From positions 11,298-75,297 of the forward strand of contig JBAZUO010000001.1 in assembly GCA_041661345.1 (NCBI GenBank): a stretch of DNA of 64,000 nucleotides, read 5' to 3'. Shown piece by piece: positions 1 through 64,000 of the stretch. Each line of letters begins with the position of its first letter. Within the stretch, counting starts at the first letter, position 1. The notes under the pieces were generated by a model. The model did not search any database, was not told the DNA's origin, and was given only the letters and a program-made list of their open reading frames with translations. The position numbers were made by a program, and so were the translations under genes. Source of the DNA: Candidatus Omnitrophota bacterium (GTDB lineage Bacteria; Omnitrophota; Gorgyraeia; 2-01-FULL-45-10).

Positions 1-672
<672 letters not shown>

Positions 673-694
<22 letters not shown>

Positions 695-1161
695 CCGGTT
701 AATTCTTCGGTTATCCTGCGTATAGTATCGTACTTAAATCCCCGCCTCAGCAAAAAATCGTAAACCCGCTTAAGCGCCTTGCGCGGCTCAAGTTTCTGGA
801 AACGTTTATATTTTTCGGCGGCCATGTTAAAAGCCACCTCGTATTCGTCGTAATTCTTGGCCTTATCCTGCAAGGTGGCTTCGATAATAGAATCGCTTAC
901 GCCTTTTAGCTTCAGCTCGTGTTTGAGGATGACATCCCCCATCGGATTCATATTCATCCGTGAGTCTATCCAGAAACGCGCGAACCTGGCATCGTCAATA
1001 TTGCCGGTTCTCTTAAGGTCTCCGATGACGCCGTCTATTACGGCGCCATCGTAACCTTTAAGCTTCAATCTCTGCCTTACCTCATGCTCGCTTCTAGGAC
1101 GCGCACGCAGCAATAGATAGGCATTGTTTTTTGCCCTTATCCTGACCTTGTCGGCTTCCAA
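673..1161 (-). CDS. recX: recombination regulator RecX
   Basis: 162-aa ORF directly downstream of recA (2-nt gap). The three-repeat helical RecX-like sequence includes LLRARPRSEHEVRQRLKLKGYD. Confidence 0.8.
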
Positions 1162-1163
1162 TT

Positions 1164-2219
1164 TTATTTCAAAGCCTTCTCGTATATCTCTTTCTCTATT
1201 TTAGCCATGACTTTCGGATTCTCTTTCAGGAATATCCGCGCATTCTCCTTGCCCTGGCCCAATTTCTCTTCGCCATAAAGCACCCATGCGCCGCTTTTCT
1301 GCGTCACGCCAAAGGTCTCAGCCATATCAAGCACGCTTCCGGATTTCGAGATACCCTCGTCATACATTATATCGAATTCAGCTTTCCTGAACGGCGGCGC
1401 AACTTTATTTTTGACTATCGACGCCCTGACACGGTTCCCGACGACCTCCTCGCCCTTTTTCAACGAAGCGATGCGCCTTAAATCGATCCTTACGGAGGCA
1501 TAAAATTTGAGCGCCCGTCCGCCCGTCGTAGTTTCGGGATTGCCAAACATGACCCCGATCTTTTCCCTTATCTGGTTAATGAATATCACGCAGGTCTTCG
1601 ACTTGGCGATACAGCCCGATAACTTCCTTAAGGCCTGGCTCATCAGCCGCGCCTGTAATCCCATGTGGCTGTCGCCCATGTCGCCCTCGATCTCAGCCTT
1701 GGGAGTTAACGCCGCGACCGAATCTACTACAATAACGTCTACCGCGTTCGATCTTACCAGGGTTTCGACTATCTCAAGCGCCTGTTCGCCGGTATCCGGC
1801 TGTGACATGAGGAGATTATCAAGATTCACTCCGATCTTCTTCGCATACGCCGCGTCAAAAGCGTGTTCGGCATCGATAAACGCCGCTTGTCCGCCCAGCT
1901 TTTGAGCATTAGCGACTATGCTTAAGGTAAGCGTCGTCTTACCGCTCGACTCCGGGCCGAATATCTCTATGACCCTCCCGCGCGGAACGCCCCCCACGCC
2001 AAGCGCGATATCGATAGCGGCAGATCCGGTAGAAATCGCCGGCACATCGAGCTTAAAATCCTGGCCCAGCTTCATTATCGTTCCTTTCCCGAACTGCTTT
2101 TCTATGTGATCCAACGCCAGATCGAGCGCCTTCATCTTGTGGTCCTGCGCAACATCCTTTTTTTCTTCTTTTGGTGCTTCTTTCACGGCCTCTTTCTCCT
2201 TAACTTTGGTCTTTACCAT
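1164..2219 (-). CDS. recA: recombinase RecA
   Basis: 351 aa with Walker [11 protein letters not shown], then AFIDAEHA and the IVVDSVAAL core, all typical of RecA. It carries a Lys/Glu-rich N-terminal extension. Confidence 0.97.
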
Positions 2220-2366
2220 CTCAAATCTCCCCTAGGTTAACTGACTGTCAATAATATAATTACAGTATTTTAGAAGCTATATTATACATATATCACCCCC
2301 TCCCTGTAAAGGAATTTAAGGACTCCGTTCCCCTCACATATAAAGATGCTAAAAACGGCGATTTTG

Positions 2367-2395
2367 TTGCAACTTTTTTTAAAAAAGTGTATACT
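2367..2395 (+). promoter_or_regulatory. candidate sigma70-type promoter of cinA (TTGCAA-17 nt-TATACT)
   Basis: -35 TTGCAA at 2367..2372 and -10 TATACT at 2390..2395. The -10 ends 7 nt before the ATG at 2403. Confidence 0.4.
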
Positions 2396-2402
2396 TCTGT
2401 CT

Positions 2403-3635
2403 ATGACTGCAGAGATAATATCGATAGGCACGGAACTGCTTCTCGGCCATATCGTTAACACAAATACCTCTTTTCTGTCTCAAAAACTTGCCGAAATCGG
2501 CGTCGACGTTTATCACACCTCCGTTGTCGGCGACAATCCGATGCGGCTCACCCAGGCTATCAAACAGGCGGTTCACCGTTCTGACGTTGTAATCACTACC
2601 GGTGGACTCGGCCCGACCGTGGATGATATCACTATCGAAACGATCGCCGCATTGGTCGGTAAAAGGCTCATCCTGAACAAAACCGTCCTCAAAGATTTGA
2701 AGGATTACTTCAAAATGAGAAAGACGGCCTTCCCCCGTAACAATGTACGGCAGGCAATGATACCTGAAGACACAAAATGGATAAGAAACAGAGCCGGAAC
2801 CGCGCCGGGCCTCATCGCCGATTATAGGGGCAAGATAATCGTCTGCCTCCCCGGTCCTCCGAGGGAAATTGAGCCGATGTTCGTAAATGATATCATGCCT
2901 CTTCTGATAAAGAGGTCGGCGCCTAACTGGATAATCAAATCCCGGACGATAAAGATCGCGAGTGGGCTCGAATCGCTCGTGAATAACAAAGTTAAAGATC
3001 TATTGAATTTAAAACCGCCGACGACCGTGGGCATATACGCAAAACTCGGGCAGGTTGAATTAAAGATCATGTCTAAGGCAAAGACCGGGAAAGAAGCTGC
3101 CCGGGCTATTGCTCTGATTGAACAGAAGATCCGCTCGCGCCTCAAAGATCACATCTTCGGCTGCGACCACGAAACTCTCGAGGGCGCTGTCGCCGGATTG
3201 CTGATCGCGAAGAAAAAAACGATAGCCGCCGCCGAATCCTGCACCGGCGGGCTTCTATCTAGCAGGCTCACCGATGTCAGCGGAAGTTCGAAGTATTTTA
3301 TAATGGGGCTTATCGCCTACTCAAATGAGGTAAAGAAAAATATCCTGTGCGTAGACTCAGAAATTCTTAAAAAATATGGCGCCGTTTCGGCGCAGGTTGC
3401 TTCGCAGATGGCTGTCGGCATAAAACTTCTTGCCGGCGCCGATATCGGTGTAGGAATTACGGGGATCGCCGGCCCGACCGGCGGGACCAGAACCAAGCCG
3501 GTAGGCCTTGTCTACATAGCGCTTGCTATTGGTAGTAAACTAATCGCGCGGGAATTGAAATTTAGGGGCTCGAGGGAGGAGATCAAGTTCCAGTCCTCGC
3601 AGGTTGCTTTAGATTTAATTAGGCTAAATGTTTAG
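2403..3635 (+). CDS. cinA: CinA family protein (MoCF-binding N-domain plus PncC-like nicotinamide-nucleotide amidase C-domain)
   Basis: The track ORF is 2346..3635. Homologues normally begin at M-x-AEIISIGTELLLG, which is the internal ATG at 2403. The C-terminal half has AESCTGGLL. Confidence 0.85.
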   Translation: MTAEIISIGTELLLGHIVNTNTSFLSQKLAEIGVDVYHTSVVGDNPMRLTQAIKQAVHRSDVVITTGGLGPTVDDITIETIAALVGKRLILNKTVLKDLKDYFKMRKTAFPRNNVRQAMIPEDTKWIRNRAGTAPGLIADYRGKIIVCLPGPPREIEPMFVNDIMPLLIKRSAPNWIIKSRTIKIASGLESLVNNKVKDLLNLKPPTTVGIYAKLGQVELKIMSKAKTGKEAARAIALIEQKIRSRLKDHIFGCDHETLEGAVAGLLIAKKKTIAAAESCTGGLLSSRLTDVSGSSKYFIMGLIAYSNEVKKNILCVDSEILKKYGAVSAQVASQMAVGIKLLAGADIGVGITGIAGPTGGTRTKPVGLVYIALAIGSKLIARELKFRGSREEIKFQSSQVALDLIRLNV

Positions 3636-3674
3636 TAGCCGACGTTTAAACGTCGGCTACATTGTGGATAACTT
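3636..3674 (+). repeat. R4 intercistronic hairpin element, copy 2
   Basis: GTAGCCGACGTTTAAACGTCGGCTAC is a perfect 12-bp-arm hairpin. It is followed by ATTGTGGATAACTT, and TGTGGATAA is the reverse complement of TTATCCACA. The layout relative to gene direction matches copy 1. Confidence 0.6.
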
Positions 3675-3685
3675 TTGATTAAGAA

Positions 3686-4249
3686 ATGCGTACCTTTATA
3701 GCGATAGAACTTTCCGATGAAATCAAAGACATCCTCGACCGGATCCAGTCTCACTTAAAATATGCCGGCGCGGATGTGAAATGGATCGAGAAAGATAATA
3801 TCCACCTCACCTTGAAATTCCTGGGAGAAATCGACGATAATAAGTGCGAAAAAGTCAAATCAGCCCTGGACGAGATCGCCAAATCTACAAAACCTTTCGA
3901 AATATCGTTAAAAAATATAGGCGCATTCCCGAAGATAGAATTTCCGCGAGTCATCTGGGTAGGTCTCGATAAAGGCGCGAAGGAATCGACAGAGCTTGCT
4001 TCAAAAGTAGACGAAGTGCTTTCGAAACTTGGATTCGACAAGGAAGTCCGCGCATTCGCCGCGCATCTTACCATCGGCCGCGTTCGCTCACCGAAGAATA
4101 AAGAAGAGCTGCAGGAAAGGGTCAATTCGTTTAGTAAACAGTTTACAGCAGACAGTTTACAGTATATAAATTCTATTTACCTACTCCAAAGCACACTCAC
4201 GCCTAAAGGCTCTATCTACACAAAACTTCACGAAGCAAAACTTTCTTAA
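3686..4249 (+). CDS. thpR: RNA 2',3'-cyclic phosphodiesterase (2H phosphoesterase, ThpR/LigT family)
   Basis: 187 aa with two H-x-T-x motifs, HLTLKFLGE and HLTIGR. Confidence 0.8.
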   Translation: MRTFIAIELSDEIKDILDRIQSHLKYAGADVKWIEKDNIHLTLKFLGEIDDNKCEKVKSALDEIAKSTKPFEISLKNIGAFPKIEFPRVIWVGLDKGAKESTELASKVDEVLSKLGFDKEVRAFAAHLTIGRVRSPKNKEELQERVNSFSKQFTADSLQYINSIYLLQSTLTPKGSIYTKLHEAKLS

Positions 4250-4319
4250 AAAATGCCCGGGTGCGGAATTAAGGGATGCTAACTCGGGGGAAAGCACCCT
4301 TAATCCCGTTGACCCGGGC
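4248..4319 (-). terminator. candidate intrinsic terminator of the giant gene
   Basis: Read on the minus strand, nested stems GCCCGGGT/ACCCGGGC and GGGATTAAGGG/CCCTTAATTCC are followed by ATTTTTT. Confidence 0.45.
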
Positions 4320-4324
4320 AAATT

Positions 4325-4385
4325 CGTGAAGTTTGCGTGCAAATTTCATCCTGAGGCTGCGACGAACAGGAGCAGCCGAAGGATC
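4325..4385. repeat. R3 double-hairpin element, copy 1
   Basis: CGTGAAGTTTGCGTGCAAATTTCATCCTGAGGCTGCGACGAACAGGAGCAGCCGAAGGAT aligns with 45406..45467 and shows compensatory changes. Confidence 0.6.
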
Positions 4386-4392
4386 TCGTTCG

Positions 4393-7300
4393 TTATGCCG
4401 CTATTAGTAAAGTCTCCATTCTGATCCTGCTTGCCTTCAATTCCTCGGGATCCATCCTGCATAAGCCCTTGAACCTCAATATCGCTTTTAGCGCAAACGC
4501 GATATTGTTCCATTCCGCATTATCGAGCAACTTCAAAATGTCATCTCCGATATCCGACCCGGAGAGTATCTTGTAATAGTAAGCGATCGCTTGCCTGTTG
4601 CCGGACATGATCGCCCTGGCAAGGCCTATTACACCTTGTAAATATAAATAATTCTCACCTGTCAATTTGTCACCCACGATCAGGACGCTGGCCTTCGCAT
4701 AATTCCTCTCTTCGTCAGACTTCCATATTTCACTACCGTCATTATCTTCTTTACTCAAGACAACCGCCAGTTTATCCTTAGACGGATTTCTCTTGATTTG
4801 TGCCCGTATTTCTTCAGGACTCAATATCGCTATCGCGCCGCTGTCCAACACCGGTTTCAGCGCGATCTTGATTCCCTGTTCCAGCTCGGTCCTGTCACCG
4901 TTTTCGATAAACAGATTCTCCGACAATAATACCGCGGCGCCGCTTCTGATATTAACATCTTTGAATATCTTGTCTATCAGATCGATAGTGCTGGAAACAT
5001 CGTTTTCTTTAACTAAAGCCTCTGCGGGTATAGTTGAAATTGTAGGCGCGACGCTTGGCTCCGGCATAACTTGCGGTATTTCACTAAAAGGCTGCGCGAG
5101 CGGCGCGCCCGGATGCGCTATCGTTTCCGTCGCCGGCATTGTCGGTTCAGTGCCGAGTATCTCATTCGAACCTTTATCGACCGTCGCAGTTGAAGCCGGC
5201 GCAGATTGCCGTGAATTAACGGCTTGAGCGGCATTTTCTTTGGCGCCAGAGGCATCTGTCGTCGGTTCGGATTGCGGAGACGGCGGCTGCGAAACCCATT
5301 GTTGCATCCAATTCCACTCGTCTTGACCAAATCGTTCGATAAAATCGGCCTGCCCGGAACAGCCCATTCGTTGCATCAATGAGAGCGCGTCCTCCTGAAG
5401 CCCATTATGCACTTTTGCTGTATTGAATATATTATCAGTAAGATGATATTTATGATCAAGCGGATTAGGCCCCGAAAATCTTATATTGCTTCCAATCTCT
5501 GATATCAAGAACCCAAGCACTTTGCGCGGATCTTTATCATGTGGTGAATATTGACCTATAAGGTCTTCCGAATATTCATCTGCCAGCCTATTAACCGCAG
5601 TATCAAATATTTTTTTCTCCATCCCTAAGCCAAAAGGATCGTAATCTGTCCGAAAAGATAGTGGGTCCGCTTCTAGCTGTCCGGCTATGTTTTCGGCTAC
5701 GCTCTTCCGGAAAGGCGGCACCATCATCGGGGTCAAATCTCGTACACTGCCAACTGCATTATCGGTATCACTAGCGTCCATAGCTTTGGCTGCCAAGTTT
5801 GCTATCTCTTCGCCATTAGACATGTCGCCGAGGACTTTCTTTATACCTTGCGCATAACCTCTATGTTTGGCTTCTGCGGCAAATGCCAAGTCATATCTTC
5901 CTAATTTATATAGCGTCTCGGCCATCGGACTGCGGAATTGTCCTATGTTAATAGGCGCCGGCGTAAATATCGAATTCACCGGTATGTGCAACAGGAAGCC
6001 TGCCATGCCCATTGCGCTTGTGATTATAAAACCGCGGCGTCTAGCAAAATTGTTAAGTTCGATATAAATATTCCATATGATACGATCAAGATCGGTCCAG
6101 TATTCGGACGGGATATTTCTAAGGCGGTCTATTTTAGCCATCAAAGAATAGACATAAGCTTCTTTTTCATCAGGATGGATACTAAGAATAGCGGTAGCTG
6201 CTATCTTAGAGGATTTACGCAATAAGCGATTTTTATCCGGGAAAAATCTGGTCGAGATACTTCTCTCTGCCCTCTGGCAGGCATCAGATATTAGGTTTTC
6301 TAATTTCGACGGCGGTTCACTCGGCGGCGCGTTGTATCGTACGTTCTTACCGAATCTCTGCTCAATATCAGCGCGGTCTTCATCGCGCGTAATCCGTCGA
6401 GTCTCTGCCGCTCGTGCCCGCATCTTTATTACATCAGGTGATATATTAATTTCCTGCTCCGCCGCGGCTGGGATAGGAGTAAGATCGGCATTGTGCTCAA
6501 AACTCATTCCCAACGTGCTAGCCAAAGATTTGAGCTTCTCACATATAAGGGGCCGAGCTTTACGCAGCGGATGCGATTCCGGAATGCTGAGTCTGGGCCT
6601 TAGCTCTATGCTACCACTATTTTGCGAGAGAGATATCTTAGCAACTAAACCGGGCACTTCATCTTTATCCGATAGATCGTTTGCATCATAAAATTCTACC
6701 GTTATATAATCACCACTGGCTCCAGATACACACCAAGAAACGCTAGGATGCTCGCTGAACGATTCTTCCTCAGGCCCGAAATGTCTTTTAAGATACGCAA
6801 ATCGATCGCGTTCATAAGCAGCCCTGGCGAACTTTATTAATCCTGTAGTTTTCGGTTTGCTAGCTTCCGCCGCGGCTGGGGCAGCGTTTTCTTCCGCCCT
6901 GTTATACGTACTTACCCATCTCCACAGCTCGTCTTCGTATTCTTCTTCGGTCTTCCAACCTCCATAATAACCGATATCATAATAGCCTTTTATTTCAAAA
7001 AATAGAAAGTTCGCAAAAATAGACAAATCACCATAGTCTCTTAGTAGGCGAACCTGCTTAACATGAAGTTTCTTTTCGTCAATCCGGCCTTCCGAATCAA
7101 GCAATTCCAAAAGAAAAGAATAAGTTTCCTTAAGGTCCATTTTTCTTGTGTGCATTCCGCGATCCTTCCAATACTCAGAAAGATTACCGATCGAAGATTG
7201 CAAATAAAGAATTTCTACCATGTAAGCTTTCGCCTCGCTTTTAATTTTACTGTACATGAGATGCCTCAAGGCGCGACGGTATTCCTTACCGCGATCATCC

Positions 7301-10300
7301 AGTGAATAAGCAGCTTTTATTCTTTCTTCATACTCTCTAGTTGCTATTTTCAATTGGTAGAACATCTTTTCATACCAGTCGTAGGCGTCGTCCATGCGAC
7401 GGCGTTGATCCGGCAATAAATGAACGAGCTCGTGAAGAAGCCACGCTTTGAGCTCAAGATCATCCAATTCACTCAATGCCTCCTCGTCAATCCAAAGCAC
7501 ATTGTTTTCTACCTTCATGAGGAATCCACCATAGCCCACAACTCTGATTCTATCTTCCACAATCAATGAGCGAGCTATGTGCTCCAATTCCTCAATTTCC
7601 GAATTTGTTAAGCCCGTTTTTTCAAGACAACTGCGTTCTTTAATTAATTCGAGGATCTGCGCATAAACTTTGGCTTGCGGCTTCGCCACGGCTTGAGCAA
7701 GTCTTAATACGCCCGCCTCTTCAACTACATCGCCTGCCGTCATTAGTTTTTCTATTTCAGTTTCGACCTGCGCAGGCTGTATGTTTCCCTTAAAAGCTGC
7801 TACTACCTCCCTACGCTGTTTCGGGCCGGTTGATAACATTTCCTGTATGTGGTAAGGAATATTCGCCATCCCGCCAAGGCTCGGAGGGACAACATCAGGG
7901 TTAAGCTTTTCTCCCTGCTCCGCCGCGGCTGGGGTGGCACTTTCTGGACCGTCCCTATATCCTTTCCTGGAGATAGCGCCATTTAGTTTATTTATAGGCG
8001 TCTTATAAAATTTGGCTCTATAAGGTGCGCCGGATTCGCTTTCATCTGTAAATCGGACACGCCCCCCGCCATCTCCTCCACCATCGTGATACTGGTAGAA
8101 TAACTCCCTCGCTTCTTCTTCATCATAAGGAAAACTCACCTTATAAGAATCGGATTTTTCCCTGTTATAATCTATTCCGAATAAGAAGGTGCCTTTTTCA
8201 TTATAAAAATCTTTTTCGGTAAAAGGGTTTCCATTATAATAATCCGCGACTGCAGCGCTAACTTCTTTTCTTAACGTATCTTCTATGTATGCATTTACGT
8301 AAGCTATCCCATCAGTAAATTCATATGCCGTGTCAACTCCGGACGATAATTCTCCGAAATCGAAGATATAGATGTGGCCAGTTTCCGGATCGACTCCGTA
8401 GTTACCAAGAGGATCACCGTAATCTACATCTACCGCACCCCGTCTGAAGATATCTATAAACAACTGTTTATACCTATCTATCAAACCTTTTGCCTCATCG
8501 ATACGTCCGGTTTTGATATTTTCCATTATGATATCCTTAAGCGGTATTACCTTTTTCTGGATTATAGCCACATCCGTTTTCTTTGTCCCTATACCCTCAA
8601 CAAAAAATTTGAATTCGTTTTCGCCGGGTTTCGTGGCAGCTATAACAAGAGTAGGAACTGCTAATCCGTTCAGCTTTCCCTGAGCAACTAACCAGCCCTC
8701 CTCAAGCCATTTGTCTATTACAATTTTACGCCTGGCCTGATCGGGATATGTTTTAACAATATATTTGAAAGACGGATCAACGCCTATGAAAGAAACGAGG
8801 TGCTTCCCCTCATACCACTGTCGCAGTATATTGCTCACGGGCTGAGAAACCTCTGTAGATACCCTTGTCTCAAGCAGCGATTTTATCTCTTCAATTAGAA
8901 ACTTTCCGTCTACCTCGGATGAAAATGCTATGCCGAGATCCATAAGTGTTCGTCTGCACTCGCCAAGATTACCGGTAGATTTTCTCAGTTTTCCGATAAC
9001 GCCATTATCTACGCTCTTAAGATCTCTCCGGAACTCATCTAATTGGTCCCACTTGCTCATAGTAAGCGGTGCCCATAAGATGAAGGTATTGTAGAGTCCG
9101 TGGGTAACTATATTGGCAATTTGGTGGATTCTTAAAGAATATGCGAGTAGTAGCCCTAATTCAGGGGGTATACCGAAATTTGAGGCAAGCAGCTGCATAG
9201 TAATAATAAGCGAATACGTCATTGCGATCCAGACAGCACCTATGCCCATTGAACGGCTCATCCAGTGATACCAGCGTATATTCTCATGCTCTTTCAAGAA
9301 TTGAACCAGGCTAAACATTTTAGATAAATCATACCTTTCGACAAAAGCCGCATACCATCCTATAAGGAATTTCTGAAAGTAAGATAACTCCTTGTAGCTT
9401 AATTTCGGATCAAGCCCAAAGCACCCGAGCGCATTTACAAATGTTTTAGGAAGAATAAGACCTGTGGTACCAGTTGTCGGCTCCGCGACTGGCGATTCCT
9501 TGGAATTCCGGAATATATAAATTGGGCAACCGGTATCACGCATAGCGCAAATTAAAGTTCCGCATGCGTGAATCATCTTTTCTATCCTCGGGGCTTCTTT
9601 AGAGTTTATGTCGGGGAAAAAACGAATCACCGCCAACCCTGTCGACGCGGTAATTTTCTGTATCACTTTAAAAATCGTCGTATCCTTTTCCTCCCCTGCA
9701 AATTCGGAGCTCATAACCCCATTGGCCATCAGCAATTGAACACTGCCTTGCTGGAGGTATTGGCCTGCTTCCGCAGCGTCAACATTATATATTTTTACAC
9801 GGCCCCTTAATTCTGGGAAATGCTCCCAAATTTCTGAGGCAGAGATTTTGACACAAAACGGCGAATAGTTAAAAAGATGATAAACTGAGGCATTCGGACA
9901 AAGCTTGACGATTTTTGTAAACTCTTCATAAGAAAAACCAAAGACAGCAACCTCTTTGCTGCGGGTAAATTCATCCAAATGGATATCTGCTCTCTTTATA
10001 AGCATCTCATTTTCCATCTCAACAAAATCTGGAGCTGAGAAATCAGGGTAATCAGACTCTGACCTATCACTAACCGGTGTCACCATAAGAGGCATCCATT
10101 CAGGTGCCAATTGGGAAGATTCTGCCGGCAATCCCGGCCCTGTCTTCGACGTCGGAGATGCGGCTTGGGCTGGCGACTCTGCGACGGGCAAAGTCCTTGT
10201 CCTGATCTCCTCAAAATGTTCTTTCAGCCGCTGATTAATTTGATCACGGTAATCGAACGCTTCTTTGTTACGGGATACGGAGTCACGACTTGTAAGAATT

Positions 10301-13300
10301 TCATTAGCGATGTCATAGAATAATTCAATATCATCCATACAGAGCCGTCCGTCCGAGTGATCGGAAGCTGAAACCGTAAGACGGACTATCGTGCCGGCGG
10401 ACAATCTATCCCCTTCAGCAAGAAGCAACATTGATATAATAGGTAATTCCCGGTATTTTTTACCTTCTTTGATTTCCAGCTTAAACAGAACTCCCGGAAA
10501 TTCCATTATCTTTTTCACGACAGATTCTAAAAGTTGATATGGGAAAAGGTGATGCTGCGTATTGAGCTCTAATTCTCTGCTGATACACATTCCGGCTGTT
10601 TTTGCCGCTATAGGCGGCTGCACGGCAGGCGATTCGGCTTTACCGGCTCCTGACAGGGTATCCCCCTGTAGGATGGCAGCTTTCTCGGGAACAGTATTAG
10701 CCGCGGCTGAGGATGGCGTTTTATCTTCAAAGTTTCCTGATAGCTTGTTGTATACGAAAATTCGACTTATCGCTTCAGGAGGCACATCTTCTCTTGTTGT
10801 ATCAGAGTCATCATATCCCGGAATTTTAGATTTTTCGCATTGAAGCACCACAATTACAAAATTCTCTTGAGGCTGGCCATACTTATACATGCCAAAAGCC
10901 CAAAAAGCTGTCTTCTTGGGATCTTGCTCAAAATTATAATAGTTTTTGTCAGTAGTTAAGTCGGATATTAACAATCCATCATGAAAAATTTTATTAAGGT
11001 CCTCTACGGTTAACCTCATACCGCGGTACCTAAATTTCTCACTGTCTGCAAGCATTGATGCCGGCATCGATTTCTTGCTTCCAGATAAAAAAGAACTTGC
11101 AACATCATCCCAGGTTCCACCAAATTCTGCTAAGTCGCGATAAATATGCACTGGTTCTATCATGACTTGCGGCGTCGGTCTTTTGACTGGCGGTTCCGCG
11201 GCCGAAGCGGTTTTTTGCTGATTAATTTCTCCGTACGTTTGTGGCACATTTAAACTAACTGGCGGTTCTTCCACTGAGGGGAATTTGGATTCAACCGGAT
11301 CCTTATGCTGGCGCGGTTCCCTCCTGGATCCCGGCGCTTTCTTATCGCCGCGCTTCGCGCTCGGCACCGATGCAAGCGTAATTGGGGACGCTTTCATTTC
11401 CGAACTTGATTTTGAAAGCGTCCCTGAATCTATTTGTGCAAAATACCCTTCCGCCATCATCTTATCCGCGCGACCAAGGTATCCGTTATTGCGTAAATAG
11501 GCAGCGCCGTTTTCATAATCGGTCTCGGTCACTCTAGCAGTGCGCTCGTATTCCGGAGCTTCCTGATCATACGGATCCACATCTATTATTCCCCATTTCT
11601 CCGTATGAGCCACATATTGGAATGGCTGATCTTCCGCTTTGCTAAACATACCCATAAGCGATGCCTTCTCGCCTAAAGACCTTAACAGGTAAATAACCAT
11701 GCAAGCATTACTCAAGCATCTTCTAAGATCGAAACTTCTTACCGCAGTTTTGACCTTAGTTATTAATTCAGCGTCTTTCTTTGCATTAGGCGCTTCCCGT
11801 AATAGAATAGCCTGGGACGCGTTACTTTGGGACTGGCCACTCACATCCGCTGCGGTTGGAACAAAACTTTTCATCTCCCTATATTGCGCAAACTCTTCCG
11901 GCGTAATCAGGGACGTTTTCATTTCTAAGTTCAAGCCTGTCCCCCCTGGCAAGGTTGCCGGGGACACATCTGATCTTGATTTTGAAAGCGTCCCTAAATT
12001 CTCCACCGCGGATGGGGCTGTCAACTCTGCGGCCGACGGCTGTCGCAGGGTGTCCCCTTGTGGGATGGCACCTTTTTTAGCGTTTGCGGCTTGCGCGGAT
12101 AATTCTTCGATGATCTTCCCGTTAAATAGGGCGGCTTGTTTGGGATCTATATTCAGCGGCACGCCGGCATTGTCCCTATTAAGCTCTGAACTATTAGTTA
12201 GGAAAGAAACTTCGCTTCTTCCGGCTATTGAGATAATATAAGGTTTCATCGCTTCAAATCGCTCCCGGGCCTCAGAATCTTTCATGCCAGGATTAAGGCC
12301 TACTATGATATCTATATCGAGATCGGCAACGCCTCCGCTTATCTCCATAGCGGCCAATTCAGCAAGGTCGTGCTCCTTCTCCGGAATCACTACATGTTTT
12401 AATGGTATCCTGGTAGCAGGGTTAAGAGCATCTAAAGAATGCGCAGTGTCAAGCCTATCTATGACGCCAGTAGTAGCCAAATAACCAAGATAATCGCCGC
12501 TGGTTAGATTGGAGTATCCAAATTTTACCTCTTCTTGCCAATCGATATCTTTTTTAGAGCCCATTTTCTTGCCCATATACGACCCAAAATCTCCATGAGC
12601 ATCAAGGTGTCTCCATACAACACCTCCGTTATTAATAATATTTTGCATTGACGGGCCATAATGCTCAAAGGCAAAGGAATAAGACAGGTTGTGCTGGCCG
12701 CCCCAGTAAATCCTCTTGCCATTTGCCAATATTATAATTACAAAATAACCATTACCTACTTTATATTTTTTGTCATTTATGGACACTTCGATAACCGGAT
12801 ATATTACAGATTGCTGTTGTTCAATTTCATATTGCCTCTGTTCGATATTAGCGGCGCCAAATGTAAACGGCTGATCCAGAGAAATGGTAATAGGTACAGC
12901 GGCTGATATGGCATCTTTTGGACTGTCATTATTTTTCTCAACCTGATCTCTTAAGAATACTTCAAAATCCTTTACCTTTATCTTATTTCGCTCGCCTGCG
13001 GGCCTTACAATCCGTCTGTAATCGACAATATTATCCGGCGTAAGAATAAATGGCCCATATCCGGATTTCATTAAAATATAGTTCAAGACAAAACTTGCGG
13101 CCCTTTTATTACCGTCGTTAAAAGGCTGGAGGTTGACTAACCTTACAAAAACGTGGGATGCCGCCTTAATAGGGTCTTGCTCTATCTCGGCGCTAAACTT
13201 ATCGGAAAACATATATTTAAATACTCTTCTGGTATCAGATATGTTATCGCCCATTTCGGCGCCATAACTACCGGCGTTTTTAATTACACCGCTGCTGCCT

Positions 13301-16300
13301 AACGTGGCATGAAATGTCTGGTATTTCTCCTCCATACGTTCAGCTGTCATGGGGCCGTTTAATATGAAGTCGTTAAAACTCCTGACCGCGGCGCAATATT
13401 GCGTCACCAATGACGGCACAAAATCTGTTTCGCCAAATTCCTGATCCGGATCAAGTTGCTGATTTATATATGAGATATCGCGCTGAATTTCATGCAAATT
13501 TCGCCCTACCGCTTCAATATCAATCTGGCTTCTGACTCTTTTACTGTGCCACACGCGTGAACTGGACATATCCCGGAGCGATGCTGCCGATAATCCCACA
13601 CCTGTCCCTGGTTTCGCAGCCTGATCGGGATTCTTTTTAACGGTCAATATATTCTCGGAAGCGCTGCTTCCCGGCCGCGCTTCGGCAACAGCCTGCGCGG
13701 CAAGTTTTGCAAGCGACGGATCCTCGCTTCTGGCAAAGGCAAAAAATGGATTGAGGCTGCTTGATCTGGCTATGCTGACGAGCGTTTCATATGCTGTAGT
13801 ATAAAATTCGTCTTTTTGTGGATAAGATGCCAGGGCGATAAGAAGATTGGGAACTATCATGTTGACGGGAACTAGATCACTATTATTTCCGCTTAATATG
13901 CCTAGATACTTAATCGCTTCCAGCTTATATTTAGGGATATAGGGCATCGCAAGCCCTTTTCTAACTTTAGATAATTTTGTTAGCACATCAATAAACGGTA
14001 CAATATCCTCAGCTGGCCCGGCCCTAATCTCCATCCACACAATATGAGTAAGCGAAAGCAGAATAGCGGGGTCATGCTCAAAATATTTCGACATCGCCTC
14101 TAAAAATTCCTTATCTCTTAATAATGGGCTGTAATCCAAAAATATATCATCTATCTTCCTGTGAATAAAATCTTCGTTATCATTTTTTCCGACCGAATAC
14201 GCGAGGGCGACGAATTTGCCGAAACCCTGTTTATATCTGTCCTGGCATGCAATACTCAGCCTTATCTTGTCACGGGCATTTGCTATCGCCCCTTCTTTAA
14301 TACCCGGAACTCTAACTAGGTACTTGATCTGGGCAAAATTTCTGCCCTTTTCAAAAAGGACCATTCTGCCTTTGGACGACTCGGGTATTAAGGCCTGGGC
14401 CATGGACTGCCTTTGTGTTGCAGTGAAACCAAGTATCTGCAATAACCTGTCATTGCCTTTCGGATCATTTACGGCCTCAAGAATCGCCCTGTCAATCTCA
14501 TCCTGAGACGCATCCGGTTTCAATCCCTGACCCGCAATAAGCGAGCTAAGGGACGTCCTATCAACCGAAAACGCCGCATCACCTTCGAACGCCGCGCCAA
14601 CACCCTTCTTTCGGTCGCTTTCTGCTTTCTGTGTTTCTTCTGTTTCGCGGATGAATTCCAGAATCTCTCCTTCATATTGCCTGCCATAATAACCGCGTCC
14701 CATTCTCAATATCGCGCTTCTCAAATCAGGAGTTAAAGTAAGCCCCAGAAAAAACAACTGTTTCAGCTCATCCAAAATTATCCTTGCCATCGGAACGTCT
14801 TTGCGCCCATCCGAAAATCGTATCGTTTGATTCAGGTTAAAACCGTCTATTGCGCTCGTTACGCTTTCTTCCGGTTTCGCACGGTCCCGGGCCGCATCTT
14901 CTCTAAATGCTCCTAAAGAATATAGTAAACGTACCGCTCTCATACTAATAAGCGCGTTGTAATCATCGGACGACCATCTCCACGACGGTGCTTTAAACGG
15001 CAAAAATTTCAACAGGAATTCGGCCCTCTTCCTTTTTGAAACGGTAATTTCATCAGAAGCTTCATAGTTATTTCCGAGTATCGTCATGGCTTCAAACAGA
15101 TAAGAATAGCCTTCTCCTGAGGACAATAGCTCCATAAACTTATCTTCAGCCTTATATATCTCTTCTTTGGAATCAGGAAATCGCTTAGTCAGATTTGAAT
15201 ATCTTTGCAATAACGCGTTTACACGCACGTTCGTTACGCTTTTTTGGACTGTCTCATCTTTTATTTTATCCGCGAAGACCTTAGCCGTATCAAGAAATTT
15301 AATAAACGCTTCGTCGGGCATATCCGTTAAACCGCTCTTTCTTATAACGGCCGACCTCCATATATCAGGCATCAACATGATCGCTCTCGTAACTGCCCCG
15401 TCAAAGAATTTATCTTCCGCTGTATGCCCGGCAATCAGGGGCATATCGGCTTTTCCCAGTATCCTGCGATAAGCCGACATCACCAATTCTTCATTTTTCA
15501 GACGCGAGGCGGCATGTCTTATATGGAATAGTAATAAATAGCTCTTAACATTCGCAAATGTCCTGTTTAGCGCGTCTAAAAACTCTTTTTGTTGGGATAC
15601 GCGTACTGTCTTATATTCAACAAGATAACTAAGGGCCCCTATTATCGCGGCCTGCTGATAAAAATCCCTGTTTTCCAGCCCTTTACATAGATATGAATAC
15701 ATATCATTAGAACTCTGAGCAGCATTCAGCAGCGCCGTTGTAACATCTTTAGTGTATGGCGCAGCCTTAGTCAATAATAGTTCGACCAACTCCGCATCCG
15801 GGAAACATGCCGCGCCTTCGATTGCCATTCTGGCCGTTATCTGGTTATCATCTTTGCGTAATTCACCGGCGATGAAATCCCTTATGCGGGCCCTGCATGC
15901 CGGCGTTCCATTCTTTGCCAGCTTCGGAACTATGATCCGCTGCAGATATAATCTATTGATCCTGTTTTCCGGTGATTCCACAAATGCCGAAAGTTCAGCT
16001 TCAATGGCTTCATCTTTAAAAGAAACGGCCCTGTCAATAGCGCCGAGCCGGTCAATGAAATTATCCTCCCGCAAACGTCTTTTCAGGATACCTGCCGCCT
16101 TATCCCGTTCTCCATACATGCAGAAATACTCCAGCTCCTTACCCATGGAAAGAAACGGATAAGGCCCTTCCGACTCCGCTACTATAAGGCCATGTACATC
16201 TTTATCAAATATATTATAGAGATCCGTCAAAACGGAAATCGCCTGAACGCCTTCCTTAAAACCCTCACCCTGGAAAAGCGCTGGTAATTGGCTGGTATAA

Positions 16301-19300
16301 GCCCTGTCTACTACCCACATTATCGTCGATGTAGTCTCCCTGCCTTCCAGCGAACCGATCTCCCAGATAGGGTTTGCGCCGAGTTCGAGGTATATGTCGT
16401 TACCCGCCTGCCGCGAAGAGGATTCGTGGTCGGTCACGGTAAAGTGGATCACTTTCCCGCGCAGTGTTGGATCAAAGAATTTTTTCGCAGCCTCCAGCAC
16501 CCTGCAAAAACGCTGCATCTTTTCATCATCTGGATATTGTTTCTTAAGCGCATCGATCTCGGCGCCGGTATCAGCGCCTTCAGCAAAGCTTATCCGCCCG
16601 GTATGCGCATTTGCGCTTTCCAAAACACTACCGATTTCCGATGCGGGTAGATTATCGGCAAGAATCTTTAATGCTACGGCCTTGCCGGCGTTTCCGGCAG
16701 TACACGGAAAATCGAACTTTAAGCCATTGTCACGCATCAGTGTAAAGATGTCCTGAAATGATAAGCCATTACCTTTATAACGGGTATGCATGTCGGCCAG
16801 GCTCTTATACCGGCCATCCGGCAGGTCAAGTTCCTGCACCATAAAAAGATGATAACTGTTTGCAGGTAACATAATATAGAGGCCGTTGTCACGCAGCTCC
16901 CGTCCGCTGCGAAGATACACCTCCCCGGTCAGACGGTCGGTAAAAGCAAAATATTGAGAGGGTACGGCCGATATGCCTAATTGGCCGGCGGCTTCTCCTA
17001 TCGGGATCTGGCTTGATATATCCCAATCAGCATAATTTCCGACAACTACCGCGGACCTCACCTTGTTAGTAGCATTATCTCTATCATAACGGGCAAAACT
17101 GAGAAGACCTGGATGCGAAGTATTGAATACAAATAATTGCCCTTGTCGTAGTAGGGGATCTTGCGCAATTGAGATAATTTTCCTGAATAACTCCTGTATC
17201 TGAGGCCTGGGCCTATCCACCAATGATAATTGATACCATTTTGCAGTCGCGCGCGCAAAATAGCCCTTGATCTGTTCAATAAGCACTATCGGCATTCCCG
17301 GCATGGCCGCTATCGCAAGAAATTGATTTTGTAAAATACGGCTGACTTCTTTTGGAAGATCTCCGTATCTTTTTATAGCGGAAGGTTCGTCATCGTGCGA
17401 AATGATGCTGTACGCCCTCTTGAATTGTTCACCGATATACTCATTCATTAGATATTCTTTCAACTGCTCGATCCTGCCTTTATTGAGAAGGTTGAATACA
17501 TGTGTCTGCGAAATGTAGTCAAAGCCGCAGCGTTCGAGAGCGTCGAACAGCCAGTACGCCTCCGCTATAAATAACGCCTTAGGATTTATAGTGCGTACCG
17601 CCTGGATCATCTCGTCCCATAGCTCCCTGGGCCAGTACCAATTGATATCACGTGGACCCGCCAGGTTAGGATGATGCCACCACATATCGAGAAATCCTCC
17701 TCCGCCATCCTTAACCGTATTCATAGCGCAATCACAGCGGAACCCTTCGACCCCCTCTCTGGCAAATTGGACCGCAGTATCTATGAGGGCCCTACGGACA
17801 TTAGGATTGGTGACATCCAGAAGTGCCATATCGCGCCAGTACTCACCCCTATTTCTCATAGCCGATTCCGTACCATGTGCAACCAGTATCCATCTATTAA
17901 GCTTCGTGGAACAATGTAAAAAATATCCCGGATTCGCTAAAAGTATCCGGTCAAAAAGCTCTACCAGTTCCACGTGGGCGCTATTCCATGCGCCGGCGTT
18001 ATCTTTGTCGGGAAGGTTACGCATGGCACTCAACGCAAATAGCTTCTCATTGTCTTCATATGAAATATCTTTATGGACATACCAATAATCATCGCCCTCC
18101 TGCAGGCTTTCATCCTTTAACCACTTACAGTCGATAGCCGTACTATGGGCAACCAGGTCCAGGGATATGCCAATCTTTAGCTCCTTAGCTCTTTGCAGAA
18201 GGCGCCTGAACCCTTCCCACCCCCCAAGCTTTGGATTGAGCAGGAAATTATCGGGTATCGAAAATGCTGAAGCTATAAAGTCCGTGGTATCATGAGAACC
18301 ATTCCTGACCACGGAAATAACACGCCCTTCCTCGTCGCGATCGTAATAAAAATTGTGGACATTATCATCTTGTTCACCCTGGGACTGCTTGCGGCTTACT
18401 TCGCTTTCCCGGTATGCACCCAGAAGGTAGACGTGTTTTATACCCATACCGCTTAACGCTTCGAGCTCTTTCACTATATCGTCAAATGATTGGAATAACC
18501 TCGCATTAACGGATACAAGCACGGAACCGCGCTCCTGACGGGATAGGCTCTCCCTGTAAGAGCGTGTCTCTTCAGGCAATTTTTGCTCGCACGTCTGCCA
18601 TAGCTTGTCAGCGGGCATCAATTCCGCCTGCTGCAGCAACTCGGCAGGTATTTCTACATTGCCTGGTACAACCTCGTCTTTCTTCGCTAAGAGCGCCTCG
18701 AACGTCACGGGCATCCGCCAGTTCCAGTTCTTGTCGTGAACCTTCCCGGGCTCGTTTATTCTGGATATCCTTGGAGATACTTTTAGCTTACCCTGGATCG
18801 ATCGGCAGCTGAAATCTGCCTCATCCATGACAGTATACATTCTGTCTTCGGCAAATTGCGGACTCTCTTTTTCCCCGATACTTACTCCATATGCATTTGC
18901 AAATTCTGCCGTTCTCCTTCGCTCCCTATCGGAAAAATTTTCGTAACGACCAGCAAACGTTGGTTCCGTATCATGTGTTTCACTTACTGCAAGCATGTGC
19001 GGACGTGTAGCTATTCCCGAGTCTCTCCACCCTATTACATTGTATAGGTAAAGGTTCGGTAATTTTAATGAGAGCTCGTCCAGCATATTCCTTACATTTT
19101 CCGGACGCTCACCCAGGTCTTCACCGATAATAAGTAAATTACTGGCTAACGCAGCGCTAGCCAGTTCTGTTATGGTTTCACGCCCTGCCTTCTCCATATC
19201 GGCGGGTAACGCGGGGTAAAATTTACCTTCCAAAGCCTTCTTACCTTCTTCTACCAGCCATTCCGAGCACAATCCCAGTAGGTGGTCTATTCTTACGCCA

Positions 19301-22300
19301 TGATAAAATTGGGCCGCATATGTTATACGCCGTTTCCAGTAATTCAGAACTTCCTGCCTCTTTTCACCCCACCTATAAGCAGGCAATCCCCAATTCTGCC
19401 CATCATCATTAAACTGGTCTGCGGGAGCGCCGGCATTTTTTTCGAGGTCGAACAACTCCTGGTTGGCCCAGACGTCGGCACTGTTCTTTGACGGATATAT
19501 CGGCAGGTCTCCTATCAGGAATTTATTAAGTTCATCGGCATGTTTTTTTGTCTTAAGCGCTCTCTTGTAATATAGCCACTGCGCATATTTATAAAATTCG
19601 ATCTCTTTACTATGTTCCTTCTTGAAACGCTCGATGTCCTCCTTATTATTCGGATTCCCGGGATCCCGGTATTGCTCCTCCCACTCGCGCCAGTATTTAC
19701 CTTTATGATGATCTAGTAAAGTATGGAATAGCGCATAATTGGCAATCTCTTCACGAAATTCGTAATTATTTACATAGCTTTCAAATTGTTTAAATTCTTC
19801 ATTCTTCGGATCGGCGCTGCACTTGGAACAAAATTTTTCGAATTCCCGACTCAACACGTATTCCTTAAAAGCATATAAAAGCTGATAGTCGACTCTTTGC
19901 GAACTTTTAGCGTCAGATAATTTTAATTTAACATATGCCTCTATCTTGTTTTTTAATATTTTTTCATCCCGCACTACGATAACTCCTTGTGCAGCCATTT
20001 CCCTGATAAGTGACGGGCTTATATCCGCACCGGGGTCTATATAGTGAAGTTTAAGGTATGATTTTATGAAATCCGATTGCGTGGCTACAAACGATTCTAT
20101 ATACGCTTCGCGTTGTTTTTTATCTATCATCTCATCAAGCGGCAGATTCATGATAGCATTGTTAGCAAAAAGGCTTATGCTGTTATATGGGCTTGGCTCG
20201 CTTGACGACGTTTGATTCGTAGGGAGCAAAAATGCCATGTCGTAATCTTCATGCGCCAGATAATCTACGAATTTATCTAATGATGCCAGGTCTCCGACGC
20301 CATCGTCGCCTTCACGCCGCATAGAAAATAGCGGGCATAGAAGCCCGCGCCGCTTTTTTTCAGTCCACCAGTATTTTACCGGAGCGGCCTTATTGCTCTG
20401 CGATAAAACATTTGCAAGATACGGCAATCCGACAACCGACGCAGAAATTATTGCGCAGAAATCGGACCAGGTAAAATGGCCGGACAAAAGTAATTTGACT
20501 AATAAAACTGCTATAGCCGCAAGAATAATGAAACTCTTGATAAAATATGTGATCGAGAAATTTTCGAGACTGAAAATGCTGGGGGTGCTTGATGGCAGAT
20601 ATATCTTCGTGCTCCACGGAGGAAGATTTATCTCTTCTTCACGGCCTTCTACGGGTACTTTAATATTGCCTGTAAAATTATTGCAATAATTTACTATTAT
20701 GATCGCTTTTTTGCCGTTATATTCACGCTCAAACGCTATAACGGTATCCGGATTGCCGATATCAAGAACTTTACAACTGCCGAATCTAAATATGTCGTGA
20801 TATTGTTTATTATGTATGACGCCTCCCAATGTCTTATATTGGTCAATGACTTGCTGATTATCCTGCTGAGGCGGGCCGCGGATGAGATTTGCCTTAGCTA
20901 TCCAGTCTGAATGTCCTTTCTCCTGCCCTTCATATACTAAAGAACTCCCTGGAAGTGTATACAATAATGTCGCGGCCGCAAGGGAAGCCGGCATGGAATC
21001 TTTCTCGCCTATACTATGTTTTAATAGATTGATAATCCTGTCTTCCGAGTCATGATTTTCAAGATACTTTATGAAATTTTTCTTCCCAGACGCACTCACA
21101 TAATCTCTGAGAAATCTTTTTATACCCTGAACATCCCTATTTACCATACATTTCAGGAAATAGTCTTCATAATAGTAATCAAACCCTAAATCAGCGGCAA
21201 GATTACTATGCCCATGGCTTCCGTACATCTCGCCGAGTATCACAATGTTCGGGTATTTTTTCTTCAAATCTTTTATGGTAACCTTCCAGAAATCCTCTCC
21301 GGGATAGATTTTATTGAATTCTTCTTCCGACAGATGACTAAACCAGTTCCATCTTATATAATTCTTTGTGGTAAGAAATACCATGTCGAGCCGTATCCCT
21401 CCACCATTAGTTAACTCGGCGGCTTTAAACAAGACGCTTCTCATATAATCACGCATGGCTTTTTGAGTATAGTTAAATTGTACGTCATCTATCCATGGCA
21501 GGCCTTTCCCGTCGTTATATCTCACATCTCTTCCATAATAGAATACATTTTGAGAGGTTGGTTCGGGGATAGTCGAATCTTCTTTTCCGCAAGTACCGGC
21601 CTGAAACACCGGATTGGGGGTATTTTCCGGTTTCAATTTTAGGCGAGTCCTATTCCCTTCTATCCACAGCTTGGCTTCATCTTCGGAAAGATTTGATGAA
21701 AGGCTCATGAAATATTCCGGGCATTCTTTGAATAACTGACTGTCTACCGCCATATGATTAGGCACAACATCGATCATGACCGCAATCCCAAGCTTATTTG
21801 CGCGTCTTACGAGATCTCTGTATTCTTTTTCGCCTCCCAAATCTTTCGCTATTTCATAATCCGTTATCGCATATGAACTTGCGGCGCGCTCCATAGGTTC
21901 CTGATTTTTATTGCGCCAATAATCATTCACCTCTTTCGAATATGGGCTCGTCCGCCACACACCCATAAACCACAATATGTTAGCTCCTGATTCATCTCTA
22001 TACCTCATAAGGTCTTCATCGGTTATCTGACTGAAATGCTTACCCGTCGCTCGCATATTTATTTCGTATATTATTTCATCACCCTTTTCGGCCTTAGATG
22101 CTGATCGCCGCTTAAATAATTTACCTAAAAACACGGATGCAAGCAGCGCAGGCATTATAAAAATGTAAGGATGTCCGGATAACACTGCTGCCGCGACAAC
22201 GCCTATTATGACGGCCGATAAGACACAAGCGCCCGCATATTCGGACTTGAAAAACCTCTTTAAAGACTCAGCCGCTTTTCTAAACGGCTCCAAGGCCTTA

Positions 22301-25300
22301 TCCTTCGCAATTTGCGCAAATATTCTCTCCAGTTTTCCCATGTCCGTATACGTTCCGAATTTACCACTCCTCATCATTTCATAATTACTAGGAAACAAGT
22401 TTTCACGAAAATATCGTGATTCCTCCCGGTTAAAGTAAGGCTCTATCGCAACGGTAAAAAGATATTCATAGAGAAGCGGTTTATCGGATTCTACACGATC
22501 CAACACCTCTCTTGACAGAAGTGCAGTCTGGGGTAGAGATTTGTCTAAAAGTTTTTGCATAGCCGCGGAGAAACGATCAGTTTCCGCATTACTCGAACGC
22601 GTCAAAGTGTTAAAACCCAATATCCATGTTCGCGGCTTCCATATTCTTACCGGTTCGTTCAGGACAACAGCATCAAATTCTTTTACATTGAATTCAGCCC
22701 TGGAAAATTTATCAAGCGCCTCCAATAGCCCCTTTATTTCTTTTTTGAGAAGCGGATTCTTCAAATGAGCAATTCTGTTCCAAATAAAAGAGACGAAATC
22801 ATATCTGCCCCTCAATTCCAGATACTCTCTTTTGGCCGGGCTTAACACCTGTCTTTTGATTTTATCAGATACATTTTTTGCATCACTATAAACTGCCAAC
22901 GGCCTTTTCTCGTACACGCCGTCTTCCGGCATCATCTCCTTTTCAAGCGATGTAATACTGTAATTATAATCTATCTCTCTAAGCTCCAGGTTCTCAAATC
23001 CATTGTATCTTTTCAGAAATGTATTCGCATACTCCTCGGCTTCATCTATTTTTTTTAATTCCTGCCTTGAGATAGCCGCCTGCCTGTGCGAGGTGATAGC
23101 GCGTTCAATCGTATTTTTTAAAGGAAATCTTTCAATAATTTCTCTTGCGGTATCTATTTCCGGCCTCGTCATCCGCCTGGCAAAACCCATACCCGTCAGA
23201 TATTTTTCAAGCTCGCCTTTTTTTGAATCTCCGCCATTCTCAGTTCCCATGAAGTCATCCCAAAACTTATATCGCAATGACGCGGCAACAAGATTCCTGT
23301 AGCAGTAATACGGCAGAAAACCTCCTTTATCGGTAAGCTGAACGCCTTCCGTTGCGAGCTTCATGCTTAGATAAGCCTTCCGAGCCCATGGCCGCACCCC
23401 CATCCCCTCGTATATGTCCAGAAGTTTTCCGCTTTTTGCGAGTGCTTCTCCAAAATGAATTTTATCGCCGCTCTTCCTGCCCTGCCTAAGAAGCAGGTCT
23501 ATCTCTTTTTCGAGATCTATCGCGAGCCACAGCATTTGCCCGTATCGCGCAAGAGTATCTCTCTCCATAAAATGCTCCAGGCTCTTCCTGAAATCCTCCA
23601 CATTGATCAATCCGCTATTCTCTCCGCCCTCTTTCCTGGTTTTGAAAAAGTTTCTGGTTAAGTCGTTCCTTATAACCCGGGTCTCTTCTTCCGATTTAGA
23701 TTCACTGTCTATAAACCTCTGGCCGTAAATAAGAGCAGCAGCTATCTCCGGCTCGCTTGCTTCCTCGATAAAACGGGAGGAGAAGAATATGACAGACCTA
23801 TTCCTTCCGACATGCATAAAGCGCACGATATTGTAATCCGGCTCGGAGAAGAGAAGCGGCGTCTCTTTGTCGAGCTCTACGATAGTCGTATATTCCGAAT
23901 TTACAAGCATATCTTTCAGGTATCCATAACCTATCTTTGATGCCTGCGATTCCCATATCCGCCTGGCCCTGCGCACCTTATCGGCATGAGGGGTATTTTT
24001 TCTGTCTTCGGGCTGAGTTTCGGCATATTGCGGCATTATTCCATTACGGTATATCTGCTTTTCCTTATCTTCGCTTTCCATAAGAATCCCTTTAATGGAA
24101 TAATGAACAGCGCTATCTCCCCTGGTATGCTCGGAGATACCCATGCCGGTAAAGACTATATCTTCGGAGGGCTTTGTAATTTTGAATTTTTCCGCCATCA
24201 AATGTTTTAAATAGCCATTTTCCTCAGACGGATTGTTCCTATTCGCCGTCAAATAAAACAATAACAGGCCATAAAAATTTATGCTGGCATGCAGAGTCAA
24301 TTTACCGTTTTTTATAACGTTAAAGGATTGGACGATAAGGTCTTCTTTTTCGACCATCTTGCTTCTGAGCTCACCTGCGCCATGACGTCTCAGTATTTTT
24401 TCACAGTAATCGGTAAATTCACCCGTATCGTCGAAATCTTCTTTCAATCTCAGAAGAAAAATCCTATACAACGGATCAAAAAATGTATCTGTATACTCTT
24501 TCGGATTGGATAGGATATCATACAGTGAGATCGTATTATCGTTCTTGTAAATCCTTATAAGCTGCAGAAGCCTGTCGGTCAATTCCGTAAGTTGAGCCGA
24601 ATTTCTTATAGCTTCTATGTTCAATCCGTATACATTATCCCTGTAAAGCCTTTCGCGAATCAGCTTACGCGCAAGACAGATAAAGCCGTATAATAAGAGC
24701 ATAGTTGCGCTGCTTATTACAAGAGCCGTGCGCAAACTGTCAGGTGACCATGCCCGCAGATTAGATTCGGCCAACGTCACTACAAGCGTTCCCAGGCTCA
24801 ATGCGGCGGCCGACACGATTGTCCACCATGCGTATCTATAATATTTATCCAGGCGCGCAAGGTCCTTCTTCATATCAGCCATATTAGCCGCCGGCTTAAG
24901 AACGGATTCTACTGCTTTACTTGGATCGGCCTGTCCGTTACTATCAGGTATTAGTATGCGCTGTCTCCATAAACCAGGGAATATCTCCTCGGCCGTTACT
25001 GTAGCTAACCTGCTATAGGGCTGAGCGGATACCTTTGTCGGATCGAAATAACGCAGAAGCCCCCAGCCGGGAACACGGATACGAACCGCCCCTATTTCAT
25101 CATTTGCGCATCTCTCATCGCTGTAAAAAATATGGTTATCCTGTATCCACCCTATGATATCTTCGCGATTTAATATACTTTTTATTGTGGGTATCGATGG
25201 ATGAGAAATAAAATCTTTTTGAGATTCTATCAGACGCTCGATGAATACACCCTCAGCCGTTTCTTTCTTACCTTTCTGATGGAATAGCGTATCGGGAGCC

Positions 25301-25434
25301 AGCTTATCGCTTGAAGATCGCACAATAAATGAATCCGGGTGCGACCAGGCGATATCCTGGGCAAGGAAAGTTACAATTAGGACAATAGATATTATCCTAG
25401 TTACAAGAGGAAATTTTTTGTAGCGGTTATTCAT
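4393..25434 (-). CDS. giant 7,013-aa multi-domain protein with several hydrophobic (putative TM) segments; contains GH13, GH77, GH13, Fic/Doc-like and other enzyme-like modules
   Basis: The ORF track shows 21,042 nt with no in-frame stop. The N-terminus has a hydrophobic anchor, FPLVTRIISIVLIVTFLAQDIAW. Module motifs are detailed in the findings. Confidence 0.85.
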   Translation of the reverse strand: MNNRYKKFPLVTRIISIVLIVTFLAQDIAWSHPDSFIVRSSSDKLAPDTLFHQKGKKETAEGVFIERLIESQKDFISHPSIPTIKSILNREDIIGWIQDNHIFYSDERCANDEIGAVRIRVPGWGLLRYFDPTKVSAQPYSRLATVTAEEIFPGLWRQRILIPDSNGQADPSKAVESVLKPAANMADMKKDLARLDKYYRYAWWTIVSAAALSLGTLVVTLAESNLRAWSPDSLRTALVISSATMLLLYGFICLARKLIRERLYRDNVYGLNIEAIRNSAQLTELTDRLLQLIRIYKNDNTISLYDILSNPKEYTDTFFDPLYRIFLLRLKEDFDDTGEFTDYCEKILRRHGAGELRSKMVEKEDLIVQSFNVIKNGKLTLHASINFYGLLLFYLTANRNNPSEENGYLKHLMAEKFKITKPSEDIVFTGMGISEHTRGDSAVHYSIKGILMESEDKEKQIYRNGIMPQYAETQPEDRKNTPHADKVRRARRIWESQASKIGYGYLKDMLVNSEYTTIVELDKETPLLFSEPDYNIVRFMHVGRNRSVIFFSSRFIEEASEPEIAAALIYGQRFIDSESKSEEETRVIRNDLTRNFFKTRKEGGENSGLINVEDFRKSLEHFMERDTLARYGQMLWLAIDLEKEIDLLLRQGRKSGDKIHFGEALAKSGKLLDIYEGMGVRPWARKAYLSMKLATEGVQLTDKGGFLPYYCYRNLVAASLRYKFWDDFMGTENGGDSKKGELEKYLTGMGFARRMTRPEIDTAREIIERFPLKNTIERAITSHRQAAISRQELKKIDEAEEYANTFLKRYNGFENLELREIDYNYSITSLEKEMMPEDGVYEKRPLAVYSDAKNVSDKIKRQVLSPAKREYLELRGRYDFVSFIWNRIAHLKNPLLKKEIKGLLEALDKFSRAEFNVKEFDAVVLNEPVRIWKPRTWILGFNTLTRSSNAETDRFSAAMQKLLDKSLPQTALLSREVLDRVESDKPLLYEYLFTVAIEPYFNREESRYFRENLFPSNYEMMRSGKFGTYTDMGKLERIFAQIAKDKALEPFRKAAESLKRFFKSEYAGACVLSAVIIGVVAAAVLSGHPYIFIMPALLASVFLGKLFKRRSASKAEKGDEIIYEINMRATGKHFSQITDEDLMRYRDESGANILWFMGVWRTSPYSKEVNDYWRNKNQEPMERAASSYAITDYEIAKDLGGEKEYRDLVRRANKLGIAVMIDVVPNHMAVDSQLFKECPEYFMSLSSNLSEDEAKLWIEGNRTRLKLKPENTPNPVFQAGTCGKEDSTIPEPTSQNVFYYGRDVRYNDGKGLPWIDDVQFNYTQKAMRDYMRSVLFKAAELTNGGGIRLDMVFLTTKNYIRWNWFSHLSEEEFNKIYPGEDFWKVTIKDLKKKYPNIVILGEMYGSHGHSNLAADLGFDYYYEDYFLKCMVNRDVQGIKRFLRDYVSASGKKNFIKYLENHDSEDRIINLLKHSIGEKDSMPASLAAATLLYTLPGSSLVYEGQEKGHSDWIAKANLIRGPPQQDNQQVIDQYKTLGGVIHNKQYHDIFRFGSCKVLDIGNPDTVIAFEREYNGKKAIIIVNYCNNFTGNIKVPVEGREEEINLPPWSTKIYLPSSTPSIFSLENFSITYFIKSFIILAAIAVLLVKLLLSGHFTWSDFCAIISASVVGLPYLANVLSQSNKAAPVKYWWTEKKRRGLLCPLFSMRREGDDGVGDLASLDKFVDYLAHEDYDMAFLLPTNQTSSSEPSPYNSISLFANNAIMNLPLDEMIDKKQREAYIESFVATQSDFIKSYLKLHYIDPGADISPSLIREMAAQGVIVVRDEKILKNKIEAYVKLKLSDAKSSQRVDYQLLYAFKEYVLSREFEKFCSKCSADPKNEEFKQFESYVNNYEFREEIANYALFHTLLDHHKGKYWREWEEQYRDPGNPNNKEDIERFKKEHSKEIEFYKYAQWLYYKRALKTKKHADELNKFLIGDLPIYPSKNSADVWANQELFDLEKNAGAPADQFNDDGQNWGLPAYRWGEKRQEVLNYWKRRITYAAQFYHGVRIDHLLGLCSEWLVEEGKKALEGKFYPALPADMEKAGRETITELASAALASNLLIIGEDLGERPENVRNMLDELSLKLPNLYLYNVIGWRDSGIATRPHMLAVSETHDTEPTFAGRYENFSDRERRRTAEFANAYGVSIGEKESPQFAEDRMYTVMDEADFSCRSIQGKLKVSPRISRINEPGKVHDKNWNWRMPVTFEALLAKKDEVVPGNVEIPAELLQQAELMPADKLWQTCEQKLPEETRSYRESLSRQERGSVLVSVNARLFQSFDDIVKELEALSGMGIKHVYLLGAYRESEVSRKQSQGEQDDNVHNFYYDRDEEGRVISVVRNGSHDTTDFIASAFSIPDNFLLNPKLGGWEGFRRLLQRAKELKIGISLDLVAHSTAIDCKWLKDESLQEGDDYWYVHKDISYEDNEKLFALSAMRNLPDKDNAGAWNSAHVELVELFDRILLANPGYFLHCSTKLNRWILVAHGTESAMRNRGEYWRDMALLDVTNPNVRRALIDTAVQFAREGVEGFRCDCAMNTVKDGGGGFLDMWWHHPNLAGPRDINWYWPRELWDEMIQAVRTINPKALFIAEAYWLFDALERCGFDYISQTHVFNLLNKGRIEQLKEYLMNEYIGEQFKRAYSIISHDDEPSAIKRYGDLPKEVSRILQNQFLAIAAMPGMPIVLIEQIKGYFARATAKWYQLSLVDRPRPQIQELFRKIISIAQDPLLRQGQLFVFNTSHPGLLSFARYDRDNATNKVRSAVVVGNYADWDISSQIPIGEAAGQLGISAVPSQYFAFTDRLTGEVYLRSGRELRDNGLYIMLPANSYHLFMVQELDLPDGRYKSLADMHTRYKGNGLSFQDIFTLMRDNGLKFDFPCTAGNAGKAVALKILADNLPASEIGSVLESANAHTGRISFAEGADTGAEIDALKKQYPDDEKMQRFCRVLEAAKKFFDPTLRGKVIHFTVTDHESSSRQAGNDIYLELGANPIWEIGSLEGRETTSTIMWVVDRAYTSQLPALFQGEGFKEGVQAISVLTDLYNIFDKDVHGLIVAESEGPYPFLSMGKELEYFCMYGERDKAAGILKRRLREDNFIDRLGAIDRAVSFKDEAIEAELSAFVESPENRINRLYLQRIIVPKLAKNGTPACRARIRDFIAGELRKDDNQITARMAIEGAACFPDAELVELLLTKAAPYTKDVTTALLNAAQSSNDMYSYLCKGLENRDFYQQAAIIGALSYLVEYKTVRVSQQKEFLDALNRTFANVKSYLLLFHIRHAASRLKNEELVMSAYRRILGKADMPLIAGHTAEDKFFDGAVTRAIMLMPDIWRSAVIRKSGLTDMPDEAFIKFLDTAKVFADKIKDETVQKSVTNVRVNALLQRYSNLTKRFPDSKEEIYKAEDKFMELLSSGEGYSYLFEAMTILGNNYEASDEITVSKRKRAEFLLKFLPFKAPSWRWSSDDYNALISMRAVRLLYSLGAFREDAARDRAKPEESVTSAIDGFNLNQTIRFSDGRKDVPMARIILDELKQLFFLGLTLTPDLRSAILRMGRGYYGRQYEGEILEFIRETEETQKAESDRKKGVGAAFEGDAAFSVDRTSLSSLIAGQGLKPDASQDEIDRAILEAVNDPKGNDRLLQILGFTATQRQSMAQALIPESSKGRMVLFEKGRNFAQIKYLVRVPGIKEGAIANARDKIRLSIACQDRYKQGFGKFVALAYSVGKNDNEDFIHRKIDDIFLDYSPLLRDKEFLEAMSKYFEHDPAILLSLTHIVWMEIRAGPAEDIVPFIDVLTKLSKVRKGLAMPYIPKYKLEAIKYLGILSGNNSDLVPVNMIVPNLLIALASYPQKDEFYTTAYETLVSIARSSSLNPFFAFARSEDPSLAKLAAQAVAEARPGSSASENILTVKKNPDQAAKPGTGVGLSAASLRDMSSSRVWHSKRVRSQIDIEAVGRNLHEIQRDISYINQQLDPDQEFGETDFVPSLVTQYCAAVRSFNDFILNGPMTAERMEEKYQTFHATLGSSGVIKNAGSYGAEMGDNISDTRRVFKYMFSDKFSAEIEQDPIKAASHVFVRLVNLQPFNDGNKRAASFVLNYILMKSGYGPFILTPDNIVDYRRIVRPAGERNKIKVKDFEVFLRDQVEKNNDSPKDAISAAVPITISLDQPFTFGAANIEQRQYEIEQQQSVIYPVIEVSINDKKYKVGNGYFVIIILANGKRIYWGGQHNLSYSFAFEHYGPSMQNIINNGGVVWRHLDAHGDFGSYMGKKMGSKKDIDWQEEVKFGYSNLTSGDYLGYLATTGVIDRLDTAHSLDALNPATRIPLKHVVIPEKEHDLAELAAMEISGGVADLDIDIIVGLNPGMKDSEARERFEAMKPYIISIAGRSEVSFLTNSSELNRDNAGVPLNIDPKQAALFNGKIIEELSAQAANAKKGAIPQGDTLRQPSAAELTAPSAVENLGTLSKSRSDVSPATLPGGTGLNLEMKTSLITPEEFAQYREMKSFVPTAADVSGQSQSNASQAILLREAPNAKKDAELITKVKTAVRSFDLRRCLSNACMVIYLLRSLGEKASLMGMFSKAEDQPFQYVAHTEKWGIIDVDPYDQEAPEYERTARVTETDYENGAAYLRNNGYLGRADKMMAEGYFAQIDSGTLSKSSSEMKASPITLASVPSAKRGDKKAPGSRREPRQHKDPVESKFPSVEEPPVSLNVPQTYGEINQQKTASAAEPPVKRPTPQVMIEPVHIYRDLAEFGGTWDDVASSFLSGSKKSMPASMLADSEKFRYRGMRLTVEDLNKIFHDGLLISDLTTDKNYYNFEQDPKKTAFWAFGMYKYGQPQENFVIVVLQCEKSKIPGYDDSDTTREDVPPEAISRIFVYNKLSGNFEDKTPSSAAANTVPEKAAILQGDTLSGAGKAESPAVQPPIAAKTAGMCISRELELNTQHHLFPYQLLESVVKKIMEFPGVLFKLEIKEGKKYRELPIISMLLLAEGDRLSAGTIVRLTVSASDHSDGRLCMDDIELFYDIANEILTSRDSVSRNKEAFDYRDQINQRLKEHFEEIRTRTLPVAESPAQAASPTSKTGPGLPAESSQLAPEWMPLMVTPVSDRSESDYPDFSAPDFVEMENEMLIKRADIHLDEFTRSKEVAVFGFSYEEFTKIVKLCPNASVYHLFNYSPFCVKISASEIWEHFPELRGRVKIYNVDAAEAGQYLQQGSVQLLMANGVMSSEFAGEEKDTTIFKVIQKITASTGLAVIRFFPDINSKEAPRIEKMIHACGTLICAMRDTGCPIYIFRNSKESPVAEPTTGTTGLILPKTFVNALGCFGLDPKLSYKELSYFQKFLIGWYAAFVERYDLSKMFSLVQFLKEHENIRWYHWMSRSMGIGAVWIAMTYSLIITMQLLASNFGIPPELGLLLAYSLRIHQIANIVTHGLYNTFILWAPLTMSKWDQLDEFRRDLKSVDNGVIGKLRKSTGNLGECRRTLMDLGIAFSSEVDGKFLIEEIKSLLETRVSTEVSQPVSNILRQWYEGKHLVSFIGVDPSFKYIVKTYPDQARRKIVIDKWLEEGWLVAQGKLNGLAVPTLVIAATKPGENEFKFFVEGIGTKKTDVAIIQKKVIPLKDIIMENIKTGRIDEAKGLIDRYKQLFIDIFRRGAVDVDYGDPLGNYGVDPETGHIYIFDFGELSSGVDTAYEFTDGIAYVNAYIEDTLRKEVSAAVADYYNGNPFTEKDFYNEKGTFLFGIDYNREKSDSYKVSFPYDEEEARELFYQYHDGGGDGGGRVRFTDESESGAPYRAKFYKTPINKLNGAISRKGYRDGPESATPAAAEQGEKLNPDVVPPSLGGMANIPYHIQEMLSTGPKQRREVVAAFKGNIQPAQVETEIEKLMTAGDVVEEAGVLRLAQAVAKPQAKVYAQILELIKERSCLEKTGLTNSEIEELEHIARSLIVEDRIRVVGYGGFLMKVENNVLWIDEEALSELDDLELKAWLLHELVHLLPDQRRRMDDAYDWYEKMFYQLKIATREYEERIKAAYSLDDRGKEYRRALRHLMYSKIKSEAKAYMVEILYLQSSIGNLSEYWKDRGMHTRKMDLKETYSFLLELLDSEGRIDEKKLHVKQVRLLRDYGDLSIFANFLFFEIKGYYDIGYYGGWKTEEEYEDELWRWVSTYNRAEENAAPAAAEASKPKTTGLIKFARAAYERDRFAYLKRHFGPEEESFSEHPSVSWCVSGASGDYITVEFYDANDLSDKDEVPGLVAKISLSQNSGSIELRPRLSIPESHPLRKARPLICEKLKSLASTLGMSFEHNADLTPIPAAAEQEINISPDVIKMRARAAETRRITRDEDRADIEQRFGKNVRYNAPPSEPPSKLENLISDACQRAERSISTRFFPDKNRLLRKSSKIAATAILSIHPDEKEAYVYSLMAKIDRLRNIPSEYWTDLDRIIWNIYIELNNFARRRGFIITSAMGMAGFLLHIPVNSIFTPAPINIGQFRSPMAETLYKLGRYDLAFAAEAKHRGYAQGIKKVLGDMSNGEEIANLAAKAMDASDTDNAVGSVRDLTPMMVPPFRKSVAENIAGQLEADPLSFRTDYDPFGLGMEKKIFDTAVNRLADEYSEDLIGQYSPHDKDPRKVLGFLISEIGSNIRFSGPNPLDHKYHLTDNIFNTAKVHNGLQEDALSLMQRMGCSGQADFIERFGQDEWNWMQQWVSQPPSPQSEPTTDASGAKENAAQAVNSRQSAPASTATVDKGSNEILGTEPTMPATETIAHPGAPLAQPFSEIPQVMPEPSVAPTISTIPAEALVKENDVSSTIDLIDKIFKDVNIRSGAAVLLSENLFIENGDRTELEQGIKIALKPVLDSGAIAILSPEEIRAQIKRNPSKDKLAVVLSKEDNDGSEIWKSDEERNYAKASVLIVGDKLTGENYLYLQGVIGLARAIMSGNRQAIAYYYKILSGSDIGDDILKLLDNAEWNNIAFALKAILRFKGLCRMDPEELKASRIRMETLLIAA

Positions 25435-25618
25435 TCTTTCTATCTATTCTTTTAACATGGACAAAATAAAAAACCAGATCGCCAAGCTTCAACTTCTAGG
25501 CTATCTGGTCTTTAATCAGGAATTTGCACAGATATTCCGACTGTGTAATGCTTTCCTAAAGACCCTTAACTCCCCCGAGTTAAATACGTCAGGGATCCTA
25601 GAAAATTATATTATGAAG

Positions 25619-25647
25619 ATTTTATCATATAAGATAAGAGTAGTCAA
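25619..25647 (-). promoter_or_regulatory. candidate promoter of the giant gene (TTGACT-17 nt-TAAAAT on the minus strand)
   Basis: -35 at 25642..25647 and -10 at 25619..25624. This leaves a leader of roughly 180 nt before ATG 25434. Confidence 0.4.
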
Positions 25648-25666
25648 GTTGCATACTCTGACTTTT

Positions 25667-26113
25667 TTATATCTTAATTCGGAATATAATCTGCAATATT
25701 AAATTCGCATAAATTGCCGCTACTATATCATCAAACATTACACCCATCGAACCGGTTAACTTTTCCATTCTTTTTGCCGGCCAGGGTTTTAATATGTCAC
25801 AGATTCTAAAAAGAAAGAACCCTAAGATAACAGAGAACATGCTGAAAGGAACGCAATAAAGCGCTAGTAGCATGCCGCATGCCTCATCGATCACTATCAT
25901 ACCCGCGTCTTTCCTCTTGTAAATCTTCTCGGCCTCTCCGGCAAATATGATGCCAAGTATAAAGAGAAACAGGATAGCGAATCCGTGAAGTATCTCGTTT
26001 CTCACAACGAGAAAATAGATTATGAGCCCTCCAATGGAACCCATAGTGCCGGGCATGAACGGCGAGTGGCCGAGATAAAAAAAACTGCTGATCAACTTAA
26101 CGTGTCTTCGCAT
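25667..26113 (-). CDS. pgpA: phosphatidylglycerophosphatase A
   Basis: 148 aa with LGHSPFMPGTMGS, IVIDEACG, FRICDILKPWP and MFDDIVAAIYA, all PgpA-like. Confidence 0.85.
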   Translation of the reverse strand: MRRHVKLISSFFYLGHSPFMPGTMGSIGGLIIYFLVVRNEILHGFAILFLFILGIIFAGEAEKIYKRKDAGMIVIDEACGMLLALYCVPFSMFSVILGFFLFRICDILKPWPAKRMEKLTGSMGVMFDDIVAAIYANLILQIIFRIKI

Positions 26114-26687
26114 TGGAATACACCTCCCTATTTTTTACAAGATAGGATATCCCGCTTGAGAGTGTAAATACCACCGTGATAAGCATCAGCGCATATATCG
26201 CATGCCTGTATGCTATTTCGACGGAGCCGATCCAGAATCCGAAAACGCCCGAGCCGCCTTCCCTAAATATAAGGAACAGGAGTATCAGAAATATTACAGA
26301 CACCTGCCAGACTGTTTTACGTTTTCCGAAACCATCCGCCTGAATGACTTTGCCTTTGGTAAGGGCCAGCATCCTCAACCCCGTTATGACTACCTCTCTG
26401 AAAACAACCGCTACCACCATCCAACCCTCGACGATACCAAGCTGGACGAAAGCCAGGAATGCCGACAGCACAAGCACCTTGTCCGCTATCGGGTCCATCA
26501 GCTTTCCGAAATCGGTTATCTGGTTATTCCTCTTGGCAAAAAATCCATCAAGAACATCTGTCAGGGAGGCGACCAGGAAAATAAACATGGCGGCGATCTT
26601 AGCCTGCATACCGCCTATGAATAGAAACAGAATGAATGCAAAGGTAAGAATTATTCTTAAAAGCGTAAGCGTATTTGGTAAGTTCAT
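26097..26687 (-). CDS. pgsA: CDP-diacylglycerol--glycerol-3-phosphate 3-phosphatidyltransferase
   Basis: 196 aa starting NLPNTLTLLRI, with the CDP-alcohol phosphotransferase motif DVLDGFFAKR...G...DPIADK. Confidence 0.9.
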   Translation of the reverse strand: MNLPNTLTLLRIILTFAFILFLFIGGMQAKIAAMFIFLVASLTDVLDGFFAKRNNQITDFGKLMDPIADKVLVLSAFLAFVQLGIVEGWMVVAVVFREVVITGLRMLALTKGKVIQADGFGKRKTVWQVSVIFLILLFLIFREGGSGVFGFWIGSVEIAYRHAIYALMLITVVFTLSSGISYLVKNREVYSNAKTR

Positions 26688-26691
26688 ATCT

Positions 26692-28026
26692 TTAAACCTT
26701 TTCGCCTATCAGATCGTATTCCACCGAATCCGTTATCATTACATCGTAAAACTCGCCTACCTTTATATTGCGGCCCGAAACATACACGACGCCGTCAATA
26801 TCAGGTGCGTCTCCCCGCGTCCGGCCTACAAATTTATTGCGCGCATCTTCACACTTCTCGTCGATCAGGACTTCAAGAGTCCGCCCGATCGATTTACGTA
26901 AAATCTTCTCCGATATCGACTGCTGCAGTTTCATTAGAATATCAAATCTTTCACTCTTGATCTTGCCCTCGACCTGACCTTTAAATTTTGCGGCCGGCGT
27001 ACCATCCTCCTTCGAGTATGTGAAAGCGCCCAGGCGTTCAAACTTCGCTTTACTTATGAATTTCAGAAGCTCATTGAAATCTTTATCACGTTCTCCTGGG
27101 AATCCCACTATGACCGACGTCCTCAAAACAACACCCGGTATACGCTCTCTTATCTTTTCTATCAGGATTTCTATATCTCTTCTATTTACCCCCCTATTCA
27201 TCTTCTTTAATATACCGTCGGATATATGCTGAATAGGAATATCGAGGTATTTACATATCTTCCCTTCCCTGTGTATCGTTGCTATCAGATCGTCCGTATA
27301 ATGCTTAGGATGCGTATATAAAACTCTTATCCATCTAGGACTATTATCGAGGTGGCTGATGCTCTCAAGAAGCTGGGCTAACTCGGGTTTGCCATATTGG
27401 TCATGGCCAAAGAACGTCGTATCCTGCCCTATTAAATTTATCTCTTTTAGAACGCCGGATCCCGAAAGCTCTCTAACTTCATTAACTATAGAAGTTATCG
27501 GCCTACTCCGGAATTGTCCCCGTAGCCGTGATATTATACAATAACTGCAGGCGTTAGAGCATCCCTCCGAGATCTTTACGTATGCATAGTGCCTCGGGGT
27601 GAGAACAAGCCTCGGATCGAGCTCATCATATATATACTTCAAAGAACGGCCAATCTGTGTCCGTGTCGGGCCGGTGCCGAGGCGTTTTATAAGCCCGGGC
27701 AGGTCTTTAAAATCACTCGTCCCCAATAGAAGGTCTACTTCATTAAGCTGTTTCGCCAATTTCTTTTTGTATAATTGCGGCAGGCACCCGCACACGACAA
27801 GATATTTTATCTTACCTTCCTTCTTCAGGCGGGCGGCCTCAATTATCTTATCGACCGATTCCTCTCTGGCCGATTCGATGAATGCGCAGGTATTGATCAC
27901 GCAAATATCAACGCCATCCTCGGCTTCACAGATCGTAAAACCGTTACTTTTTAAAGAACCTGCGATGATTTCCGAGTCGACAAGATTGCGGGGACAACCG
28001 AGGCTGTAGATCCCGGCCTTTAGCAT
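26692..28026 (-). CDS. rimO: ribosomal protein S12 methylthiotransferase RimO
   Basis: 444 aa. N-terminal SLGCPRNLVDSE, radical-SAM CSNACSYC and a C-terminal TRAM-like end. Confidence 0.85.
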   Translation of the reverse strand: MLKAGIYSLGCPRNLVDSEIIAGSLKSNGFTICEAEDGVDICVINTCAFIESAREESVDKIIEAARLKKEGKIKYLVVCGCLPQLYKKKLAKQLNEVDLLLGTSDFKDLPGLIKRLGTGPTRTQIGRSLKYIYDELDPRLVLTPRHYAYVKISEGCSNACSYCIISRLRGQFRSRPITSIVNEVRELSGSGVLKEINLIGQDTTFFGHDQYGKPELAQLLESISHLDNSPRWIRVLYTHPKHYTDDLIATIHREGKICKYLDIPIQHISDGILKKMNRGVNRRDIEILIEKIRERIPGVVLRTSVIVGFPGERDKDFNELLKFISKAKFERLGAFTYSKEDGTPAAKFKGQVEGKIKSERFDILMKLQQSISEKILRKSIGRTLEVLIDEKCEDARNKFVGRTRGDAPDIDGVVYVSGRNIKVGEFYDVMITDSVEYDLIGEKV

Positions 28027-28033
28027 AAAGCCT

Positions 28034-28804
28034 TTACTTTATCCTGGCGCCGGTTCTGGTGATCTCGAGATTTTTAACAATACCCTTGCCTGGGGAGCCT
28101 AGATTGGTCCCGTTCAAGGATATCTCTATAGCCTCTGCCTTAGCCGCGGAAATATTGATACTGTCGTTGGCTGTTATCGATTCGACAGAACCTTTCTGTA
28201 AGGACCTTTTGAAAAGAAGGACTCCGTCCCGCTTAAGCTGAACCATGACGGGACGCTTCACTCTTATAGTAAGCACTATCGGGCTTGATCGCGGAATTTC
28301 CTTTATTGTGATATCGAATTTTGAAGATTTCTTCACGTCCTGAACCTTGACCCCGGAAACATTTTTGCCGGATTTCGGTGATTTCAGATATGAAATGGCT
28401 TTACCCGTCAAGAAAACAATAAATGCCAATATGACAATGGCTATTATGATCTTTCTCGCGAGACGGATCGCATCTGAAAGCCCGGAGGCGGAAGCCTTAA
28501 TCTCAGGCTTTGTTAAATTTAAATTTTTGACGGACAATTCCGGACGGCTTAAATAGTACGCATCTACAAGCTCTTTCGCGTTCAGCCCCAGGTAATTCGC
28601 GTACTCCTTCAAAAAGCTCTTTACATAATTCGGCGCGAGTATATCATCACAGCGTCCGTCTTCGAGCGCCGTTATGACGGTCGAATGAATATGGGTCTGT
28701 TTTTGCGCCTGTTCTATGGTTACAGCCTTCTTCTCTCTGGCTTCGCGCAGTTTCTCCCCTATATTTGTCATGGAGATGCCATGGTTTTCCGCTAAATTAG
28801 CCAT
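28034..28804 (-). CDS. RodZ-like helix-turn-helix membrane protein
   Basis: 256 aa with an N-terminal XRE-type HTH (IGEKLREAREKKAVTIEQAQKQTHI), a single TM segment and a C-terminal beta-rich domain. An alternative start at 28771 is possible. Confidence 0.65.
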   Translation of the reverse strand: MANLAENHGISMTNIGEKLREAREKKAVTIEQAQKQTHIHSTVITALEDGRCDDILAPNYVKSFLKEYANYLGLNAKELVDAYYLSRPELSVKNLNLTKPEIKASASGLSDAIRLARKIIIAIVILAFIVFLTGKAISYLKSPKSGKNVSGVKVQDVKKSSKFDITIKEIPRSSPIVLTIRVKRPVMVQLKRDGVLLFKRSLQKGSVESITANDSINISAAKAEAIEISLNGTNLGSPGKGIVKNLEITRTGARIK

Positions 28805-30974
28805 TCTTGGACTTAAGCTCCTCTAAATTTTCTACTATTATATCTCGCGGTTTGGAGCCCTGATAAGGTCCGACGATGCCTTCGTCTTCCATCATATCGA
28901 TAAGCCGCGCCGCGCGCGTATAACCTAAGCCCAACCGTCTTTGTAAGACCGATACCGATGCCTGGCGCGTCTCGAGCACAAGTTTGACGGCCTCATCATA
29001 TACCTCGTCTTTTTCGAACTTCTTGAATGACGTCTTCTTGTGCGCCTCAACGATGTCCTCGACATACTGAGAGGGGCGCTGGGCCTTTATGAAATTCGTG
29101 ATCCTCTCGATCTCCTTATCGGATATGAGGCTGCACTGTGCCCTGACCGGCTTGGACGCGCCCGGTTCCACAAATAACATATCGCCGCGGCCTAAAAGTT
29201 TATCCGCGCCGTTTATATCAAGCACCGTCCTGGAATCAACTTTAGAGGCGACTTTAAAAGAAATCCTCGCGGGGAAGTTCGCCTTTATGACACCGGTTAT
29301 AACGTCAACCGACGGCCTCTGCGTCGCTATTATTATGTGTATGCCGACCGCTCTCGATAATTGCGCAAGCCTGGTGATCGCCCCTTCAACATCGTTCTGC
29401 GCCACCATCATCAGATCGGCAAGCTCATCGATTATTATAACTATGTAAGGAAGGCGCGTGGAAGCGTACTTTTCGTTATAAAGGTCAATATTCCTTACGC
29501 CGGACTTGGCGAAAAGCACATACCTGGAATCCATCTCATTCACCACCCATTCAAGAGTAGCGGCGACCTTCTTCGTCTCCGTAACAACAGGCGATAAAAG
29601 ATGCGGAAGGTCATTGAATACCGCGAGCTCGACGCGTTTCGGATCTATCATTATGAATCTGACGTCCTCCGGGGTGGAATTGAATAAAAGGCTCGTTATT
29701 ATCGTATTGACACATACGGTCTTGCCCGAACCGGTAGCGCCGGCTATCAGCAAGTGGGGCATCGTCGCCAGGTCCGCGATAACGGGACTGCCTGCAATGT
29801 CCTTACCTATGGCAAGTTTAAGTTTCGACTTAGCGCCTCTGTATTCATTTGAATCGAGGACATCTTTTAGATAGACCAGCGAGCTCGATGAATTCGGAAT
29901 TTCAAAACCGATCGTCCCTTTGCCGGGAATAGGTGCAACTATTCTCACCGACTGCGCCTTCATCGCCAGAGATATGTTGTCACTAAGCGATGTTATCCTG
30001 TGTATCTTAACACCCGGCGCAGGTTCAGCCTCGTACCTTGTGATCACGGGGCCTTTATTGATCTCGACGACCTTCACCTCGATATCAAAGTCTCTGAGCG
30101 TCTCCTCGAGAATTCTCGCATTTCCTTCAAGGTCATCTTTGATACGCCTTGCCTCCAGCGGTGGCGGAGAGTCCAGGAGATCCAGTGATGGCAGTTTATA
30201 ATTTTCAGCTTTTGATAAATCCGATTTTAAGGCGGCTGCCGGTTCACTCTTAACCGGTGCCGTCGCCGCGGACATACCCTGAGGCTCTTTTTTACCCTCT
30301 GCATAGGTCGTCACCTTTACAGGCGCTGTCTGGCGATATACCGCAGGCTTCTTCTCTTCCTGAGGTATTTTTATCAAGGGCTTCTTCACGGTGAATAAAG
30401 GCGTGGCGGATTTTTCAATCACCCGGCCTTTGGATAGCGGCGATAGATTTTTTATCTTCGAGAAGAAACTTACCAGGAACGGCAAGAGCAGAAATTCCGT
30501 CGCGAGAAGCACCGACAAAAGAAATAAGACCGCTATTATGAGTATCGCTCCGCCGCGCCCGAGATACTTTATCAGGAAATCAGAAAATACAAGGCCCACA
30601 ACCCCGCCCAGAGAGAACCGGAAAGAATTATCTCCCCTCCCTATCATGGAAAAGATCGAGCTCGACGCGAGGATCAGGAAAAATGTGCCAAATATTTTAA
30701 AATATACCTTTTGCGGCGTTATGCCGTAGAGCCTGGCTACTGCCCAGGAGAGGATTAAAAGCGGAATGACATACGAGCTTAAGCCCATTATGAAGAAAAG
30801 GGCGGCTCCTATATAAACGCCAAATAGCCCCGCAAAATTTTTTACCGGGATATTTGGTTTTGAAGTGAAGGCCGCGAGATCCGAGAAACTGAAGGTAATA
30901 AGGCTCGTGAAGATCAGGATCGCTATAGCGAAAAGGATTATAGCCTGTATTTCATTCCATCTCGTTTTATCCAC
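28797..30974 (-). CDS. ftsK: DNA translocase FtsK
   Basis: 725 aa with N-terminal TM helices, Walker A GATGSGKT, the IIIDELADLM motor domain and a C-terminal gamma winged helix (LQRRLGLGYTRAARLID). Confidence 0.95.
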   Translation of the reverse strand: MDKTRWNEIQAIILFAIAILIFTSLITFSFSDLAAFTSKPNIPVKNFAGLFGVYIGAALFFIMGLSSYVIPLLILSWAVARLYGITPQKVYFKIFGTFFLILASSSIFSMIGRGDNSFRFSLGGVVGLVFSDFLIKYLGRGGAILIIAVLFLLSVLLATEFLLLPFLVSFFSKIKNLSPLSKGRVIEKSATPLFTVKKPLIKIPQEEKKPAVYRQTAPVKVTTYAEGKKEPQGMSAATAPVKSEPAAALKSDLSKAENYKLPSLDLLDSPPPLEARRIKDDLEGNARILEETLRDFDIEVKVVEINKGPVITRYEAEPAPGVKIHRITSLSDNISLAMKAQSVRIVAPIPGKGTIGFEIPNSSSSLVYLKDVLDSNEYRGAKSKLKLAIGKDIAGSPVIADLATMPHLLIAGATGSGKTVCVNTIITSLLFNSTPEDVRFIMIDPKRVELAVFNDLPHLLSPVVTETKKVAATLEWVVNEMDSRYVLFAKSGVRNIDLYNEKYASTRLPYIVIIIDELADLMMVAQNDVEGAITRLAQLSRAVGIHIIIATQRPSVDVITGVIKANFPARISFKVASKVDSRTVLDINGADKLLGRGDMLFVEPGASKPVRAQCSLISDKEIERITNFIKAQRPSQYVEDIVEAHKKTSFKKFEKDEVYDEAVKLVLETRQASVSVLQRRLGLGYTRAARLIDMMEDEGIVGPYQGSKPRDIIVENLEELKSKNG

Positions 30975-31003
30975 TGAAGCACCCTCTTCATTAGAAGAAC
31001 CTT

Positions 31004-31453
31004 CTAAACCCCGCTGTGCCCGAACCCGCCTGCAGCCCTTGCCGTCTCATCCAGCTCTTTCTTCTCTTCCAGCTCGGCTCTCACGACTTCCTTTATTATC
31101 ATCTGGGCGATCCTGTCACCGCGTTTTATCTTGAATATATTTTTGCCGTGGTTGATCATGATCATGCTCACAAGCCCGCGATAATCGGAATCTATTGTGC
31201 CGGGTGTATTGACGAGGCTTACGCCGTGCTTCAAGGCCAGCCCGCTTCTGGGCCTGATTTCTGCCTCATAGCCATGCGGAATACTTAGATAAATGCCAGA
31301 CGATATCAGTTTGATTTCGCCTGGCCGTAATTCGACTTCGCTATCAACATCTGCATACAGATCCATCCCGCTTGAGCCCGGTGTAGCATACTTTGGAACT
31401 GGGAGGTCCCCGCAGCCGTCTTTTTGTTTAAGTGATATTTTTACAGTCTTCAA
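31004..31453 (-). CDS. dut: dUTP diphosphatase
   Basis: 149 aa with ATPGSSGMDL, the RSG motif, GTIDSDYRG and a C-terminal GGFGHSG. Confidence 0.93.
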   Translation of the reverse strand: MKTVKISLKQKDGCGDLPVPKYATPGSSGMDLYADVDSEVELRPGEIKLISSGIYLSIPHGYEAEIRPRSGLALKHGVSLVNTPGTIDSDYRGLVSMIMINHGKNIFKIKRGDRIAQMIIKEVVRAELEEKKELDETARAAGGFGHSGV

Positions 31454-31464
31454 ATTTTAAAATT

Positions 31465-33615
31465 CTATTCTCTCTTACGCCTCGGCGGACGATCCCGTCT
31501 CTCTTCTTCCGCCTTCTTTGCCATTTCGGGAGTCCAATCCGGATCCGCCTGCTTCTTCGAAAGATTTATTCTGCCCTGGTCATCTATTTCGATGACCTTA
31601 ACCGTCACCTCATCGCCGACCTTCACCGCGTCCTCAACATTCTTTATGAATTTATTGGCTAGCTCGGAAACGTGTATCAGGCCTTCCTTGCCGGGTAATA
31701 TCTCACAGAAAGCGCCGAAATTCATTATCCTCTTTATCTTGCCGGTATATATCTTGCCGATCTCGGCCTCTTCGACCATTCCCCTTATTATCGCGACCGC
31801 CTTCTCGATAGCAGCCTGGTCCTGTGATGCCACCTGCACGTTGCCGTCATCATCTATGTCCACGGTCACCTGGCATTCCTGGATTATCTTCTTTATATTC
31901 TTTCCGCCCGGCCCGATGACTTCACCAATCTTGGACTGGCTGATCTTGAATGTCGCTATGTGGGGCGCATACGCGGAAACACTATCTTTGGGCCTGGAGA
32001 TAGTTGAGAGCATCTTGTCCAGTATGAATAACCTCGCTTGTCTTCCGACCTCAAGCGCCTTCTTTATCAGACCCAGGGTCACACCGTGAATTTTGAGGTC
32101 CATCTGAAGAGCTGTGATGCCCTTCGTGGTACCGGCAACCTTGAAGTCCATATCGCCGTAATGGTCCTCTACGCCGCCAATATCCGTAAGGATTATCTCT
32201 TCGTTCTTTTCTTTGATAAGCCCTATCGCTATACCGCTAACCGCGCCGCTTATCGGAACGCCCGCGTCCATGAGCGAAAGCGAGCTTGCGCAGACCGTCG
32301 CCATACTGCTAGACCCGTTCGACTCGAGTATATCCGATACAACCCTTACCGTGTAAGGAAAATTTTCCTTTGAAGGCATTACCGCTTTGAGAGCCCTTTC
32401 GGCAAGAGCGCCGTGGCCTATTTCTCTTCTGCCTGGGCCGCGCATCGGGCGTGCCTCACCGACTGAAAACGGCGGGAAATTATAATGAAGCATAAAGCTT
32501 TTCTGTGTCTCGCCCTCGAGCGCGTCTATGGTCTGCTCGTCTTGGCTCGTTCCAAGCGTTGTGACCGATAACGACTGGGTTTGCCCGCGCGTAAATAGGG
32601 CTGAGCCATGAGTCCTCGGTAGTATCCCTGCTTCGCAGGTGATCTGCCTTATCTCATCAAAACGCCTGCCGTCTACGCGCTTCTTCTTCTCTATGATGAA
32701 CTTGCGTACCTCTTCTTCCTCTACCACTTCCAACGCTGCTTTCACGTCATCTGCGGTATATTCACCTTCTTCGGTAACAAGTTTCTCTTTGAGCTCTTTC
32801 GAGACGAGGTCCATCGCCTCTTCCCTCTGCTCTTTTGTACCGAGTTTATTTATTTCGTCAAGTTTTGCAGTCGATAATGATCTTACCTTTTTAACAAGCT
32901 CCTCGCCTACGTTATGAAGCGGCATATCCCTCTTCTTCTTACCGCATTCCTTAACCATTTTCTCCTGAAGGTCTATGAGCGGCTGGAGTTTCTCGTGGCC
33001 GAACTTTATCGCCGCAAGCAGATCCTCTTCGCTTATCTCATTCGAACCGGACTCTACCATCAGTATCGCCGAACGCGTGCCGACGACGACGAGATCAAGA
33101 TCGCTTGTTATCAGATCTTCAAATGTCGGATTCACCACAAATTTTCCGGCAACCCTTCCGACCCTAACAGTTCCTATTGGGCCGTTGTAAGGTATGTCCG
33201 AAATGGCGAGGGCCGCTGATGCGCCGTTCATAGCAAGAATATCTGAATCGTTTGTGCTGTCACTCGACAGGACCACGCCTACTATCTGAAGTTCATTGAT
33301 AAAGCCTTTTGGGAATAGAGGCCTGATAGGCCTATCCATAAGACGGGCTGTCAGTATTTCCTTCTCGGAAGGCCTGCCCTCTCTCTTAAAAAAACCGCCG
33401 GGAATCTTCCCCGCGGCATATGTCCTCTCCTGATATTCACATGTAAGCGGAAAAAAGTCCGCGCCTTCTCTCGGTTCACCGGAGCAGACCGCCGTAACCA
33501 GCACGACAGTCCCTCCCAGCTGAATAGTAACCGCGCCATCCGCCTGCTTTGCCATGCGGCCTGTCTCTATAACAATGTTTTCTTCGCCTATTTTGGTTTC
33601 GAATTTTTTTATCAT
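31465..33615 (-). CDS. pnp: polyribonucleotide nucleotidyltransferase (PNPase)
   Basis: 716 aa with two RNase PH domains followed by KH and S1 domains. Conserved synteny rpsO-pnp. Confidence 0.97.
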   Translation of the reverse strand: MIKKFETKIGEENIVIETGRMAKQADGAVTIQLGGTVVLVTAVCSGEPREGADFFPLTCEYQERTYAAGKIPGGFFKREGRPSEKEILTARLMDRPIRPLFPKGFINELQIVGVVLSSDSTNDSDILAMNGASAALAISDIPYNGPIGTVRVGRVAGKFVVNPTFEDLITSDLDLVVVGTRSAILMVESGSNEISEEDLLAAIKFGHEKLQPLIDLQEKMVKECGKKKRDMPLHNVGEELVKKVRSLSTAKLDEINKLGTKEQREEAMDLVSKELKEKLVTEEGEYTADDVKAALEVVEEEEVRKFIIEKKKRVDGRRFDEIRQITCEAGILPRTHGSALFTRGQTQSLSVTTLGTSQDEQTIDALEGETQKSFMLHYNFPPFSVGEARPMRGPGRREIGHGALAERALKAVMPSKENFPYTVRVVSDILESNGSSSMATVCASSLSLMDAGVPISGAVSGIAIGLIKEKNEEIILTDIGGVEDHYGDMDFKVAGTTKGITALQMDLKIHGVTLGLIKKALEVGRQARLFILDKMLSTISRPKDSVSAYAPHIATFKISQSKIGEVIGPGGKNIKKIIQECQVTVDIDDDGNVQVASQDQAAIEKAVAIIRGMVEEAEIGKIYTGKIKRIMNFGAFCEILPGKEGLIHVSELANKFIKNVEDAVKVGDEVTVKVIEIDDQGRINLSKKQADPDWTPEMAKKAEEERRDRPPRRKRE

Positions 33616-33620
33616 CTCTC

Positions 33621-33890
33621 CTACTTTCTTAAATCCAGTTTTTTGATTATCTCCTGATAACCCTTGGTATCTCTTCCCTTCAAGTACTCCAAAAGCTTTC
33701 GTCTCGTGCTTACCATACGCAGAAGTCCGTGTCTTGAATGATGATCCTTCTTGTGGGCCTTAAAGTGCTCTGAAAGAGAGTTGATCCTTTCAGTAAGAAG
33801 CGCTATCTGGACACTGGGTGACCCCGTGTCCTTTTCGTGCTCCTTGAAATTTTTTATAACCTCTGTCTTTTTTTCTTTTACTAATGCCAT
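33621..33890 (-). CDS. rpsO: 30S ribosomal protein S15
   Basis: 89 aa with [31 protein letters not shown]. Confidence 0.97.
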
Positions 33891-33917
33891 TTTATATTAC
33901 CTCGCTTTTGTGTTATA

Positions 33918-34874
33918 TTAACATAATCCGCGCGATTTGTAAAGCCTTTTTGATAATATCGAGCGCGCTCGCCTCTCGTCTTTTTTGATCTGCTCTACAA
34001 GGTCTGCTATCACTTCAAATTTTTTCTCAGGCCTTATCCGCCTGACGAACAGCGTCTCTATGTCGCTGCCGTAGAGGTCGCCTTTAAAACCGAATATATG
34101 GACTTCGACGGAAGGCTCTTTGTCGTTGGAATTGTAGAACGTCGGCCGAAATCCTATATTAAGGATGCCGCCGTATAACCTGCCCCTAAATATGATCCTC
34201 ACCGCATAAACGCCCGTCGGCGGTATTGCCTCATGATGCGGATTAACATTCGCCGTGGGATAGCCGAGATATCTCGCAAGGCCGGTACCTGCGACTACTG
34301 TACCGAGCACAGCCACAGGACGGCCGAGAAGCTTTTCTGCCTCGGCAAGCTCGCCTTTTAATATCCGGTCCCTTATCAGGCTGGAGCTTACTACCTTACT
34401 GCCGGATTTCACGGGGTTTACCACCTCTACGCCAAATCCGTATTTGTGAGCAATGCCCCTTAATGCCTTACGGCCGAAATTTGCGCCTTTCCCGAAATAA
34501 AAGTCCGGCCCAATGAACAAAAATTTTACCCCAAGCTTATCCAATAAAACGGTTTTGATAAATTTTTCCGCCGGCATGCGCGAGAAGGCCTTCGTGAATT
34601 TTATCACTATAAGGTAGTCGACACCCAGCGCTTCTATCAACCTCATCCTGTGGTTTAGCGATATCAAGCTCGGCGTCCGGATACTGCTATTCAGTATCTT
34701 CAGCGGATGCGGATCGAAAGTCACTACGACGCTCTTTAAACCCAGCGCTTTCGCCTTCGATACCGTACGGCCGATGATCTTCCTGTGGCCGAGGTGGACT
34801 CCGTCGAATACGCCGATGGTAACGCTGGAATTTTTGATCGGTTTTAAATTTTTTAACCCTTTTATGATTCGCAC
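33918..34874 (-). CDS. ribF: bifunctional riboflavin kinase / FMN adenylyltransferase
   Basis: 318 aa. N-terminal GVFDGVHLGH nucleotidyltransferase motif and a C-terminal riboflavin kinase domain (PTANV...GVYA). Confidence 0.92.
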   Translation of the reverse strand: MRIIKGLKNLKPIKNSSVTIGVFDGVHLGHRKIIGRTVSKAKALGLKSVVVTFDPHPLKILNSSIRTPSLISLNHRMRLIEALGVDYLIVIKFTKAFSRMPAEKFIKTVLLDKLGVKFLFIGPDFYFGKGANFGRKALRGIAHKYGFGVEVVNPVKSGSKVVSSSLIRDRILKGELAEAEKLLGRPVAVLGTVVAGTGLARYLGYPTANVNPHHEAIPPTGVYAVRIIFRGRLYGGILNIGFRPTFYNSNDKEPSVEVHIFGFKGDLYGSDIETLFVRRIRPEKKFEVIADLVEQIKKDERRARSILSKRLYKSRGLC

Positions 34875-35545
34875 GTAATTAATGCCTTTTCCAATTCCGC
34901 TACGGAGATCGACTTTATTCTATCGATACCGAATGCCTCGCCGATTTTGAACCTTCCGGATCTCGTCCTGTTCAACTTCGACAGATACGCGCCCGAGCCC
35001 AGCTTCTTACCTATGTCCACAGCAAGAGAGCGGATGTATGTTCCTTTCGAGCAGGTGACCTTAAAAGAAACTTCCGGCAATTTTATATCCGTGATCTCGA
35101 TACTCTTTATGCAGATCTTGCGCGGGGTTGTCACGACATCTATTCCGCGCCTGGCACACTCATAAAGCTTGCGGCCTTTAATCTTAACTGCGGAATATAT
35201 CGGCGGGTGCTGCTCTATATCTCCAAGAAAATTTTTAAAAACATCCTCGATCTCGGTTTTCGAGTAATTTACCTGTTTGCCGGAATCGGAAATTTTGCCG
35301 CGGGCGTCCCCTGTATCGGATTCCGCGCCAAGCGTAAGAACGCCCTCGTATTCCTTATCGTCGGTGATGAAAGAGCCTGATAGCTTGGTGCATTTCCCTA
35401 TCAGCATTACGAGCACACCGGTCGCCATCGGATCGAGAGTGCCGGCATGTCCGACCTTCTTCAATCCGAATTTATTCCGCATGAAATCGACAACATCGTG
35501 GCTTGTCCAATCTTGCGGCTTATCTACTACCAGTATTCCATCCAT
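34862..35545 (-). CDS. truB: tRNA pseudouridine(55) synthase TruB
   Basis: The track ORF extends to 35662, but its first 39 codons lie in the repeat locus. Homologues start at MDGILVVDKPQDWTSHDVV (ATG 35545), preceded by AAAGGA. The catalytic GHAGTLDPMATG is present. Confidence 0.88.
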   Translation of the reverse strand: MDGILVVDKPQDWTSHDVVDFMRNKFGLKKVGHAGTLDPMATGVLVMLIGKCTKLSGSFITDDKEYEGVLTLGAESDTGDARGKISDSGKQVNYSKTEIEDVFKNFLGDIEQHPPIYSAVKIKGRKLYECARRGIDVVTTPRKICIKSIEITDIKLPEVSFKVTCSKGTYIRSLAVDIGKKLGSGAYLSKLNRTRSGRFKIGEAFGIDRIKSISVAELEKALITCES

Positions 35546-35550
35546 AAATC

Positions 35551-35835
35551 CTTTATAAATTTTACGGGAGGCTGCCGCTCCCGCCCCTAGGCTTTTCAAG
35601 CTATTCGTAATATGCGATGCGTCGAGTGGCTCGCAGGGACGCTCGGTTTGCTCCGGCGGCAAACCTCACTCCGGGGAAAATTTTTCATGCCGCCGCTAGC
35701 TAACAACAGCGGACCAAGCCATAAAAAATTTTCAGGCCCTGCTCGCCACATCGCCACATCGCATCTTGGAGATATGGCTGAGCAGAAAAGCCTTCAGTCG
35801 CCCCTGCCGTAAAATTTCCTGCCCGCACTCCAGGT
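35551..35835. repeat. R1 repeat, rearranged copy D (outer helix of domain 1 enclosing an inverted domain 2)
   Basis: 35557..35597 and 35784..35815 match the two strands of the R1 domain-1 closing helix. 35609..35764 is the reverse complement of R1 domain 2. Confidence 0.7.
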
Positions 35836-36121
35836 AAAATTTTTCATTTCTTAGTATTGGCGGAACTTTTGCACAACGCGTTATTCTTCTATGGCCGCCC
35901 GGGGCAGTGGGGTTGAGCCGTGAAATTTTGCTAAGGTTTAACTTACTCCCCACATAAATTGACGAAACTGTAAGCAAAAGAACAAATATATACGAAATAA
36001 CTAAAACAAAACATAAGCATCCTGGAAGAGCAAAATTAGGCGAAGCCCCCTGCCCTGGGCGGCTAACAGCATGTTGAGACGGAGGACAAAAGTTCCGCCT
36101 ACTTGTTCAACATGAAAAATT
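35836..36121. repeat. R2 palindrome-ended repeat, copy 1 (inverted relative to copy 2)
   Basis: The 241-bp core 35859..36099 is bounded by perfect 13-bp inverted repeats GGCGGAACTTTTG / CAAAAGTTCCGCC. The flanks extend the imperfect inverted repeat. It aligns as the reverse complement of 56770..57057. Confidence 0.75.
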
Positions 36122-37081
36122 TTACCTACCCAGAACCTCTTCGATTTTCGCCAGGACCTTCTTCTCCACGTCCGCGAGCTTTCCCTCGATGACGCAGCCG
36201 GATGCCTTCGTGTGCCCGCCGCCGCCAAAAGAGGATGCGATCAGGTTCACATCGACATCGCTCTTGGAGCGAAAACTGATATTGATCTTTCCGTCCGGAT
36301 CCTCCCTGAAGATCACAGCCACCTTTACGTGATTTATCGACCTGGCATAGTTCACGAACCCTTCGCTCTTCGCGGGGGCAGTACCGGTATGCTGCATCAT
36401 CGGCCTCGTGATTTCGAGATACGCGACATCCCCTGCTTTATTAATCTTGATCGTAGCAAGCACCATTCCCAAAAATTTTATCTCATCAATAGTCTTTGTT
36501 TCATAGACGCTCTCCGAAACACGCGCAGGCTCCAGTCCATAACCGAGAAGCTCACCGGCGATCTCATGAGTTGCTCCAGAGGTGTTCTCATAATTAAAAG
36601 AGCCAGTATCGGTCAGGATCGCTATATAAAGGCAGAGCGCCGACTCTTTTGTAAGCGCTACACCCATCTCCTTAAAAAGCTTATAAACTATCTCACCCGC
36701 GGAACTGGCATTCGAATCAACCCAGTTCACACTGCCAAACTTCTCATTCGAGACATGATGATCGATATTGATAATGAATTTATCTTTTGTTATCACATCC
36801 TTGACCTTGCCTGTCCTTTTAAGGGTCGGGCAATCAAGTATGATCGCCGCGTCAAAATCCGGCCTCTTAGCGATGTCGTTCGAGACCTTGTTCGTTCCGG
36901 GTAAAAATCCGTAATGTTCCGGGATGGGATCGCTATCCAATATAAAGCTCTTCTTTCCAAGGCTGTCCAAAAGCTGCTTCATCGCAAGCTGGCTTCCTAG
37001 CGAATCACCCTCCAGGTTGATGTGCGCCGTTATCAGGAAGTTGTCATGTTTCTTTATGGCTTCAACTATCTGTTTCATCAA
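36122..37081 (-). CDS. nrnA: DHH/DHHA1 family phosphoesterase (NrnA-like oligoribonuclease / pAp phosphatase)
   Basis: 319 aa with the DHH motif (NIDHH) and DHHA1 GGGGH. Confidence 0.8.
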   Translation of the reverse strand: MMKQIVEAIKKHDNFLITAHINLEGDSLGSQLAMKQLLDSLGKKSFILDSDPIPEHYGFLPGTNKVSNDIAKRPDFDAAIILDCPTLKRTGKVKDVITKDKFIINIDHHVSNEKFGSVNWVDSNASSAGEIVYKLFKEMGVALTKESALCLYIAILTDTGSFNYENTSGATHEIAGELLGYGLEPARVSESVYETKTIDEIKFLGMVLATIKINKAGDVAYLEITRPMMQHTGTAPAKSEGFVNYARSINHVKVAVIFREDPDGKINISFRSKSDVDVNLIASSFGGGGHTKASGCVIEGKLADVEKKVLAKIEEVLGR

Positions 37082-37424
37082 CCTTCTCCTTTTTTATCTT
37101 GTCCAGTATATCGTAGATCTTCTTCGTATGCTCAAGCGATTCATCTATCTTAAAATCGATCTCCGGCGTGCACCTTAGCTTCACCCTGTCCGACACAAGC
37201 CCCTTTATGTAGCCCTTGGCGCTATTCAGCCCCTTCAGAGCCAGCCGTTTATCCTTGTCCTCTCCGAGAACACTGAAAAATACCTTTGCATATCTTAAGT
37301 CCGGCGTCACCTCAACCTTCGTTATAGTAATGAACCCGAGCCTCGGATCTTTTATTTCGCCCTGGACGATCCTCGAAATTTCCTGCCTCAATGCCTCCTG
37401 CACTCTCTCCGGCCTTGCGCTCAT
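37062..37424 (-). CDS. rbfA: ribosome-binding factor A
   Basis: 120 aa with RVQEALRQEISRIV, DPRLGFITITKVEVTPDLRYAKVF. Confidence 0.92.
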   Translation of the reverse strand: MSARPERVQEALRQEISRIVQGEIKDPRLGFITITKVEVTPDLRYAKVFFSVLGEDKDKRLALKGLNSAKGYIKGLVSDRVKLRCTPEIDFKIDESLEHTKKIYDILDKIKKEKVDETDS

Positions 37425-40039
37425 GCGTATATCCTTTCTATGAGTCGTTTCGTGTATATGATCTCTTCTTTCCGCGTCTTCAATTTACCGTCTATTTTGG
37501 CACACAGGACCCTATTAAGGATCACTTTATAATCCGGGCACGGTCTCAATCCCATGGCCTTGAGATCTTCGCCTCTCACGCTCGTCTTGACCCCGTTATA
37601 TTTGCGGTAAAAATCCCTCACCCTGGATTTCGCGGCCCTGGAAGCCGTACCCGCCATTATGAGCAATATCACTTCGAAAGATAGCGGCTCGAGTATCGTA
37701 TATGTACGACTTGGCTCGAGACTGCCGGAACCGGTGGCAAGCGCTTTCGTCACCCTGGCGGCATGTTTCTTATACGAAAGTATCCGAAGCCGCTCCCCTT
37801 TTCGGAACACGAACCTATCGCAGATCTTCGATACGTCATTATAGCTTAAATTCCCGAGCATCGCCATAAAGTATATGAGCCAAATATCGATTGCCCTCTT
37901 CTTGAAACTTGAATCGTTATACCAACGACAGGCTTCTTCGATGTTTTTATACAGCCTCACCATTTTTTCATTCAATTTAATGTTCGGATGCAGGAATCTG
38001 AGTTCGTCGAGTTGCGCCATTCTGCTTAAAGCCTTAAAAGGTTCATCTTCCTTTAATATAAGGATAATCTCATCACGGATACGCTGAGGCTCCACTTTGT
38101 CGAACATCTCTATCTTTATAGCATGCTTTACAAGATCCTCGGTATGGTTGTCGATCTTGAAACCGAATCTCTGCTCAAAACGCACAGCCCTGAAGATCCT
38201 GGTCGGATCATCTATGAAACTTGCGTCGTGCATTACCCTTATACGGGCGCTGGATAGGTCCCTCTCGCCCCCGAAAAAGTCTACCAGCTGGCCGAAGCTC
38301 GGCTTATTAAGGCTCACAGCCATCGCGTTTATCGTAAAGTCTCTGCGGACGAGATCGTCCTTTAGAGAGCTGAATTCGACTGTCGGCAAAGCAGCCGGCC
38401 TTTCGTACACCTCTTTCCTCGCCGTCGCAAGATCTATCTTAAGCCTGCCCTTGGTAACAACGGAACATGTTCCAAACCTTCTGTGAATTACCAGTGCGGC
38501 GTCTAATTTTTTCGCGATCACATGCCCCAATTTTATGGCATCCCCCTCGACAACTATGTCGAGATCGAGATTTTTGGCGCCCAGCATCAGATCCCTGACA
38601 AGCCCACCCACCACAAAGACGCTGTATCCGCGGGAATTGCCCTCACGGCCTATTTTCTTCAAAAGACCCATAATATCTTTCGGAAGTATCGCCGACATTT
38701 TTTTGGATATGTTAGATGTGATATTTTTCCTGACCTCTGACGGGACCGAGAAGGATGCGTCATAGACATTCTGCATGACCTTCGTCCTATTTATAACTCC
38801 TGCCAACCGCCGGCCCTTCAATACCGGGATAACACCGGCGTCTTCATCCATAACCGCCTTCTGGATGATATATAGAGGAGTCTGGGGCGTGACAGTTACG
38901 ACCCTGCCGGACATATATCCTTTTATCCGCGAGTGGCCAAAGCCGCGCTTTATGGCCTTATTCAACCCCTCGAGCGTTATCACACCTACGACCCTGCCCC
39001 TGACAATAACTGGCATTCCTCCAAGCCTCTCCTTCAATAAAATCTCTCTTGCATCATCAATTTTGACATTTGGGCTCATCGTCCTGACATTCCTCGACAT
39101 TATATCTTTTGCCCGGATATGTAATTTGATATTCTTCTCCAGAATATTTATAAGGGCGTTTCTGACAAAAGCGACATCTCTTCCGTGAACTTTCGCAGCA
39201 GCCGCGCCGGGATGGCCGCCTCCGCCGAAATGCGCCAGGATCTTATTCGCATCGACTGTGGGCACGGAACTGCGGCCAATTATATCTACCCTGTCATGCT
39301 GCGAACTTATCAGTACGAACAGGACCGGAATATTTTCTATCTCGGTCAATTTATGTATGATCGTCCCGAGTTCTCCGGTGTAGCTCTGGCTGTCTATCTC
39401 GGCGATCGATATACTGACACCTTTAATTTCGATCTTCTTTGTGATCGATATAAACTTCGTCAACAACGCAAGTTCGCCTTCCGACAGCTCCCTATTAAGA
39501 TAGCTTGAGACCATCGACAGGTTCGCGCCTTTAGAGAGAAGAAAACTGACCATATCAACATCAAGTTTAGTCGTCACCCTGTAAGTAAGGGATCCTGTCT
39601 CCTCGTATATCCCCAGAAGCATTATCGTGGCCTCGAGCGGAGTCACCCTGAAGCCCTTCCTCTTTATTATGTCCGCCAATATTGTGACCGTCGCGCCGAC
39701 CTCTTCGTAAATATCTTTATCCGCGACGATATCGTCTTTCGTTTTCGGGTGATGATCGTAGGCGTGAACCTCAACGCCCTTATCTATAAGCTCCGCGGCT
39801 ATGCCTATCCTGGACTTGTGGCGCGTGTCTACGAGAACGAGCCGCGTAACGTCATACAGCCGGCACTCGCGCTCCGATTCGAATACGACGAGCTCCTTCG
39901 CCAGGGAGAGAAACTCCCTCACGGCTTTCTCCTGCGATCCCGGAAGCATCAGCCGCGAGTTCGGATAGAGCTTCTTCGCCGCTACAAGTGATCCGAGCGC
40001 GTCAAAATCCGCGTTTATATGTGTCGTGATTAAATCCAT
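37421..40039 (-). CDS. DHH-DHHA1 / tandem CBS / poly(A) polymerase-CCA-adding nucleotidyltransferase fusion protein
   Basis: 872 aa. N-terminal DHH (HINADFDALGS, GGGGHPGAA), a CBS pair, then VVGGLVRDLMLGAKNLDLDIVVEG and RRDFTINAMA of the PolA/CCA head domain. Confidence 0.85.
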   Translation of the reverse strand: MDLITTHINADFDALGSLVAAKKLYPNSRLMLPGSQEKAVREFLSLAKELVVFESERECRLYDVTRLVLVDTRHKSRIGIAAELIDKGVEVHAYDHHPKTKDDIVADKDIYEEVGATVTILADIIKRKGFRVTPLEATIMLLGIYEETGSLTYRVTTKLDVDMVSFLLSKGANLSMVSSYLNRELSEGELALLTKFISITKKIEIKGVSISIAEIDSQSYTGELGTIIHKLTEIENIPVLFVLISSQHDRVDIIGRSSVPTVDANKILAHFGGGGHPGAAAAKVHGRDVAFVRNALINILEKNIKLHIRAKDIMSRNVRTMSPNVKIDDAREILLKERLGGMPVIVRGRVVGVITLEGLNKAIKRGFGHSRIKGYMSGRVVTVTPQTPLYIIQKAVMDEDAGVIPVLKGRRLAGVINRTKVMQNVYDASFSVPSEVRKNITSNISKKMSAILPKDIMGLLKKIGREGNSRGYSVFVVGGLVRDLMLGAKNLDLDIVVEGDAIKLGHVIAKKLDAALVIHRRFGTCSVVTKGRLKIDLATARKEVYERPAALPTVEFSSLKDDLVRRDFTINAMAVSLNKPSFGQLVDFFGGERDLSSARIRVMHDASFIDDPTRIFRAVRFEQRFGFKIDNHTEDLVKHAIKIEMFDKVEPQRIRDEIILILKEDEPFKALSRMAQLDELRFLHPNIKLNEKMVRLYKNIEEACRWYNDSSFKKRAIDIWLIYFMAMLGNLSYNDVSKICDRFVFRKGERLRILSYKKHAARVTKALATGSGSLEPSRTYTILEPLSFEVILLIMAGTASRAAKSRVRDFYRKYNGVKTSVRGEDLKAMGLRPCPDYKVILNRVLCAKIDGKLKTRKEEIIYTKRLIERIYA

Positions 40040-40050
40040 CTATCCTATCC

Positions 40051-40454
40051 TAATTTTTACGGGTCCTGCCGCGACCTCGTCTTTTCTTTTTAGGGCTCGC
40101 ACGGGGTTCACAATAGATGAGTGAAACTCATGTTGTGTCTGTATGCCCGCCAGGATTGCCTGCAACAGGACTATTATAATTAGGGCGCGGGCTTACTATT
40201 ATGCAATCCTAAGCGGCGGGCACCCCCATCCCATGCTCGCCTCAATCAAGAAAAGCCTTCAGTCGCGTCACCCGTAAAATTTCCTGTCTGCATATCCCAG
40301 TAAAATTTTTCGCATCGCCAAAAATGTGATGTGGCGATGTGGTTTGTGAGGGCCTTAAAATTGGCCGGCAGGGTCCGGACAATTTTACGCAAGCGCGATT
40401 TTTACATGGCTAAAAATCGCGCGTCCCGAACAAACCACTCGACACAGCACATTC
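40051..40454. repeat. R1 structured intergenic repeat, copy A
   Basis: Aligns block by block with 48901..49322 and 57074..57472. It fills the gap between the xerD stop and the start of the preceding fusion gene. Confidence 0.8.
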
Positions 40455-40478
40455 GGCTGCTGTATCGAAAAATTTTCC

Positions 40479-41366
40479 CTACCCCCTCGGGTGAAACTGT
40501 TTGTGAATCGACTTTAACCGAGTCCTGTCTATATGCGTATATAATTGCGTCGTCGAGATATCCGCATGGCCCAGCATCTCCTGCACGACCCTTAAATCCG
40601 CGCCTTTCTCGAGAAGGTGTGTGGCGAAACTGTGCCTCAATGTGTGCGGCGTTATCTCTTTTTTAATACGCGCTTTGCGTGCGCATCGCTTTATCATCTT
40701 CCAGAATGACTGTCTTGATATCTTTTTACCGAGCCGCGATAAGAAGAGATGCGGGTCCTGTTTATTTTTAAGAAGCTTGGGCCTTACCCTTTCCAAATAT
40801 TTAGCGGCCGCCTCTTTGGCAGATCTTCCTATCGGAACTATCCTCTCTTTGTCACCCTTACCCTTGCACTTTATGAATCCCATATCCAGATTCAGCCCTT
40901 CCTTCGTGAGCTCCACTATCTCCGACACCCTCATCCCGGTCGCATACATAAGCTCAAGCGCCGCCTTGTCCCTTATGCCCATCCAGTCGCGTACATCGGG
41001 CGCATCTATAAGCTTGTCGACTTCGGCGATATTCAATACCGCCGGCAGATGGCGTATGAGTTTGGGGGATTCCAGGATCCCGGGGACATCGTCCTTGGCA
41101 AGGCGCTCCTGAATAAGGAATCTGTAAAACATCTTTATCGCAACGAGCGCTCTGGATATGGAATTGCCGGATATACCCTTATCCTTCAGATAAAGTAAAT
41201 AGCTCATTATATCCTGCCGCTTCACCTTATCTATATCTTTTACGCCTAGTAATTCGAGGCGTTGTATAAAATGCGAGAGGTCCGTCCCGTACGAGGTGAT
41301 CGTATTTTTACTTAAACCCCGTTCAACCGACAGATAATTCAGGAACTCTTCCAATAGCATTTTCAT
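40479..41366 (-). CDS. xerD: site-specific tyrosine recombinase XerD
   Basis: 295 aa with N-terminal FLNYLSVERGLSKNTITSYGTDL and C-terminal HTLRHSFATHLL...LGHADISTTQLYTH. Confidence 0.85.
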   Translation of the reverse strand: MKMLLEEFLNYLSVERGLSKNTITSYGTDLSHFIQRLELLGVKDIDKVKRQDIMSYLLYLKDKGISGNSISRALVAIKMFYRFLIQERLAKDDVPGILESPKLIRHLPAVLNIAEVDKLIDAPDVRDWMGIRDKAALELMYATGMRVSEIVELTKEGLNLDMGFIKCKGKGDKERIVPIGRSAKEAAAKYLERVRPKLLKNKQDPHLFLSRLGKKISRQSFWKMIKRCARKARIKKEITPHTLRHSFATHLLEKGADLRVVQEMLGHADISTTQLYTHIDRTRLKSIHKQFHPRG

Positions 41367-41983
41367 ATCAGAAATGGATTCTCTTTCTTCTCCCGCCCGA
41401 TAGTCGAACTATCGCCATGGCCGGGGTAGATCGTTGTGTCGTCGGGCAACGCAAGCAGCTTCTCATGCATTGACCTGTAGAGCGCTTCTTCGTCGCCATA
41501 GTCAAAATCGGTCCTTCCGACAGCGCCGCAAAAAAGCGTATCTCCCGAAAATAGCACGTCTCCCAATTTAAGCGATATCGACCCCGGAGTATGGCCCGGG
41601 GTATGCAATACTCTGAATGTGAGATCGCCTAATTTTATCCGGTCGCCATCCTCCAGGAGCCTCGACGCTTCGGGAGAAGTGACCTTAAAGAAAAAAGAGC
41701 TCGAGAGATTCAAATCGGCGTTCTTAAGGAAGTCCTTGTCAAGCTTATGAATATATATTGGACAATCGAAAAAACCGTTGCCGGCTATGTGGTCGCCGTG
41801 CCCGTGCGTGTTTATGATAAATTTAAGTTTGAAACCGTTTTTGGTTATGTAATTTTTTATCTCACATAAACCGGCACCCGGATCGATAAGGCAGGCCTCT
41901 TTAGTGCTATCATCCACCACAAGATAGCAGTTTACCGCCATCGGCCCTACTATAAATTTTTTAATCAGATATTCGGACGACAC
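41363..41983 (-). CDS. MBL-fold metallo-hydrolase (glyoxalase II-like)
   Basis: HGHGDHIAGN and HTPGHTPGS motifs. The start is uncertain: the longest ATG ORF reaches 42058 but overlaps the upstream gene by 98 nt. GTG 41983 or ATG 41941 fit homologue N-termini (IKKFIVGPMAVNCYLV) better. Confidence 0.75.
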   Translation of the reverse strand: MSSEYLIKKFIVGPMAVNCYLVVDDSTKEACLIDPGAGLCEIKNYITKNGFKLKFIINTHGHGDHIAGNGFFDCPIYIHKLDKDFLKNADLNLSSSFFFKVTSPEASRLLEDGDRIKLGDLTFRVLHTPGHTPGSISLKLGDVLFSGDTLFCGAVGRTDFDYGDEEALYRSMHEKLLALPDDTTIYPGHGDSSTIGREKKENPFLI

Positions 41984-42539
41984 TTTTGGGCTCACTCGTT
42001 GGTTCCTCCCCGGAGGCGACCGGCTGAAAAGCGGGGGTCGTCTTGGCATCGTCTTCAAAGCTCTTTTTCAGGAAATCCTTCACTTTTCTGTATGCAAAGC
42101 ATTTAGTTATCAGGCGGTCTTCACGCTCGAGTATCCGCAATACATAACCCGCATTCGCTTTTGTCAGCTCAGTATTTATTATCGTCCCCTTCACCGTGAT
42201 AAGCCTCTGGATGTGCGATTCCATTTCCTTGCCCTTCTCTGGCACCAACATATTCTGCATGTCCTGCAGATTCGATATTATCTGGTCTATGCATAACAAA
42301 TCCTTCTTGCGGTTCTGTCCAAGGACCTGAATCAGCTCGGATTGCCACGATTCCCAGTATGCATAATGCTTCTTATATAATTCAGGCGTGGGTTTTTTCT
42401 CATATTTCTTGACCTGATACAAACGCGGTGCCTTGACGGTCTTTTTAGGCTTACGCCTGAACTTCTTGGACAGGGCTTCGCAGCCTGTCAGATTCGCCAG
42501 CATAAAGAACACAAGGATCCACGATATCGTTCTTCTCAT
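41961..42539 (-). CDS. hypothetical lipoprotein
   Basis: 192 aa with signal peptide and lipobox MLANLTGC. I recognise no other motif. Confidence 0.6.
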   Translation of the reverse strand: MRRTISWILVFFMLANLTGCEALSKKFRRKPKKTVKAPRLYQVKKYEKKPTPELYKKHYAYWESWQSELIQVLGQNRKKDLLCIDQIISNLQDMQNMLVPEKGKEMESHIQRLITVKGTIINTELTKANAGYVLRILEREDRLITKCFAYRKVKDFLKKSFEDDAKTTPAFQPVASGEEPTSEPKSVVRISD

Positions 42540-42540
42540 C

Positions 42541-45280
<2,740 letters not shown>

Positions 45281-45331
45281 CAGCAGGGCCTTGTGTAAAA
45301 TTTTTAAAGCTTAAACGAAGTTTCAAAAGAA

Positions 45332-45408
45332 TGGTCGGGGCGGACGGATTTGAACCGTCGACCTCTTGGTCCCGAACCAAGCGCGCTAGCCAGCTGCGCT
45401 ACGCCCCG
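45332..45408 (-). tRNA. tRNA-Pro (anticodon CGG), CCA encoded
   Basis: The reverse complement is CGGGGCGTAGCGCAGCTGGCTAGCGCGCTTGGTTCGGGACCAAGAGGTCGACGGTTCAAATCCGTCCGCCCCGACCA. It forms a clean cloverleaf with a 7-bp acceptor stem, anticodon loop TTCGGGA and T-loop GGTTCAAATCC. Confidence 0.93.
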
Positions 45409-45467
45409 TGAAATTTGCGATAGCAAATTTCATCCCGAGATTGCGACGCATAGGAGCAATCGAGGGA
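45406..45467. repeat. R3 double-hairpin element, copy 2 (abuts the tRNA-Pro 5' end)
   Basis: CGTGAAATTTGCGATAGCAAATTTCATCCCGAGATTGCGACGCATAGGAGCAATCGAGGGAT. Confidence 0.6.
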
Positions 45468-45486
45468 TTAACTATTGCTAGTTAAC

Positions 45487-45515
45487 ATAATAACATATAA
45501 GATAATCATCGGCAA
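45487..45515 (-). promoter_or_regulatory. candidate promoter for tRNA-Pro (TTGCCG-17 nt-TATTAT on the minus strand)
   Basis: -35 at 45510..45515 and -10 at 45487..45492. Confidence 0.3.
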
Positions 45516-45517
45516 TT

Positions 45518-45552
45518 AAAAAAACCCCCAGGCTTTGAGAAGGCCCGGGGGG
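45518..45552 (-). terminator. rho-independent terminator after the TIGR04073-like gene
   Basis: The minus strand reads CCCCCCGGGCCTTCTCAAAGCCTGGGGGTTTTTTT. The 9-bp stem includes a G-U pair that forms only in the minus sense, followed by U7. Confidence 0.65.
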
Positions 45553-45576
45553 ACAAGAAATCCATTACTGCCGTTT

Positions 45577-45912
45577 TTACCACATCTGATCTTCGAAAAA
45601 GAACTCGGGATCATTCAATATCGGCTCATAATCCTTAGGTATGGGGAGCGGAAAGCTGACCACTTCGTATAATCCCACCGCCGCACGTACAATTACCATG
45701 GAAAAACCTTTCAATACCCCGACGCTAATCGCCGCAAAAGGGCCGTCGGTGTTATTCACCTTCGACACCTGATTAACAAATTCATATGGAGATGTCACAA
45801 CATTGCATACACCCCTGCCCAATTTTACTAATGCGTCATCGCAATAAACCGTATTCGCGAGACCAATCGTTAATATAAATATCAGTCCTGCCAAAACTAG
45901 CTTCTTTGACAT
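45577..45912 (-). CDS. small secreted protein resembling the exosortase-system-associated TIGR04073 family
   Basis: 111 aa with a signal peptide, then KLGRGVCNVVTSPYE and GLYEVVSFPLPIPKDYEP, recalled from memory of that family. Confidence 0.55.
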   Translation of the reverse strand: MSKKLVLAGLIFILTIGLANTVYCDDALVKLGRGVCNVVTSPYEFVNQVSKVNNTDGPFAAISVGVLKGFSMVIVRAAVGLYEVVSFPLPIPKDYEPILNDPEFFFEDQMW

Positions 45913-45975
45913 GCCCTACCCCCTTGGTTAGTCAAAATATATCACAATACGGTCCGCTTTTCAAATTTATTTGAT

Positions 45976-46617
45976 CTAAAAGCCATTCCGCTTTAAATAC
46001 TCTTCGGTAATGGAGGTTTTGTTCCTCAGCTCATCCAATTTCGCGATATATTTCCCGAGGATATCAAATTCAAGATTTACCATATCACCGGCATGTTTCG
46101 ATCCGAGATTCGTCATCTTTAAGGTATGAGGAATTATATAAACCCTGAAATTACCGGGGCCCGTCTCTCCGACTGTGAGGCTCACCCCGTCGACCGTTAC
46201 CGAACCCTTTTCAACTACAAGGGCGGCGTATCCTGCCGGAAATTCTACCGTTATCGACGACTCTCCGGGACAATCGTTTTTTATTCGCACTATCCGCCCC
46301 GCGCAATCGATATGCCCCTGCACAAAATGGCCGCCGAGCGGTTCACCCGCCCTGATCGAGCCTTCCAGATTTACGCGATCCCGGATCTTCAGCTGACTCA
46401 ACCCGGATCTCTCTACAGTCTCTTCCATCACATCGAATGCGATTGCCTTATCCCGTTTTTCAATAAGCGTAAGGCAAATACCATTAACTGCAATGCTATC
46501 TCCGATCTTCGCATCCTTAATGACCTCGGAGGATTCCAACTCGAGCCTCCTGACGAAACCCCTGGCCCTTTCAAACCTTCGTACGACGCCCACCTCTTTT
46601 ATGATGCCTGTAAACAT
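45976..46617 (-). CDS. ribE: riboflavin synthase (alpha chain)
   Basis: 213 aa starting MFTGII.EVG, with duplicated lumazine-binding repeats (GDSIAVNGICLT / GSVTVDGVSLT). Confidence 0.92.
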   Translation of the reverse strand: MFTGIIKEVGVVRRFERARGFVRRLELESSEVIKDAKIGDSIAVNGICLTLIEKRDKAIAFDVMEETVERSGLSQLKIRDRVNLEGSIRAGEPLGGHFVQGHIDCAGRIVRIKNDCPGESSITVEFPAGYAALVVEKGSVTVDGVSLTVGETGPGNFRVYIIPHTLKMTNLGSKHAGDMVNLEFDILGKYIAKLDELRNKTSITEEYLKRNGF

Positions 46618-47636
46618 TACGCTGCCTCTAGTTCCAGTAAAATATCGTTCTTGAATCTTCTAATTTTAATATTCTTCAATGTAACAGCATCGGCAATTCT
46701 TCCGGCTCCGACGCCTTCGACCGATGTAACCGCGTCACGTCCGCCGATTATCTTCGGCGCTATGAAGAACAGGAACCGGTCGACAAGTTTATCCTCTATT
46801 AAACTTGCGGCGAGTTCGCCGCCGCCTTCCACCAGAATATTTGCTATCTGAAGACGGGCAAGTTCCTTTAATAGCCGCTTTAAATCAACCCTGCCCGTTC
46901 TCGATCTTGCCAGTATGACCTGCGGCTTTTTAGTGCCTAAAAAGATCCTTGCGTTTACCGGAATTTTTCGCCTTCCGCAGACCACGATCCTCAATGGCTG
47001 CCTCACGGATCCCTTAGCCAATAGCTTTGGGTCATCGGTAATAACTGTGCTGGCCCCCACCATCACAGCATCGGACTTGGCGCGAAGGCGGTGAACATAA
47101 CGCCTGGCGTCTTCCGAAGTAATCCACTTAGAATCGCCGGTCCTCGCAGCAATCTTTCCGTCAAGGGATTCGGCGATTTTCAATGTCACATACGGCATAT
47201 TTTTCGTTATAAATTTTATGTAGGGCTTATTCAAGGATTGCGCCTTACTCTTTAAAATATTGACCCGGGTTTCGACCCCGCTTTGTTTAAGCCTTTTCAT
47301 GCCGCGCCCGTTATTGACAGGATTCGGATCCTTCATCGCCGCGACAACTCTTCGCAATCCACTCCTGATAATAGCATCGGTGCACGGCGGTGTATGGCCG
47401 AAATGGTCACACGGCTCCAGGGTCACATACATCGTGGCGCCTCTGGCATGCCGTCCGGCGTCTTTTATAGCGTTCACCTCGGCATGAGCCGATCCGCATT
47501 TTTTATGATAGCCTTTCCCGACTATGCGGCCGTTCTTCACTATGACCGCGCCGACCATCGGGTTCGGGCTGGTACGTCCCTCGGCATTCTTCGCCAGGCC
47601 GAGCGCCAGGCCCATATATTTTTCATCTATGTTCAT
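46617..47636 (-). CDS. ribD: bifunctional diaminohydroxyphosphoribosylaminopyrimidine deaminase / 5-amino-6-(5-phosphoribosylamino)uracil reductase
   Basis: 339 aa with the deaminase motifs HAEVNAI and PCDHFGHTPPC, then a reductase domain. Confidence 0.92.
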   Translation of the reverse strand: MNIDEKYMGLALGLAKNAEGRTSPNPMVGAVIVKNGRIVGKGYHKKCGSAHAEVNAIKDAGRHARGATMYVTLEPCDHFGHTPPCTDAIIRSGLRRVVAAMKDPNPVNNGRGMKRLKQSGVETRVNILKSKAQSLNKPYIKFITKNMPYVTLKIAESLDGKIAARTGDSKWITSEDARRYVHRLRAKSDAVMVGASTVITDDPKLLAKGSVRQPLRIVVCGRRKIPVNARIFLGTKKPQVILARSRTGRVDLKRLLKELARLQIANILVEGGGELAASLIEDKLVDRFLFFIAPKIIGGRDAVTSVEGVGAGRIADAVTLKNIKIRRFKNDILLELEAA

Positions 47637-48459
47637 GTAAAATTTTTTCCGATTCCGCTCTCAACTTTTCAACAATCTCATATGGCACCCTGACGGTTCC
47701 TATGAGCGGCCTGCCCTTTCCCATGCCGTGACAATCCGAACCTCCGGTTATCAATAGGCCGTTCTCCTCAGCTATTTTTTTGTAATGCTCCCGGACGCTA
47801 GGCTTATGATCGGTGTGATATACCTCTATTCCTCTCAAGCCGCATTCTATCAGCTCCTGGATGTAATCGTCCCTCTTCATCGTGTTGGGATGGGCGAGGA
47901 CCGGCACGCCGCCGACTTTAAGTATCATATCGATCGCTTCTCTGGGCGTAAATCTCACATTCGAAACGTAGCATGGCCGCATAAAACCGATATATTTTTC
48001 AAATATCTCTTTATAATTACGGACCTTTTTCGTCTTCAACATCGCTTGTGCCACATGGAGCCTGCCAACTGTGCCTATACCGGCAAGTTTAAATACGTCG
48101 TCAGCTTCTATCGCGATACCCGCGCCTTTGAGCTTATCAACCATTTTATATATACGCTCTTTTCTGGACGCTTGAAGTGCTTTAAGTTTTTCCTGAAACC
48201 ATTCTTTGGTCCAGTCTATAAAATATCCAAGCAGGTGTATCTCGGCCTCTTCCTTCTCGACCGTCAGCTCTATGCCCGGAACGACCTCTATACCCAGCGG
48301 CCCGGCAATTTTGCGGCACGGTTCTATGCCGTTGATCGAGTCATGATCGCATATCGCTATCGCCGACAGGCCCTTCTCATGCGCGTGCGAAATAACCTCT
48401 TCCGGTGAAAATGTGGAGTCGGAGTAGAACGTATGTATATGAAGATCAGCGTATTTCAT
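47623..48459 (-). CDS. PHP domain-containing phosphoesterase
   Basis: 278 aa starting MKYADLHIHTFYSDS, with AICDHD and GGSDCHG. Confidence 0.8.
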   Translation of the reverse strand: MKYADLHIHTFYSDSTFSPEEVISHAHEKGLSAIAICDHDSINGIEPCRKIAGPLGIEVVPGIELTVEKEEAEIHLLGYFIDWTKEWFQEKLKALQASRKERIYKMVDKLKGAGIAIEADDVFKLAGIGTVGRLHVAQAMLKTKKVRNYKEIFEKYIGFMRPCYVSNVRFTPREAIDMILKVGGVPVLAHPNTMKRDDYIQELIECGLRGIEVYHTDHKPSVREHYKKIAEENGLLITGGSDCHGMGKGRPLIGTVRVPYEIVEKLRAESEKILHEHR

Positions 48460-48472
48460 TTGGAAAGGCTCA

Positions 48473-48889
48473 TTATGTTTTCCTCGCCTCTTTCTTATTT
48501 ATACTGTCCAATACGCCGTTGACGAACTTTCCGGAATCCTTATCACCATATCTCTTGGCGATATCGATCGCCTCATTTATTGAAACCTTCGGCGGTATCT
48601 CCTCCATGTAGAGAAGCTCATAGGTCGCGAACCTCAAAATATTTCTATCTATAACCGCCATTCTCTTGAGCTGCCAATTCGTCGTATGGCTCGATATTAG
48701 CTCATCGATCGCTTTACTGTTATTGGCCACACCCAGGACAAGTGCATCGGCAAATGTCTCGATCTCCCTATCAGCCTCGTCGTGGTTCTTCCAGAACGTG
48801 TCTATACATTTCTTAGGCTCGTCTCCTGTGATATCTATCGCGTACAGTATCTTCAACGCGCATTCCCGCGCCTTCGTCCGCTTTCGCAT
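48473..48889 (-). CDS. nusB: transcription antitermination factor NusB
   Basis: 138 aa with [26 protein letters not shown] and the EAIDIAKRY tail. SD AAGGAG at 48895..48900. Confidence 0.92.
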
Positions 48890-48900
48890 AACGTCTCCTT

Positions 48901-49322
48901 AGATTTTCCGGGTCCTGCCGCGACCTCGTCTTTTCTTTCTAGGGCTCGCATGGGGTTCACTATCAAGTAGTGTTATCCACGGTGTGTCTGTATGCCCACC
49001 AGGATTACCTCCGAGAACGACGTCCTATATAGCCATAGATTTGTGGGGATGTAATCCTAAACGGCGGGCACCCCTATCCCATGCTCGCCCATACGCGAAA
49101 AGTCCTCGGTCGCGTCACCCGTAAAATTTCCTGCCCACACCTCAGTAAAATTTTTCGATTCCTTCGATAATGTGATGTGACGATGTGGTGAGCAGGGCCT
49201 ACAATTTTTTATGGCTTGGTCCGCTGGCTAAAGGATAGCGGCGGCATAAAAAATTTTACGGAGCGAGGACTGCCGCTGGAGCAGTCCGAGCGTCCCTGCG
49301 AACCACTCGACACAGCACATTC
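48901..49322. repeat. R1 structured intergenic repeat, copy B
   Basis: Fills the ribH-nusB gap. It has the same block order as copies A and C, with divergent hairpin loops and a compensatory stem change. Confidence 0.8.
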
Positions 49323-49340
49323 TTGTAAAAACAAAAAATT

Positions 49341-49805
49341 TTATATTTTCTCGTAGAGATTCGCCATCTCGATCGCAGTCATTGCGGCGTCACGGCCTTT
49401 GTTGCCGTCCTTCGTGCCGGCCCTCTCGATCGCCTGCTCAAGATTATCAGCTGTTATAACACCAAATATACATGGAACGCCTGTATCCAGAGACGCTTTC
49501 GCGATCCCCTTGGCGGCTTCGCTCGCGACGAATTCGAAATGCGGCGTAGCGCCCCTTATAACCGTACCCAGGCATATCACACCGTCGTATTTCTTCGACT
49601 TGGCAAGCTTGAACGCAACCATCGGAATCTCAAACGAGCCCGGCACCCACATCACGTCCTGTGCGGAGTCCTGCGCGCCGTGCCTCACAAGTGTGTCGAT
49701 ACACCCGTCAAGAAGTTTCGACGATATGAATTCATTGAACCGCGATATAACTATCGCGAACTTCTTACCCTTTGCGGATAGATCCGCTTTCACCACATTT
49801 GCCAT
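49341..49805 (-). CDS. ribH: 6,7-dimethyl-8-ribityllumazine synthase
   Basis: 154 aa with [21 protein letters not shown] and [15 protein letters not shown]. Confidence 0.95.
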
Positions 49806-49809
49806 ATCA

Positions 49810-51006
49810 TTACCCTCCGATTTTATGCCCCAATTTCTCTTTTTTCACCTTAAGATACCTCTCATTGGCCTTATTCGGCCGGATTTCCAAAGGCACCCTC
49901 TCAACAATTTTAAGGCCGTATCCTTCCAGCCCAATAATCTTTTTCGGATTGTTGGTCAATAGCCTTATCTTTTTAAGTCCGAGGTCCACCAGTATTTGCG
50001 CGCCTATCCCATATTCTCTTAGATCGGGCTTAAACCCGAGGGCTTTATTCGCCTCGACCGTATCGAGCCCTTTATCCTGAAGTTCATAGGCCTTCAGTTT
50101 ATTCGCAAGGCCTATCCCCCGGCCCTCCTGTCTCATATATAGTATCACTCCGTTTCCATTGTCTTCGATAAGTTTCATCGCCGTATGCAGCTGCTCACCG
50201 CAATCACATCTTTTTGATCCAAATACGTCGCCCGTCAGGCATTCTGAGTGGACCCTGACAAGCGCATTGTTCTTATCAGGCCTTCCTTTAACAAGCGCCA
50301 GGTGGTGATACCCATCCGTCAATGACTCATAAACATGTACATTAAAGTTGCCAAATTCGGTAGGAATGATCGTTTTGGCGATTTTTTTGATCAGCCTCTC
50401 ACTCCGCCTCCTGTATTCTATTATGCCGGCTATTGTGCAGATCTTCAGCCCGTGCTCCCCGGAAAATGCCAGAAGGTCGTTCATGCGCGCCATCGAACCA
50501 TCATCCTTCATTATCTCGCAGATAACGCCTACCGGATTCACGCCGGCGAGTTTCATGAGGTCCACGCATGCCTCGGTATGGCCGGAGCGAACCAGGACGC
50601 CGCCGCTATTTGATCTCAGCGGAAATATGTGGCCCGGCCTGACTAAGTCCGCAGCCTTTGTCTTTGGATTCGCGAGAATATTTATCGTACGCGCCCTGTC
50701 ATGGGCGGATATGCCGGTTGTAATGCCGTGACCGGCGTCGCAGGATATCGCCCAACCCGTCCTGAATGGGTCGGGCATCTTCGCAGACATCGGGTGAAGG
50801 CCCAGCTCGTCAAGCCGCGAGCCTTCCATGGGAACGCATATGAGGCCGCGGCCCAGCCTCGCCATGAAATTTATGTCGGCTGGCTTTGTAAGTGAGCCCG
50901 CCATGATCAGGTCGCCCTCGTTTTCGCGATCTTCGTCGTCTACGACTATGACCATCTTGCCGAGCTTTATGTCCCTTAAGACCTCTTCTATCGTATTCAG
51001 CTTCAT
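49810..51006 (-). CDS. ribBA: bifunctional 3,4-dihydroxy-2-butanone-4-phosphate synthase / GTP cyclohydrolase II
   Basis: 398 aa with [11 protein letters not shown] (RibB) and [20 protein letters not shown] (RibA). Confidence 0.95.
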
Positions 51007-51057
51007 ATTCCCGTCTTTTCGGTCCGTTTAGTTTACAGTTTACAGGATACAGTTAAC

Positions 51058-51091
51058 AGAAAAAATAAAACCCCGATGAATTACTTCGGGG
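51058..51091 (-). terminator. riboswitch expression-platform terminator
   Basis: The minus strand reads CCCCGAAGTAATTCATCGGGGTTTTATTTTTT, between the FMN aptamer and the ribBA start. Confidence 0.65.
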
Positions 51092-51127
51092 TCATATTTA
51101 CTTTAAACTGTTTACTAAACATCCAAT

Positions 51128-51252
51128 TTATCTTCTACCATCCAGACTTTACTGTCGGCACTTGAATCTCACAAGTTCAGCCTCAAAATTTTCTGAAGCT
51201 CGCGGGCTTTCACCGCCGGTCGAGGAATTTCACCTCACCCCGAAGAATGCTC
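51128..51252 (-). promoter_or_regulatory. FMN riboswitch (RFN element) aptamer
   Basis: The minus strand reads GCATTCTTCGGGGTGAGGTGAAATTCCTCGACCGGCGGTGAAAGCCCGCGAGC...GCCGACAGTAAAGTCTGGATGGTAGAAGA. This matches the conserved RFN core upstream of ribBA. Confidence 0.9.
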
Positions 51253-51254
51253 CC

Positions 51255-51282
51255 ATTATACATAATATTGGAATTTTGTCAA
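51255..51282 (-). promoter_or_regulatory. promoter of the riboswitch-ribBA unit (TTGACA-16 nt-TATAAT on the minus strand)
   Basis: Both hexamers are consensus: -35 at 51277..51282 and -10 at 51255..51260. Confidence 0.6.
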
Positions 51283-51329
51283 TAATTATGATATCCTTAT
51301 AATACGTTGTGCAAAACAAAGGAGGAAGT

Positions 51330-51794
51330 ATGGCAAGAAAAGTAGTTGTAGCAGCTTTAGCTGTAGCATCTTGTCTGGCAGGCATTTACGGCGTATCTTA
51401 TGCGGCCGATCAAAAAGCGCCGGCGTCTGTAAAGCCGATGGCCCAAACAACGCCTGCAAAGCCGGCAAGGCCAGCCAATATCAGCATGTTTGGCGGTACG
51501 ATCGAAAATATAGATAATTCAGATCCTGCCAATGTAAAGATACAGGTAAAGGATGACGCAACCGGAGCTTCCCGCACCATAACAGTCGCTCCATGGACAA
51601 ACGTCACGAAAGTAACCGACATCACCGAGCTGAAAAAGGGCGAAGCCATAAGGACTATGGTAAGGAAGACCGGGGATAAAGATGTTGCCATGGGTATAAT
51701 GTTTGGCAAAATAAAGACTTTACCACCGTTAAAACAAAGGCCTGTTACGCCGCCGGCCGCACCAAAACTTCCAGTTAAGGACGCTTCAAGATAG
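51330..51794 (+). CDS. hypothetical secreted protein
   Basis: The ATG at 51330 is preceded by AAGGAGGA. Signal peptide MARKVVVAALAVASCLAGIYGVSYA and a Pro/Ala-rich tail. The track ORF starts at 51309. Confidence 0.65.
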   Translation: MARKVVVAALAVASCLAGIYGVSYAADQKAPASVKPMAQTTPAKPARPANISMFGGTIENIDNSDPANVKIQVKDDATGASRTITVAPWTNVTKVTDITELKKGEAIRTMVRKTGDKDVAMGIMFGKIKTLPPLKQRPVTPPAAPKLPVKDASR

Positions 51795-51821
51795 CCAATT
51801 AAGAAACTGGTAGAAATAGGC

Positions 51822-53021
51822 ATGGATAAAGACAAAGAAAAAAATCTTATCGTCGAGCTTGAACGGTTGAACTGGGAAATGTCCCTTCTTTATGAAGTTT
51901 CAAACGCAATGAGGACAACCCTCAAGCTCGACCACATCTTCTACATAATACTTACGGCACTCACTTCACACGAGGGGCTTGGTTTCAACCGCGCCATGAT
52001 GTTTCTCGTCAATGAAAAAGAAGGTGTGCTAGAAGGCGTTATGGGTATCGGCCCGCACACGGCTGAAGAAGCGGGAAAAATATGGCATGCTATATCGATA
52101 AGTAAGATGACGCTGGATGATTTCATAGCGTCATACGATACATTCAAAAAAGATCCCGAGTCAAAGCTCAATTCTATCGTGAAGGGCATAAAAATACCCT
52201 TAAGGGAAGACATGGGCATATTGGCCCTGACGATATTGGAAGGCATGCCTTTCGAAATCACAACACACGAAGCAAAAAAGCTGGTAGACCAGGAGACCCA
52301 GAAAACACTGAATACCGACTTCTTCGTAACGGTGCCGGTAAAAGCAAAAGACAAGGTGCTCGGGGCCCTGCTCGTCGATAACATATTCAACAAAAAAAAT
52401 ATAACTAAGGGCGATGTCAAGATGCTTACAATGTTCGCAAACCACGCGGGCCTTGCTATAGAGAATTCAAGGTTGTATGAGGAAACCGTATACCTTTCCA
52501 ATATAGACTGGCTGACCAAATTATGGAATTACGGCAGATTTCAACGGCACTTGACGCTTGAACTTGAGAGGGCCAAGGTTCACGAATCGAACGTAAGCCT
52601 CGTCATGGTGGATGTGGATAATTTCAAAAATTACAACGATACGTTCGGACACATCAGGGGCGACTCCGCGCTAAAAGAGATCGCCGCGATACTTCAGTCC
52701 AAATCACGCAAATTCGATACTGTAGCCAGATATGGCGGCGAGGAGTTTGCCATCATAATGCCGAATACGACGAAAGAGAACGCGAGATTATTCGCTGAAA
52801 GGCTAAGGGGCGAGGTCGAAAAAGTCTATGCAGAAGAGGCTGGACTCCATCCTGATAAAAGGCTTACGATAAGCTGCGGCATAGCCACCTGCCCTGAAGA
52901 CACCACAGCAAAGGAAGACCTTGTAGCCATGGCCGATACGGCCTTATATGAAGCAAAGGGCGCCGGTAAAAACAGGTCATGCATCTATTTAAAAGCTATG
53001 GGGAATAAAAAGACGACTTAA
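51822..53021 (+). CDS. GAF domain-containing diguanylate cyclase (GGDEF)
   Basis: 399 aa. The N-terminal half is GAF-like. The C-terminal half has DVDNFKNYNDTFGH and RYGGEEFAIIMP (GGEEF active site). Confidence 0.88.
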   Translation: MDKDKEKNLIVELERLNWEMSLLYEVSNAMRTTLKLDHIFYIILTALTSHEGLGFNRAMMFLVNEKEGVLEGVMGIGPHTAEEAGKIWHAISISKMTLDDFIASYDTFKKDPESKLNSIVKGIKIPLREDMGILALTILEGMPFEITTHEAKKLVDQETQKTLNTDFFVTVPVKAKDKVLGALLVDNIFNKKNITKGDVKMLTMFANHAGLAIENSRLYEETVYLSNIDWLTKLWNYGRFQRHLTLELERAKVHESNVSLVMVDVDNFKNYNDTFGHIRGDSALKEIAAILQSKSRKFDTVARYGGEEFAIIMPNTTKENARLFAERLRGEVEKVYAEEAGLHPDKRLTISCGIATCPEDTTAKEDLVAMADTALYEAKGAGKNRSCIYLKAMGNKKTT

Positions 53022-53027
53022 ATAACT

Positions 53028-56000
53028 TTAGGAAACAGCGGCCGTTTCCTGCGGATTTTCATTTACTACAAGGCCGCTACGCGTTGGGGCTCCAACCGTA
53101 ATCTTTTTCTTAAGCTCATCGGAAAACTTGACTGAGACGATCTTCGACACACCCCTCTCCTGCATCGTTATACCGTACATAACATCCGCAAGTTCGATCG
53201 TCCTCTTATTGTGGGTTATGATAATAAACTGCGATATCTTCAGAAAATCCTTAAGCACGCTGGCGAACCTCGTTACATTCGATTCATCCAACGGCGCGTC
53301 TATTTCATCAAGCACACAGAACGGGCTCGGTTTCACTTTGAATATCGCGAAAAGGAGCGCTGTCGCCGTCATCGCCTTCTCGCCGCCCGACAGCAGCATG
53401 AGGTTCTGGAGCTTCTTGCCCGGCGGCCTTACGATGATCTCTATGCCGCACTCAAGCACGTCCTGCTCATCTATCAGCACCAGCTCCGCCTGCCCCCCGC
53501 CGAAGAGGAGGCGGAAGAAATTTTTGAATTCAACCTGTATCTTCTGAAATGTCTCTATAAACAGATCCTTCGTCGTCTTATTTATCTTCTGGATAGCCTT
53601 GTGGAGCGAGTCCTTTGCGTTTACTAGATCATCCAACTGATGCGTAAGGAACGCGTATCTCTCCTCCAGTTCTTTATGCTCATCGATCGCCACCAGATTA
53701 ACCGGTCCTATTTTGTCAAGCCTCTCCTTAAACTCGGCGACCTGCGCTTTCACGGTTTCCCAGTCCGCATTCTCTTCTGTCTCCACATGTTCCGTCTCCA
53801 GGTCCATCTTGTAAGTCTGGGATATTCTCTCTTTGAGGTTCGTCTTTTTATAGTTGAGCTCCGTGAGTTTCACGTCCATATCTCGGGCCTGATTCCTGAG
53901 AGACTCAAGCCCGGCCTCTTTAGTCTTTAACTGCGCCTCGTCCACGCCCAGTTTATCTACGATCTCGGATTTGGACTTTTCTATGGCGGATGACTCTTCA
54001 TTGAACACCAATAGGTCGGATTGTATCTTCTCGTTTTGCGCCGTAAGGCTCATTATCTCTTCGCCGAGAGATTTCTCTTTATCGGCGGATTCTTTAAGAA
54101 GCGATTCTTTCTGATAAATCGTCTCTTCGAGGTCAAAGGACACACCTTCCTGGGTTTTAAGGCTGCCGGAGATGCCCTCCTCCTCTTTTTCCAGGCTCTG
54201 GGCCTCGGCTGTAAGCGTTGCGATCTCAAGAGTCTCTTTTTCCCTTCGCGTCCTTCTTTCCAGGATCAAGTTCTGCGACTCGTCTATAAATTTCTGCGCT
54301 TGGGCCTTCTGTGTCTCTATATTATTGAGCTCCAAATTGAACGCTTCGCCTTTTTGCGTGAGATCCGCTATGGCCGCGTTCGCCTCATCGAGTTCCGAAT
54401 TTAATAATTCGAACTCGTCGCGCAGTTTAGCCGCGCCCGTCTCATGGGATTCCTTCCTGGTCCTGACATTCGCTAAATTAATATCTTCAGTATGAAGACG
54501 CTCTTCGAGGGAGCCGATCTCAGCCTGCAATAAAGAAGCTTCGTTTCTTTTATCGTCACGTATAATGCCAAGCGCCGCAACCTCTTTCTCCATATCTATC
54601 AATTCGTTCTTCAGGTCTTCCAGCCTTTCCCTGCGCCCTATCAGGAGGGATTCATCTGTGGCGCTTACGCTCCCGCCGGAAACTTTACCGTCGTCGAGTA
54701 TCGCGCCGGATTTCGTAATGAATTTCGCGGACGAGCCGTCATAGCTTTTGATGCATTCTTCGATTGAATCCGTCAGGTACGCATCGGCGAAGAAATGTTC
54801 GATGATCGCTGTAAGCTTCGGCTCAATACGTATAAAATTTTTAAGAGGCGCCGTAACATTCTCAGTCCGAACATTGCCGGCCCCCTGGCCTCTCTTTACT
54901 CTTTCCACCGTCTCCAGAGAAACGAAGCTCGCCCTTCCGAGATTATTCTCTTTAAGATACGAGATCATCCCTACAATGTCGCTGTCTTTTTCCGATATAA
55001 TCACCTGGGCATTGTCGCCGAGGAGCGCATTGACCGCTTCTTCATAACCCCTCTCCACTTTTATCACATCCGCAAGTACGCCCAAGATACCGCCGGACGG
55101 ATGAGCGCCCTCATCTATTTTATCGAGCAGATTCCTTACGCCCCGGCCAAAACCTTCATGCCTCTTTATCGACTCTCCAAGTATCTCGATCTTGGACCCG
55201 ACAACGGCCTTCCTGTTATCGCACAGGGCCATCCGTTCTTCGGTAGATTTTATTTCAGACAGGGCCAGGCCGTTGGCATTTCTTTTCGATTCCAAGTCTT
55301 GCCGCATGGCCGATACCCTATCTTCGATATCCTTAAATTCGCCCGCAACTTGTTTCAATACACCTTCGATCGATTCGAGCTCTTTAACTACTGTATCTTT
55401 CTCTATCCCAAGGCGTCTTACTCTCGAACGGCGGTTCTGTATATCCGCGCCCATTTTTATCAGATCGTTCTTTATGTGTGTCTCTTTGGACAGATGATCC
55501 ACTATCTCAACCTTGCATGTCTTTACGCGGTTCTCGGTTTCATCTATATCTTTGGAAAGACTGACCAGGAGGAGATTCTTTTCTTCGAGCGATTTCGCCT
55601 TGGCAATCTTTGCCGATGATGCGCTCGCAAGATCCGCCTTCAGCTTTTCGACGAGGCCTCTGGCATATTTAAGCTTTTCGGCGGCGACGGCTATCTCCTT
55701 CCTTAATCCTTCCTGCAGCACGCGCGATTCCTCTATCCTCTCTTTATTGATAGATATTTTCTGCGTGTTCATATCGAGGGAGCCGGACATTTCTTTGTAT
55801 CTATCTTTTAAGTCCAGCAGCTTCTGATTGACTTCATCCAGAGATCCCCTATAGCCCGAGATTCTCGAGGCCATAGATTTGATCTCCGCATCCAGCTCCC
55901 CTTCTCGGGCCCTGCAATCGTTATTCTCGACCGACATCGTCATCTCTTCGGTCTTCAAACTCCTGTATTCACGCGATGAAAGTTTTATTTCCATATCCCT

Positions 56001-56666
56001 CAATTTATCGAAATCGACCTTGTACCGCTCGGCCTTGCGCGCCTGGCGTTCGATCGACGATATCTGGCGCTTCACCTCGGTTATGATATCGTTTATGCGC
56101 AGGATATTCTGTTCCGTTTGCTCGAGTTTTCTTAAGGCTTCCTTCTTTTTCGATTTAAATTTGGTGATACCGCTCGCCTCTTCAAATACGAATCTCCTGT
56201 CCTCGGGCCGCGAACTTAATATAAGGTCCATCTTGCCCTGCTCAATTATCGAGTAGCTCTCGGTGCCTATGCCAGTACCCATGAGAAGCTCATTTATATC
56301 TTTTAATCTTACAGGGGTTTTGTTTAGGAGGTATTCTGTTTCGCTGGATCTGAATACTCTGCGGGTTATCGTTACTTCGTCGTAATCTATAGGGAGAAGC
56401 CTTTTTTCGTTGCTGAATGTGAGGGATACTTCCGCGAAATTTATCGCTTCTTTCGTGTCGGTGCCGTTAAAGATAACGTCCTGCATGTTAGAGGCACGCA
56501 GGGACTTCGCGGATTGCTCGCCAAGCACCCACCGGATCGAATCGGCTATGTTGCTCTTACCGCAGCCGTTCGGGCCGACGATAGCCGTAACGCCCGGCTC
56601 AAAGTTAAGCTTCGTCTTTTCCGCGAATGATTTAAATCCGATTAGTTCGAGGGATTTAAAATGCAT
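53028..56666 (-). CDS. smc: chromosome segregation protein SMC
   Basis: 1,212 aa with N-terminal Walker A GPNGCGKSN, long coiled coils, a hinge, and C-terminal LSGGEKAMTA and VLDEIDAPLD. Confidence 0.96.
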   Translation of the reverse strand: MHFKSLELIGFKSFAEKTKLNFEPGVTAIVGPNGCGKSNIADSIRWVLGEQSAKSLRASNMQDVIFNGTDTKEAINFAEVSLTFSNEKRLLPIDYDEVTITRRVFRSSETEYLLNKTPVRLKDINELLMGTGIGTESYSIIEQGKMDLILSSRPEDRRFVFEEASGITKFKSKKKEALRKLEQTEQNILRINDIITEVKRQISSIERQARKAERYKVDFDKLRDMEIKLSSREYRSLKTEEMTMSVENNDCRAREGELDAEIKSMASRISGYRGSLDEVNQKLLDLKDRYKEMSGSLDMNTQKISINKERIEESRVLQEGLRKEIAVAAEKLKYARGLVEKLKADLASASSAKIAKAKSLEEKNLLLVSLSKDIDETENRVKTCKVEIVDHLSKETHIKNDLIKMGADIQNRRSRVRRLGIEKDTVVKELESIEGVLKQVAGEFKDIEDRVSAMRQDLESKRNANGLALSEIKSTEERMALCDNRKAVVGSKIEILGESIKRHEGFGRGVRNLLDKIDEGAHPSGGILGVLADVIKVERGYEEAVNALLGDNAQVIISEKDSDIVGMISYLKENNLGRASFVSLETVERVKRGQGAGNVRTENVTAPLKNFIRIEPKLTAIIEHFFADAYLTDSIEECIKSYDGSSAKFITKSGAILDDGKVSGGSVSATDESLLIGRRERLEDLKNELIDMEKEVAALGIIRDDKRNEASLLQAEIGSLEERLHTEDINLANVRTRKESHETGAAKLRDEFELLNSELDEANAAIADLTQKGEAFNLELNNIETQKAQAQKFIDESQNLILERRTRREKETLEIATLTAEAQSLEKEEEGISGSLKTQEGVSFDLEETIYQKESLLKESADKEKSLGEEIMSLTAQNEKIQSDLLVFNEESSAIEKSKSEIVDKLGVDEAQLKTKEAGLESLRNQARDMDVKLTELNYKKTNLKERISQTYKMDLETEHVETEENADWETVKAQVAEFKERLDKIGPVNLVAIDEHKELEERYAFLTHQLDDLVNAKDSLHKAIQKINKTTKDLFIETFQKIQVEFKNFFRLLFGGGQAELVLIDEQDVLECGIEIIVRPPGKKLQNLMLLSGGEKAMTATALLFAIFKVKPSPFCVLDEIDAPLDESNVTRFASVLKDFLKISQFIIITHNKRTIELADVMYGITMQERGVSKIVSVKFSDELKKKITVGAPTRSGLVVNENPQETAAVS

Positions 56667-56728
56667 ATAGTTATATTGTTATATATGAGTCCGTATAAAA
56701 TACAATACTTCGTATAAAACTGTATCAA

Positions 56729-56757
56729 AGTATATCACAGGATTCTACTCTTGGCAA
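56729..56757 (-). promoter_or_regulatory. candidate smc promoter (TTGCCA-17 nt-TATACT on the minus strand)
   Basis: -35 at 56752..56757 and -10 at 56729..56734, directly downstream (in gene sense) of R2 copy 2. Confidence 0.4.
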
Positions 56758-56769
56758 GGCGGGATATAT

Positions 56770-57057
56770 GAAATTTTTCGTGTTTAGCATAGAGGCGGAA
56801 CTTTTGCCATTAGCCTTAACATGCTGTTAGCCACCCGGAGCAGGGGGCTTCGCCTAATTTTGCTTTTCCAGGATGTTTACGTTTTATTTTAGTTATTTTG
56901 TATATATTTGTTATTTTGTTAATTAAGTAGTCAATATACTTTAGGTATTAGGTAAACCATAGCAAAATCTAACGGCTCAACCCCACTGCCCCGGGTGGCT
57001 GTATAAGAATAACGTGGTGTACAAAAGTTCCGCCGATGCTAAGAAGCGAAAAATTTC
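56770..57057. repeat. R2 palindrome-ended repeat, copy 2
   Basis: The 241-bp core 56794..57034 is bounded by GGCGGAACTTTTG / CAAAAGTTCCGCC. The extended imperfect inverted repeats are GAAATTTTTCGTGTTTAGCATAGA / GATGCTAAGAAGCGAAAAATTTC. Confidence 0.75.
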
Positions 57058-57073
57058 TTGAGGAGAGAGCAGG

Positions 57074-57472
57074 AAATTTTACGGGTCCTGCCGCTTCCTC
57101 GGCTTTTCTTTCCAGGGCTCGCACGGGGTTCACAATAGATTAAGGTAAATCACTTGTTGTGTCTGCATGCCCGCCAGGATTGCCTACAACTGGACTATTA
57201 AACTGGGTCGCGGGCTTACTATTATGCAATCCTAAACGGCGGGCACCCCCATCCCATGCTCGCCCATAATCGAAAAGCCTTCAGTCGCGTCACCCGTAAA
57301 ATTTTTCATCTCGCAGAAATGTGATGTGGCGATGTGGTGAGCAGGGCCTTAAAATTTTTTATGGATTGGTCCGCTGGCGAAATCAAGTAGCGGCATAAAA
57401 AATTTTACTGGAGCGAGGGCCGCCGCTGGAGAGGCCCGAGCGTCCCTGCGAACCACTCGACACAGCACATTC
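57074..57472. repeat. R1 structured intergenic repeat, copy C
   Basis: Closest to copy A in domain 1 and to copy B in domain 2. It lies between R2 copy 2 and the giant-2 terminator. Confidence 0.8.
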
Positions 57473-57477
57473 TTTCT

Positions 57478-57552
57478 AAAATAAAACCCGAGAAACGGCT
57501 CTATTCAACGACCGACGCTAGTAAGTCATTGAAGGGCGTTCCGTCTCCCGGG
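57478..57552 (-). terminator. candidate terminator of giant ORF 2
   Basis: On the minus strand, CCCGGGAGACGG...CCGTTTCTCGGG forms a long stem with an inner stem, followed by TTTTATTTT. Confidence 0.5.
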
Positions 57553-57567
57553 CAAATACAACTTTTA

Positions 57568-60500
57568 TTATAACGACTTCATCGCCGCCTCTTCGGCTGT
57601 AACAAATTCTCTCATATGGCCGTTAATATCCTCTTCCTTTATCGGAGGCAATATTATCTCAATATCTCCTTTTTTTAATCTCTCCATAAAATCATTCATG
57701 GTCAATTTACTTAACTCTTGATCTTTATATGATATGGAAGATAAAAGGTTAATCACCTTGGCATAATAAGCCGGGTCTTTATTAACATTGAGCTCCAGGA
57801 TTCCCAATCCCAGTGCTATGTGCCCACCTATCGAAAGATATCCGGAGCGATTGTTGCCCCCATCCCTGGCAACATCCCTTACTGTAAAATACTGTTTGGC
57901 TATATCCTCATAAGCTTCAACTTTTTCATTTGTATTTCCGTCAATATAGATTACCGTATTCTTGCCGGTAAGCACGCCTTCAGTATTAGTATAGATTTTA
58001 TCTCTTAATTGCTCAAGAGTTCCATCATAGAACGTAACCGTTATGTTACCTATTCTAAATTGTTTGTTAAGCCCATTTCTGATTGCCGTCCAACTGCTTT
58101 GAACTTTGTTCTGTAACGCGCCGTTGGCTAAATTACAGAGTCTAGGAGATAAGCTTGGTATAAATAAATAAACTGGCTTGTCCGGTACGTTTGTGGACTT
58201 CAGAAGCTCCTTAGCATTTTTCATTACACCGACAACATATTTTACTGTTTCGAGAATGTCTATTGCCCTGGCATCACCTGCTGCGAGTCCTTTGATGACT
58301 TCTCTCAGGTTCTTCATGTTTGCGTCTTTGGCAAATTCACTGTCGCGTCCAACAATTTCGTCAAATTTTTCTAGTGGATCAATCGCCTTTGAGGCCGGCG
58401 CAACTTCCTGCCCTTTTTGATATATTTGCAGCAATTCTGCTAATGGCATTTCAAAACGCGCTATCGCAGCATCGTTTATGCCCGCATACGAAACCACGGT
58501 CTGAACTCCCTTAACATTAATTACAGCAGTTGCTGTTTCGTAAACAACGCCGCCTACATCACCTCCTCGCAATAGATCGGCTTGAGGCTGCGGCAATTCG
58601 ACAGGCCTTCCAGAAAATTCTAATCTTTTACTAGCCGGGTTATAATGCAAGATAGCCACTGCGGTTACGTATTTTTTCTTATCCGCGCCCTCTATCGATT
58701 TTGCTTTATGCGTGAACGCGAGATACACATCCTTTCCCCTCTCCGGCAATGCGCAGATAATGGTGTTAAAACCTATGTGGTGAACATCCCCTCCCGGACT
58801 CATGATAGTCGAATTGAATACAGTATGATCATCATCCTTCCAATATTGCGCATCTTTATCGGCACACGCTTCAAACGCCTTATCCAGGCTATCGAACATA
58901 TAAACCTGTATTGCTGATTTTTTATTGGGTTCATCAGCCCTGTCAATTACGGCAACTCTTCCGTTTTCCAACTGAACTATATACGCATTTTTACTATTTA
59001 CGGTAGGATTTCCCAACCTGCGGATTTCTGTTTCTCTGGTCCCATCCTCGTTCAGATATACAAAATAGGTATGCCATTCTGATCCGTTATTATCAGGCAT
59101 CGTAAATGTCATGGCCCAACTTTCGCCGATCTTCATTATCCTCGGATCTTCGGCGCCTTCGACAAAAACCTCCTTTTCGGCAATAAGCTCAGTCTCTGTC
59201 ATGCCGGGATTAAGTCTCACTATATCCGATTTATGCGGCTTGCTCGTGTCGGTGTTTTTAGAAACGCGCCGCGCGTAATGACAAATTACATTTCCGCCCA
59301 CCTCTAATGTAGCAGGATTGAAATATTTATATTCTTTATCGCTTGGGATCATGAGCGTCCCGTCCCTGGTTTTAGCAGCTTGTTCTATATCAGTAACCGG
59401 CGCAGCATGGCTAACGATATAATCGCGTAAAATATCAGGATTCATACCAACAAGCGCTTCACGATTATCGATACGGTATATACCGGTATTGGGCTCGCTT
59501 GTCGTACCGGGATACAGCACAGCTGGTATCTCACCCGAGGCCTTCGCGATCTCCGTACTGTCCGGCGGTTCCGTGACAAAAATAGTACCCGTATCAGAGA
59601 TAGAAAATAGGTGCCGAAGGGCCAGATAATTCATCAGGTCATCTATGGTAGTTGCCTGGCTTCTATTCCTATTTTCATTTATAATTTTCTGATAATACCG
59701 CATTGGATATAGCACATTCCTGAAAAATATGAACTGTGGGGCCTGTCCAGCATTGCCTAGTATATTTTGGATGTTTTTCCCATCAAAAACATTTATATTA
59801 CAGAGGTAGATATCAACCTTCAACTTACCCCTTAACGACGATAACGTTTTGGTAAACTCGTGGTCCTCGATTTTGTTTTCAGCCTTTGGAATATTTTCCA
59901 GCCTGGGATCCATTACGTAAACGGATATTGCCCAATCGGCGGGGTTCTCGCCGACTTCCTGCAATTGTGTGTGCAGAGCCCCGAGCGTTCGGAGGATTTC
60001 GAGAGGCCTTTTACCTGTGCCTACAAAACATAACGTAATCTTTTTTTCGGATATCGCGCTGTTCTTTTTCCCGATGATATATTCCTTGAACCTCCCTTTC
60101 ACGTCCGCCAACTGAGGAAATAAGCTTTGTCTCCTATCGTTATCGCCATACGCGACAGAGTCATTGCCTACATGATATGTAAGAACTCTCTCGACAGTAT
60201 TGTTCAATGTGTCTTCCGGATAACCAAGCCCGGAGATCTCTTCCTTAAGAGATGCCCGCAGTGAATCCATATCAGATGCCTGCAGCTGTCGGAGAATATG
60301 TATTTTAAAGTCATCCCTGCTTAGCTTGTTGGCCGGCGCAATGGCCGCGGCCGGTTTTTCGTTATGCATAGCAGCACCATCTATGATGCTCTGGCGCAGA
60401 GTAACAACACCGGGCGTAAGGCTAGCGCCCTCTATCGGACTGACACCTCTCGCCTCGGTTGGGAAAGCCGCCATGCCGCGGTATTCGCCCTCCATATTCC

Positions 60501-63500
60501 TACCCATGCCATATAGTTGCGTAACTACTCCGTTCTGCCTGCTCATATACAAAGCAGCTATTGACAAGAATATGTCGTGCGCGGTAGATTCATATTCCTG
60601 GCCGTACCTATCTACGAATAGCTTTACATATTTACTCAAGTTATCGATTAAATCGCCGTCGGAGCCCCATTGCCTGGCCCCTTCCTCGCCGATCAAGATT
60701 CTCAAAGCATTTCTTAGAACTCGTTTCCTGTATGCTAATCGCAGACCCTCCTCGTTCTGCGGCCCTCTTTCGGATATATTATTTACTTTAACTGTATCCG
60801 ACACGGTATAGATCTTGCTAAAATCGATAAGCTTCACATTCCCATCAGGCATGACAAGAAAATTTTCCAGGTTATCTATGTCATTATCCACATAGCTATC
60901 GCCCATTTGCGCTGAATCGAGCAAAAACGCCGCACCCAGTATTATCTGTGCCGCGATATGAAGCATCCTCGCGCCGCTTGTGTTCCAATCTTCTACATTG
61001 TCCGTCAATGTTTTAAGATCTGCCACGTTCGGCACGAATCTGTCTATCTCGACGACGTCTTCTCTGCGCCCATATTTAATCCTGAACACTGCTATATTAT
61101 CCGCAAAATACGGATTATTCTTTGTAGCCGAAATGATCTTATTGAGTCTATTTTCGGCCTGGGCTGTACGCCGGGAAAGAATATCTTCGGATACATTCTC
61201 CTCGCCTGGCCTTTCCGGGGTTATTATCTTCACAACGGCATCTTCTCTACCCGAAACGGCGCCTCTGGCGATCATCGCAAGCCCGTCCGCGCCCCTGCCG
61301 ACAAATTTCGTTATAACCGCGTGTTTCAAAACTTCCGGATTGGCACAGGCATTCAGTATCCTGAATACGCCGTTATAGACAAAGTGCTCTCTTACCTTAC
61401 GGCTCATCTTTTGTTTCGATGCCGCCGACCGTTCTACGACGATTTCCTTCTTGCGGCATTGTATCAGCCAGTTAAGTACGCTATTCCTTGCCATATCGAT
61501 GGGCCTTATTCCGAAGAAATCGCAGACCGCCCTTATATTTAACAGCCAACCCTGCCTGTCTGTATTTTTCAACTGCCTGAATACATTCCATATCTGTTCA
61601 ATATATTTAGCTGCCTCTTCCGGCTCACCTGATTCCGCGGCCTTCCGCCATTCTTCCAGTAACCCCCAGGTACTGCCCGGCTCTTTTTTTGATGCCTCGA
61701 CCTTGTCTTTTAGATCATCCCACTCTTTTCCGGCAAGGCCGACCGATTTCAGGATTTCGTATTCTATCGCAGGAGTGGGTATGGCGGAAGGGGCATTCAT
61801 TTCGGTACCCGCCAATAGCCCGCCGAGCTTCCCACTGTTTCCAAACCCCGCTACCGCCTCTTCTGTCAGATAAAATTTCGAGACATCGCTTGCGATCGCA
61901 TGAAGCCTCTGCAATATCAGGACAAGATCGCTTGAGTCAAGATGCCTTTCCTGGCCCTTTGCTATACCCTTCTCCTTTTCTTTATCGATATAATTCCGCA
62001 GATTCTCTTTCGTCAGGCAACTCTGAATGAACTTTTCGAATTTGGCCGATAAATAATCACCTTGCGACCTGGTTATCGCGATAAAACTATCTCTTATAAC
62101 CACAATATCATCTTCTGTCAGGTTGTCGAGATCGCTCGCGTTCTTACGCATATCCGTAAGTATCCCTGCTATCGTCCTGCTGAACCCGCGCTCCATATGG
62201 GCGAGCCTATATTCGTCGTAGGCTTTCTTGATGATTTTTTTGAATTCAGCCCGCGCCGCCGCAACACCTCTTTCTATAAGCATATTCTGCACATGCCTGG
62301 CATAGTAATGCGCTTCATCCTCTGATATACCCTGGCTTCGCAAACCTATCTCTACAATTTCATGCAAAATATCGCTGACTATAAGCCTTGCCTCATGCGT
62401 CAGCTGGTCGATATTAACGGCATTGGTGAAACCGAGCCTTCTCAATTGTTCCAGCCTGTTTCTCGGAAATACTATTTTGCGGACACCATTATGCATTATT
62501 ATTGCGGCACCGAGCCTGCCCCCCTCCGACGTAATACGCTTTTCTCCAACATCCATCAAAAGAATCCTATTTTCAAATCCGCTTACTATATCGCCGCCAA
62601 AACCCATCGGTGCCAAAAGTTCGAGTATTTTCCGAATATCCTCCTTATCCTCCGGCGTATGTTTGCTATTAAGCGCAGCTACCAATCTATCCAGATTCTT
62701 CGGCGCAAGCTCGTCCTTCGCTTTTAGTCTTCCGGCCGTCGCCTCCATCTTATCCGCAGCCTCTCTCACCGCCTCCAGCAACTCTTCACCTTCGTGCGCG
62801 GCGCCTTCGACAACTCCCGGCTTCGCCACGGTGACTGCTACGGATGGCGCTGCAGTGGCAGTTATATCGGCCAGCTCTTGCCTACGCTGACTCTCTGTCA
62901 TCTTCTCAAGAGACCTGAGATATTCCAGGACGCCCACCTTTTTCTTATTTACAATGAAGGACATAAAATATTGGTTCAATTCAATGCCTAAACGATCACA
63001 TATAGCGCTGATCTCTTCCGCTTCTTTGCCACCCAATTTTTCATCGATACCCGCGGCTCCGGCTCCGTAGCGCGTCTCTGCCTCCGGTGATGACATTCGA
63101 TTAAGAACTCTTATTGCAACCAGAACGTTTTCCTGCGCTTTCTGGGTAAGGCCGATCAAATCCCCCTTCACAGCTTCTTCATCATACAGACCGGTCTTTA
63201 TATTCAACATCAGGCTTATTCTTGTGCATTCTTCATCCAATCCATTAAAAGCGATGGCTCTATCGATATCACAATTCAGGATATTTCCATCCTCACCCAC
63301 AGTTGCCCAGACTATGATATCTTCGCCGATAACTTTACCGCTATTGCGTACACCGTTCATTTTATTGATATTATTATAGACAATCTGAAATGACGCAATT
63401 GCCGCCTTCCCATGGCTATATGCCGAATATATATCGGTTATGGTCGTGTCTATCGGAACCATGGAATCACTTTCGCGGTCTTTCCGCTCAGCCTTAACCG

Positions 63501-63984
63501 TATCGCCCTGCATATCGGTTATACGCGCCATACCTTCGTTTGCATATACTACAATATCTCCGATATCAAGACTCGGAGTTATGGGTACTTTAATGCCGTC
63601 CCCCGAACGGGTAAAATACCCGAATGCTTCCTTAAAACACGATCGCACATCATTGTTATCCCAAAAAGCTGTCAATTTCATTAAAAATGGTTTCAGCTCA
63701 ACCAGCATCTCTCTTTCATCATACGTATATTCATCGCCAACTACTTCATTGATAGCCGTTAAAAGACTATAAACGGATTTAAACACATCTTCTAATTCTT
63801 CCGCGTATTGTACGCGCCCTTTATTGAATTGCGTGTAATATACAGCTGCCTCCAGAATATTGAATAATATCAGTTTATTAGACTCATATTTATCGGCAAC
63901 ATCGAATTCATCCATATCTTCCAAAAATGCCAATTTTTCGGCATATTTAACCATGTCTCTATTTGCCATAATCCTCAGCCACAA
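57568..63984 (-). CDS. giant multi-domain protein 2 (at least 2,133-2,138 aa) with a kinase-like region and a GH130/DUF377-like glycosidase-like region
   Basis: Track ORF. TTG 63984 lies 11 nt after GGAGG, and ATG 63969 is the alternative. The frame has no stop up to nt 64000, so the true N-terminus may lie outside the window. Confidence 0.8.
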   Translation of the reverse strand: MWLRIMANRDMVKYAEKLAFLEDMDEFDVADKYESNKLILFNILEAAVYYTQFNKGRVQYAEELEDVFKSVYSLLTAINEVVGDEYTYDEREMLVELKPFLMKLTAFWDNNDVRSCFKEAFGYFTRSGDGIKVPITPSLDIGDIVVYANEGMARITDMQGDTVKAERKDRESDSMVPIDTTITDIYSAYSHGKAAIASFQIVYNNINKMNGVRNSGKVIGEDIIVWATVGEDGNILNCDIDRAIAFNGLDEECTRISLMLNIKTGLYDEEAVKGDLIGLTQKAQENVLVAIRVLNRMSSPEAETRYGAGAAGIDEKLGGKEAEEISAICDRLGIELNQYFMSFIVNKKKVGVLEYLRSLEKMTESQRRQELADITATAAPSVAVTVAKPGVVEGAAHEGEELLEAVREAADKMEATAGRLKAKDELAPKNLDRLVAALNSKHTPEDKEDIRKILELLAPMGFGGDIVSGFENRILLMDVGEKRITSEGGRLGAAIIMHNGVRKIVFPRNRLEQLRRLGFTNAVNIDQLTHEARLIVSDILHEIVEIGLRSQGISEDEAHYYARHVQNMLIERGVAAARAEFKKIIKKAYDEYRLAHMERGFSRTIAGILTDMRKNASDLDNLTEDDIVVIRDSFIAITRSQGDYLSAKFEKFIQSCLTKENLRNYIDKEKEKGIAKGQERHLDSSDLVLILQRLHAIASDVSKFYLTEEAVAGFGNSGKLGGLLAGTEMNAPSAIPTPAIEYEILKSVGLAGKEWDDLKDKVEASKKEPGSTWGLLEEWRKAAESGEPEEAAKYIEQIWNVFRQLKNTDRQGWLLNIRAVCDFFGIRPIDMARNSVLNWLIQCRKKEIVVERSAASKQKMSRKVREHFVYNGVFRILNACANPEVLKHAVITKFVGRGADGLAMIARGAVSGREDAVVKIITPERPGEENVSEDILSRRTAQAENRLNKIISATKNNPYFADNIAVFRIKYGRREDVVEIDRFVPNVADLKTLTDNVEDWNTSGARMLHIAAQIILGAAFLLDSAQMGDSYVDNDIDNLENFLVMPDGNVKLIDFSKIYTVSDTVKVNNISERGPQNEEGLRLAYRKRVLRNALRILIGEEGARQWGSDGDLIDNLSKYVKLFVDRYGQEYESTAHDIFLSIAALYMSRQNGVVTQLYGMGRNMEGEYRGMAAFPTEARGVSPIEGASLTPGVVTLRQSIIDGAAMHNEKPAAAIAPANKLSRDDFKIHILRQLQASDMDSLRASLKEEISGLGYPEDTLNNTVERVLTYHVGNDSVAYGDNDRRQSLFPQLADVKGRFKEYIIGKKNSAISEKKITLCFVGTGKRPLEILRTLGALHTQLQEVGENPADWAISVYVMDPRLENIPKAENKIEDHEFTKTLSSLRGKLKVDIYLCNINVFDGKNIQNILGNAGQAPQFIFFRNVLYPMRYYQKIINENRNRSQATTIDDLMNYLALRHLFSISDTGTIFVTEPPDSTEIAKASGEIPAVLYPGTTSEPNTGIYRIDNREALVGMNPDILRDYIVSHAAPVTDIEQAAKTRDGTLMIPSDKEYKYFNPATLEVGGNVICHYARRVSKNTDTSKPHKSDIVRLNPGMTETELIAEKEVFVEGAEDPRIMKIGESWAMTFTMPDNNGSEWHTYFVYLNEDGTRETEIRRLGNPTVNSKNAYIVQLENGRVAVIDRADEPNKKSAIQVYMFDSLDKAFEACADKDAQYWKDDDHTVFNSTIMSPGGDVHHIGFNTIICALPERGKDVYLAFTHKAKSIEGADKKKYVTAVAILHYNPASKRLEFSGRPVELPQPQADLLRGGDVGGVVYETATAVINVKGVQTVVSYAGINDAAIARFEMPLAELLQIYQKGQEVAPASKAIDPLEKFDEIVGRDSEFAKDANMKNLREVIKGLAAGDARAIDILETVKYVVGVMKNAKELLKSTNVPDKPVYLFIPSLSPRLCNLANGALQNKVQSSWTAIRNGLNKQFRIGNITVTFYDGTLEQLRDKIYTNTEGVLTGKNTVIYIDGNTNEKVEAYEDIAKQYFTVRDVARDGGNNRSGYLSIGGHIALGLGILELNVNKDPAYYAKVINLLSSISYKDQELSKLTMNDFMERLKKGDIEIILPPIKEEDINGHMREFVTAEEAAMKSL

Positions 63985-64000
63985 GTTGTGCAGGGCCTCC

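Follow-up and report, generated by a model that had tools for sequence, protein, structure and literature searches.

A 7,013-residue multi-enzyme protein of Omnitrophota with conserved ends and an apparently exchangeable interior

The window, the whole stretch of 64,000 nucleotides analysed from a Candidatus Omnitrophota bacterium, contains one real multi-enzyme gene of 21 kb. Its product combines a conserved chassis with exchangeable cargo, and we propose that it acts as a membrane-anchored enzyme carrier at the envelope or host interface, a reading to which we give about an even chance. The chassis consists of a Sec-type N-terminal signal bearing a family-specific motif, the N-proximal block and, at the C-terminus, a module of some 220 residues that ends in -AA. 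The interior runs from an alpha-glucan block tethered by three hydrophobic hairpins, through a HEAT/ARM-like scaffold, to about twelve small modules. Sec would take the N-terminus across the membrane via the signal, and the chain would stay anchored in the cytoplasmic membrane with its enzymes arranged as beads on a string. The protein would cut and disproportionate alpha-1,4-glucans (maltodextrin or glycogen) and modify proteins, and cleavage at its linkers may occur. We infer both function and topology from sequence features.

The ORF listing gives a single uninterrupted frame at 4393..25434 (-), 21,042 nt including the stop codon, which starts with ATG and encodes 7,013 aa. Its terminal stop is the only one in the translation, and an in-frame stop lies four codons 5' of the ATG. 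Scored against the neighbouring housekeeping genes, codon usage in this frame is positive in 14 of 14 full 500-codon tiles, the 3' remainder of 14 codons being too short for scoring; the alternative two frames score negative, with 23-53 stops per tile. The initial annotation had described an uninterrupted 21-kb ORF, and its coordinates and length are reproduced exactly. The length of the open frame, 7,013 codons, rules out chance. The identical protein is recorded as 'MAG: 4-alpha-glucanotransferase [Candidatus Omnitrophota bacterium]' on a contig of 114.5 kb, and all named relatives are from Omnitrophota. Self-BLAST detected no internal repeats, and even the GH13 modules did not match each other; the protein is thus not of the repeat type. 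The features of the gene and its product are as follows.

25619..25647 (-): candidate sigma-70-like promoter, TTGACT, 17 nt, TAAAAT with a TG extension, as a consensus match only
25339..25434 (-): predicted Sec-type signal peptide or anchor, aa 1-32, family motif ending in RIISIVLIVTFLAQDIAWS before HP
24670..24825 (-): hydrophobic helical hairpin 1, aa 204-255, from hydrophobicity
23002..24519 (-): N-proximal block, aa 306-811, 34% identical to P0002 and present in P0016
22114..22236 (-): hydrophobic hairpin 2, aa 1067-1107, with the 3-residue loop SGH
20665..22077 (-): GH13 module 1, aa ~1120-1590, regions I-IV and catalytic D/E/D present
20404..20541 (-): hydrophobic hairpin 3, aa 1632-1677, with the loop SGHFTWSD
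18679..20334 (-): GH77 4-alpha-glucanotransferase, aa 1701-2252, equivalents of Thermus D293/E340/D395 kept
16825..18507 (-): GH13 module 2, divergent, aa ~2310-2870, D/E/D present and region I Asn replaced by Ala
14596..16137 (-): HEAT/ARM-like alpha-solenoid, aa ~3100-3613, about 28 paired helices, 41% identical to P0005
12889..13569 (-): Fic-fold module, aa 3956-4182, degenerate motif QPFNDGNKRAAS with the catalytic His replaced by Gln
12100..12888 (-): peptide-arginase-like module, aa 4183-4445, with GGQHNLSY, HLDAHGD, DLDIDI and TNSSEL
12004..12057 (-): linker in which two degenerate delimiters lie, PSAAE at aa 4466 and PSAVE at aa 4474, from sequence
11440..11787 (-): module B, aa 4550-4665, uncharacterised family with invariant Cys and Asp
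10702..11196 (-): module C, aa 4747-4911, uncharacterised family with conserved YRGMRL
10186..10593 (-): module D, aa 4948-5083, uncharacterised family with two relatives, P0046 and P0079
9481..10191 (-): module E, aa 5082-5318, possibly methyltransferase-like
9007..9420 (-): conserved hydrophobic module, aa 5339-5476, with GWYAA...E, HEN..W and HGLYN
8080..9060 (-): module F, aa 5459-5785, with an invariant K, RRGVVDxD...N and FDFGD
7919..7932 (-): delimiter PAAAE, copy 1, aa 5835, DNA CCAGCCGCGGCGGA
7420..7434 (-): sole HExxH motif (HELVH), aa 6001-6005, inside module G (aa ~5864-6185)
6866..6879 (-): delimiter PAAAE, copy 2, aa 6186, DNA CCAGCCGCGGCGGA
6458..6471 (-): delimiter PAAAE, copy 3, aa 6322, DNA CCAGCCGCGGCGGA
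4396..5049 (-): C-terminal conserved module, aa 6796-7013, ending ...LLIAA
4249..4321 (-): hairpin plus U6 resembling an intrinsic terminator, between the giant gene and ligT, which converge, from folding

The gene appears to be transcribed alone, as had been suggested: one ORF lies between one promoter-like site and one terminator. The proposed promoter has its two hexamers, spacer and extension at the site given in the initial annotation. The terminator, first placed at 4248..4319, corresponds to a long, GC-rich hairpin at about 4249-4321 followed by U6 (-66.8 kcal/mol, z = -5.7), which came up by folding only, a simple terminator scan having given no match. Upstream, a small pgpA-like ORF can be read inside the 'intergenic' region, where the orthologous locus has PgpA, and it leaves a spacer of about 230 nt. 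The neighbours in the window are of housekeeping type (recX, recA, cinA, ligT, pgpA, pgsA, miaB, rodZ, ftsK, pnp and similar), and no secretion-system genes, whether T2SS/pilus or T1SS, were found flanking the giant gene within it.

Kyte-Doolittle analysis places hydrophobic segments at aa 8-30, 204-222, 237-255, 1067-1085, 1089-1107, 1632-1650, 1659-1677, 5398-5416 and 6468-6486, that is, a signal-like N-terminal segment and eight further ones. They include the N-terminal anchor, the hydrophobic pairs and a segment of the hydrophobic cluster reported earlier (8-30, 204-255, 1067-1107, 1632-1677 and 5398-5416). The segment at aa 6468-6486 was absent from the earlier list. The N-terminal signal motif common to the family, F-[LF]-x-[NQ]-D-[IL]-x-[WF]-A, carries a site resembling that of signal peptidase I, and by the -3/-1 rule cleavage is predicted between RIISIVLIVTFLAQDIAWS and HP. 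With a signal peptide at the N-terminus and the later helices even in number, the body of the protein would lie outside the cytoplasm. In hairpins 1 and 2, however, either outer flank has five K/R while the loops have 2 and 0, and these charges, by the positive-inside rule, would put the body inside.

The hairpin charges and the very short loop of hairpin 2 suggest a second, less probable reading, in which the hairpins insert from inside and the protein is a scaffold on the cytoplasmic face, a tethered 'metabolon' for the cell's own maltodextrin/glycogen turnover that also holds regulatory and protein-modifying modules. The cofactor-dependent cargo found across the family, the housekeeping neighbours and the absence of secretion genes from the window are consistent with such a scaffold. 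It is opposed by the family-conserved Sec-type signal with its signal-peptidase-I-like site and by parity, as three hydrophobic segments before aa 256 put the body outside.

The two GH13 modules and the GH77 module recognised by the initial annotation all score above the Pfam cut-offs with catalytic D/E/D in place. GH13 module 1 matches PF00128 at 4e-25 (89 bits; motifs GIRLD, GEMYG and NHDSED), the GH77 module matches PF02446 at 6e-86 (289-293 bits), and GH13 module 2 reaches 31.7 bits on PF00128 against a cut-off of 22 (motifs GFRCD, AEAYW and SHDDE). Both GH13 modules retain regions II-IV, with the region II Asp, the region III Glu and the region IV His-Asp. In the GH77 module, RIDH, GEDLG and THD fall on the catalytic residues D293, E340 and D395 of the Thermus enzyme. 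The module thus keeps the triad of bacterial MalQ, and its alignment with amylomaltases of Thermus extends over some 400 residues (E = 1e-38 to 1e-40). GH77 is closest to amylomaltase, and GH13 to the alpha-amylase chains 4GKL and 3DHU. These are intracellular maltodextrin enzymes, which favours the cytoplasmic-face scaffold. MalQ and the intracellular GH13 maltodextrin enzymes are free proteins of about 500 aa, whereas here such modules are embedded in a predicted membrane-anchored chain of 7,013 aa, and the glucan modules fall far under the NCBIfam equivalog cut-offs (e.g. 299.6 bits vs 556).

The long helical-repeat-like region that follows in the earlier description proved to be a solenoid: an AF2 model of aa 3100-3613 is all-alpha, and its Foldseek matches are HEAT/ARM solenoids only. 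Pfam gave no HEAT match in the giant protein. The Fic/Doc-like assignment likewise held at the level of the fold, with 29-31 bits on PF02661 against a cut-off of 24 and an alignment with FICD. Its motif HxFx(D/E)GNGRxxR reads QPFNDGNKRAAS, with His replaced by Gln and the last Arg by Ser; a relative, P0007, also has Gln at the catalytic His position. This loss had been missed earlier. With its degenerate catalytic motif, the module should not be listed among the active AMPylases.

The arginase-like assignment stands in part. A five-sequence profile of the aa 4183-4445 family matches the peptide arginase OspR (8BRP) marginally (E = 0.005, 19.6 bits), and the H-x-D-x-H-x-D and D-x-D-x-D metal-ligand motifs, invariant in five homologues, align with the H-x-D-x-H-x-D and D-I-D-x-D metal-binding motifs of OspR, whose GGDH is GGQH in the giant protein. 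A Pfam search of the module gave no match, and its AF2 model from four homologues (pLDDT 41.6) is unusable for fold search.

For three further assignments of the initial annotation, the support does not go beyond motifs. Module B, called transglutaminase-like, has an invariant Cys24 and Asp69, but relatives carry K, L, S and others at the position of the candidate His, and its profile matches nothing in the PDB or in Pfam; it is a conserved module family nonetheless. Module F, called kinase-like, is the most widespread of the module families, with K103, D211/D213...N220 and F233-D234-x-G236 invariant in 17 sequences, but the 17-sequence profile has no PDB match and Pfam has none in the giant protein or in small homologues. 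The proposed HExxH protease module has a single motif, within module G, and a sub-threshold match to PhageMetallopep (12.8-15 bits against a cut-off of 23.7; E = 0.027-0.13), and no protease module was identified in the giant protein. No relatives were found for the HExxH module, and a search with aa 5864-6700 gave no close one in the metagenome collection. For modules B, C, E and F, Pfam was also run on homologues that exist as small separate proteins; it returned only a weak Methyltransf_31 match, in one homologue of E, from which module E is possibly methyltransferase-like. Two readings made by eye were dropped, Pfam giving no support: module C as an ADP-ribosyltransferase (YRG...QxE) and the hydrophobic cluster as a CPBP-type intramembrane protease (HGLYN). 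Over half of the chain is still without an assigned fold; the initial annotation had recognised no motif in well over half of it. Conserved relatives were found for every dark module tested; homologues each match one single module, and several uncharacterised module families are confined almost wholly to other such giant proteins.

A decaying, functionless fusion of gene fragments, or an assembly chimera, is very improbable. The lost Fic histidine would fit decay, and the protein forms a singleton cluster on one contig, with neither an exact 40-mer from the ORF nor aa 5864-6700 finding a close match in the metagenome collection. A random mis-join would, however, break the frame, and the coding signal is continuous; the catalytic residues are intact in both GH13 modules, GH77 and the arginase-like module; and the dark modules tested have conserved relatives. 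Giant ORFs with homologous ends at the same locus in three other genomes also argue against an artefact.

Those ORFs emerged from a search of related genomes for syntenic orthologues, which the initial annotation had proposed. They lie at the same pgpA–ligT position in three other Omnitrophota genomes (P0002, L006 and L007 loci). The P0002 locus reads ribF-rpsO-pnp-dut-bacA-ftsK-rodZ-miaB-pgsA-pgpA-[4,816-aa ORF]-ligT-cinA-recA-recX, a gene order that matches the window, and only aa 13-144, 306-811 and 6821-7013 of the giant protein can be aligned with its product. L006 and L007 are syntenic and share with the giant protein only the C-terminal ~200-270 aa, to which L006 adds two small relocated modules. 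Across the positional orthologues, one N-proximal block and the two ends (29–51% identity) are the only homologous parts, and the flanking proteins at the locus are 57-85% identical between genomes. The cargo of L006 comprises an SF1 helicase, an Fe-ADH, sigma-70 region 4 and a GNAT, and that of L007 a GNAT, a metallophosphatase and a HATPase. Members of the family have in common a signal motif of Sec type and a C-terminus that ends in -A(A); neither BLAST nor multiple alignment detected the C-terminal module in the window's second large ORF.

The comparison demonstrates, at the level of predicted proteins, that cargo is exchangeable: locus and chassis are kept while the interiors differ. A housekeeping metabolon should retain its cargo, and replacement of the interior between flanks that are 57-85% identical argues against the cytoplasmic-face scaffold. 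The cargo of the family as a whole is cytoplasmic in type (GH77 amylomaltase, Fic, GNAT, helicase, sigma-70 region 4, dehydrogenases and radical SAM). Such cargo would be without cofactors outside a cell, which tells against an outside body.

The modules are separated by Pro/Ala/Ser/Thr-rich linkers, and every relative has its own recurring inter-module delimiter (RSExR, SSSP[VI], SPSGE, KPFAPDMAK, GKSLGE, ARMA, SLDNGG, LAFPD). In the giant protein the P(A/S)AAE delimiter is weak, with five copies, all in the C-terminal half, of which the three PAAAE copies are identical in DNA (CCAGCCGCGGCGGA). In P0009 and P0011 the delimiters are kept at the peptide level while codons vary. A role as internal start codons, suggested by the Met in KPFAPDMAK, was rejected, since most of the codons used for the Leu of GKSLGE and the Val of RSEVR are not starts. 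An origin as DNA-level recombination scars is ruled out by the varying synonymous codons for P0009 and P0011 only; the three DNA-identical PAAAE copies of the giant ORF itself may have arisen in this way.

Discrete, linker-separated modules could also be those of an operon in disguise, with several proteins made from internal starts and the 7,013-aa product never made, and some families do occur as small stand-alone proteins (P0058, 125 aa; P0083, 161 aa; P0013, 293 aa). We consider this very improbable. The frame runs for 7,013 codons without a stop, with one promoter-like site and one terminator, and the positional orthologues each retain a single unbroken frame of 3,500-4,800 or more codons. 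In-frame starts with a strong Shine-Dalgarno number 6, against 7.9 +/- 2.5 in codon-shuffled controls, a weak test as this genome hardly uses Shine-Dalgarno sequences.

That no described system matches the protein, as the initial annotation held, is incorrect, because membrane-associated multi-enzyme giants with alpha-glucan modules and HEAT scaffolds have been described for Omnitrophota in two preprints. By matching features, the giant protein belongs to the Omnitrophota mosaic 'multi-enzyme' long-protein class. Nielsen & Lui 2026 (bioRxiv 10.64898/2026.06.07.730766) describe a class of long proteins from Omnitrophota, the 'multi-enzyme metabolic cluster', in a catalogue that begins at 10,000 aa and in which 94% of proteins have a signal peptide and/or TM helices. 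Shared with that class are the Omnitrophota origin, many enzyme domains tiling one chain with none dominant by copy number (here GH13 twice, GH77, Fic, the arginase-like module and eight or more further module families), a predicted signal peptide and/or TM helices, a sugar/alpha-glucan theme, a HEAT/adaptin-like scaffold and mostly sequence-unique proteins. At 7,013 aa the protein falls under their threshold, which is operational and not biological, and its sugar module is GH13, GH77, GH13 in place of starch synthase, GT1 and PGM. Around the 14 giants of at least 80 kaa whose flanks they analysed, genes for T2SS/T4P, GH2 and transposases abound (10.64898/2026.06.07.730766), whereas the flanks of the giant gene are housekeeping genes. 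Nielsen & Lui nowhere use the terms linker, junction, delimiter, mosaic or polyprotein in their text (10.64898/2026.06.07.730766). Same-site giant ORFs with homologous ends, the family signal and -A(A) end, and the per-relative delimiters are apparently unreported.

The archaeovorin-type giants of West-Roberts et al. 2023 (bioRxiv 10.1101/2023.11.21.568195), typified by the Velamenicoccus archaeovorus giant protein, are encoded by genes of >90 kb. They share with the protein studied here the Omnitrophota origin, numerous TM segments, HEAT repeats, and glycoside hydrolases and sugar enzymes on one chain. Its authors suspect post-translational cleavage and state that neither the cut sites nor whether the giant products act as one chain or are cleaved is known (10.1101/2023.11.21.568195). 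The ORF here is far shorter (21,042 nt, against >90 kb and more than 30,000 aa) and lies in no T2SS neighbourhood within the window. Among archaeovorin domains, GT5 and GT1 were not found in Pfam/NCBIfam scans of the whole giant protein, NUDIX was not found in Pfam scans, and SecA_DEAD and the C39/S8 peptidase, which lie near the archaeovorin N-terminus, had no Pfam match with the E-value limit raised to 5.

Mosaic effector toxins such as MARTX are huge chains with conserved ends and interchangeable central enzyme modules, including Fic-type and other protein-modifying folds. The likeness, by description only, lies in conserved N- and C-terminal regions around variable cargo and in hydrophobic segments that could aid membrane insertion. 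In contrast to MARTX, the giant protein has no RTX-type repeats and no cysteine-protease autoprocessing domain, its cargo includes plain metabolic enzymes, and the window has no type I secretion genes. That the giant protein might be delivered into another cell is pure inference from this analogy.

A bolder form of the proposal, which we advance tentatively, is that these giants are bacterial polyproteins. A dedicated pathway would read the signal and the -A(A) module and export or anchor the chain, and a co-evolving lineage protease would cut at the delimiters, releasing or arraying the enzymes at the host interface, while the pgpA-ligT interior would be restocked much faster than the genome diverges. 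The giant gene has no flanking secretion genes, unlike the largest Omnitrophota giants, no protease module was identified in its product, and the delimiter there is weak, all of which speak against a carrier at the envelope or interface.

Giant Omnitrophota genes are an open problem, and the mid-sized member described here is small enough for study. With positional orthologues in at least three other genomes and housekeeping flanks, the locus provides a natural experiment in how such genes are built. The delimiters, the signal and the C-terminal motifs give predictions for existing metaproteomes, such as neo-N-termini right after delimiters. The three alpha-glucan modules, with their intact predicted active sites, may offer a route to the purpose behind the sugar theme of such proteins.

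The giant gene is built as a chassis with cargo: conserved ends and an N-proximal block enclose interior modules that differ from genome to genome. Its neighbours are housekeeping genes, with recX, recA, cinA and ligT on one side and pgpA, pgsA, miaB, rodZ, ftsK, pnp, ribF, truB, ligA, rib genes and smc on the other. The same order surrounds the homologue P0002 (4,816 aa, from GCA_041643025.1), whose locus reads ribF, rpsO, pnp, dut, bacA, ftsK, rodZ, miaB, pgsA, pgpA, the giant gene, ligT, cinA, recA and recX. The two proteins align in three parts only, at aa 13-144 (29% identity), 306-811 (34%) and 6821-7013 (40%) of the giant protein. A C-terminal-module scan of species-representative genomes located two more Omnitrophota MAGs (loci L006 and L007), where a giant ORF occupies the entire 10-kb upstream flank, followed by the ligT-cinA/recA-recX neighbours. 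These ORFs have only the last ~200-270 aa in common with the giant protein, at 51% and 39% identity, and L006 additionally carries two small modules of the giant protein at changed positions. The cargo of L006 comprises an SF1 helicase, Fe-ADH, sigma-70 region 4 and GNAT, and that of L007 GNAT, a metallophosphatase and HATPase. Flanking proteins keep the same order from one of these genomes to the next, at 57-85% identity (RecA 83-85%, PNPase 77%, FtsK 71%). The interior has therefore turned over far faster than its surroundings, with the ends kept.

Mosaic genes also occur elsewhere. In three related contigs (L003, L004 and L005) the gene pair rlmN - 23S_rRNA_IVP immediately precedes one, which suggests that such genes have a second conserved insertion site. 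The window itself holds a second large mosaic ORF at 57568..64000 (minus strand; 2,143 aa up to the window end, where its frame is still open). It shows a weak GH130 match (E = 8e-7) together with HExxH-like and DFS-type motifs; BLAST detected no similarity between it and the 7,013-aa protein, and the P(A/S)AAE delimiter described below is absent from it.

The uninterrupted reading frame reported by the initial annotation was confirmed at 4393..25434 (minus strand), with an ATG start, 7,013 codons and one, terminal stop. Its start is well defined by an in-frame stop four codons ahead of the ATG, and the N-terminus aligns with those of relatives. Against the codon usage of eight neighbouring housekeeping genes, all 14 full 500-codon tiles score positively in the gene's own frame (the 14-codon 3′ remainder is too short for scoring), and the two other frames score negatively with 23-53 stops per tile; the ORF is therefore coding over its full length. 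That it is an artefact is scarcely credible. Translation from internal starts is very unlikely, since in-frame starts with a strong Shine-Dalgarno sequence are no commoner than in shuffled controls. At fourteen window genes the leader ahead of the start codon is A-rich and shows hardly any Shine-Dalgarno sequence or none, making gene or start prediction on that basis unreliable in this genome.

The proposed promoter-like site is present at 25647..25619 (minus strand), with TTGACT and TAAAAT separated by 17 nt and a TG extension. Folding supports the proposed terminator at ~4249-4321, where a long, GC-rich hairpin runs into U6 (z = -5.7); a simple terminator scan returned no match. One small ORF lies further upstream of the giant gene:

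Window ~25665..26060, minus strand: pgpA-like ORF, read from the sequence, under the 150-aa listing threshold

It sits between pgsA and the giant gene, as PgpA does in the orthologous locus L008, so that the upstream spacer is ~230 nt rather than 660. A terminator-like hairpin is also reported at 26045..26021.

Public records list an identical protein under the name 'MAG: 4-alpha-glucanotransferase [Candidatus Omnitrophota bacterium]'; it derives from a 114.5-kb contig and forms a singleton cluster. All named relatives are from Omnitrophota, with names that follow the recognised cargo domain (radical SAM, GNAT, FHA, HTH or WD40). Five modules of the chain were recognised:

aa ~1120-1590: GH13 module 1; Pfam 4e-25, regions I-IV present
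aa 1701-2252: GH77; Pfam 6e-86, aligned to Thermus amylomaltases
aa ~2310-2870: divergent GH13 module 2; 31.7 bits against a cut-off of 22, D/E/D present
aa 3100-3613: HEAT/ARM-like solenoid; AF2, ~28 paired helices, block pLDDT mostly 60-90
aa 3956-4182: Fic fold; Pfam 29-31 bits against a cut-off of 24

The three glycoside hydrolase assignments and the helical-repeat region of the initial annotation were all upheld. The GH77 module conserves the equivalents of D293, E340 and D395 of Thermus amylomaltase, and the alpha-glucan active sites are intact. Foldseek matched the solenoid model to HEAT/ARM solenoids only (E = 7e-5 to 1e-3), including adaptins, CAND1, PP2A-A and importins. The Fic/Doc-like assignment holds for the fold, but the motif is degenerate: QPFNDGNKRAAS replaces the family motif HPFxDGNGRxxR, so the catalytic His is lost. 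A single gene thus encodes a solenoid scaffold, a degenerate Fic and further modules separated by linkers.

Four other mosaic proteins also carry the module that forms the arginase-like stretch (aa 4183-4445), and GQHNLSY, H-x-D-x-H-x-D, D-x-D-x-D and TNSSEL are invariant among them. The module's profile matches the peptide arginase 8BRP (E = 0.005), and the metal motifs of the two align; Pfam gave no match and the AF2 model failed (pLDDT 41.6), so that the proposed identity is partly supported. An exhaustive HMMER search of 1.84 billion representatives with aa 4545-5744 found relatives for all dark modules of that stretch. Nearly all 75 matches lie inside other proteins of 1,000-7,560 aa, each covering one module:

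aa 4550-4683: module B
aa 4747-4911: module C
aa 4948-5083: module D
aa 5082-5318: module E, with one weak methyltransferase link
aa 5339-5476: hydrophobic module
aa 5459-5785: module F

Module F, formerly read as kinase-like, has conserved motifs (an invariant Lys, RRGVVDxD...N and FDFGD), but its profile matched nothing in the PDB. Neither did that of module B, read as transglutaminase-like, in which Cys and Asp are invariant and His is not conserved. The supposed HExxH module amounts to a single motif at aa 6001 with a sub-threshold Pfam match. The kinase, transglutaminase, methyltransferase and HExxH-protease readings are best treated as leads. As a whole, the initial annotation's interpretation is supported in part: of its nine named modules, the arginase-like one has partial support and three are unproven.

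The termini carry signatures of their own. Many relatives begin with basic residues and a hydrophobic core ending F-[LF]-x-[NQ]-D-[IL]-x-[WF]-A (TFLAQDIAWS in the giant protein), a motif that would fit the -3/-1 rule for signal peptidase I. Among 61 relatives with 1,000 aa or more, 32 have a C-terminal Ala, and 24 end in AA or SA; the giant protein ends in LLIAA.

Between modules, relatives each carry their own short peptide, recurring at domain-sized spacing:

R.SPSGE: 16 copies
SSSP[VI]: 17 copies
KPFAPDMAK: 6 copies
GKSLGE: 10 copies
RSE[VML]R: 13 copies

Shuffled sequences hold fewer than one copy, and of 54 relatives with 1,500 aa or more, 15 repeat an exact 4-mer at least six times, whereas none of 162 shuffles does so. 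Synonymous codons vary between the delimiter copies of P0009 and P0011, and it is therefore the peptide that is conserved. At L003, two abutting mosaic ORFs (10001-18223 and 18223-27453; 2,740 and 3,076 aa), each with its own signal peptide, have the GKSLG delimiter in common (10 and 7 copies, respectively) and show 49% identity between their C-terminal modules. Such delimiter 'dialects' (RSExR, SSSP[VI], SPSGE, KPFAPDMAK, GKSLGE, ARMA, SLDNGG, LAFPD and APPAE) are lineage-specific and are spread over P0005-P0011, P0016, P0031, P0050, P0052, P0056 and others; among them, SLDNGG resembles a double-glycine (C39-type) processing site. P0004 (3,945 aa) contains a near-exact duplication of a segment of more than 150 aa (RAGKDSSGNYPANMPSSNGSDRTPTVDEQAKIFKALGG...) with an HELFH motif inside. 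The delimiter signal is weaker in the giant protein, where P(A/S)AAE occurs five times (aa 4466, 4743, 5835, 6186 and 6322; 0.14 expected), always in PSTA-rich linkers of the C-terminal half. The three PAAAE copies are all encoded by CCAGCCGCGGCGGA, a sign that linker DNA was copied recently. Two of the PAAAE junctions are part of a longer, 42-nt repeat (76% identity; PAAAEQ...[N/S]PDV), and a 31-nt direct repeat (window 11399-11429 and 11969-11999, 90% identity) places GTLSKS in two different linkers.

The earlier statement that the protein matches no described system was overstated, because proteins of this kind are known from Omnitrophota. Archaeovorins exceed 30,000 aa and combine many TM helices and HEAT repeats with GT5/GT1, glycolytic enzyme domains, SecA_DEAD and C39/S8 peptidases; their cleavage is suspected, at points given as unknown (West-Roberts et al. 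2023, bioRxiv 10.1101/2023.11.21.568195). In a catalogue of 916 proteins with 10,000 aa or more, 94% have TM helices or a signal peptide, and one class, the 'multi-enzyme metabolic cluster', combines a set of sugar-metabolism modules with HEAT/adaptin scaffolding (Nielsen and Lui 2026, bioRxiv 10.64898/2026.06.07.730766). The giant protein works like that class; however, it falls below both size thresholds and, unlike the described giants, lacks GT, SecA_DEAD and C39 domains and a secretion-gene neighbourhood. It is a smaller addition to the Omnitrophota giant multi-enzyme proteins and not an Archaeovorin. The words linker, junction, delimiter and polyprotein are absent from both preprints, the literature searched yielded no paper pairing Omnitrophota with polyprotein, and we found no earlier description of the N-terminal signal, C-terminal Ala end or delimiter peptides.

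We propose that the N-terminal signal engages Sec, that hydrophobic hairpins keep the chain in the cytoplasmic membrane, and that the enzymes may have alpha-1,4-glucans and proteins as their substrates, at the envelope or the host interface, the chain perhaps being cut at linkers. This carrier model has, in our judgement, an even chance of being correct. Counted from a signal peptide, the even number of helices that come after it places the body outside. The positive-inside rule (hairpins 1 and 2 have 5 K/R on either flank, and their loops 2 and 0) and the cytoplasmic type of the family's cargo instead agree with a scaffold whose body stays inside the cell at the membrane, a reading we regard as possible though rather doubtful. 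Action inside another cell would reconcile both topologies. The turns of hairpins 2 and 3 share L-S-G-H (window 22159..22170 and 20476..20487; aa 1085-1088 and 1650-1653), suggesting that both were copied from one insertion element.

Beyond the initial annotation, the analysis adds a conserved locus with replaced cargo, signal and C-terminal signatures, and delimiter peptides. Jointly, the conserved locus, terminal signatures and delimiters make the open polyprotein question testable.

Follow-up and report, generated by a model that had tools for sequence, protein, structure and literature searches.

A probable alpha-glucan module with three catalytic domains in a mosaic long protein of Candidatus Omnitrophota

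A single 7,013-aa protein with three alpha-glucan domains

A single gene in the 64,000-nt window (the whole stretch of DNA analysed), from an uncultured Omnitrophota bacterium, codes for a 7,013-aa protein that holds three complete alpha-glucan domains, with their catalytic triads intact. The GH13-GH77-GH13 order in one chain, anticipated in the original prediction, is borne out by Pfam matches above the gathering score and by the preserved triads, and every motif string that had been quoted as an intact catalytic signature occurs exactly once. We consider it likely that this region constitutes the alpha-glucan module of a mosaic multi-enzyme long protein that is associated with the membrane and belongs to a kind already described in Omnitrophota. 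The gene and its parts are:

4393..25434, - strand: entire gene; product, a mosaic long protein of 7,013 aa from a Candidatus Omnitrophota MAG (single ORF)
25342..25434, - strand: N-terminal leader, aa 1-31 (motif common to about 16 related ORFs)
24667..24828, - strand: hydrophobic pair 1, aa 203-256 (Kyte-Doolittle 1.8-2.15)
23002..24519, - strand: module N2, aa 306-811 (conserved among relatives; no assigned function)
22114..22245, - strand: hydrophobic pair 2, aa 1064-1107, turn LSGHP, directly before GH13-1 (Kyte-Doolittle up to 2.59)
20596..22083, - strand: GH13-1, AmyB-like alpha-amylase-family domain, aa 1118-1613 (Pfam, PDB phmmer, AF2/Foldseek)
20395..20562, - strand: hydrophobic pair 3, aa 1625-1680, turn LSGHF, GH13-1/GH77 linker (Kyte-Doolittle up to 2.57)
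18706..20346, - strand: GH77 4-alpha-glucanotransferase (amylomaltase) domain, aa 1697-2243 (Pfam, Thermus amylomaltase match)
16825..18522, - strand: GH13-2, divergent alpha-amylase-family domain, aa ~2305-2870 (Pfam, Omnitrophota homologues, AF2/Foldseek)
14596..18717, - strand: larger conserved block enclosing GH13-2, aa 2240-3613 (identity to P0005 and P0006)
12985..13236, - strand: Fic/Doc-like domain, aa ~4067-4150 (Pfam, FICD structures, DOC_P1)
4396..4974, - strand: C-terminal module, aa 6821-7013 (conserved among relatives; no assigned function)

The product is 100% identical to P0001, [quoted passage not shown] (NCBI/JGI, 114.5-kb contig). The gene is flanked by thpR (convergent) and by pgsA-rimO-rodZ-ftsK-pnp (same strand), and a scan of the ORFs of at least 150 aa in the window turned up no genes for secretion, pili or sugar import. 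The sequence is metagenome-assembled and the G+C content of the gene (0.41-0.48) is somewhat below that of its neighbours (0.47-0.50), as could be expected from a chimeric assembly or from several fused or pseudogenised genes in a row mistaken for a single protein. Nevertheless, the 7,013 codons lie in one frame that stays open over 21 kb with no internal stop, the catalytic residues are conserved, and an independent contig (L004) encodes an identical N-terminus; additionally, the N- and C-terminal modules are both kept in independent proteins, and a complete 2,135-aa ORF in L008 carries both conserved ends. An artefact is thus highly improbable.

The catalytic domains

GH13-1 matches the Pfam family Alpha-amylase (PF00128, aa 1183-1516, E 2.4e-25, 90 bits, above gathering score) and ends in a C-terminal beta-sandwich. 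It contains the motifs MIDVVPNH, GGIRLDMVF, ILGEMY and YLENHDSEDR, and its catalytic residues (D1350, E1402 and D1462) occupy columns without variation across a 7-sequence alignment. The best PDB matches by phmmer were 4gkl and 3dhu, and 4GKL was also the top Foldseek match of the AF2 model (E 6e-18). This best solved match (phmmer E 1.9e-10) is AmyB from Thermotoga neapolitana, which likewise lacks the usual Lys/His in region II (GIRLDMVFL in GH13-1 versus GFRCDVAGL); however, identity is 19% across the Foldseek alignment and, unlike AmyB, GH13-1 has an insertion of ~40 aa following region I.

The second domain matches Glyco_hydro_77 (PF02446, aa 1701-2242, E 5.4e-86, 290 bits, above gathering score), with motifs VRIDHLLGL, IIGEDLGE and SETHDT. 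Its best solved match is Thermus amylomaltase (PDB 1CWY/2X1I, E 6e-40), an alignment that leaves ~160 residues uncovered at the start of the query and in which the Asp/Glu/Asp triad aligns; the catalytic D2050, E2105 and D2155 pair with what we take to be D293, E340 and D395 of the Thermus enzyme. The scores against the NCBIfam 4-alpha-glucanotransferase (MalQ) models were under the equivalog cut-offs.

GH13-2 gives the second PF00128 match, from about aa 2391 (E 7.6e-8, 32.4 bits, cut-off 22), and contains the motifs GISLDLVAHS, GFRCDCAMN, FIAEAYW and IISHDDEP, the first of them including a non-canonical region I (DLVAHS). The catalytic D2568, E2625 and D2681 do not vary when the domain is aligned with six Omnitrophota relatives, and identity to the domains in Omnitrophota proteins P0005-P0007 is 43-55%. 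Its AF2 model (pLDDT 75, pTM 0.77) matched neopullulanase, TreS, amylosucrase and GlgE in Foldseek at E about 1e-20. By its homologues, GH13-2 belongs to a clade found mainly among Omnitrophota long proteins; with this, and with GH13-1 nearest to AmyB, the earlier label "glgE-like" is not supported. The enclosing block is 41% identical to P0005 over 1,411 aa and 35% to P0006 over 1,144 aa, and its final ~730 aa are conserved and have no assigned function. Judged from their sequences, all three domains look catalytically competent.

Hydrophobic pairs in the linkers

A Kyte-Doolittle scan located two hydrophobic pairs, at nt 22114-22245 (aa 1064-1107) and nt 20401-20562 (aa 1625-1678), where the original prediction had placed them. 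The scan also detected segments absent from that prediction: one in the leader (aa 9-29), the pair at aa 203-256, and weaker ones at aa 5398-5416 and aa 6468-6486.

Pairs 2 and 3 are linker elements, external to the enzyme folds. Stand-alone GH13-1 homologues begin and end, in the alignment, between these pairs, and the chain runs from pair 2 through ~10 residues to GH13-1, then through ~11 residues to pair 3 and ~16 residues to GH77. AF2 models both as helix-turn-helix, with low confidence overall (pLDDT 42-64): helices aa 1067-1086 and 1089-1113 in pair 2 (pLDDT 42-55), and aa 1629-1650 and 1656-1680 in pair 3 (pLDDT about 54-64). We infer that each pair would form a helical hairpin with both its ends on one side of the membrane; since the pairs lie in linkers and are modelled as helix-turn-helix, all three enzymes would then be on the same side, as had been claimed. 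The statement that they are tethered to the envelope, drawn from hydrophobicity only, is not supported as worded.

The turns of the hairpins are short and nearly uncharged. Counted over the 15 residues on either side of each of the three pairs (six flanks in all), K/R number 25 against 11.4 expected (resampling P about 3e-5), with 5 and 4 K/R per 15 aa in the flanks of pair 1. This pattern is not general at the hairpins of other relatives.

Conserved ends and shuffled modules

In a HMMER search against 1.84 billion representatives, the best matches were Omnitrophota proteins 1,000-8,000 aa long, each with one of two blocks, GH77 or GH13-2, beside other enzymes. Blocks of the 7,013-aa protein are shared piecewise with P0002, P0005, P0006 and P0017, and all three domain types are found again, in shuffled arrangement, in other long proteins of Omnitrophota. 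Since such proteins contain the closest relatives of each domain, the gene is pieced together as a mosaic from shuffled modules, with conserved N- and C-terminal modules and variable cargo between them. N2 is 34% identical to P0002, has further copies in L001/L009, L002 and L013, and had no match in Pfam, NCBIfam or the PDB; the C-terminal module is 40% identical to the C-terminus of P0002 and 42% to that of the L008 ORF. The Fic/Doc-like domain (Pfam Fic E 4e-7; FICD structures E 2e-5; DOC_P1 E 5e-4) has the motif QPFNDGNKR, with Gln in place of His.

The leader consists of a basic n-region, a 12-aa hydrophobic core and the sequence AQDIAWS|HPD. In the about 16 related ORFs, the motif ...F[LI]AQDIAW[AS]xP is strongly conserved at the N-terminus and, in the sequences inspected, has small residues at -3 and -1, ahead of the conserved xP. 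The leader is probably a signal peptide of the Sec type whose c-region is specific to this family.

Proposed function and location of the enzymes

The hairpins would hold the three enzymes together at one membrane face, where the GH13 domains would shorten alpha-1,4-glucans (glycogen or maltodextrin) and GH77 would disproportionate the resulting fragments into small sugars for uptake or catabolism. If the enzymes lie outside, the Sec-like leader would provide export and the substrate would be host- or prey-derived glucan. The features that we counted against this functional reading are the MalQ scores, the DLVAHS of GH13-2, the low pLDDT of the hairpins and the gene content of the window.

Location is the weak step of this explanation and, in line with the original prediction, the sequence gives no unambiguous reading of the side; the indications diverge. 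We tentatively favour, at somewhat less than even chances, the outer (periplasmic or surface) face of the producer's inner membrane. Two observations point to an extracytoplasmic side. One is the leader itself; the other is that the same modules recur in leader-only relatives, whose sole hydrophobic stretch is the leader or a similar N-terminal segment: P0008 and P0011 have GH77, P0005 and P0007 the GH13-2 block, L013 has N2 and L008 the C-module. Paired hairpins would leave these modules on that side in the 7,013-aa protein as well. The basic n-region and 12-residue core predict N-in/C-out insertion or cleavage which, followed by an even number of crossings, would leave the enzymes outside.

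It is almost as likely that the hairpins, with their short loops outside, pin the protein under the producer's inner membrane, at its own cytoplasmic face, where the trio would process own glycogen or imported maltodextrins and relatives with phosphorylase, phosphoglucomutase and the like would serve other steps of the same pathway. By the positive-inside rule basic flanks go to the cytoplasm, so the K/R-rich flanks and almost uncharged turns would place the enzymes there; bacterial GH77 enzymes are cytoplasmic as a rule, and thousands of residues would not have to be translocated. Among relatives that have this leader or a similar one, the SAM methyltransferase of P0011, the GNAT acetyltransferases of P0002, and P0005, named for a Glu/Leu/Phe/Val dehydrogenase domain and with a CxxxCxxC motif, are cargo that should need cytoplasmic cofactors, which argues against an outside location. 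An alpha-amylase domain is joined to glycogen phosphorylase, FBPase and PRPP synthetase in P0003, and to phosphoglucomutase and PPDK in P0004; a published sugar-metabolism module (starch synthase, PGM, ROK kinases) uses nucleotide sugars or ATP; and, in the catalogue of Omnitrophota long proteins, 46% are predicted to be TM-only, with their bulk cytoplasmic. Conversely, the predicted insertion of the leader opposes this arrangement, the copies of the same modules in leader-only relatives would face the opposite side, and the K/R pattern is not shared by relatives' hairpins in general.

A further reading, that leader, N-domain, variable cargo and C-module are exported together and the cargo reaches the inside of an attached host or prey cell, where the trio would mobilise host glycogen and the hairpins insert into the host membrane, is unlikely. 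It would reconcile the export-type leader with the cofactor-dependent cargo of leader-bearing relatives and the basic hairpin flanks, and short linker motifs repeated inside individual proteins could be processing sites. Variable cargo bracketed by conserved N and C modules recalls MARTX toxins, with variable effectors between conserved ends, and Chlamydia secretes its glycogen enzymes. Omnitrophota have been described as epibiotic predators or parasites, and peptides of a giant ORF are up 3-fold in attached Velamenicoccus cells (PMC10066038). However, translocation machinery for such a protein is neither known nor encoded nearby, the catalytic His is gone from the Fic/Doc motif, and Pfam and NCBIfam gave no hits to RTX repeats, a cysteine protease or any other domain for toxin delivery. 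Any other location is more improbable still.

Whether the chain is a precursor whose linker motifs are cleaved to release separate enzymes, making the fusion only transient, is independent of the membrane side. Linker motifs do repeat within single proteins (PAAAE x3, QGDTL x2 and GTLSKS x2 in the 7,013-aa protein and, by eye, many R-x-SP[ST]G-like linkers in P0005 and several KPGEQDMAAP-like ones in L006), C39/S8 peptidase domains have been suggested to cleave giant proteins, and there is an HELVH motif at aa 6001. We regard a polyprotein as doubtful, since Pfam and NCBIfam revealed no peptidase family with a significant E-value in this protein, the repeated motifs differ from protein to protein, and likeness of the linkers to the leader's c-region is not general. 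Moreover, all its repeats are in the C-terminal half, and the GH13/GH77 borders hold hairpins instead.

Comparison with known systems

AmyB and Thermus amylomaltase are soluble single-domain-family proteins. Periplasmic trimming of alpha-glucans is exemplified by E. coli MalS and Bacteroides SusA (a structural-search match, 9fyz), and GH13 enzymes, plus MalQ/GlgX-type enzymes in Chlamydia, can act extracytoplasmically on glucans destined for uptake. Unlike the 7,013-aa protein, these are separate, ordinary-sized enzymes without hairpin tethers, and they serve as analogies, with homology shown no further than the GH13/GH77 family level.

The arrangement is less unusual than originally claimed, because GH13+GH77 fusions occur in ordinary bacteria and multi-enzyme Omnitrophota long proteins with TM segments are already described. 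NCBIfam includes PRK14510, a bifunctional GlgX/4-alpha-glucanotransferase, and PRK14507, a 1,693-position malto-oligosyltrehalose synthase model that GH77 also matches; the scores of the 7,013-aa protein are far under the family cut-offs. Fusions of 1,000-1,700 aa were among the HMMER matches (P0034, P0044, P0079, P0086, P0148 and P0026). They likewise join both catalytic domains in one chain and have the same alpha-1,4-glucan substrates, but are only about 22-25% identical, and have two domains and, in most, no hydrophobic segment, in contrast to the three domains, interposed hairpins and 5,000 further aa of additional modules in the 7,013-aa protein.

Long proteins of Omnitrophota in which TM helices accompany numerous metabolic enzymes, among them a sugar-metabolism module, have been described as the "Archaeovorin" type (West-Roberts et al. 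2023, bioRxiv 10.1101/2023.11.21.568195) and the "multi-enzyme metabolic cluster" class (Nielsen & Lui 2026, bioRxiv 10.64898/2026.06.07.730766). At 7,013 aa our protein is below the 10-kAA and 30-kAA thresholds of these surveys, whose texts make no mention of GH13, GH77 or Fic. It differs from these proteins in that Pfam detected no SecA_DEAD, C39, dockerin or glycogen-synthase domain and that no secretion or pilus genes are adjacent within the window. It shares with them the phylum, the sugar/alpha-glucan metabolism theme, a single ORF tiled with several different enzyme domains and with extended parts that lack annotation, TM helices, a signal-peptide-like N-terminus, and divergent domains in a mosaic sequence with few close relatives. 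The 7,013-aa protein is a further example of the mosaic giant multi-enzyme proteins described for the phylum, rather than a new system, and its conserved signal-peptide-like leader is a new detail relative to that class.

Three GH13 and GH77 domains in a single chain

The ORF scan of the window showed a single uninterrupted ORF of 7,013 aa at 4393..25434 (−), whose product matches, at 100 % identity, a public protein named MAG: 4-alpha-glucanotransferase [Candidatus Omnitrophota bacterium], from a contig of 114.5 kb. The original prediction had described in this chain a GH13-GH77-GH13 trio with intact catalytic signatures, and a motif search recovered all the motif strings proposed for the three domains, each exactly once. 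Pfam searches confirmed that there are three enzyme domains, all matching above the gathering score and keeping the Asp/Glu/Asp residues:

aa 1118-1613 (−), GH13-1; Alpha-amylase PF00128 at aa 1183-1516, 90.1 bits versus a cut-off of 22, E 2.4e-25
aa 1697-2243 (−), GH77; Glyco_hydro_77 PF02446 at aa 1701-2242, 289.7 bits versus a cut-off of 25, E 5.4e-86, profile positions 2-460 of 465
aa ~2305-2870 (−), GH13-2; second Alpha-amylase PF00128 match, from about aa 2391, 32.4 bits versus a cut-off of 22, E 7.6e-8

The GH77 domain aligns to Thermus amylomaltase (E 6e-40), and its sequences VRID(2050)H, IGE(2105)DLG and ETHD(2155)T line up with HLVRIDH, LAEDLG and GTHDN of 2x1i, the motifs with the catalytic residues D293, E340 and D395 of the Thermus enzyme. 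The domain missed the MalQ equivalog cut-offs of NCBIfam (TIGR00217 / PRK14508; 302.9 versus 556 for NF011081 and 182.8 versus 205.65 for TIGR00217). By its sequence the domain is a GH77, yet it cannot be named an orthodox MalQ. None of the three domains reached an NCBIfam equivalog cut-off, with the many matches of the GH13 domains to GH13 equivalogs being all sub-threshold, and we assign the trio to families but give it no orthodox gene names or CAZy subfamilies.

Catalysis by GH13 enzymes relies on an Asp nucleophile, a Glu acid/base and a second Asp. Regions I to IV of GH13-1 read DVVPNH, GIRLD(1350), GE(1402)MY and NHD(1462), in columns that align to 4GKL. Six stand-alone homologues (470-520 aa) align over the stretch that starts at IYEIN and closes with the C-terminal beta-sandwich, and the seven sequences agree without exception in region I, in the region II R-x-D (D1350), in E1402 and in the NHD (D1462). 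A PDB sequence search ranked Thermotoga neapolitana AmyB (4GKL) and an amylase of Lactobacillus plantarum (3DHU) as the closest solved structures. The homologue alignment served to build an AF2 model with a confident barrel core (pLDDT 70-97), and the leading Foldseek matches of this model are GH13 structures, the best being 4GKL (E 6e-18); the modeled fold is a (beta/alpha)8 barrel followed by a C-terminal beta-sandwich.

GH13-2 is more divergent, with PDB sequence matches no better than E 4e-6. Its AF2 model (pLDDT 75.4, pTM 0.77) matched neopullulanase, TreS, amylosucrase and GlgE in Foldseek with E about 1e-20, and the triad D2568/E2625/D2681 is unchanged across seven relatives. Region I, canonically DxxxNH, is here DLVAHS, with His in the usual place of Asn and Ser in that of His; the NH is retained in P0003, a database relative. 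Foldseek matches of both GH13 domains were scattered over many subfamilies, at 12-19 % identity. A recent duplication giving rise to GH13-1 and GH13-2 was rejected, as they share 24 % identity over 150 aa only.

Hydrophobic pairs flanking the enzymes

A Kyte-Doolittle profile located the two hydrophobic pairs of the original prediction at their reported places (pairs 2 and 3), plus further segments:

22114-22245 (−), aa 1064-1107, pair 2, before GH13-1
20401-20562 (−), aa 1625-1678, pair 3, between GH13-1 and GH77
aa 203-256 (−), a third pair, designated pair 1
aa 9-29 (−), N-terminal hydrophobic segment
aa 5398-5416 and 6468-6486 (−), weaker hydrophobic segments

Pairs 2 and 3 cannot be buried enzyme cores, an option that the original prediction had named against itself, because the stand-alone homologues of GH13-1 start after pair 2 and stop before pair 3, and GH77 begins about 16 residues after pair 3. 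AF2 modeled both, with low pLDDT (42-64), as helix-turn-helix, pairing aa 1067-1086 with 1089-1113 in the one and aa 1629-1650 with 1656-1680 in the other; the helices, of 18-24 residues, are long enough to cross a bilayer. They have in common an LSGH turn motif (aa 1083-1086 and 1648-1651; window 22176-22187 and 20473-20484, −), and the hydrophobic-SGH-hydrophobic pattern occurs in no other collected protein of at least 1,000 aa. Should the pairs form hairpins or re-entrant anchors, the three catalytic domains would all lie on one side of the membrane, and tethers of about 10-11 residues would connect each end of GH13-1 to it. The chain holds three intact domains of predicted alpha-glucan activity with hairpin-like linkers.

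Basic flanks did not hold as a general rule for hairpins among the relatives (means of 2.3-2.4 K/R versus a background of 1.85, 15 hairpins), the signal coming mainly from the 7,013-aa protein and from relative P0002. Membership among the chlamydial Inc proteins, with their bilobed hydrophobic domains, was dropped since the source is an Omnitrophota, and serves only as an analogy.

A mosaic gene in a chromosomal context

A HMMER search with aa 1690-2880 against 1.84 billion cluster representatives yielded 7,771 matches. The best are large proteins with one module or the other, of GH13-2 type (P0005, of 5,531 aa and 54 % identity; P0006, of 6,281 aa; P0007, P0014 and P0016) or of GH77 type (P0008, P0009, P0011, P0012, P0013, of 3,130 aa, P0017, of 3,610 aa, and P0019, of 7,967 aa). 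Those looked up are mostly proteins from Omnitrophota MAGs, with database names that follow other enzymes, such as glutamate dehydrogenase, radical SAM, kojibiose phosphorylase or phosphoglycerate mutase. Alpha-amylase domains accompany glycogen phosphorylase, FBPase and PRPP synthetase in P0003, and also phosphoglucomutase and PPDK in P0004. Blast comparisons matched separate stretches of the long protein to different relatives:

aa 2240-3613 (−), P0005, 41 % over 1,411 aa; also P0006
aa 3588-3941 (−), P0017, 49 %
6904-7689 (−), aa 5916-6177, P0006, 37 % identity
aa 13-144, 306-811 and 6821-7013 (−), P0002

From these sequence comparisons, the gene is a mosaic. The idea that the trio recurs as a unit was rejected: an Omnitrophota-type GH77 followed by the GH13-2 block was found in none of the best 150 of the 7,771 matches, which carry either GH77 or the GH13-2 block, and both only in ordinary GH13/GH77 fusions of about 25 % identity. 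No relatives came up when GTDB genomes were scanned for single proteins similar to the trio.

The long gene is flanked on one side by the ordinary chromosomal genes recX, recA, cinA and thpR, and on the other by pgsA, rimO, rodZ, ftsK, pnp, ribF and truB; farther out in the window there are DHH phosphoesterases, a tyrosine recombinase, ligA, riboflavin genes, a GGDEF protein and smc. The scanned ORFs of at least 150 aa in the 64-kb window include no gene for secretion, pili or sugar transport and no stand-alone glycogen gene. Upstream of the long gene, a gap of 660 bp contains two promoter-like sites and, behind pgsA, a hairpin resembling a terminator, in counts not clearly above shuffled expectation. 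The G+C content of the long gene (0.41-0.48, window 4001-26000) is slightly lower than that of the flanking housekeeping genes (0.47-0.50). A 180-aa antisense ORF (window 11699-12241, +) lies entirely within the gene and is most likely spurious. A second long ORF (window 57568-63984, −; at least 2,138 aa) appears to continue past the end of the window and contains at aa 1547-1856 a GH130 (beta-mannoside phosphorylase-like) domain, also found in L008, one of the metagenome loci with related ORFs.

Leader, end-modules and other parts of the chain

Outside the trio, the following elements were delimited:

25342-25434 (−), aa 1-31, leader, MNNRYKKFPLVTR-IISIVLIVTFLA-QDIAWS/HPD
23002-24519 (−), aa 306-811, N2 module, 29-34 % identity
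12985-13236 (−), aa ~4067-4150, Fic/Doc-like domain, Pfam E 4e-7 and FICD E 2e-5, motif QPFNDGNKR
4396-4974 (−), aa 6821-7013, C-module, 40-42 % identity, ending in …LLxAA

Sec signal peptides cleaved by SPase I have a basic n-region, an h-region of 7-15 residues and small residues at −3 and −1. By eye, the leader is laid out as a basic n-region, a 12-residue hydrophobic core, a polar stretch and small residues at −3/−1, and the n-region, h-region and −3/−1 residues are kept in the related ORFs inspected. The motif F[LI]AQDI[AS]W[AS]xP occurs at the N-termini of P0002, P0008, P0011, P0013 and the ORFs of 14 metagenome loci (L003-L016), and a stricter pattern, scanned over the collected proteins, gave N-terminal matches only. 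The leader family comprises about 16 Omnitrophota ORFs of 342 aa (L016) to 7,013 aa, often with YRKFP.V.R in the n-region and with a core of 12-13 residues. The leader is better conserved than ordinary signal peptides; it resembles a cleavable Sec signal peptide or, failing that, an N-in/C-out anchor.

The leader region, the N2 module and the C-module were not matched by any Pfam or NCBIfam model. N2 and the C-module bracket or accompany variable enzyme cargo in various proteins (L008, L013, L001/L009, L002 and P0002). The complete L008 ORF (2,135 aa) consists of the leader, an N-domain, GH130 and the same C-module as in the 7,013-aa protein, and that of L013 (also complete, 2,114 aa) of the leader and N2; neither has a hydrophobic segment besides the leader. 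In L002, N2 is in the middle of an ORF of >7,000 aa, adjoining GT2, HAD, ATP-grasp, transglutaminase and DnaJ domains. Pfam gave no support for a GT2 domain that visual inspection had suggested in L014/L015.

For the other ~5,000 aa of the long protein, Pfam, NCBIfam and PDB sequence searches identified only the Fic/Doc-like domain. The Fic active-site motif is HxFx[DE]GN[GK]R, with a catalytic His; QPFNDGNKR is a Doc-type NKR variant in which this His is replaced by Gln, and the domain is thus probably not a canonical AMPylase or kinase. The block at aa 5916-6177, shared with P0006 and possibly a zinc peptidase, contains the motif HELVH at aa 6001, and Pfam matched it very weakly (E 0.11) with a phage metallopeptidase. 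At window 9100-9250 (−; aa ~5396-5460) a hydrophobic segment is followed by two H-x-x-x-N motifs (HQIAN and HGLYN), and the TM cluster of P0002 contains FTLAH and HSLYN; by eye, and with no profile match, the segment recalls intramembrane proteases of CPBP/CAAX type. Beyond the trio, the chain contains the Fic/Doc-like domain, the HELVH block and about 4,000 aa of modules with no assigned function.

Low-complexity linkers at aa 4459-6330 (window ~6445-12060, −) contain repeats of PAAAE (three), QGDTL (two) and GTLSKS (two). On visual inspection, P0005 has many linkers that resemble R-x-SP[ST]G, and L006 several that resemble KPGEQDMAAP, the repeated motif varying from protein to protein. These motifs could be processing sites or recombination joints. 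That internal linkers are copies of the leader c-region, sharing a protease site, was not general, with three internal matches confined to L006 and the 7,013-aa protein.

Membrane side and possible mode of action

For the enzymes we lean tentatively towards the outer face of the membrane, outside the producer's cytoplasm, a location that falls short of an even chance in our estimate and is suggested by the Sec-like leader. Modules of the long protein recur in relatives that have the leader, or a similar N-terminal segment, as their sole hydrophobic element: P0008 and P0011 for GH77, P0005 and P0007 for the GH13-2 block, L013 for N2 and L008 for the C-module. If the modules are outside in these proteins, paired hairpins would hold them on the same outer side in the 7,013-aa protein. 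Nevertheless, pairs 1 to 3 together have 25 K/R in their six 15-residue flanks, versus 11.4 expected (P about 3e-5), and the turns are short and almost uncharged; basic flanks and short uncharged turns are the textbook signature of hairpins with cytoplasmic ends. Leader-bearing relatives also carry a SAM methyltransferase (P0011) and GNAT domains (P0002), and P0005, with a similar leader, has a dehydrogenase domain and a CxxxCxxC motif; the methyltransferase, GNAT and dehydrogenase cargo should need cytoplasmic cofactors, which favors the cytoplasmic side. An arrangement on the producer's own cytoplasmic face is a real contender, held with slightly less conviction than the outer face, and it has to contend with the leader and with the same modules in leader-only relatives.

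Export followed by action in the cytoplasm of an attached host cell would fit both the leader and the evidence from basic flanks and cofactors, but it requires an unknown delivery mechanism and we consider it unlikely. The lines of evidence for the outside and for the cytoplasm conflict. The original prediction was right in stating that the sequence does not reveal the side. An even bolder proposal, and a slightly more improbable one, drawn by analogy with the logic of MARTX toxins, is that the Omnitrophota family is a modular delivery vehicle, bringing enzymes to the interior or the surface of an attached host cell; the 7,013-aa protein would deliver a trio that degrades glycogen, draining the storage glucan of the host. 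In this proposal the proteins, of 340 to over 7,000 aa, start with a conserved export leader (…FLAQDIAWAxP) and an N-domain, continue with freely shuffled enzymes of cytoplasmic type as cargo, and end in the conserved C-module, while hairpins with basic flanks would fix the cargo in the membrane of the host.

On whichever side, the trio domains would be co-localised at one membrane face, where the GH13 domains would cut or transglycosylate alpha-1,4 (possibly alpha-1,6) glucans and GH77 would then disproportionate the resulting maltooligosaccharides, so that jointly they could convert glycogen or maltodextrin into small sugars beside the membrane. Enzymes acting outside the producer's cytoplasm would support a lifestyle of scavenging host glycogen, and enzymes acting inside would favor the idea that ultra-small cells keep "enzymes on a string" tethered to a membrane.

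Comparison with the giant proteins of Omnitrophota

Published proposals for the function of the long Omnitrophota proteins range from digestion of the prey wall to membrane-anchored metabolism. The 7-kAA member is unusually tractable, having three modules of textbook, assayable chemistry with intact active sites, and only three hairpins and one leader; this compactness makes it a good test case for the membrane side and enzyme activity of the class. Additionally, the conserved leader and end-modules offer a new handle for gathering the wider family.

The giant Omnitrophota genes have been described as having many TM regions, glycosyl transferases, hydrolases and an ambiguous topology (West-Roberts et al., 2023, bioRxiv 10.1101/2023.11.21.568195), and giant ORFs occur across Omnitrophota classes (Seymour et al., 2023, PMC10066038). 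A class of "multi-enzyme metabolic cluster" with a sugar-metabolism Pfam module has been defined, and 94 % of the catalogued long proteins have TM helices or a signal peptide (Nielsen & Lui, 2026, bioRxiv 10.64898/2026.06.07.730766). GH13, GH77 and Fic are not mentioned in the texts of these three works. The interpretation originally offered for the trio is thus partly supported: the three domains, the linker pairs and the unreadable side hold, but the arrangement is less unusual than stated, because the protein is of a known Omnitrophota kind and GH13+GH77 fusions exist elsewhere, such as those of NCBIfam PRK14510 and PRK14507 and examples outside Omnitrophota among the HMMER matches listed.

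Unlike many Omnitrophota giants, in which a SecA_DEAD-like domain and nearby genes for type II secretion or sugar import are frequent, although not universal, the 7,013-aa protein has no SecA_DEAD-like Pfam match and the neighbors scanned are housekeeping genes, with none for type II secretion or sugar import. It is also shorter than the length thresholds of the surveys, at least 10,000 aa (Nielsen & Lui) and at least 30,000 aa (West-Roberts). As in the giant multi-enzyme proteins, it comes from Omnitrophota, according to the database name of the identical protein and to the Omnitrophota/Omnitrophica labels of the relatives and loci, combines GH13, GH77, GH13 and Fic/Doc-like domains in one ORF, and includes, besides its leader, two weaker hydrophobic segments and the three pairs. 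A specialist on Omnitrophota giant genes would not be surprised by it, the phenomenon being already described for the phylum; since the catalogues begin at 10 or 30 kAA, the 7-kAA protein is a smaller, uncatalogued sibling of the known class.

What the first reader, a model, noticed from the sequence alone, without database searches (positions are those of the whole stretch)
48901..49322. R1 copy B splits the riboflavin/nusB gene string and abuts the nusB ribosome-binding site
The gene order on the minus strand is FMN riboswitch-ribBA-ribH-[R1 copy B]-nusB-PHP-ribD-ribE. The 422-nt element starts 18 nt after the ribH stop and ends exactly at the nusB SD (AAGGAG, 48895..48900). Copies A and D end about 11 nt and about 5 nt from the start codons of their downstream genes. 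The only unpaired substitution in the main hairpin of copy B (TGCCCACC versus GGCGGGCA) would be a G-U wobble only in the minus, gene-sense RNA. This hints that R1 is co-transcribed as a large structured intercistronic leader. It raises the question of whether ribD and ribE remain under FMN control.
Basis: partly seen in the sequence, partly recalled or inferred. Interest (0 to 1): 0.6.

Follow-up and report, generated by a model that had tools for sequence, protein, structure and literature searches.

The report
Mobile hairpin repeat splitting rib operon
The 440-base block between ribH and nusB is a non-coding, hairpin-forming mobile repeat of Omnitrophota bacteria that landed in the ribH stop codon and rebuilt both the stop and the nusB ribosome-binding site, so it is an ordinary kind of element in an undescribed family, not a dedicated riboflavin regulator.

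Summary
The gene string (FMN riboswitch, ribBA, ribH, R1, nusB, PHP, ribD, ribE) and the repeat are real. R1 copy B is not a single 422-nt unit starting 18 nt after ribH. It is a 439-bp insertion (49340..48902, minus strand) flush with the ribH stop codon.

It is a mosaic of three palindromic modules (D1, a 24-nt "mini", D2), each ending in AAATTTT-type inverted termini.

The closest relatives (NusB 91% identical) have the same gene order with only 12 nt between ribH and nusB: ATA-TAA-GGAG. In the window TA(A) is duplicated on both sides of R1. That regenerates the TAA stop on the left and the TAAGGAG ribosome-binding site on the right.

D1 occurs in many Omnitrophota genomes and metagenomes. 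It usually lies in gene-sense orientation, often flush with a stop codon, after unrelated housekeeping genes. Copies cluster by genome. Its three-way-junction fold shows strong compensatory change, but G-U and A-C exceptions are equally frequent, so no RNA strand is favoured.

No terminator or promoter is predicted inside R1, so passive co-transcription under FMN control is the default.

Best reading: an undescribed MITE-like mosaic repeat family. No transposase was found. An RNA-level role is not excluded.

The parts
49341..49343 (-). ribH stop codon TAA, which is the left copy of the duplicated target TA(A)
   Evidence: The empty site in L152/L153 reads ATA-TAA-GGAG. The window reads ATA-TAA-[insert]-TAA-GGAG.
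49145..49340 (-). Module D1. Left terminus 49340..49323, P1 5' arm 49322..49294, variable hairpins P2 and P3, P1 3' arm 49197..49169, right terminus ATCGAAGGAATCGAAAAATTTTAC 49168..49145. Forms a three-way junction.
   Evidence: Homologous copies occur in 18 Omnitrophota genome loci and 35 metagenome loci.
49121..49144 (-). 'Mini' module TGAGGTGTGGGCAGGAAATTTTAC. It is the tail that usually follows D1. It is absent from the 57k copy.
48902..49120 (-). Module D2, a long imperfect hairpin (GGGTGACGCGACC ... GGTCGCGGCAGGACCCGGAAAATC).
   Evidence: D2 also occurs without D1 in L141, L118 and L128.
48895..48901 (-). Right copy of the TAA duplication (48901..48899), overlapping the nusB Shine-Dalgarno AAGGAG (48900..48895). 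The nusB ATG is at 48889..48887.
48473..48889 (-). nusB, the gene downstream of the insertion
   Evidence: Pfam PF01029. A 100% identical protein, P0001, is annotated as Candidatus Omnitrophota.
49341..49805 (-). ribH (lumazine synthase), the gene upstream of the insertion. It is 154 aa, as in all relatives.
   Evidence: Pfam PF00885.
51060..51282 (-). Control region of the operon: consensus promoter 51282..51255, FMN aptamer 51251..51126, and an intrinsic terminator at about 51093..51060
40051..40476 (-). R1 copy at 40k: short-type D1 (40454..40323), mini, D2 (40285..40051). It lies between a xerD-like gene (stop TAG plus 2 nt) and a DHH-CBS-PolyA_pol gene (ATG 12 nt after the end).
57074..57486 (-). 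R1 copy at 57k: long-type D1 (57472..57318) plus D2 (57304..57074), with no mini. It starts about 95 nt after the stop of the 2143-aa ORF.
56770..57057 (-). Module D3, the third palindromic family, with the same AAATTTTTCG / CGAAAAATTT termini and an AT-rich centre. It lies upstream of smc.
   Evidence: (I1).
35557..36121 (+). Rearranged cluster between the nrnA-like gene and truB: D2 3' remnant, D1 inverted relative to the genes (35612..35764, plus strand), D2 5' part with mini, and D3 (35837..36121). The terminus of D3 is flush with the nrnA-like stop TAA (36124..36122).

Best explanation
R1 copy B is a non-autonomous, MITE-like mobile insertion. It belongs to a previously undescribed family of mosaic palindromic repeats in Candidatus Omnitrophota.

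Shown:
- It is a 439-bp insert made of three modules (D1, mini, D2). Each module is a long imperfect hairpin bounded by AAATTTT(N)CG-type inverted termini.
- It sits in the TA(A) of the ancestral ribH-stop/nusB-SD overlap (TAAGGAG), and that TA(A) is duplicated on both sides.
- The first A of the element completes the ribH stop. The right-hand TA(A) plus the flank restores the SD.
- The closest relatives lack the insert.
- Copies are multi-copy, cluster by genome, and are often flush with stop codons of unrelated genes.

Inferred:
- The modules are moved in trans by a transposase that recognises the shared termini. A 2-bp TA duplication would point to an IS630/Tc1-mariner-like enzyme.
- In these compact operons the TA of a stop codon is one of the few harmless targets, which explains the stop-codon and SD abutment.
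- Copy B is passively co-transcribed with the FMN-controlled operon as about 440 nt of very stable hairpin RNA. This abolishes ribH-nusB translational coupling, and nusB initiates at the regenerated SD.
- The long duplexes could be RNase III substrates or 3'-exonuclease blocks, as in Correia and REP elements.
For: - Empty site. L152/L153 (NusB 91% identical) keep the same seven-gene order and have a 12-nt spacer...GAGAAGATATAAGGAGAGCTTTTAATG. The window has ...GAGAAAATA[TAA]AATTTT...AAAATC[TAA]GGAGACGTTATG.
- A second filled/empty pair lies between ribE and the 111-aa gene: filled in L154, empty in the window and in L152.
- Termini. AAATTTTTCG occurs 6 times in the window against 0.75 expected, always at module ends. 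D1, D2 and D3 share these termini.
- The 2-bp flanks of D1 copies are mostly TA/TA, plus TG/TG in L118 and CG/CG in L060.
- Spread. D1 is found in 18 Omnitrophota genome loci and 35 metagenome loci. There are four copies in this 64-kb window. Neighbours are diverse housekeeping genes.
- Copies cluster by genome: 95-98% within LacPavin and within fen_1320, against about 75% between orthologous sites.
- Decayed, truncated and nested copies exist.
- The window is otherwise compact, with gaps mostly under 30 nt. The large gaps are the repeat loci.
- No terminator or promoter is predicted on the minus strand in R1. The SD is unpaired in the MFE fold.
- There is no Rfam match.
- The features match the published definition of bacterial MITEs: TIRs, TA at the termini, TSD, and stem-loop transcripts (PMC2229807).
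Against: - No transposase or autonomous element with matching ends was found in about 370 kb of fetched Omnitrophota sequence.
- The composite is larger (439 bp) than classical bacterial MITEs.
- The duplication length is ambiguous: TA or TAA here, and an apparent ATAAGGA repeat in L158.
- A DDE transposase needs only the termini. Yet the 29-nt P1 arms are almost invariant across genomes whose NusB proteins are only about 75% identical. Their mismatches are conserved, and P2/P3 show strong compensatory change (17 pairs against 6.1 in shuffles).
- Orientation is biased to gene sense (21:7). The ribH|nusB, xerD 3' and nrnA|truB sites are occupied in several lineages. This could mean selection for a function rather than neutral hitch-hiking.
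Confidence: 0.7

Rival explanations
1. R1, or its D1 core, is a selected cis-acting structured RNA. It would be co-transcribed in gene sense as an intercistronic or 3'-UTR element, for example an RNase III/E processing site, a stability element or a protein-binding platform. It would tune expression of the flanking genes and would have spread, or been retained, because of that function.
For: - Gene-sense bias is 21:7, and about 20 copies are flush with stop codons against about 2 in antisense.
- The three-way junction is conserved, with 98% of cells paired and 17 compensatory pairs.
- P1 is nearly invariant, with conserved internal mismatches, across diverged genomes.
- The same intergenic sites are occupied in several lineages.
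- No terminator or promoter is predicted inside the element.
Against: - It is absent from the closest relatives, which have an otherwise identical operon.
- It is found after unrelated genes.
- Degenerate and truncated copies are tolerated, including one lacking both P1 arms.
- G-U and A-C exceptions are equally frequent, so neither RNA strand is favoured.
- The antisense strand actually folds about 5 kcal/mol better in 38 of 39 copies.
- There is no Rfam family.
Confidence: 0.15
2. The modules are hairpin elements moved or maintained as single-stranded DNA, in the manner of REPIN/RAYT, IS200/IS605-PATE or attC sites. Their orientation bias would reflect the replication strand rather than transcription. 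Precise, seamless excision would explain the empty site.
For: - Watson-Crick-only compensation with G-U equal to A-C fits a DNA-level hairpin.
- Asymmetric mismatches and a bulge are conserved in P1, as in folded recombination sites.
- There is orientation bias in a window where 30 of 35 ORFs share one strand.
- A GTAG precedes P1 in many copies (CAGTAGAATGTG).
- The empty site in L152 is scar-free.
Against: - The flanking TA(A) direct repeat and the 10-13-bp terminal inverted repeats are not features of REP/RAYT or IS200/IS605 elements (my own knowledge, and PMC2229807).
- GTAG is not conserved; copy B has ACAAGAATGTG.
- No Y1/HUH transposase or integrase-associated array was seen. The neighbours are housekeeping genes.
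- No attC-type GTTRRRY core sites are present.
Confidence: 0.1
3. R1 functionally splits the operon. Its hairpins would terminate transcription after ribH, and a promoter in or near R1 would drive nusB-PHP-ribD-ribE independently of FMN.
For: The hairpins are very stable (-167 kcal/mol, z = -5) and could pause or terminate RNA polymerase. AAAATTTT tracts flank the stems.
Against: - No hairpin-plus-T-run and no sigma-70-like site is found on the minus strand in 48700-49500. Canonical signals are clearly used by this organism at the riboswitch.
- The other R1 copies show no consistent signals either.
- The relatives' 12-nt spacer shows that the ancestral unit was a single operon.
Confidence: 0.05

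Closest known systems
Correia / NEMIS elements of Neisseria (bacterial MITE)
   Same: They are non-coding and multi-copy, with terminal inverted repeats and TA at the termini with target duplication. They lie in intergenic positions close to genes. They are co-transcribed as long stem-loops, which RNase III can cleave (PMC2229807; PMC10969869).
   Different: Correia elements are 100-155 bp single hairpins with 24-26-bp TIRs. Here the units are 150-290 bp, mosaic (439 bp in copy B), share only 10-13-bp termini, and D1 is a three-way junction with compensatory change. There is no sequence similarity. RNase III cleavage was not tested here.
RUP of Streptococcus pneumoniae (IS630-Spn1-mobilised MITE)
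   Same: It inserts at a TA dinucleotide, is a small non-coding palindromic repeat, and is presumed to be mobilised in trans (PMC2229807).
   Different: RUP has a known cognate IS with matching TIRs. No cognate IS was found for the Omnitrophota modules, and whether the duplication is 2 or 3 bp is unresolved.
BOX elements (pneumococcus) and BIMEs (E. coli REP mosaics)
   Same: They have a modular, mosaic build from a small set of hairpin-forming units, with variable module content between copies. They are intergenic and transcribed (PMC3049150 and PMC2817692 abstracts; details from my own knowledge).
   Different: The modules, termini and host phylum are different. REP/BIMEs are linked to RAYT transposases and make no target duplication.
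CIR repeats of Caulobacter/Brucella, and bcr1 of the Bacillus cereus group
   Same: These are repeats whose predicted RNA has more than one arm, or phylogenetically conserved structure with compensatory changes. They have been discussed as MITE-like with a possible RNA role (CIR: PMC2229807; bcr1: my own knowledge).
   Different: They are unrelated in sequence. Neither is reported to sit preferentially flush with stop codons.

Membership tests
Bacterial MITE (as defined in PMC2229807) | Small non-coding unit with no transposase gene | tested here: met
   The modules are about 150-290 bp and the composite is 439 bp. Only short spurious ORFs overlap it. The neighbouring genes are housekeeping.
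Bacterial MITE (as defined in PMC2229807) | Terminal inverted repeats, A+T-rich termini with TA | tested here: met
   The (T)AAATTTTTCG ... CGAAAAATTT(A) termini are shared by D1, D2 and D3. The motif occurs 6 times against 0.75 expected.
Bacterial MITE (as defined in PMC2229807) | Target-site duplication shown by a filled versus empty site | tested here: met
   TA(A) flanks copy B, and also the inserts in L154 and L127. A single TAA is present in the empty L152/L153 site. The length is not settled (2 or 3 bp), and L158 shows a longer apparent repeat.
Bacterial MITE (as defined in PMC2229807) | Many copies, with presence/absence polymorphism between related genomes | tested here: met
Bacterial MITE (as defined in PMC2229807) | Cognate autonomous IS with matching ends | tested here: inconclusive
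   None was found among terminus pairs or Pfam-scanned neighbours in about 370 kb.
IS630/Tc1-mariner-derived MITE | Strict TA target duplication, and TIRs matching an IS630-family element | tested here: inconclusive
   TA/TA flanks are seen in most D1 copies, but also TG/TG, CG/CG and non-matching flanks. A TIR comparison with IS630 members was not possible with these tools.
REP / REPIN-RAYT | No target duplication; a conserved GTAG next to a short palindrome; an associated RAYT gene | tested here: not met
   A flanking duplication is present. GTAG is present in many copies but not conserved. No Y1 transposase was seen among the scanned ORFs, but not every ORF was scanned.
Gene-specific cis-regulatory RNA leader (riboswitch or attenuator type) | A fixed association with one gene family, conserved in relatives; strand-specific covariation with G-U tolerated and A-C not | tested here: not met
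   It is absent from the closest relatives and follows unrelated genes. G-U equals A-C. There is no Rfam hit.
Intrinsic terminator / promoter cassette | A GC-rich hairpin followed by a T-run, or -35/-10 hexamers, on the gene strand | tested here: not met
   One search finds none on the minus strand. The positive controls in the same operon are found.
Integron attC site | R''/R' core sites (GTTRRRY), a cassette array, and an integrase | tested here: not met
   Reading the sequence shows no such cores. The flanking genes are conserved housekeeping operons.

The most novel reading that the evidence does not exclude
D1 would be more than selfish DNA. It would be a phylum-wide, about 200-nt three-way-junction element whose nearly invariant P1 arms (with conserved mismatches and a bulge) and covarying P2/P3 hairpins are kept by selection. 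It would have been co-opted in Omnitrophota as operon 'punctuation', placed in sense orientation immediately after stop codons. There it would act as a processing or stability signal, or as a protein-binding platform, for polycistronic mRNAs. An alternative form of the same reading is that it is the folded substrate of a new, stop-codon-targeting, strand-specific transposition system.
Probability: 0.15. Interest if true: 0.65.

Novelty: new member of a known kind. Interest (0 to 1): 0.35.

Why it matters
It explains the odd 450-nt gap in an otherwise tightly packed riboflavin/nusB operon. The explanation does not need a new regulatory RNA: a mobile hairpin repeat landed in the one dinucleotide where it could rebuild both the upstream stop codon and the downstream ribosome-binding site.

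It also documents an apparently undescribed family of mosaic palindromic repeats in Candidatus Omnitrophota, an uncultured phylum with compact genomes. I found no Rfam family and no paper in the held library.

Annotators should mask these elements rather than call them ORFs or sRNAs.

The family gives natural 'with and without' pairs, such as the window against L152. These can be used to measure what 440 nt of stable hairpin does to translational coupling and to riboswitch control of distal genes.

Tried and rejected
- **Rfam.** A gathering-threshold scan of the whole window and permissive E-value scans of all four repeat loci gave only the FMN riboswitch, tRNA-Pro and sub-threshold noise (tsr24, rli33, CrcZ).
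- **BLAST and pattern scans.** Copy B had no match in the plasmid or phage collections. The D1 core pattern had no match in viral contigs.
- **Literature.** Searches for Omnitrophota/Omnitrophica repeats or structured RNAs returned no papers.
- **Exact-protein look-up.** RibH is not on record.
- **Transposase hunt.** I paired AAATTTTNCG / CGNAAAATTT termini 1-3 kb apart and Pfam-scanned the enclosed or adjacent ORFs. All were housekeeping genes.
- **Strand tests.** G-U versus A-C counts were balanced. The MFE comparison favoured the antisense strand by about 5 kcal/mol. I discounted this because it comes from the shared conserved purine-purine mismatches, not from independent changes.
- **Ideas considered and dropped:**
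  - Integron attC site: no core sites, and the neighbours are housekeeping genes.
  - IS200/IS605-PATE: TIRs and a flanking duplication are present.
  - SECIS-like or recoding signal after the stop codon: the stop is mostly TAA, and the element follows unrelated genes.
  - Hammerhead or other self-cleaving ribozyme: no Rfam hit and no core motifs.
  - Bidirectional terminator: no T-run directly after a GC-rich stem.
- **Corrected error.** I first guessed that ORF 37421-40039 was infB. Pfam shows it is a DHH-DHHA1-CBS-PolyA_pol fusion.
- **Wasteful scan.** The first genome-wide pattern (17 specified bases) was too loose. Most of its 116 hits were chance matches in high-GC genomes. Only the 18 Omnitrophota loci were real.

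Full report
**1. What is at the coordinates**

Rfam finds an FMN riboswitch at 51251..51126 (minus strand, 104.6 bits) and a tRNA-Pro. Pfam identifies the following minus-strand ORFs:
- ribBA, 51006..49810
- ribH, 49805..49341
- nusB, 48889..48473
- a PHP-domain protein
- ribD
- ribE

The 451-nt ribH-nusB gap holds a sequence repeated elsewhere in the window. Copies lie at about 40.05-40.48k and 57.07-57.49k in the same orientation. A rearranged, partly inverted copy lies at 35.56-36.12k.

The gap RNA folds very stably on both strands (-167 and -159 kcal/mol, z about -5).

NusB is 100% identical to a protein annotated from a Candidatus Omnitrophota MAG (P0001). The window is 46.6% G+C.

**2. 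R1 is a mosaic, not one element**

BLAST of copy B against loci fetched with a conserved motif showed that only its 5' (gene-sense) half is widespread. I call the parts as follows (coordinates):
- D1: 49340..49145
- mini: 49144..49121
- D2: 49120..48902

D1 has a 29-nt 5' arm (GAATGTGCTGTGTCGAGTGGTTCGCAGGG) that pairs with a 3' arm (CCCTGCTCACCACATCG(C/T)CACATCACATT). The pairing has conserved mismatches and one bulge. It encloses two variable hairpins, P2 and P3.

The whole unit is bracketed by (T)AAATTTTTCGAT... and ...ATCGAAAAATTT(TA).

D1 comes in a short type and a long type. The window has three long-type copies and one short-type copy.

D2 is a second long hairpin. It has the same kind of ends and also occurs alone in other contigs.

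A third module, D3 (56770..57057 and 35837..36121), has the same AAATTTTTCG / CGAAAAATTT ends. This decamer occurs 6 times in the window against 0.75 expected, always at module ends.

**3. Distribution**

A genome-collection scan gave 116 hits. Most were chance matches in high-GC genomes, but 18 were true D1 copies, and all 18 were in Candidatus Omnitrophota MAGs. A stricter pattern found 35 metagenome contigs.

No match was found in viral contigs, plasmids or phages. There is no Rfam family. No paper was found in the held library.

Copies cluster by genome: 95-97% identity within the LacPavin MAG, 96-98% within fen_1320, and 88% within the window.

**4. Structure conservation**

I aligned 18 long-type D1 copies (alignment A2). 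RNAalifold predicts a three-way junction of 50 pairs, and 17 of these pairs show compensatory changes.

The pair count with controls gives:
- 98.0% of cells paired, against 91.6% in shuffles
- 17 pairs changed on both sides, against 6.1 +/- 1.5 in shuffles (0 of 500 shuffles reach 17)
- 1-4 such pairs when the partners are slid by one to three columns

The fold is therefore maintained. It does not reveal a strand:
- Columns with G-U exceptions and with A-C exceptions are equal in long D1 (7 v 7), in short D1 (3 v 3), and nearly so in D2 (5 v 4).
- The antisense RNA of D1 folds about 5 kcal/mol better in 38 of 39 copies. This comes from the shared conserved mismatches, which are purine-purine in antisense (including a tandem G-A) and pyrimidine-pyrimidine in sense. 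I do not treat it as independent evidence.

**5. The decisive comparison: filled and empty sites**

I fetched contigs that encode close NusB homologues.

L152 and L153 (NusB 91% identical) carry ribBA-ribH-nusB-PHP-ribD-ribE-111aa in the same order. Only 12 nt separate ribH and nusB...GAGAAGATA TAA GGAGAGCTTTTA ATG.

The window reads ...GAGAAAATA TAA [AATTTTTTG ... CCCGGAAAATC] TAA GGAGACGTT ATG.

R1 is therefore a 439-bp insertion flanked by a duplicated TA(A):
- The left copy is the ribH stop codon. If the duplication is TA, the first A of the element completes the stop.
- The right copy, with the flank, re-creates TAAGGAG, the nusB SD.

This fully explains why the element 'ends exactly at the SD'. 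It also shows that the element starts at the stop codon, not 18 nt after it.

RibH is 154 aa in every lineage examined, so the insertion did not alter the protein.

The same site in other lineages:

| Locus | State of the ribH/nusB site |
|---|---|
| L154 (LacPavin MAG, NusB 88%) | D1 + mini + a shortened D2, TAA on both sides |
| L127 | D1 + mini only, TAA on both sides |
| L158 (NusB 75%) | short-type D1 + mini + a different module (D4) |
| L155 (NusB 80%) | an unrelated AAAATTTT-ended insert |
| L156 | an unrelated 60-nt spacer |

A second filled/empty pair lies between ribE and the 111-aa gene. It is filled in L154, with a D1 that has lost both P1 arms plus a full D2. It is empty in the window and in L152.

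The site is thus either an insertion hot spot or an old insertion that was later lost precisely. Because D1 copies at orthologous sites resemble their own genome's copies more than each other, I favour repeated insertion or within-genome homogenisation.

**6. Position and orientation**

I scored 54 D1 hits with a simple longest-ORF gene model. The upstream neighbour is co-directional in 31 cases and opposite in 16. Where both neighbours are co-directional with each other, the element is sense in 21 cases and antisense in 7 (the ORF model is crude and miscalls at least L127).

In 16 of these hits the P1 arm starts 16-21 nt after the stop codon. That means the terminus AAATTTTTCG... is flush with TAA or TGA. 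Adding L154, L127, the xerD-adjacent copy of L158 and the 40k copy of the window brings the total to about 20.

Only two antisense flush cases were seen: L150, and the D3 end at the nrnA-like stop codon in the window.

The upstream genes are unrelated to one another. They include ribH, a xerD-like gene, an nrnA-like gene, argH-neighbouring genes and aroC/aroK-neighbouring genes.

The window is otherwise very compact, with most gaps between -36 and +30 nt. My reading is as follows:
- A TA-preferring insertion has few harmless targets in such operons.
- The TA of a stop codon is one of them, because the element begins with A.
- The residual sense bias is unexplained. It could reflect RNA-level selection, or a replication-strand effect; 30 of 35 ORFs here share one strand.

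**7. Consequences for the operon**

The riboswitch is preceded by a 12/12 consensus promoter (51282..51255). It is followed by a textbook hairpin-plus-T-run terminator at about 51093..51060. FMN control therefore works by transcription attenuation and extends to whatever is co-transcribed.

The same scan finds no terminator-like or promoter-like site on the minus strand anywhere in 48700-49500. It finds nothing consistent in the other R1 copies.

The 12-nt spacer in relatives shows that the seven genes were ancestrally one tightly coupled unit. By default nusB-PHP-ribD-ribE remain FMN-controlled. They would now sit behind 439 nt of hairpin RNA, which must abolish ribH-nusB translational coupling. 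The SD itself is unpaired in the MFE fold. These steps are inferred, not shown.

**8. Comparison with known systems**

The features shown here match the published description of bacterial MITEs (PMC2229807):
- non-coding units
- A+T-rich inverted termini with TA
- a target duplication
- many copies
- filled/empty polymorphism
- stem-loop transcripts

Correia elements are the closest functional analogue. They duplicate TA, are co-transcribed and are cleaved by RNase III. RUP is the analogue for TA-targeted mobilisation in trans by IS630. BOX elements and BIMEs are the analogues for mosaic architecture.

The differences are these:
- The units here are larger.
- D1 is a three-way junction with covariation.
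- At least four module families share the same termini.
- There is a marked stop-codon and sense preference.
- No cognate transposase has been identified.

**9. Verdict**

The 'leader' interpretation is only partly supported. The element is best read as a new family within a known kind, the MITE-like mosaic palindromic repeats. A minority possibility remains that the conserved D1 fold has an RNA-level or ssDNA-level role.

Noticed in passing
window 4393-25434 (minus) and 57568-63999 (minus, open at the window end): There are two giant ORFs, of 7013 aa and at least 2143 aa. I did not characterise them. The R1 copy at 57k follows the second one.
   Followed up: no
window 4339-4384 and 45423-45468: A 46-nt hairpin-forming direct repeat (83% identical, GCAAATTTCATCC..GGCTGC..GCAGCC..). 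One copy lies just after the stop of the 7013-aa ORF and the other lies next to tRNA-Pro. It is a different family from R1.
   Followed up: no
window 56770-57057 (minus) and 35837-36121 (plus): Module D3 is a third palindromic repeat (295 nt, 81% identical). It has the same AAATTTTTCG/CGAAAAATTT ends and an AT-rich centre containing weak promoter-like hexamers. At 57k it lies directly upstream of smc. At 35k its end is flush with the nrnA-like stop codon.
   Followed up: partly
L158 about 9730-9990 and about 19110-19370; L051 about 1180-1300: A fourth module family, D4 (GAAAATTTTCGCTTCGTCAGGTGGCAGAACTTTCGGGTGC...), follows D1 in other Omnitrophota genomes. Its first 35 nt or so resemble the start of D3.
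   Followed up: partly
D1 right flanks in L121, L137, L139, L134, L144, L122 and L154, and window 49144-49121: The 20-25 nt after the right terminus of D1 (the 'mini') often contain a CTGGTGA / GACTGG-like motif. D1 is therefore asymmetric and extends past its inverted repeat. The meaning is unknown.
   Followed up: partly
D1 P1 stem, for example window 49322-49294 with 49197-49169: The conserved P1 mismatches are pyrimidine-pyrimidine in gene sense and purine-purine in antisense, including a tandem G-A/A-G. This makes the antisense RNA about 5 kcal/mol more stable in 38 of 39 copies. It is unexplained.
   Followed up: partly
window 650-658, 3663-3671, 13817-13825, 52613-52621, 60884-60892: There are five perfect DnaA-box nonamers (TTATCCACA) against 0.31 expected. 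Two are intergenic, near the window start. A possible link to a replication origin was not examined.
   Followed up: no
window 51255-51303: Two back-to-back near-consensus sigma-70 promoters (12/12 on the minus strand, 11/12 on the plus strand) lie between the rib operon and the divergent 161-aa/GGDEF genes.
   Followed up: partly
window 37421-40039 (minus): An 872-aa ORF combines DHH, DHHA1, CBS and PolyA_pol head domains. This is an unusual fusion. In L158 a 229-aa PolyA_pol gene occupies the corresponding place.
   Followed up: no
L154 3790-4259: A decayed D1 that lacks both P1 arms but keeps P2/P3, followed by a full D2, is inserted between ribE and the 111-aa gene in the LacPavin MAG. The site is empty in the window (45913-45975) and in L152.
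   Followed up: partly

What the first reader, a model, noticed from the sequence alone, without database searches (positions are those of the whole stretch)
57074..57472. R1 family: about 400-420-nt two-domain, helix-closed repeat filling four intergenic gaps, a candidate novel structured RNA or mobile cassette system
Three copies lie in the same orientation (40051..40454, 48901..49322, 57074..57472), plus the rearranged copy at 35551..35835.
- Conserved blocks: GGGTCCTGCCGC, AGGGCTCGCAYGGGGTTCAC, GTGTCTGYATGCCCRCCAGGATTRCC, GYAATCCTAARCGGCGGGCACCCC, ATCCCATGCTCGCC, GTCGCGTCACCCGTAAAATTT, AATGTGATGTGRCGATGTGGT and ACCACTCGACACAGCACATTC.
- Domain 1 (about 230 nt) is closed by AAATTTTACGGGT..CGCGAC..CTTTTC pairing with GAAAAG..GTCGCG..ACCCGTAAAATTT. 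It contains the hairpin TGCCCGCC-AGGATTGC [about 40-nt variable loop] GCAATCCT-AARC-GGCGGGCA.
- Domain 2 (about 165 nt) is closed by a 20-bp imperfect stem and holds two variable hairpins.
- Compensatory changes: AGGATTGC/GCAATCCT in copies A and C versus AGGATTAC/GTAATCCT in copy B, plus two pairs in the domain-2 stem of copy D.
All copies lie between co-directional minus-strand genes. No reading frame is conserved across copies. I do not recognise it as RNase P, tmRNA, SRP, 6S, OLE, GOLLD, ROOL, HEARO or any riboswitch.
Basis: seen in the sequence. Interest (0 to 1): 0.8.

Follow-up and report, generated by a model that had tools for sequence, protein, structure and literature searches.

The report
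Mosaic palindromic mobile repeats in Omnitrophota
The 400-base "two-domain" repeat is real, but it is best read as two separate small hairpin-forming mobile DNA elements that land on TA at gene junctions of Candidatus Omnitrophota genomes and pile up next to each other, not as a new RNA gene.

Summary
The repeat exists as described: three co-oriented copies plus a rearranged fourth, non-coding, with no Rfam match. It is not one two-domain unit.

- **Two modules.** Domain 2 (D2) occurs alone in at least nine species-level Candidatus Omnitrophota genomes. Domain 1 (D1) occurs alone elsewhere. Copy D is a D1 shell around an inverted D2.
- **Ends.** D2 and a third family (R3) end in TA + AAATTTTTCG ... 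CGAAAAATTT + TA. D1 sits in a TA between two such ends.
- **Insertion.** The closest relatives have a 12-nt ribH-nusB junction with a single TA. The window and a more distant genome carry D2+D1 there, flanked by TA on each side. Two other junctions in other genomes and the window's xerD-cca junction also have filled and empty states.
- **Stop codons.** The end's TAA is the upstream gene's stop codon in 11 loci.
- **Pairing.** The hairpins covary strongly (D2: 28 of 48 pairs), but G·U is about 1% on either strand. That points to DNA-level palindromes rather than RNA.
- **Strand bias.** D2 lies antisense to the flanking genes in 21 of 22 loci. This is unexplained.
- **Partner.** No transposase was found.

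Verdict: new MITE-like mosaic repeat families. The structured-RNA reading is disfavoured but not excluded.

The parts
40051..40285 (+). Copy A, module D1 (long variant). AAATTT-TA-CGGGTCCTGCCGCGA ... TCGCGTCACCCG-TA-AAATTT; its left end abuts the SD and start of the cca-like gene (start at 40039).
   Evidence: (E 1.7e-79)
40286..40320 (+). Copy A linker: a second GTAAAATTTTTCG end plus about 10 nt, which is the left terminal inverted repeat of the D2 unit.
   Evidence: (family D3)
40321..40454 (+). Copy A, D2 core, short type: P1 / tandem G.A / P2 / hairpins Ha and Hb.
   Evidence: (131.2 bits)
40455..40478 (+). Copy A right end of the D2 unit (..TCGAAAAATTTTCCC), directly next to the xerD stop codon (TAG, 40479-40481 on the minus strand).
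48901..49132 (+). Copy B, module D1; its left end ..GATTTTCCGGG is followed on the gene strand by TA-AGGAG and the nusB ATG (48889).
   Evidence: (E 3e-75)
49133..49166 (+). Copy B linker with a second GTAAAATTTTTCG end.
49167..49322 (+). Copy B, D2 core, long type.
   Evidence: (86.5 bits)
49323..49343 (+). Copy B right end of the D2 unit (CAAAAAATTT-TA); read on the gene strand, TAAAATTTTTTG supplies the ribH stop codon TAA (49341-49343).
57074..57307 (+). Copy C, module D1; its right GTAAAATTTTTC end also serves as the left end of the adjoining D2.
   Evidence: (E 1.1e-78)
57316..57472 (+). Copy C, D2 core, long type; it has no right terminal repeat.
   Evidence: (87.6 bits)
35557..35597 (+). 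Copy D, D1-type left arm (AAATTT-TA-CGGGAGGCTGCCGC..GGCTTTTC), next to the truB SD and start.
35610..35767 (-). Copy D, D2 core in inverted orientation, nested inside the D1-type shell; P1 carries compensatory changes.
   Evidence: E 3.1e-35, minus strand; 72.7 bits
35785..35817 (+). Copy D, D1-type right arm (GAAAAGCC..GTCGCCCCTGCCG-TA-AAATTT).
   Evidence: (family D3)
35833..36126 (+). R3 module, about 290 nt, with the same TA+AAATTTTTC ... GAAAAATTT+TA ends as D2; closed by GGCGGAACTTTTG / CAAAAGTTCCGCC.
56780..57060 (-). Second R3 copy (87% identical), in the opposite orientation, directly left of copy C.

Best explanation
R1 is a mosaic of two separate non-autonomous, palindromic mobile DNA elements of the MITE kind.

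**The modules**
- D2 unit, about 200 nt: TA + AAATTTTTCG + about 10 nt + an imperfect 21-bp stem P1 enclosing a three-way junction + about 10 nt + CGAAAAATTT + TA.
- D1, 150-235 nt: inverted ends CGGGTCCTGCCGCGA / TCGCGTCACCCG.
- A third family, R3, shares D2's ends.

**How I think it works**
- The elements insert at a TA and duplicate it. They prefer a TA inside AAATTT|TA|AAATTT.
- Each insertion recreates that context at its own two ends. New insertions therefore land beside or inside old ones, which builds nests such as D2+D1 (copies A-C) or a D1 shell around D2 (copy D).
- In these compact genomes the tolerated TAs are those of stop codons at operon junctions. Because the element starts with A, TA+A restores a TAA stop, so the upstream gene is unharmed.
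- The composite can also move as a unit.

**Shown:** multicopy spread in the phylum, inverted ends, TA on both sides versus one TA in empty sites, presence/absence at orthologous junctions, nesting, decay products, and Watson-Crick-only hairpin conservation.

**Inferred:** mobilisation in trans by an unidentified transposase; that the conserved P1 and hairpins matter for that step or for DNA stability; and that D2's strand bias comes from selection on the read-through transcript.
For: **Distribution and modularity**
- An exact D2 20-mer is found in 20 loci from 9 species-level Omnitrophota MAGs.
- D2 occurs without D1 in most of them. D1 occurs without D2 in L021 and L026-L028.
- The inverted ends sit 9-14 nt from the D2 core on both sides in nearly all copies.

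**Filled versus empty sites**
- ribH-nusB, empty in L030: GAGAAGATA-TA-AGGAGAG.
- ribH-nusB, filled in the window: GAGAAAATA-TA-AAATTTTTTG...GGAAAATC-TA-AGGAGAC. L032 is filled in the same way.
- L030 is the closer relative of the window, at 82-87% nucleotide identity against 71-82% for L032.
- Further filled/empty pairs: L001/L028 and L009/L004 (ruvC-ruvA), and xerD-cca.

**Stop codons**
- The stop codon lies inside the terminal repeat in 11 loci, and 0-9 nt before it in 7 more.

**Decay and rearrangement**
- Minimal, half and internally deleted copies exist.
- The GGCGTTTGTG/CACAACGCC helix is inside P1 in L009 but outside it in L007.

**Sequence relationships**
- Copies from different species at non-orthologous loci are 90-94% identical. 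Orthologous-site copies are 61-81% identical, and the two host-gene pairs measured are about 65-74% identical.

**Pairing and context**
- 811 of 879 pair cells are Watson-Crick; G·U accounts for 8 cells on one strand and 9 on the other.
- All frames are closed. There is no Rfam hit.
- All 47 neighbouring ORFs scanned against Pfam were ordinary chromosomal genes or had no Pfam match; none was a transposase.
Against: - No transposase or autonomous copy with matching ends was found. Only about 330 kb of sequence was available to look in.
- TA is palindromic, so apart from the ribH-nusB site (and less cleanly three others) it cannot be told apart from an extension of the inverted repeat. A 3-bp TAA/TAG duplication, or an insertion without duplication, fits almost as well.
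- Cut-and-paste transposition does not predict D2's 21-of-22 strand bias.
- Dead MITE copies should not keep their internal hairpins through compensatory change at orthologous sites (window A versus L015, 81% identical, while the flanking genes are 69-70%).
- The tandem G·A and the loop motifs (GGCAGCGTNC, CATGG) are conserved, which looks like recognition of a folded strand.
- The ribH-nusB pattern needs either two precise losses or two identical gains.
Confidence: 0.65

Rival explanations
1. Hairpin (single-strand DNA) transposition, as in REPIN/RAYT or the IS200/IS605 miniature derivatives. A HUH/Y1 enzyme recognises the folded P1 hairpin, with its fixed mismatches and bulge, on the lagging-strand template. 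It inserts next to a short target such as TTAC or TA, and excises precisely.
For: - Strong strand bias: the D2 '+' form is on the C/T-rich strand in 21 of 22 loci.
- P1 is an imperfect palindrome with conserved A·G and G·A mismatches and a bulged T.
- Hairpins are kept by Watson-Crick-only compensation.
- Empty sites carry no footprint, in a phylogenetic pattern that suggests precise loss.
- Some copies stay for long periods at orthologous sites.
- AAATTTTAC| precedes D1 on both strands.
Against: - No Y1/RAYT gene was seen.
- The P1 arms are not themselves short palindromes like REPs.
- The units have true terminal inverted repeats with TA on both sides. IS200/IS605 elements lack these.
- D1 and R3 show no consistent strand bias.
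- Strand bias is confounded with gene direction. Of the two exceptions, L007 sits in a roughly 1.1-kb non-operon spacer and the other is the nested window copy D, which fits selection on transcripts.
Confidence: 0.15
2. Structured RNA. D2 and/or D1 act as RNA, either as intercistronic elements within operon transcripts (processing, stability or coupling right after the stop codon) or as a separately transcribed small RNA. The repeats would have spread and been kept for that function.
For: - D2: 93% of pair cells are paired, 28 of 48 pairs change on both sides, 0 of 500 shuffles reach this, and slid controls pair at 31-48%.
- D1: 6 covarying pairs.
- Conserved tandem G·A, junction and loop sequences.
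- Variable-length helices (L002, L009).
- Fixed orientation relative to genes.
- Placement exactly at stop codons in conserved operons: ribH-nusB, ruvC-ruvA, rbfA-truB.
Against: - G·U is about 1% with no strand asymmetry. The two-sided to one-sided change ratio is 97:6 cells.
- The form carrying the RNA-like G·A motif is antisense to the genes, and no promoter is evident.
- D1's orientation differs between lineages.
- D1's core is deleted at the L032 ribH-nusB site.
- Half and minimal copies exist.
- The closest relatives do without the element at the same junctions.
- No Rfam family matches.
Confidence: 0.15
3. The AAAATTTT-type ends are binding or uptake sites, for a nucleoid protein or a DNA-uptake signal. 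These would have been amplified as inverted pairs at gene ends, and the interiors would be incidental.
For: - GTAAAATTT occurs 17 times in the window against 1.4 expected.
- It occurs in inverted pairs at gene ends.
- Competence-type genes (cinA in the window) are present.
Against: - Nearly all occurrences belong to the repeat units.
- The interiors are themselves conserved, structured families.
- The insertion/deletion behaviour involves the whole unit.
Confidence: 0.03

Closest known systems
TA-duplicating bacterial MITEs (Correia/NEMIS elements of Neisseria; RUP of Streptococcus pneumoniae, linked to IS630-Spn1). Comparison from my own knowledge.
   Same: - 100-250 nt and non-coding, with terminal inverted repeats and TA at both ends.
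- Intergenic and co-transcribed with neighbouring genes.
- The whole element folds into a long hairpin.
- Filled and empty sites occur between related genomes.
   Different: - No matching transposase is known here.
- The interior is a conserved branched structure that covaries across species.
- Strong strand bias for D2.
- The ends (AAATTTTTCG) recreate the preferred target, and insertion occurs in stop codons.
REPIN/RAYT systems and BIME mosaics (PMC3116915, PMC3337134; bioRxiv 10.1101/2021.07.10.451892; abstracts listed, the papers themselves were not read)
   Same: - Extragenic, hairpin-forming repeats (abstract).
- Long persistence and mostly vertical inheritance in lineages (abstracts).
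- Hairpin kept by compensatory change; mosaic combinations of a few motifs at gene ends (both from my own knowledge).
   Different: - The P1 arms are not REP-like short palindromes.
- The units are two to four times larger.
- TA-flanked terminal inverted repeats are present.
- No RAYT was found.
BOX elements of Streptococcus pneumoniae (boxA-boxB(n)-boxC). Comparison from my own knowledge.
   Same: Modular intergenic repeats assembled from a few submodules in variable number, with stable predicted secondary structure and an unknown mobilising enzyme.
   Different: - Different sequences and phylum.
- Here each module carries its own inverted ends, and the modules also occur alone.
IS200/IS605 miniature derivatives (PATEs). 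Comparison from my own knowledge.
   Same: Small non-coding hairpin elements, strand-biased, with precise excision and no footprint.
   Different: Those lack terminal inverted repeats and duplications and carry distinct left and right subterminal hairpins. No TnpA or TnpB is nearby, and no IS605-type RNA family matched.

Membership tests
MITE (non-autonomous DNA transposon) | Small (under about 500 bp), non-coding, multicopy | tested here: met
   Modules are 130-290 nt. All frames are closed. There are 4 copies in the window and 20 loci in 9 species-level genomes.
MITE (non-autonomous DNA transposon) | Terminal inverted repeats | tested here: met
   AAATTTTTCG / CGAAAAATTT sits 9-14 nt from the D2 core on both sides. 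R3 has the same ends. D1 has CGGGTCCTGCCGCGA / TCGCGTCACCCG.
MITE (non-autonomous DNA transposon) | Target-site duplication, seen by comparing filled and empty sites | tested here: met
   At ribH-nusB there is one TA in the empty L030, L031 and L033 and a TA on each side of the insert in the window and L032. The same reading fits xerD-cca, L001/L028 and L009/L004 less cleanly because the flanks have diverged. TA versus TAA/TAG is not resolved.
MITE (non-autonomous DNA transposon) | Autonomous partner encoding a transposase with the same ends | not testable with these tools
   No transposase was found among 47 neighbouring ORFs scanned against Pfam. Nothing matched in plasmid, phage or viral collections.
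REPIN/RAYT | Two short palindromic REP sequences in inverted orientation | tested here: not met
   The P1 arms (GAATGTGATGTGGCGATGTGGT / ACCACTCGACACAGCACATTC) pair with each other and are not themselves palindromes. Local flank-arm hairpins exist in only about 8 of 20 copies.
REPIN/RAYT | Single-copy RAYT (Y1 transposase) gene flanked by the repeats | not testable with these tools
   None was seen in the roughly 330 kb held.
IS200/IS605-derived miniature element | No terminal inverted repeats and no duplication; different left and right subterminal hairpins; insertion 3' of a fixed 4-5-nt target | tested here: not met
   Terminal inverted repeats and TA on both sides are present. The strand bias is the only shared trait.
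Known structured RNA families (Rfam 15, including OLE, GOLLD, ROOL, HEARO, IS605-type RNAs and ribozymes) | Covariance-model match at or near gathering score | tested here: not met
   The window at gathering score gives only the FMN riboswitch and tRNA-Pro. Copies B and C at E<=10 give only chance hits of 19 and 11 bits.
Structured RNA in general | Covariation with G·U intermediates, asymmetric between strands | tested here: not met
   Covariation is strong, but there are 8 G·U cells on one strand against 9 on the other out of 879, and 811 are Watson-Crick.
Integron attC / gene cassettes | Imperfect palindromes bounding promoterless cassettes next to intI | tested here: not met
   The elements sit between syntenic housekeeping genes (ribH-nusB, ruvC-ruvA, xerD-cca). 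The adjacent tyrosine recombinase is a conserved XerD, 76-91% identical across Omnitrophota.

The most novel reading that the evidence does not exclude
D2, and perhaps D1, is more than a passive MITE. It would be a phylum-wide folded nucleic-acid element whose branched structure (conserved mismatches, tandem G·A, loop motifs) is read in one strand only. Two routes are open: a still unknown hairpin-specific mobilisation enzyme coupled to replication, or host machinery acting on operon transcripts just after the stop codon. Either would explain the 21-of-22 strand bias and the compensatory maintenance at orthologous sites, which ordinary cut-and-paste MITEs do not.
Probability: 0.2. Interest if true: 0.7.

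Novelty: new member of a known kind. Interest (0 to 1): 0.35.

Why it matters
- **New repeat families.** I found no literature on repeats in Candidatus Omnitrophota, an uncultivated phylum with compact genomes. These families show how mobile DNA can survive there: it inserts into the TA of stop codons, regenerates the stop, and recreates its own target so that nests form at operon junctions.
- **Assembly.** The repeats break assemblies. Several loci have scaffold gaps or contig ends inside D2 or D1 (L003, L008, L011, L012, L016, L018, L029).
- **Annotation.** They inflate apparent intergenic structure and can be mistaken for RNA genes.
- **Open questions.** The strand bias and the structure conservation are unexplained. 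They could lead to the mobilising enzyme or to an effect on operon expression.

Tried and rejected
- **Rfam.** The whole window at gathering score, and copies B and C at E<=10, gave nothing relevant.
- **Promoter idea.** I considered GTAAAATTT (TAAAAT) as a general -10 element. Window genes have ordinary TTGACA/TATAAT-like promoters and most lack the motif. No -35 sits at the right spacing, and the scan near copy C found nothing inside the repeat.
- **Coding.** All six frames are closed in all copies.
- **G·U versus A·C strand test.** No asymmetry, so it does not identify a transcribed strand. Fold-energy differences point in opposite directions for D2 (+ form more stable in 18 of 20) and D1 (- form more stable in 8 of 10), so they are not decisive.
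- **Partner protein.** None of the 47 flanking ORFs scanned against Pfam is a transposase; they are ordinary chromosomal genes or have no Pfam match. The adjacent XerD is the conserved chromosomal one.
- **Widely spaced inverted ends.** The interval in L018 holds NYN, DUF6941 and trpA genes, not a transposase.
- **Other collections.** Plasmid, phage and viral searches found no match.
- **Metagenome scan.** Three of the nine hits (L022, L023, L025) were unrelated chance matches.
- **Literature.** Nothing on Omnitrophota repeats.
- **Integron attC reading.** Rejected on gene context.

Full report
**1. Observation**

The repeat is real.
- The repeat finder recovers copies A, B and C in register.
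- Profile searches give E-values of 1e-75 to 1e-80 for domain 1 (D1) and 1e-32 to 1e-52 for domain 2 (D2). They also detect the fourth copy, with D2 on the opposite strand.
- All the conserved blocks, the closing stems and the AGGATTGC/GCAATCCT to AGGATTAC/GTAATCCT change are present.
- Copy C folds far better than shuffles on both strands: z = -5.0 on + and -6.3 on -.
- No Rfam family matches. Every reading frame is closed.
- The window is a chromosomal stretch of a Candidatus Omnitrophota MAG. The genes are ordinary chromosomal ones: recA, ftsK, pnp, rpsO, ribF, truB, nrnA, rbfA, cca, xerD, ligA, ribD, nusB, ribH, ribBA, smc and two giant ORFs.

**2. It is not one two-domain unit**

- A 20-mer from the D2 3' arm hits 20 loci in nine species-level Omnitrophota MAGs. 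In nearly all of them D2 stands alone, at 130-180 nt.
- A D1 21-mer finds full D1 copies in L024 and L029, and a short 150-nt D1 variant in L021, L026, L027 and L028. The short variant lacks the large TGCCCGCC hairpin and has no D2 nearby.
- Copy D is a D1-type shell whose interior is D2 in inverted orientation.
- A third 290-nt family, R3, adjoins copies C and D in opposite orientations.
- Other small hairpin modules and a divergent D2-like family occur in the related loci.
- One helix (GGCGTTTGTG/CACAACGCC) lies inside P1 in two L009 copies but outside P1 in L007.
- Minimal copies exist (P1+P2 only in L019; P1 only in L020), as do half copies (L013, L014, L017).

**3. Structure**

D2 is a 21-bp imperfect stem P1 with a fixed A·G, a fixed G·A and a bulged T. 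It is followed by a tandem G·A, stem P2 and two hairpins, Ha and Hb.

On a covariance-model alignment of 19 copies:

| Measure | Value |
|---|---|
| Pair cells that are paired | 93.2% |
| Pairs changed on both sides | 28 of 48 (97 cells) |
| Shuffles reaching this | 0 of 500 |
| Slid controls, cells paired | 31-48% |

This alignment was fitted to the model, and P1 conservation is partly an ascertainment effect of the 20-mer search.

D1's shared helices give 88.7% paired and six covarying pairs from about three lineages.

The important qualifier concerns G·U pairs. Of 879 D2 pair cells, 811 are Watson-Crick. One-sided changes number about 6 cells against 97 two-sided. Hairpins kept as perfect Watson-Crick palindromes on both strands look like DNA-level palindromes, or wholesale helix replacement, rather than RNA-style drift through wobble pairs.

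**4. Ends and insertion sites**

- In nearly all copies the D2 core is flanked at 9-14 nt by xTAAAATTTTTCG on one side and CGAAAAATTTTAx on the other. R3 has the same ends.
- D1 is CGGGTCC...GTCACCCG set in AAATTT-TA--TA-AAATTT.
- Read on the gene strand, the TAA of the end is the stop codon of the upstream long ORF in 11 loci, covering different genes and species. In 7 more the stop lies 0-9 nt before it.

Orthologous junctions give filled and empty states.

ribH-nusB:

| Locus | State | Sequence at the junction |
|---|---|---|
| L030, L031 | empty, 12 nt | GAGAAGATA-TA-AGGAGAG |
| L033, L034 | empty, 13 nt | TAA-AGGAGAGG |
| window | filled | GAGAAAATA-TA-AAATTTTTTG...[D2][D1]...GGAAAATC-TA-AGGAGAC |
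| L032 | filled | GGTG-TA-AAATTTTTCG...GGAAAATT-TA-AGGAGG |

This is a TA (or TAA) duplication. L030 is the window's closest relative, at 82-87% nucleotide identity over four genes against 71-82% for L032. The pattern therefore needs either two precise losses or two identical gains. L032's D1 has lost its core.

Other junctions:
- xerD-cca is empty in L037 and L039. In the window, L015 and L036 it carries an end-repeat within 0-6 nt after the xerD stop, but the content differs: D2+D1, hairpin+D2, and hairpin+another module.
- L001 is filled and L028 empty. ruvC-ruvA is filled in L009 and empty in L004.

**5. Population pattern**

- D2 copies from different species at unrelated loci are 90-94% identical (L001, L005, L015, L009a).
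- Copies at orthologous sites are only 61-81% identical and can be of different subtypes (L002/L006).
- The two host-gene pairs measured (L001/L028 and L004/L009) are about 65-74% identical.
- The D1-linker-D2 composite recurs with homologous linkers at five or more loci: window A and B, L024, L032 and L008. It probably also moves as a unit.
- No copy was found in plasmid, phage or viral collections.

**6. Strand bias (unexplained)**

- It lies on the C/T-rich strand in 21 of 22 loci. The two-sided binomial is about 1e-5, but not all copies are independent.
- The exceptions are window D, which is nested in a D1 shell, and L007. L007 is nested in another palindrome and sits in a roughly 1.1-kb spacer between an RNase H gene and mraZ.
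- D1 and R3 show no consistent bias.
- Gene direction and replication direction are confounded here.
- Cut-and-paste transposition does not predict the bias. Selection against one orientation in read-through transcripts is my preferred inference. A replication-coupled single-strand mechanism is the alternative.

**7. Interpretation**

I read R1 as a nest of MITE-like elements with about 65% confidence.
- **Supporting signatures:** inverted ends plus TA duplication, filled and empty sites, decay products, nesting, and cross-species near-identity.
- **Self-reinforcing target:** the ends begin AAATTT, so each insertion recreates AAATTT|TA|AAATTT-type targets. This explains why modules accumulate in the same gaps.
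- **Harmless landing site:** insertion into the TA of a stop codon regenerates TAA. This explains tolerance at tight operon junctions.
- **Mobilising enzyme:** not identified. None of the 47 flanking ORFs scanned is a transposase; they are ordinary chromosomal genes or have no Pfam match.

The rivals are a hairpin/HUH (REPIN- or IS200/IS605-like) mechanism at 0.15, a functional structured RNA at 0.15, and binding or uptake sites at 0.03.

**8. Comparison and novelty**

The system works like the TA-duplicating bacterial MITEs (Correia, RUP). In its mosaic and persistence aspects it resembles BIME/REPIN and BOX elements. These comparisons rest on my own knowledge plus the REPIN paper abstracts listed.
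- It meets the MITE criteria that could be tested.
- It fails the REP-doublet and IS200/IS605 criteria.
- It matches no Rfam family.
- I found no literature on Omnitrophota repeats.

I rate it as new families of a known kind, with interest 0.35. The unusual residue is the strand bias, the compensatory maintenance of a branched fold, and the phylum-wide conservation of the P1 arms. That residue carries the more novel reading, at probability about 0.2.

Noticed in passing
window 35833-36126 (+) and 56780-57060 (-): R3 is a third repeat family of about 290 nt, with the two copies 87% identical. It is closed by GGCGGAACTTTTG/CAAAAGTTCCGCC and has the same TA+AAATTTTTC ends as D2. It has an A-rich centre with promoter-like hexamers. 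Relatives occur in L006, L012 and L027.
   Followed up: partly
window 4339-4384 and 45423-45468; L008 about 2750-2790: A 46-nt repeat, GCAAATTTCATCCTGAGGCTGCGACG..GCAGCCGAAGGAT (83% identical), containing a hairpin. One copy lies before the 3' end of the giant ORF and the other next to tRNA-Pro.
   Followed up: no
window 51126-51251 (-): An FMN riboswitch (104.6 bits) upstream of ribBA-ribH. Repeat copy B therefore sits inside a riboswitch-controlled riboflavin operon that continues into nusB.
   Followed up: no
window 4393-25434 (-) and 57568-63984+ (-): Giant ORFs of 7013 aa and more than 2138 aa. The second runs off the window and has a weak GH130-like stretch. Internal 42-nt repeats at 6431 and 7892 lie inside the first.
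   Followed up: no
L011, L012, L016, L018 (NN inside D2); L003, L008, L029 (contig ends inside D2 or D1): Scaffold gaps and contig ends in public MAGs fall inside these repeats. The families fragment Omnitrophota assemblies.
   Followed up: partly
L015 1520-1560 and 1720-1750; L003 160-190; L036 990-1010: A small hairpin module (GGAATCCCC-loop-GGGGATTC / CCCCTCTCGGGG) is inserted between the terminal repeat and the D2 core, or stands with other modules.
   Followed up: no
L011 991-1142 (-): A divergent family with D2-like architecture (closing stem, AAAATTTC hairpin, second hairpin) but unrelated stem sequences. It scored 41.5 bits with the D2 model.
   Followed up: no
L013 about 1585-1612; L017 about 5563-5590: The hairpin CTAACCTGG..CCAGGTTAG directly abuts truncated D2 3' halves in two unrelated loci. 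It may be the end of another element that cut D2.
   Followed up: no
L009 2511-3257 (-): An AbiGi-like (abortive-infection antitoxin) gene lies between two D2 copies in the SO_2017_LW4_139 MAG.
   Followed up: no
L009 6843-7049: In L009 the ruvC reading frame appears to run through the terminal repeat and end at a TAG just before the D2 core. The insertion may have replaced the last codons of ruvC.
   Followed up: partly
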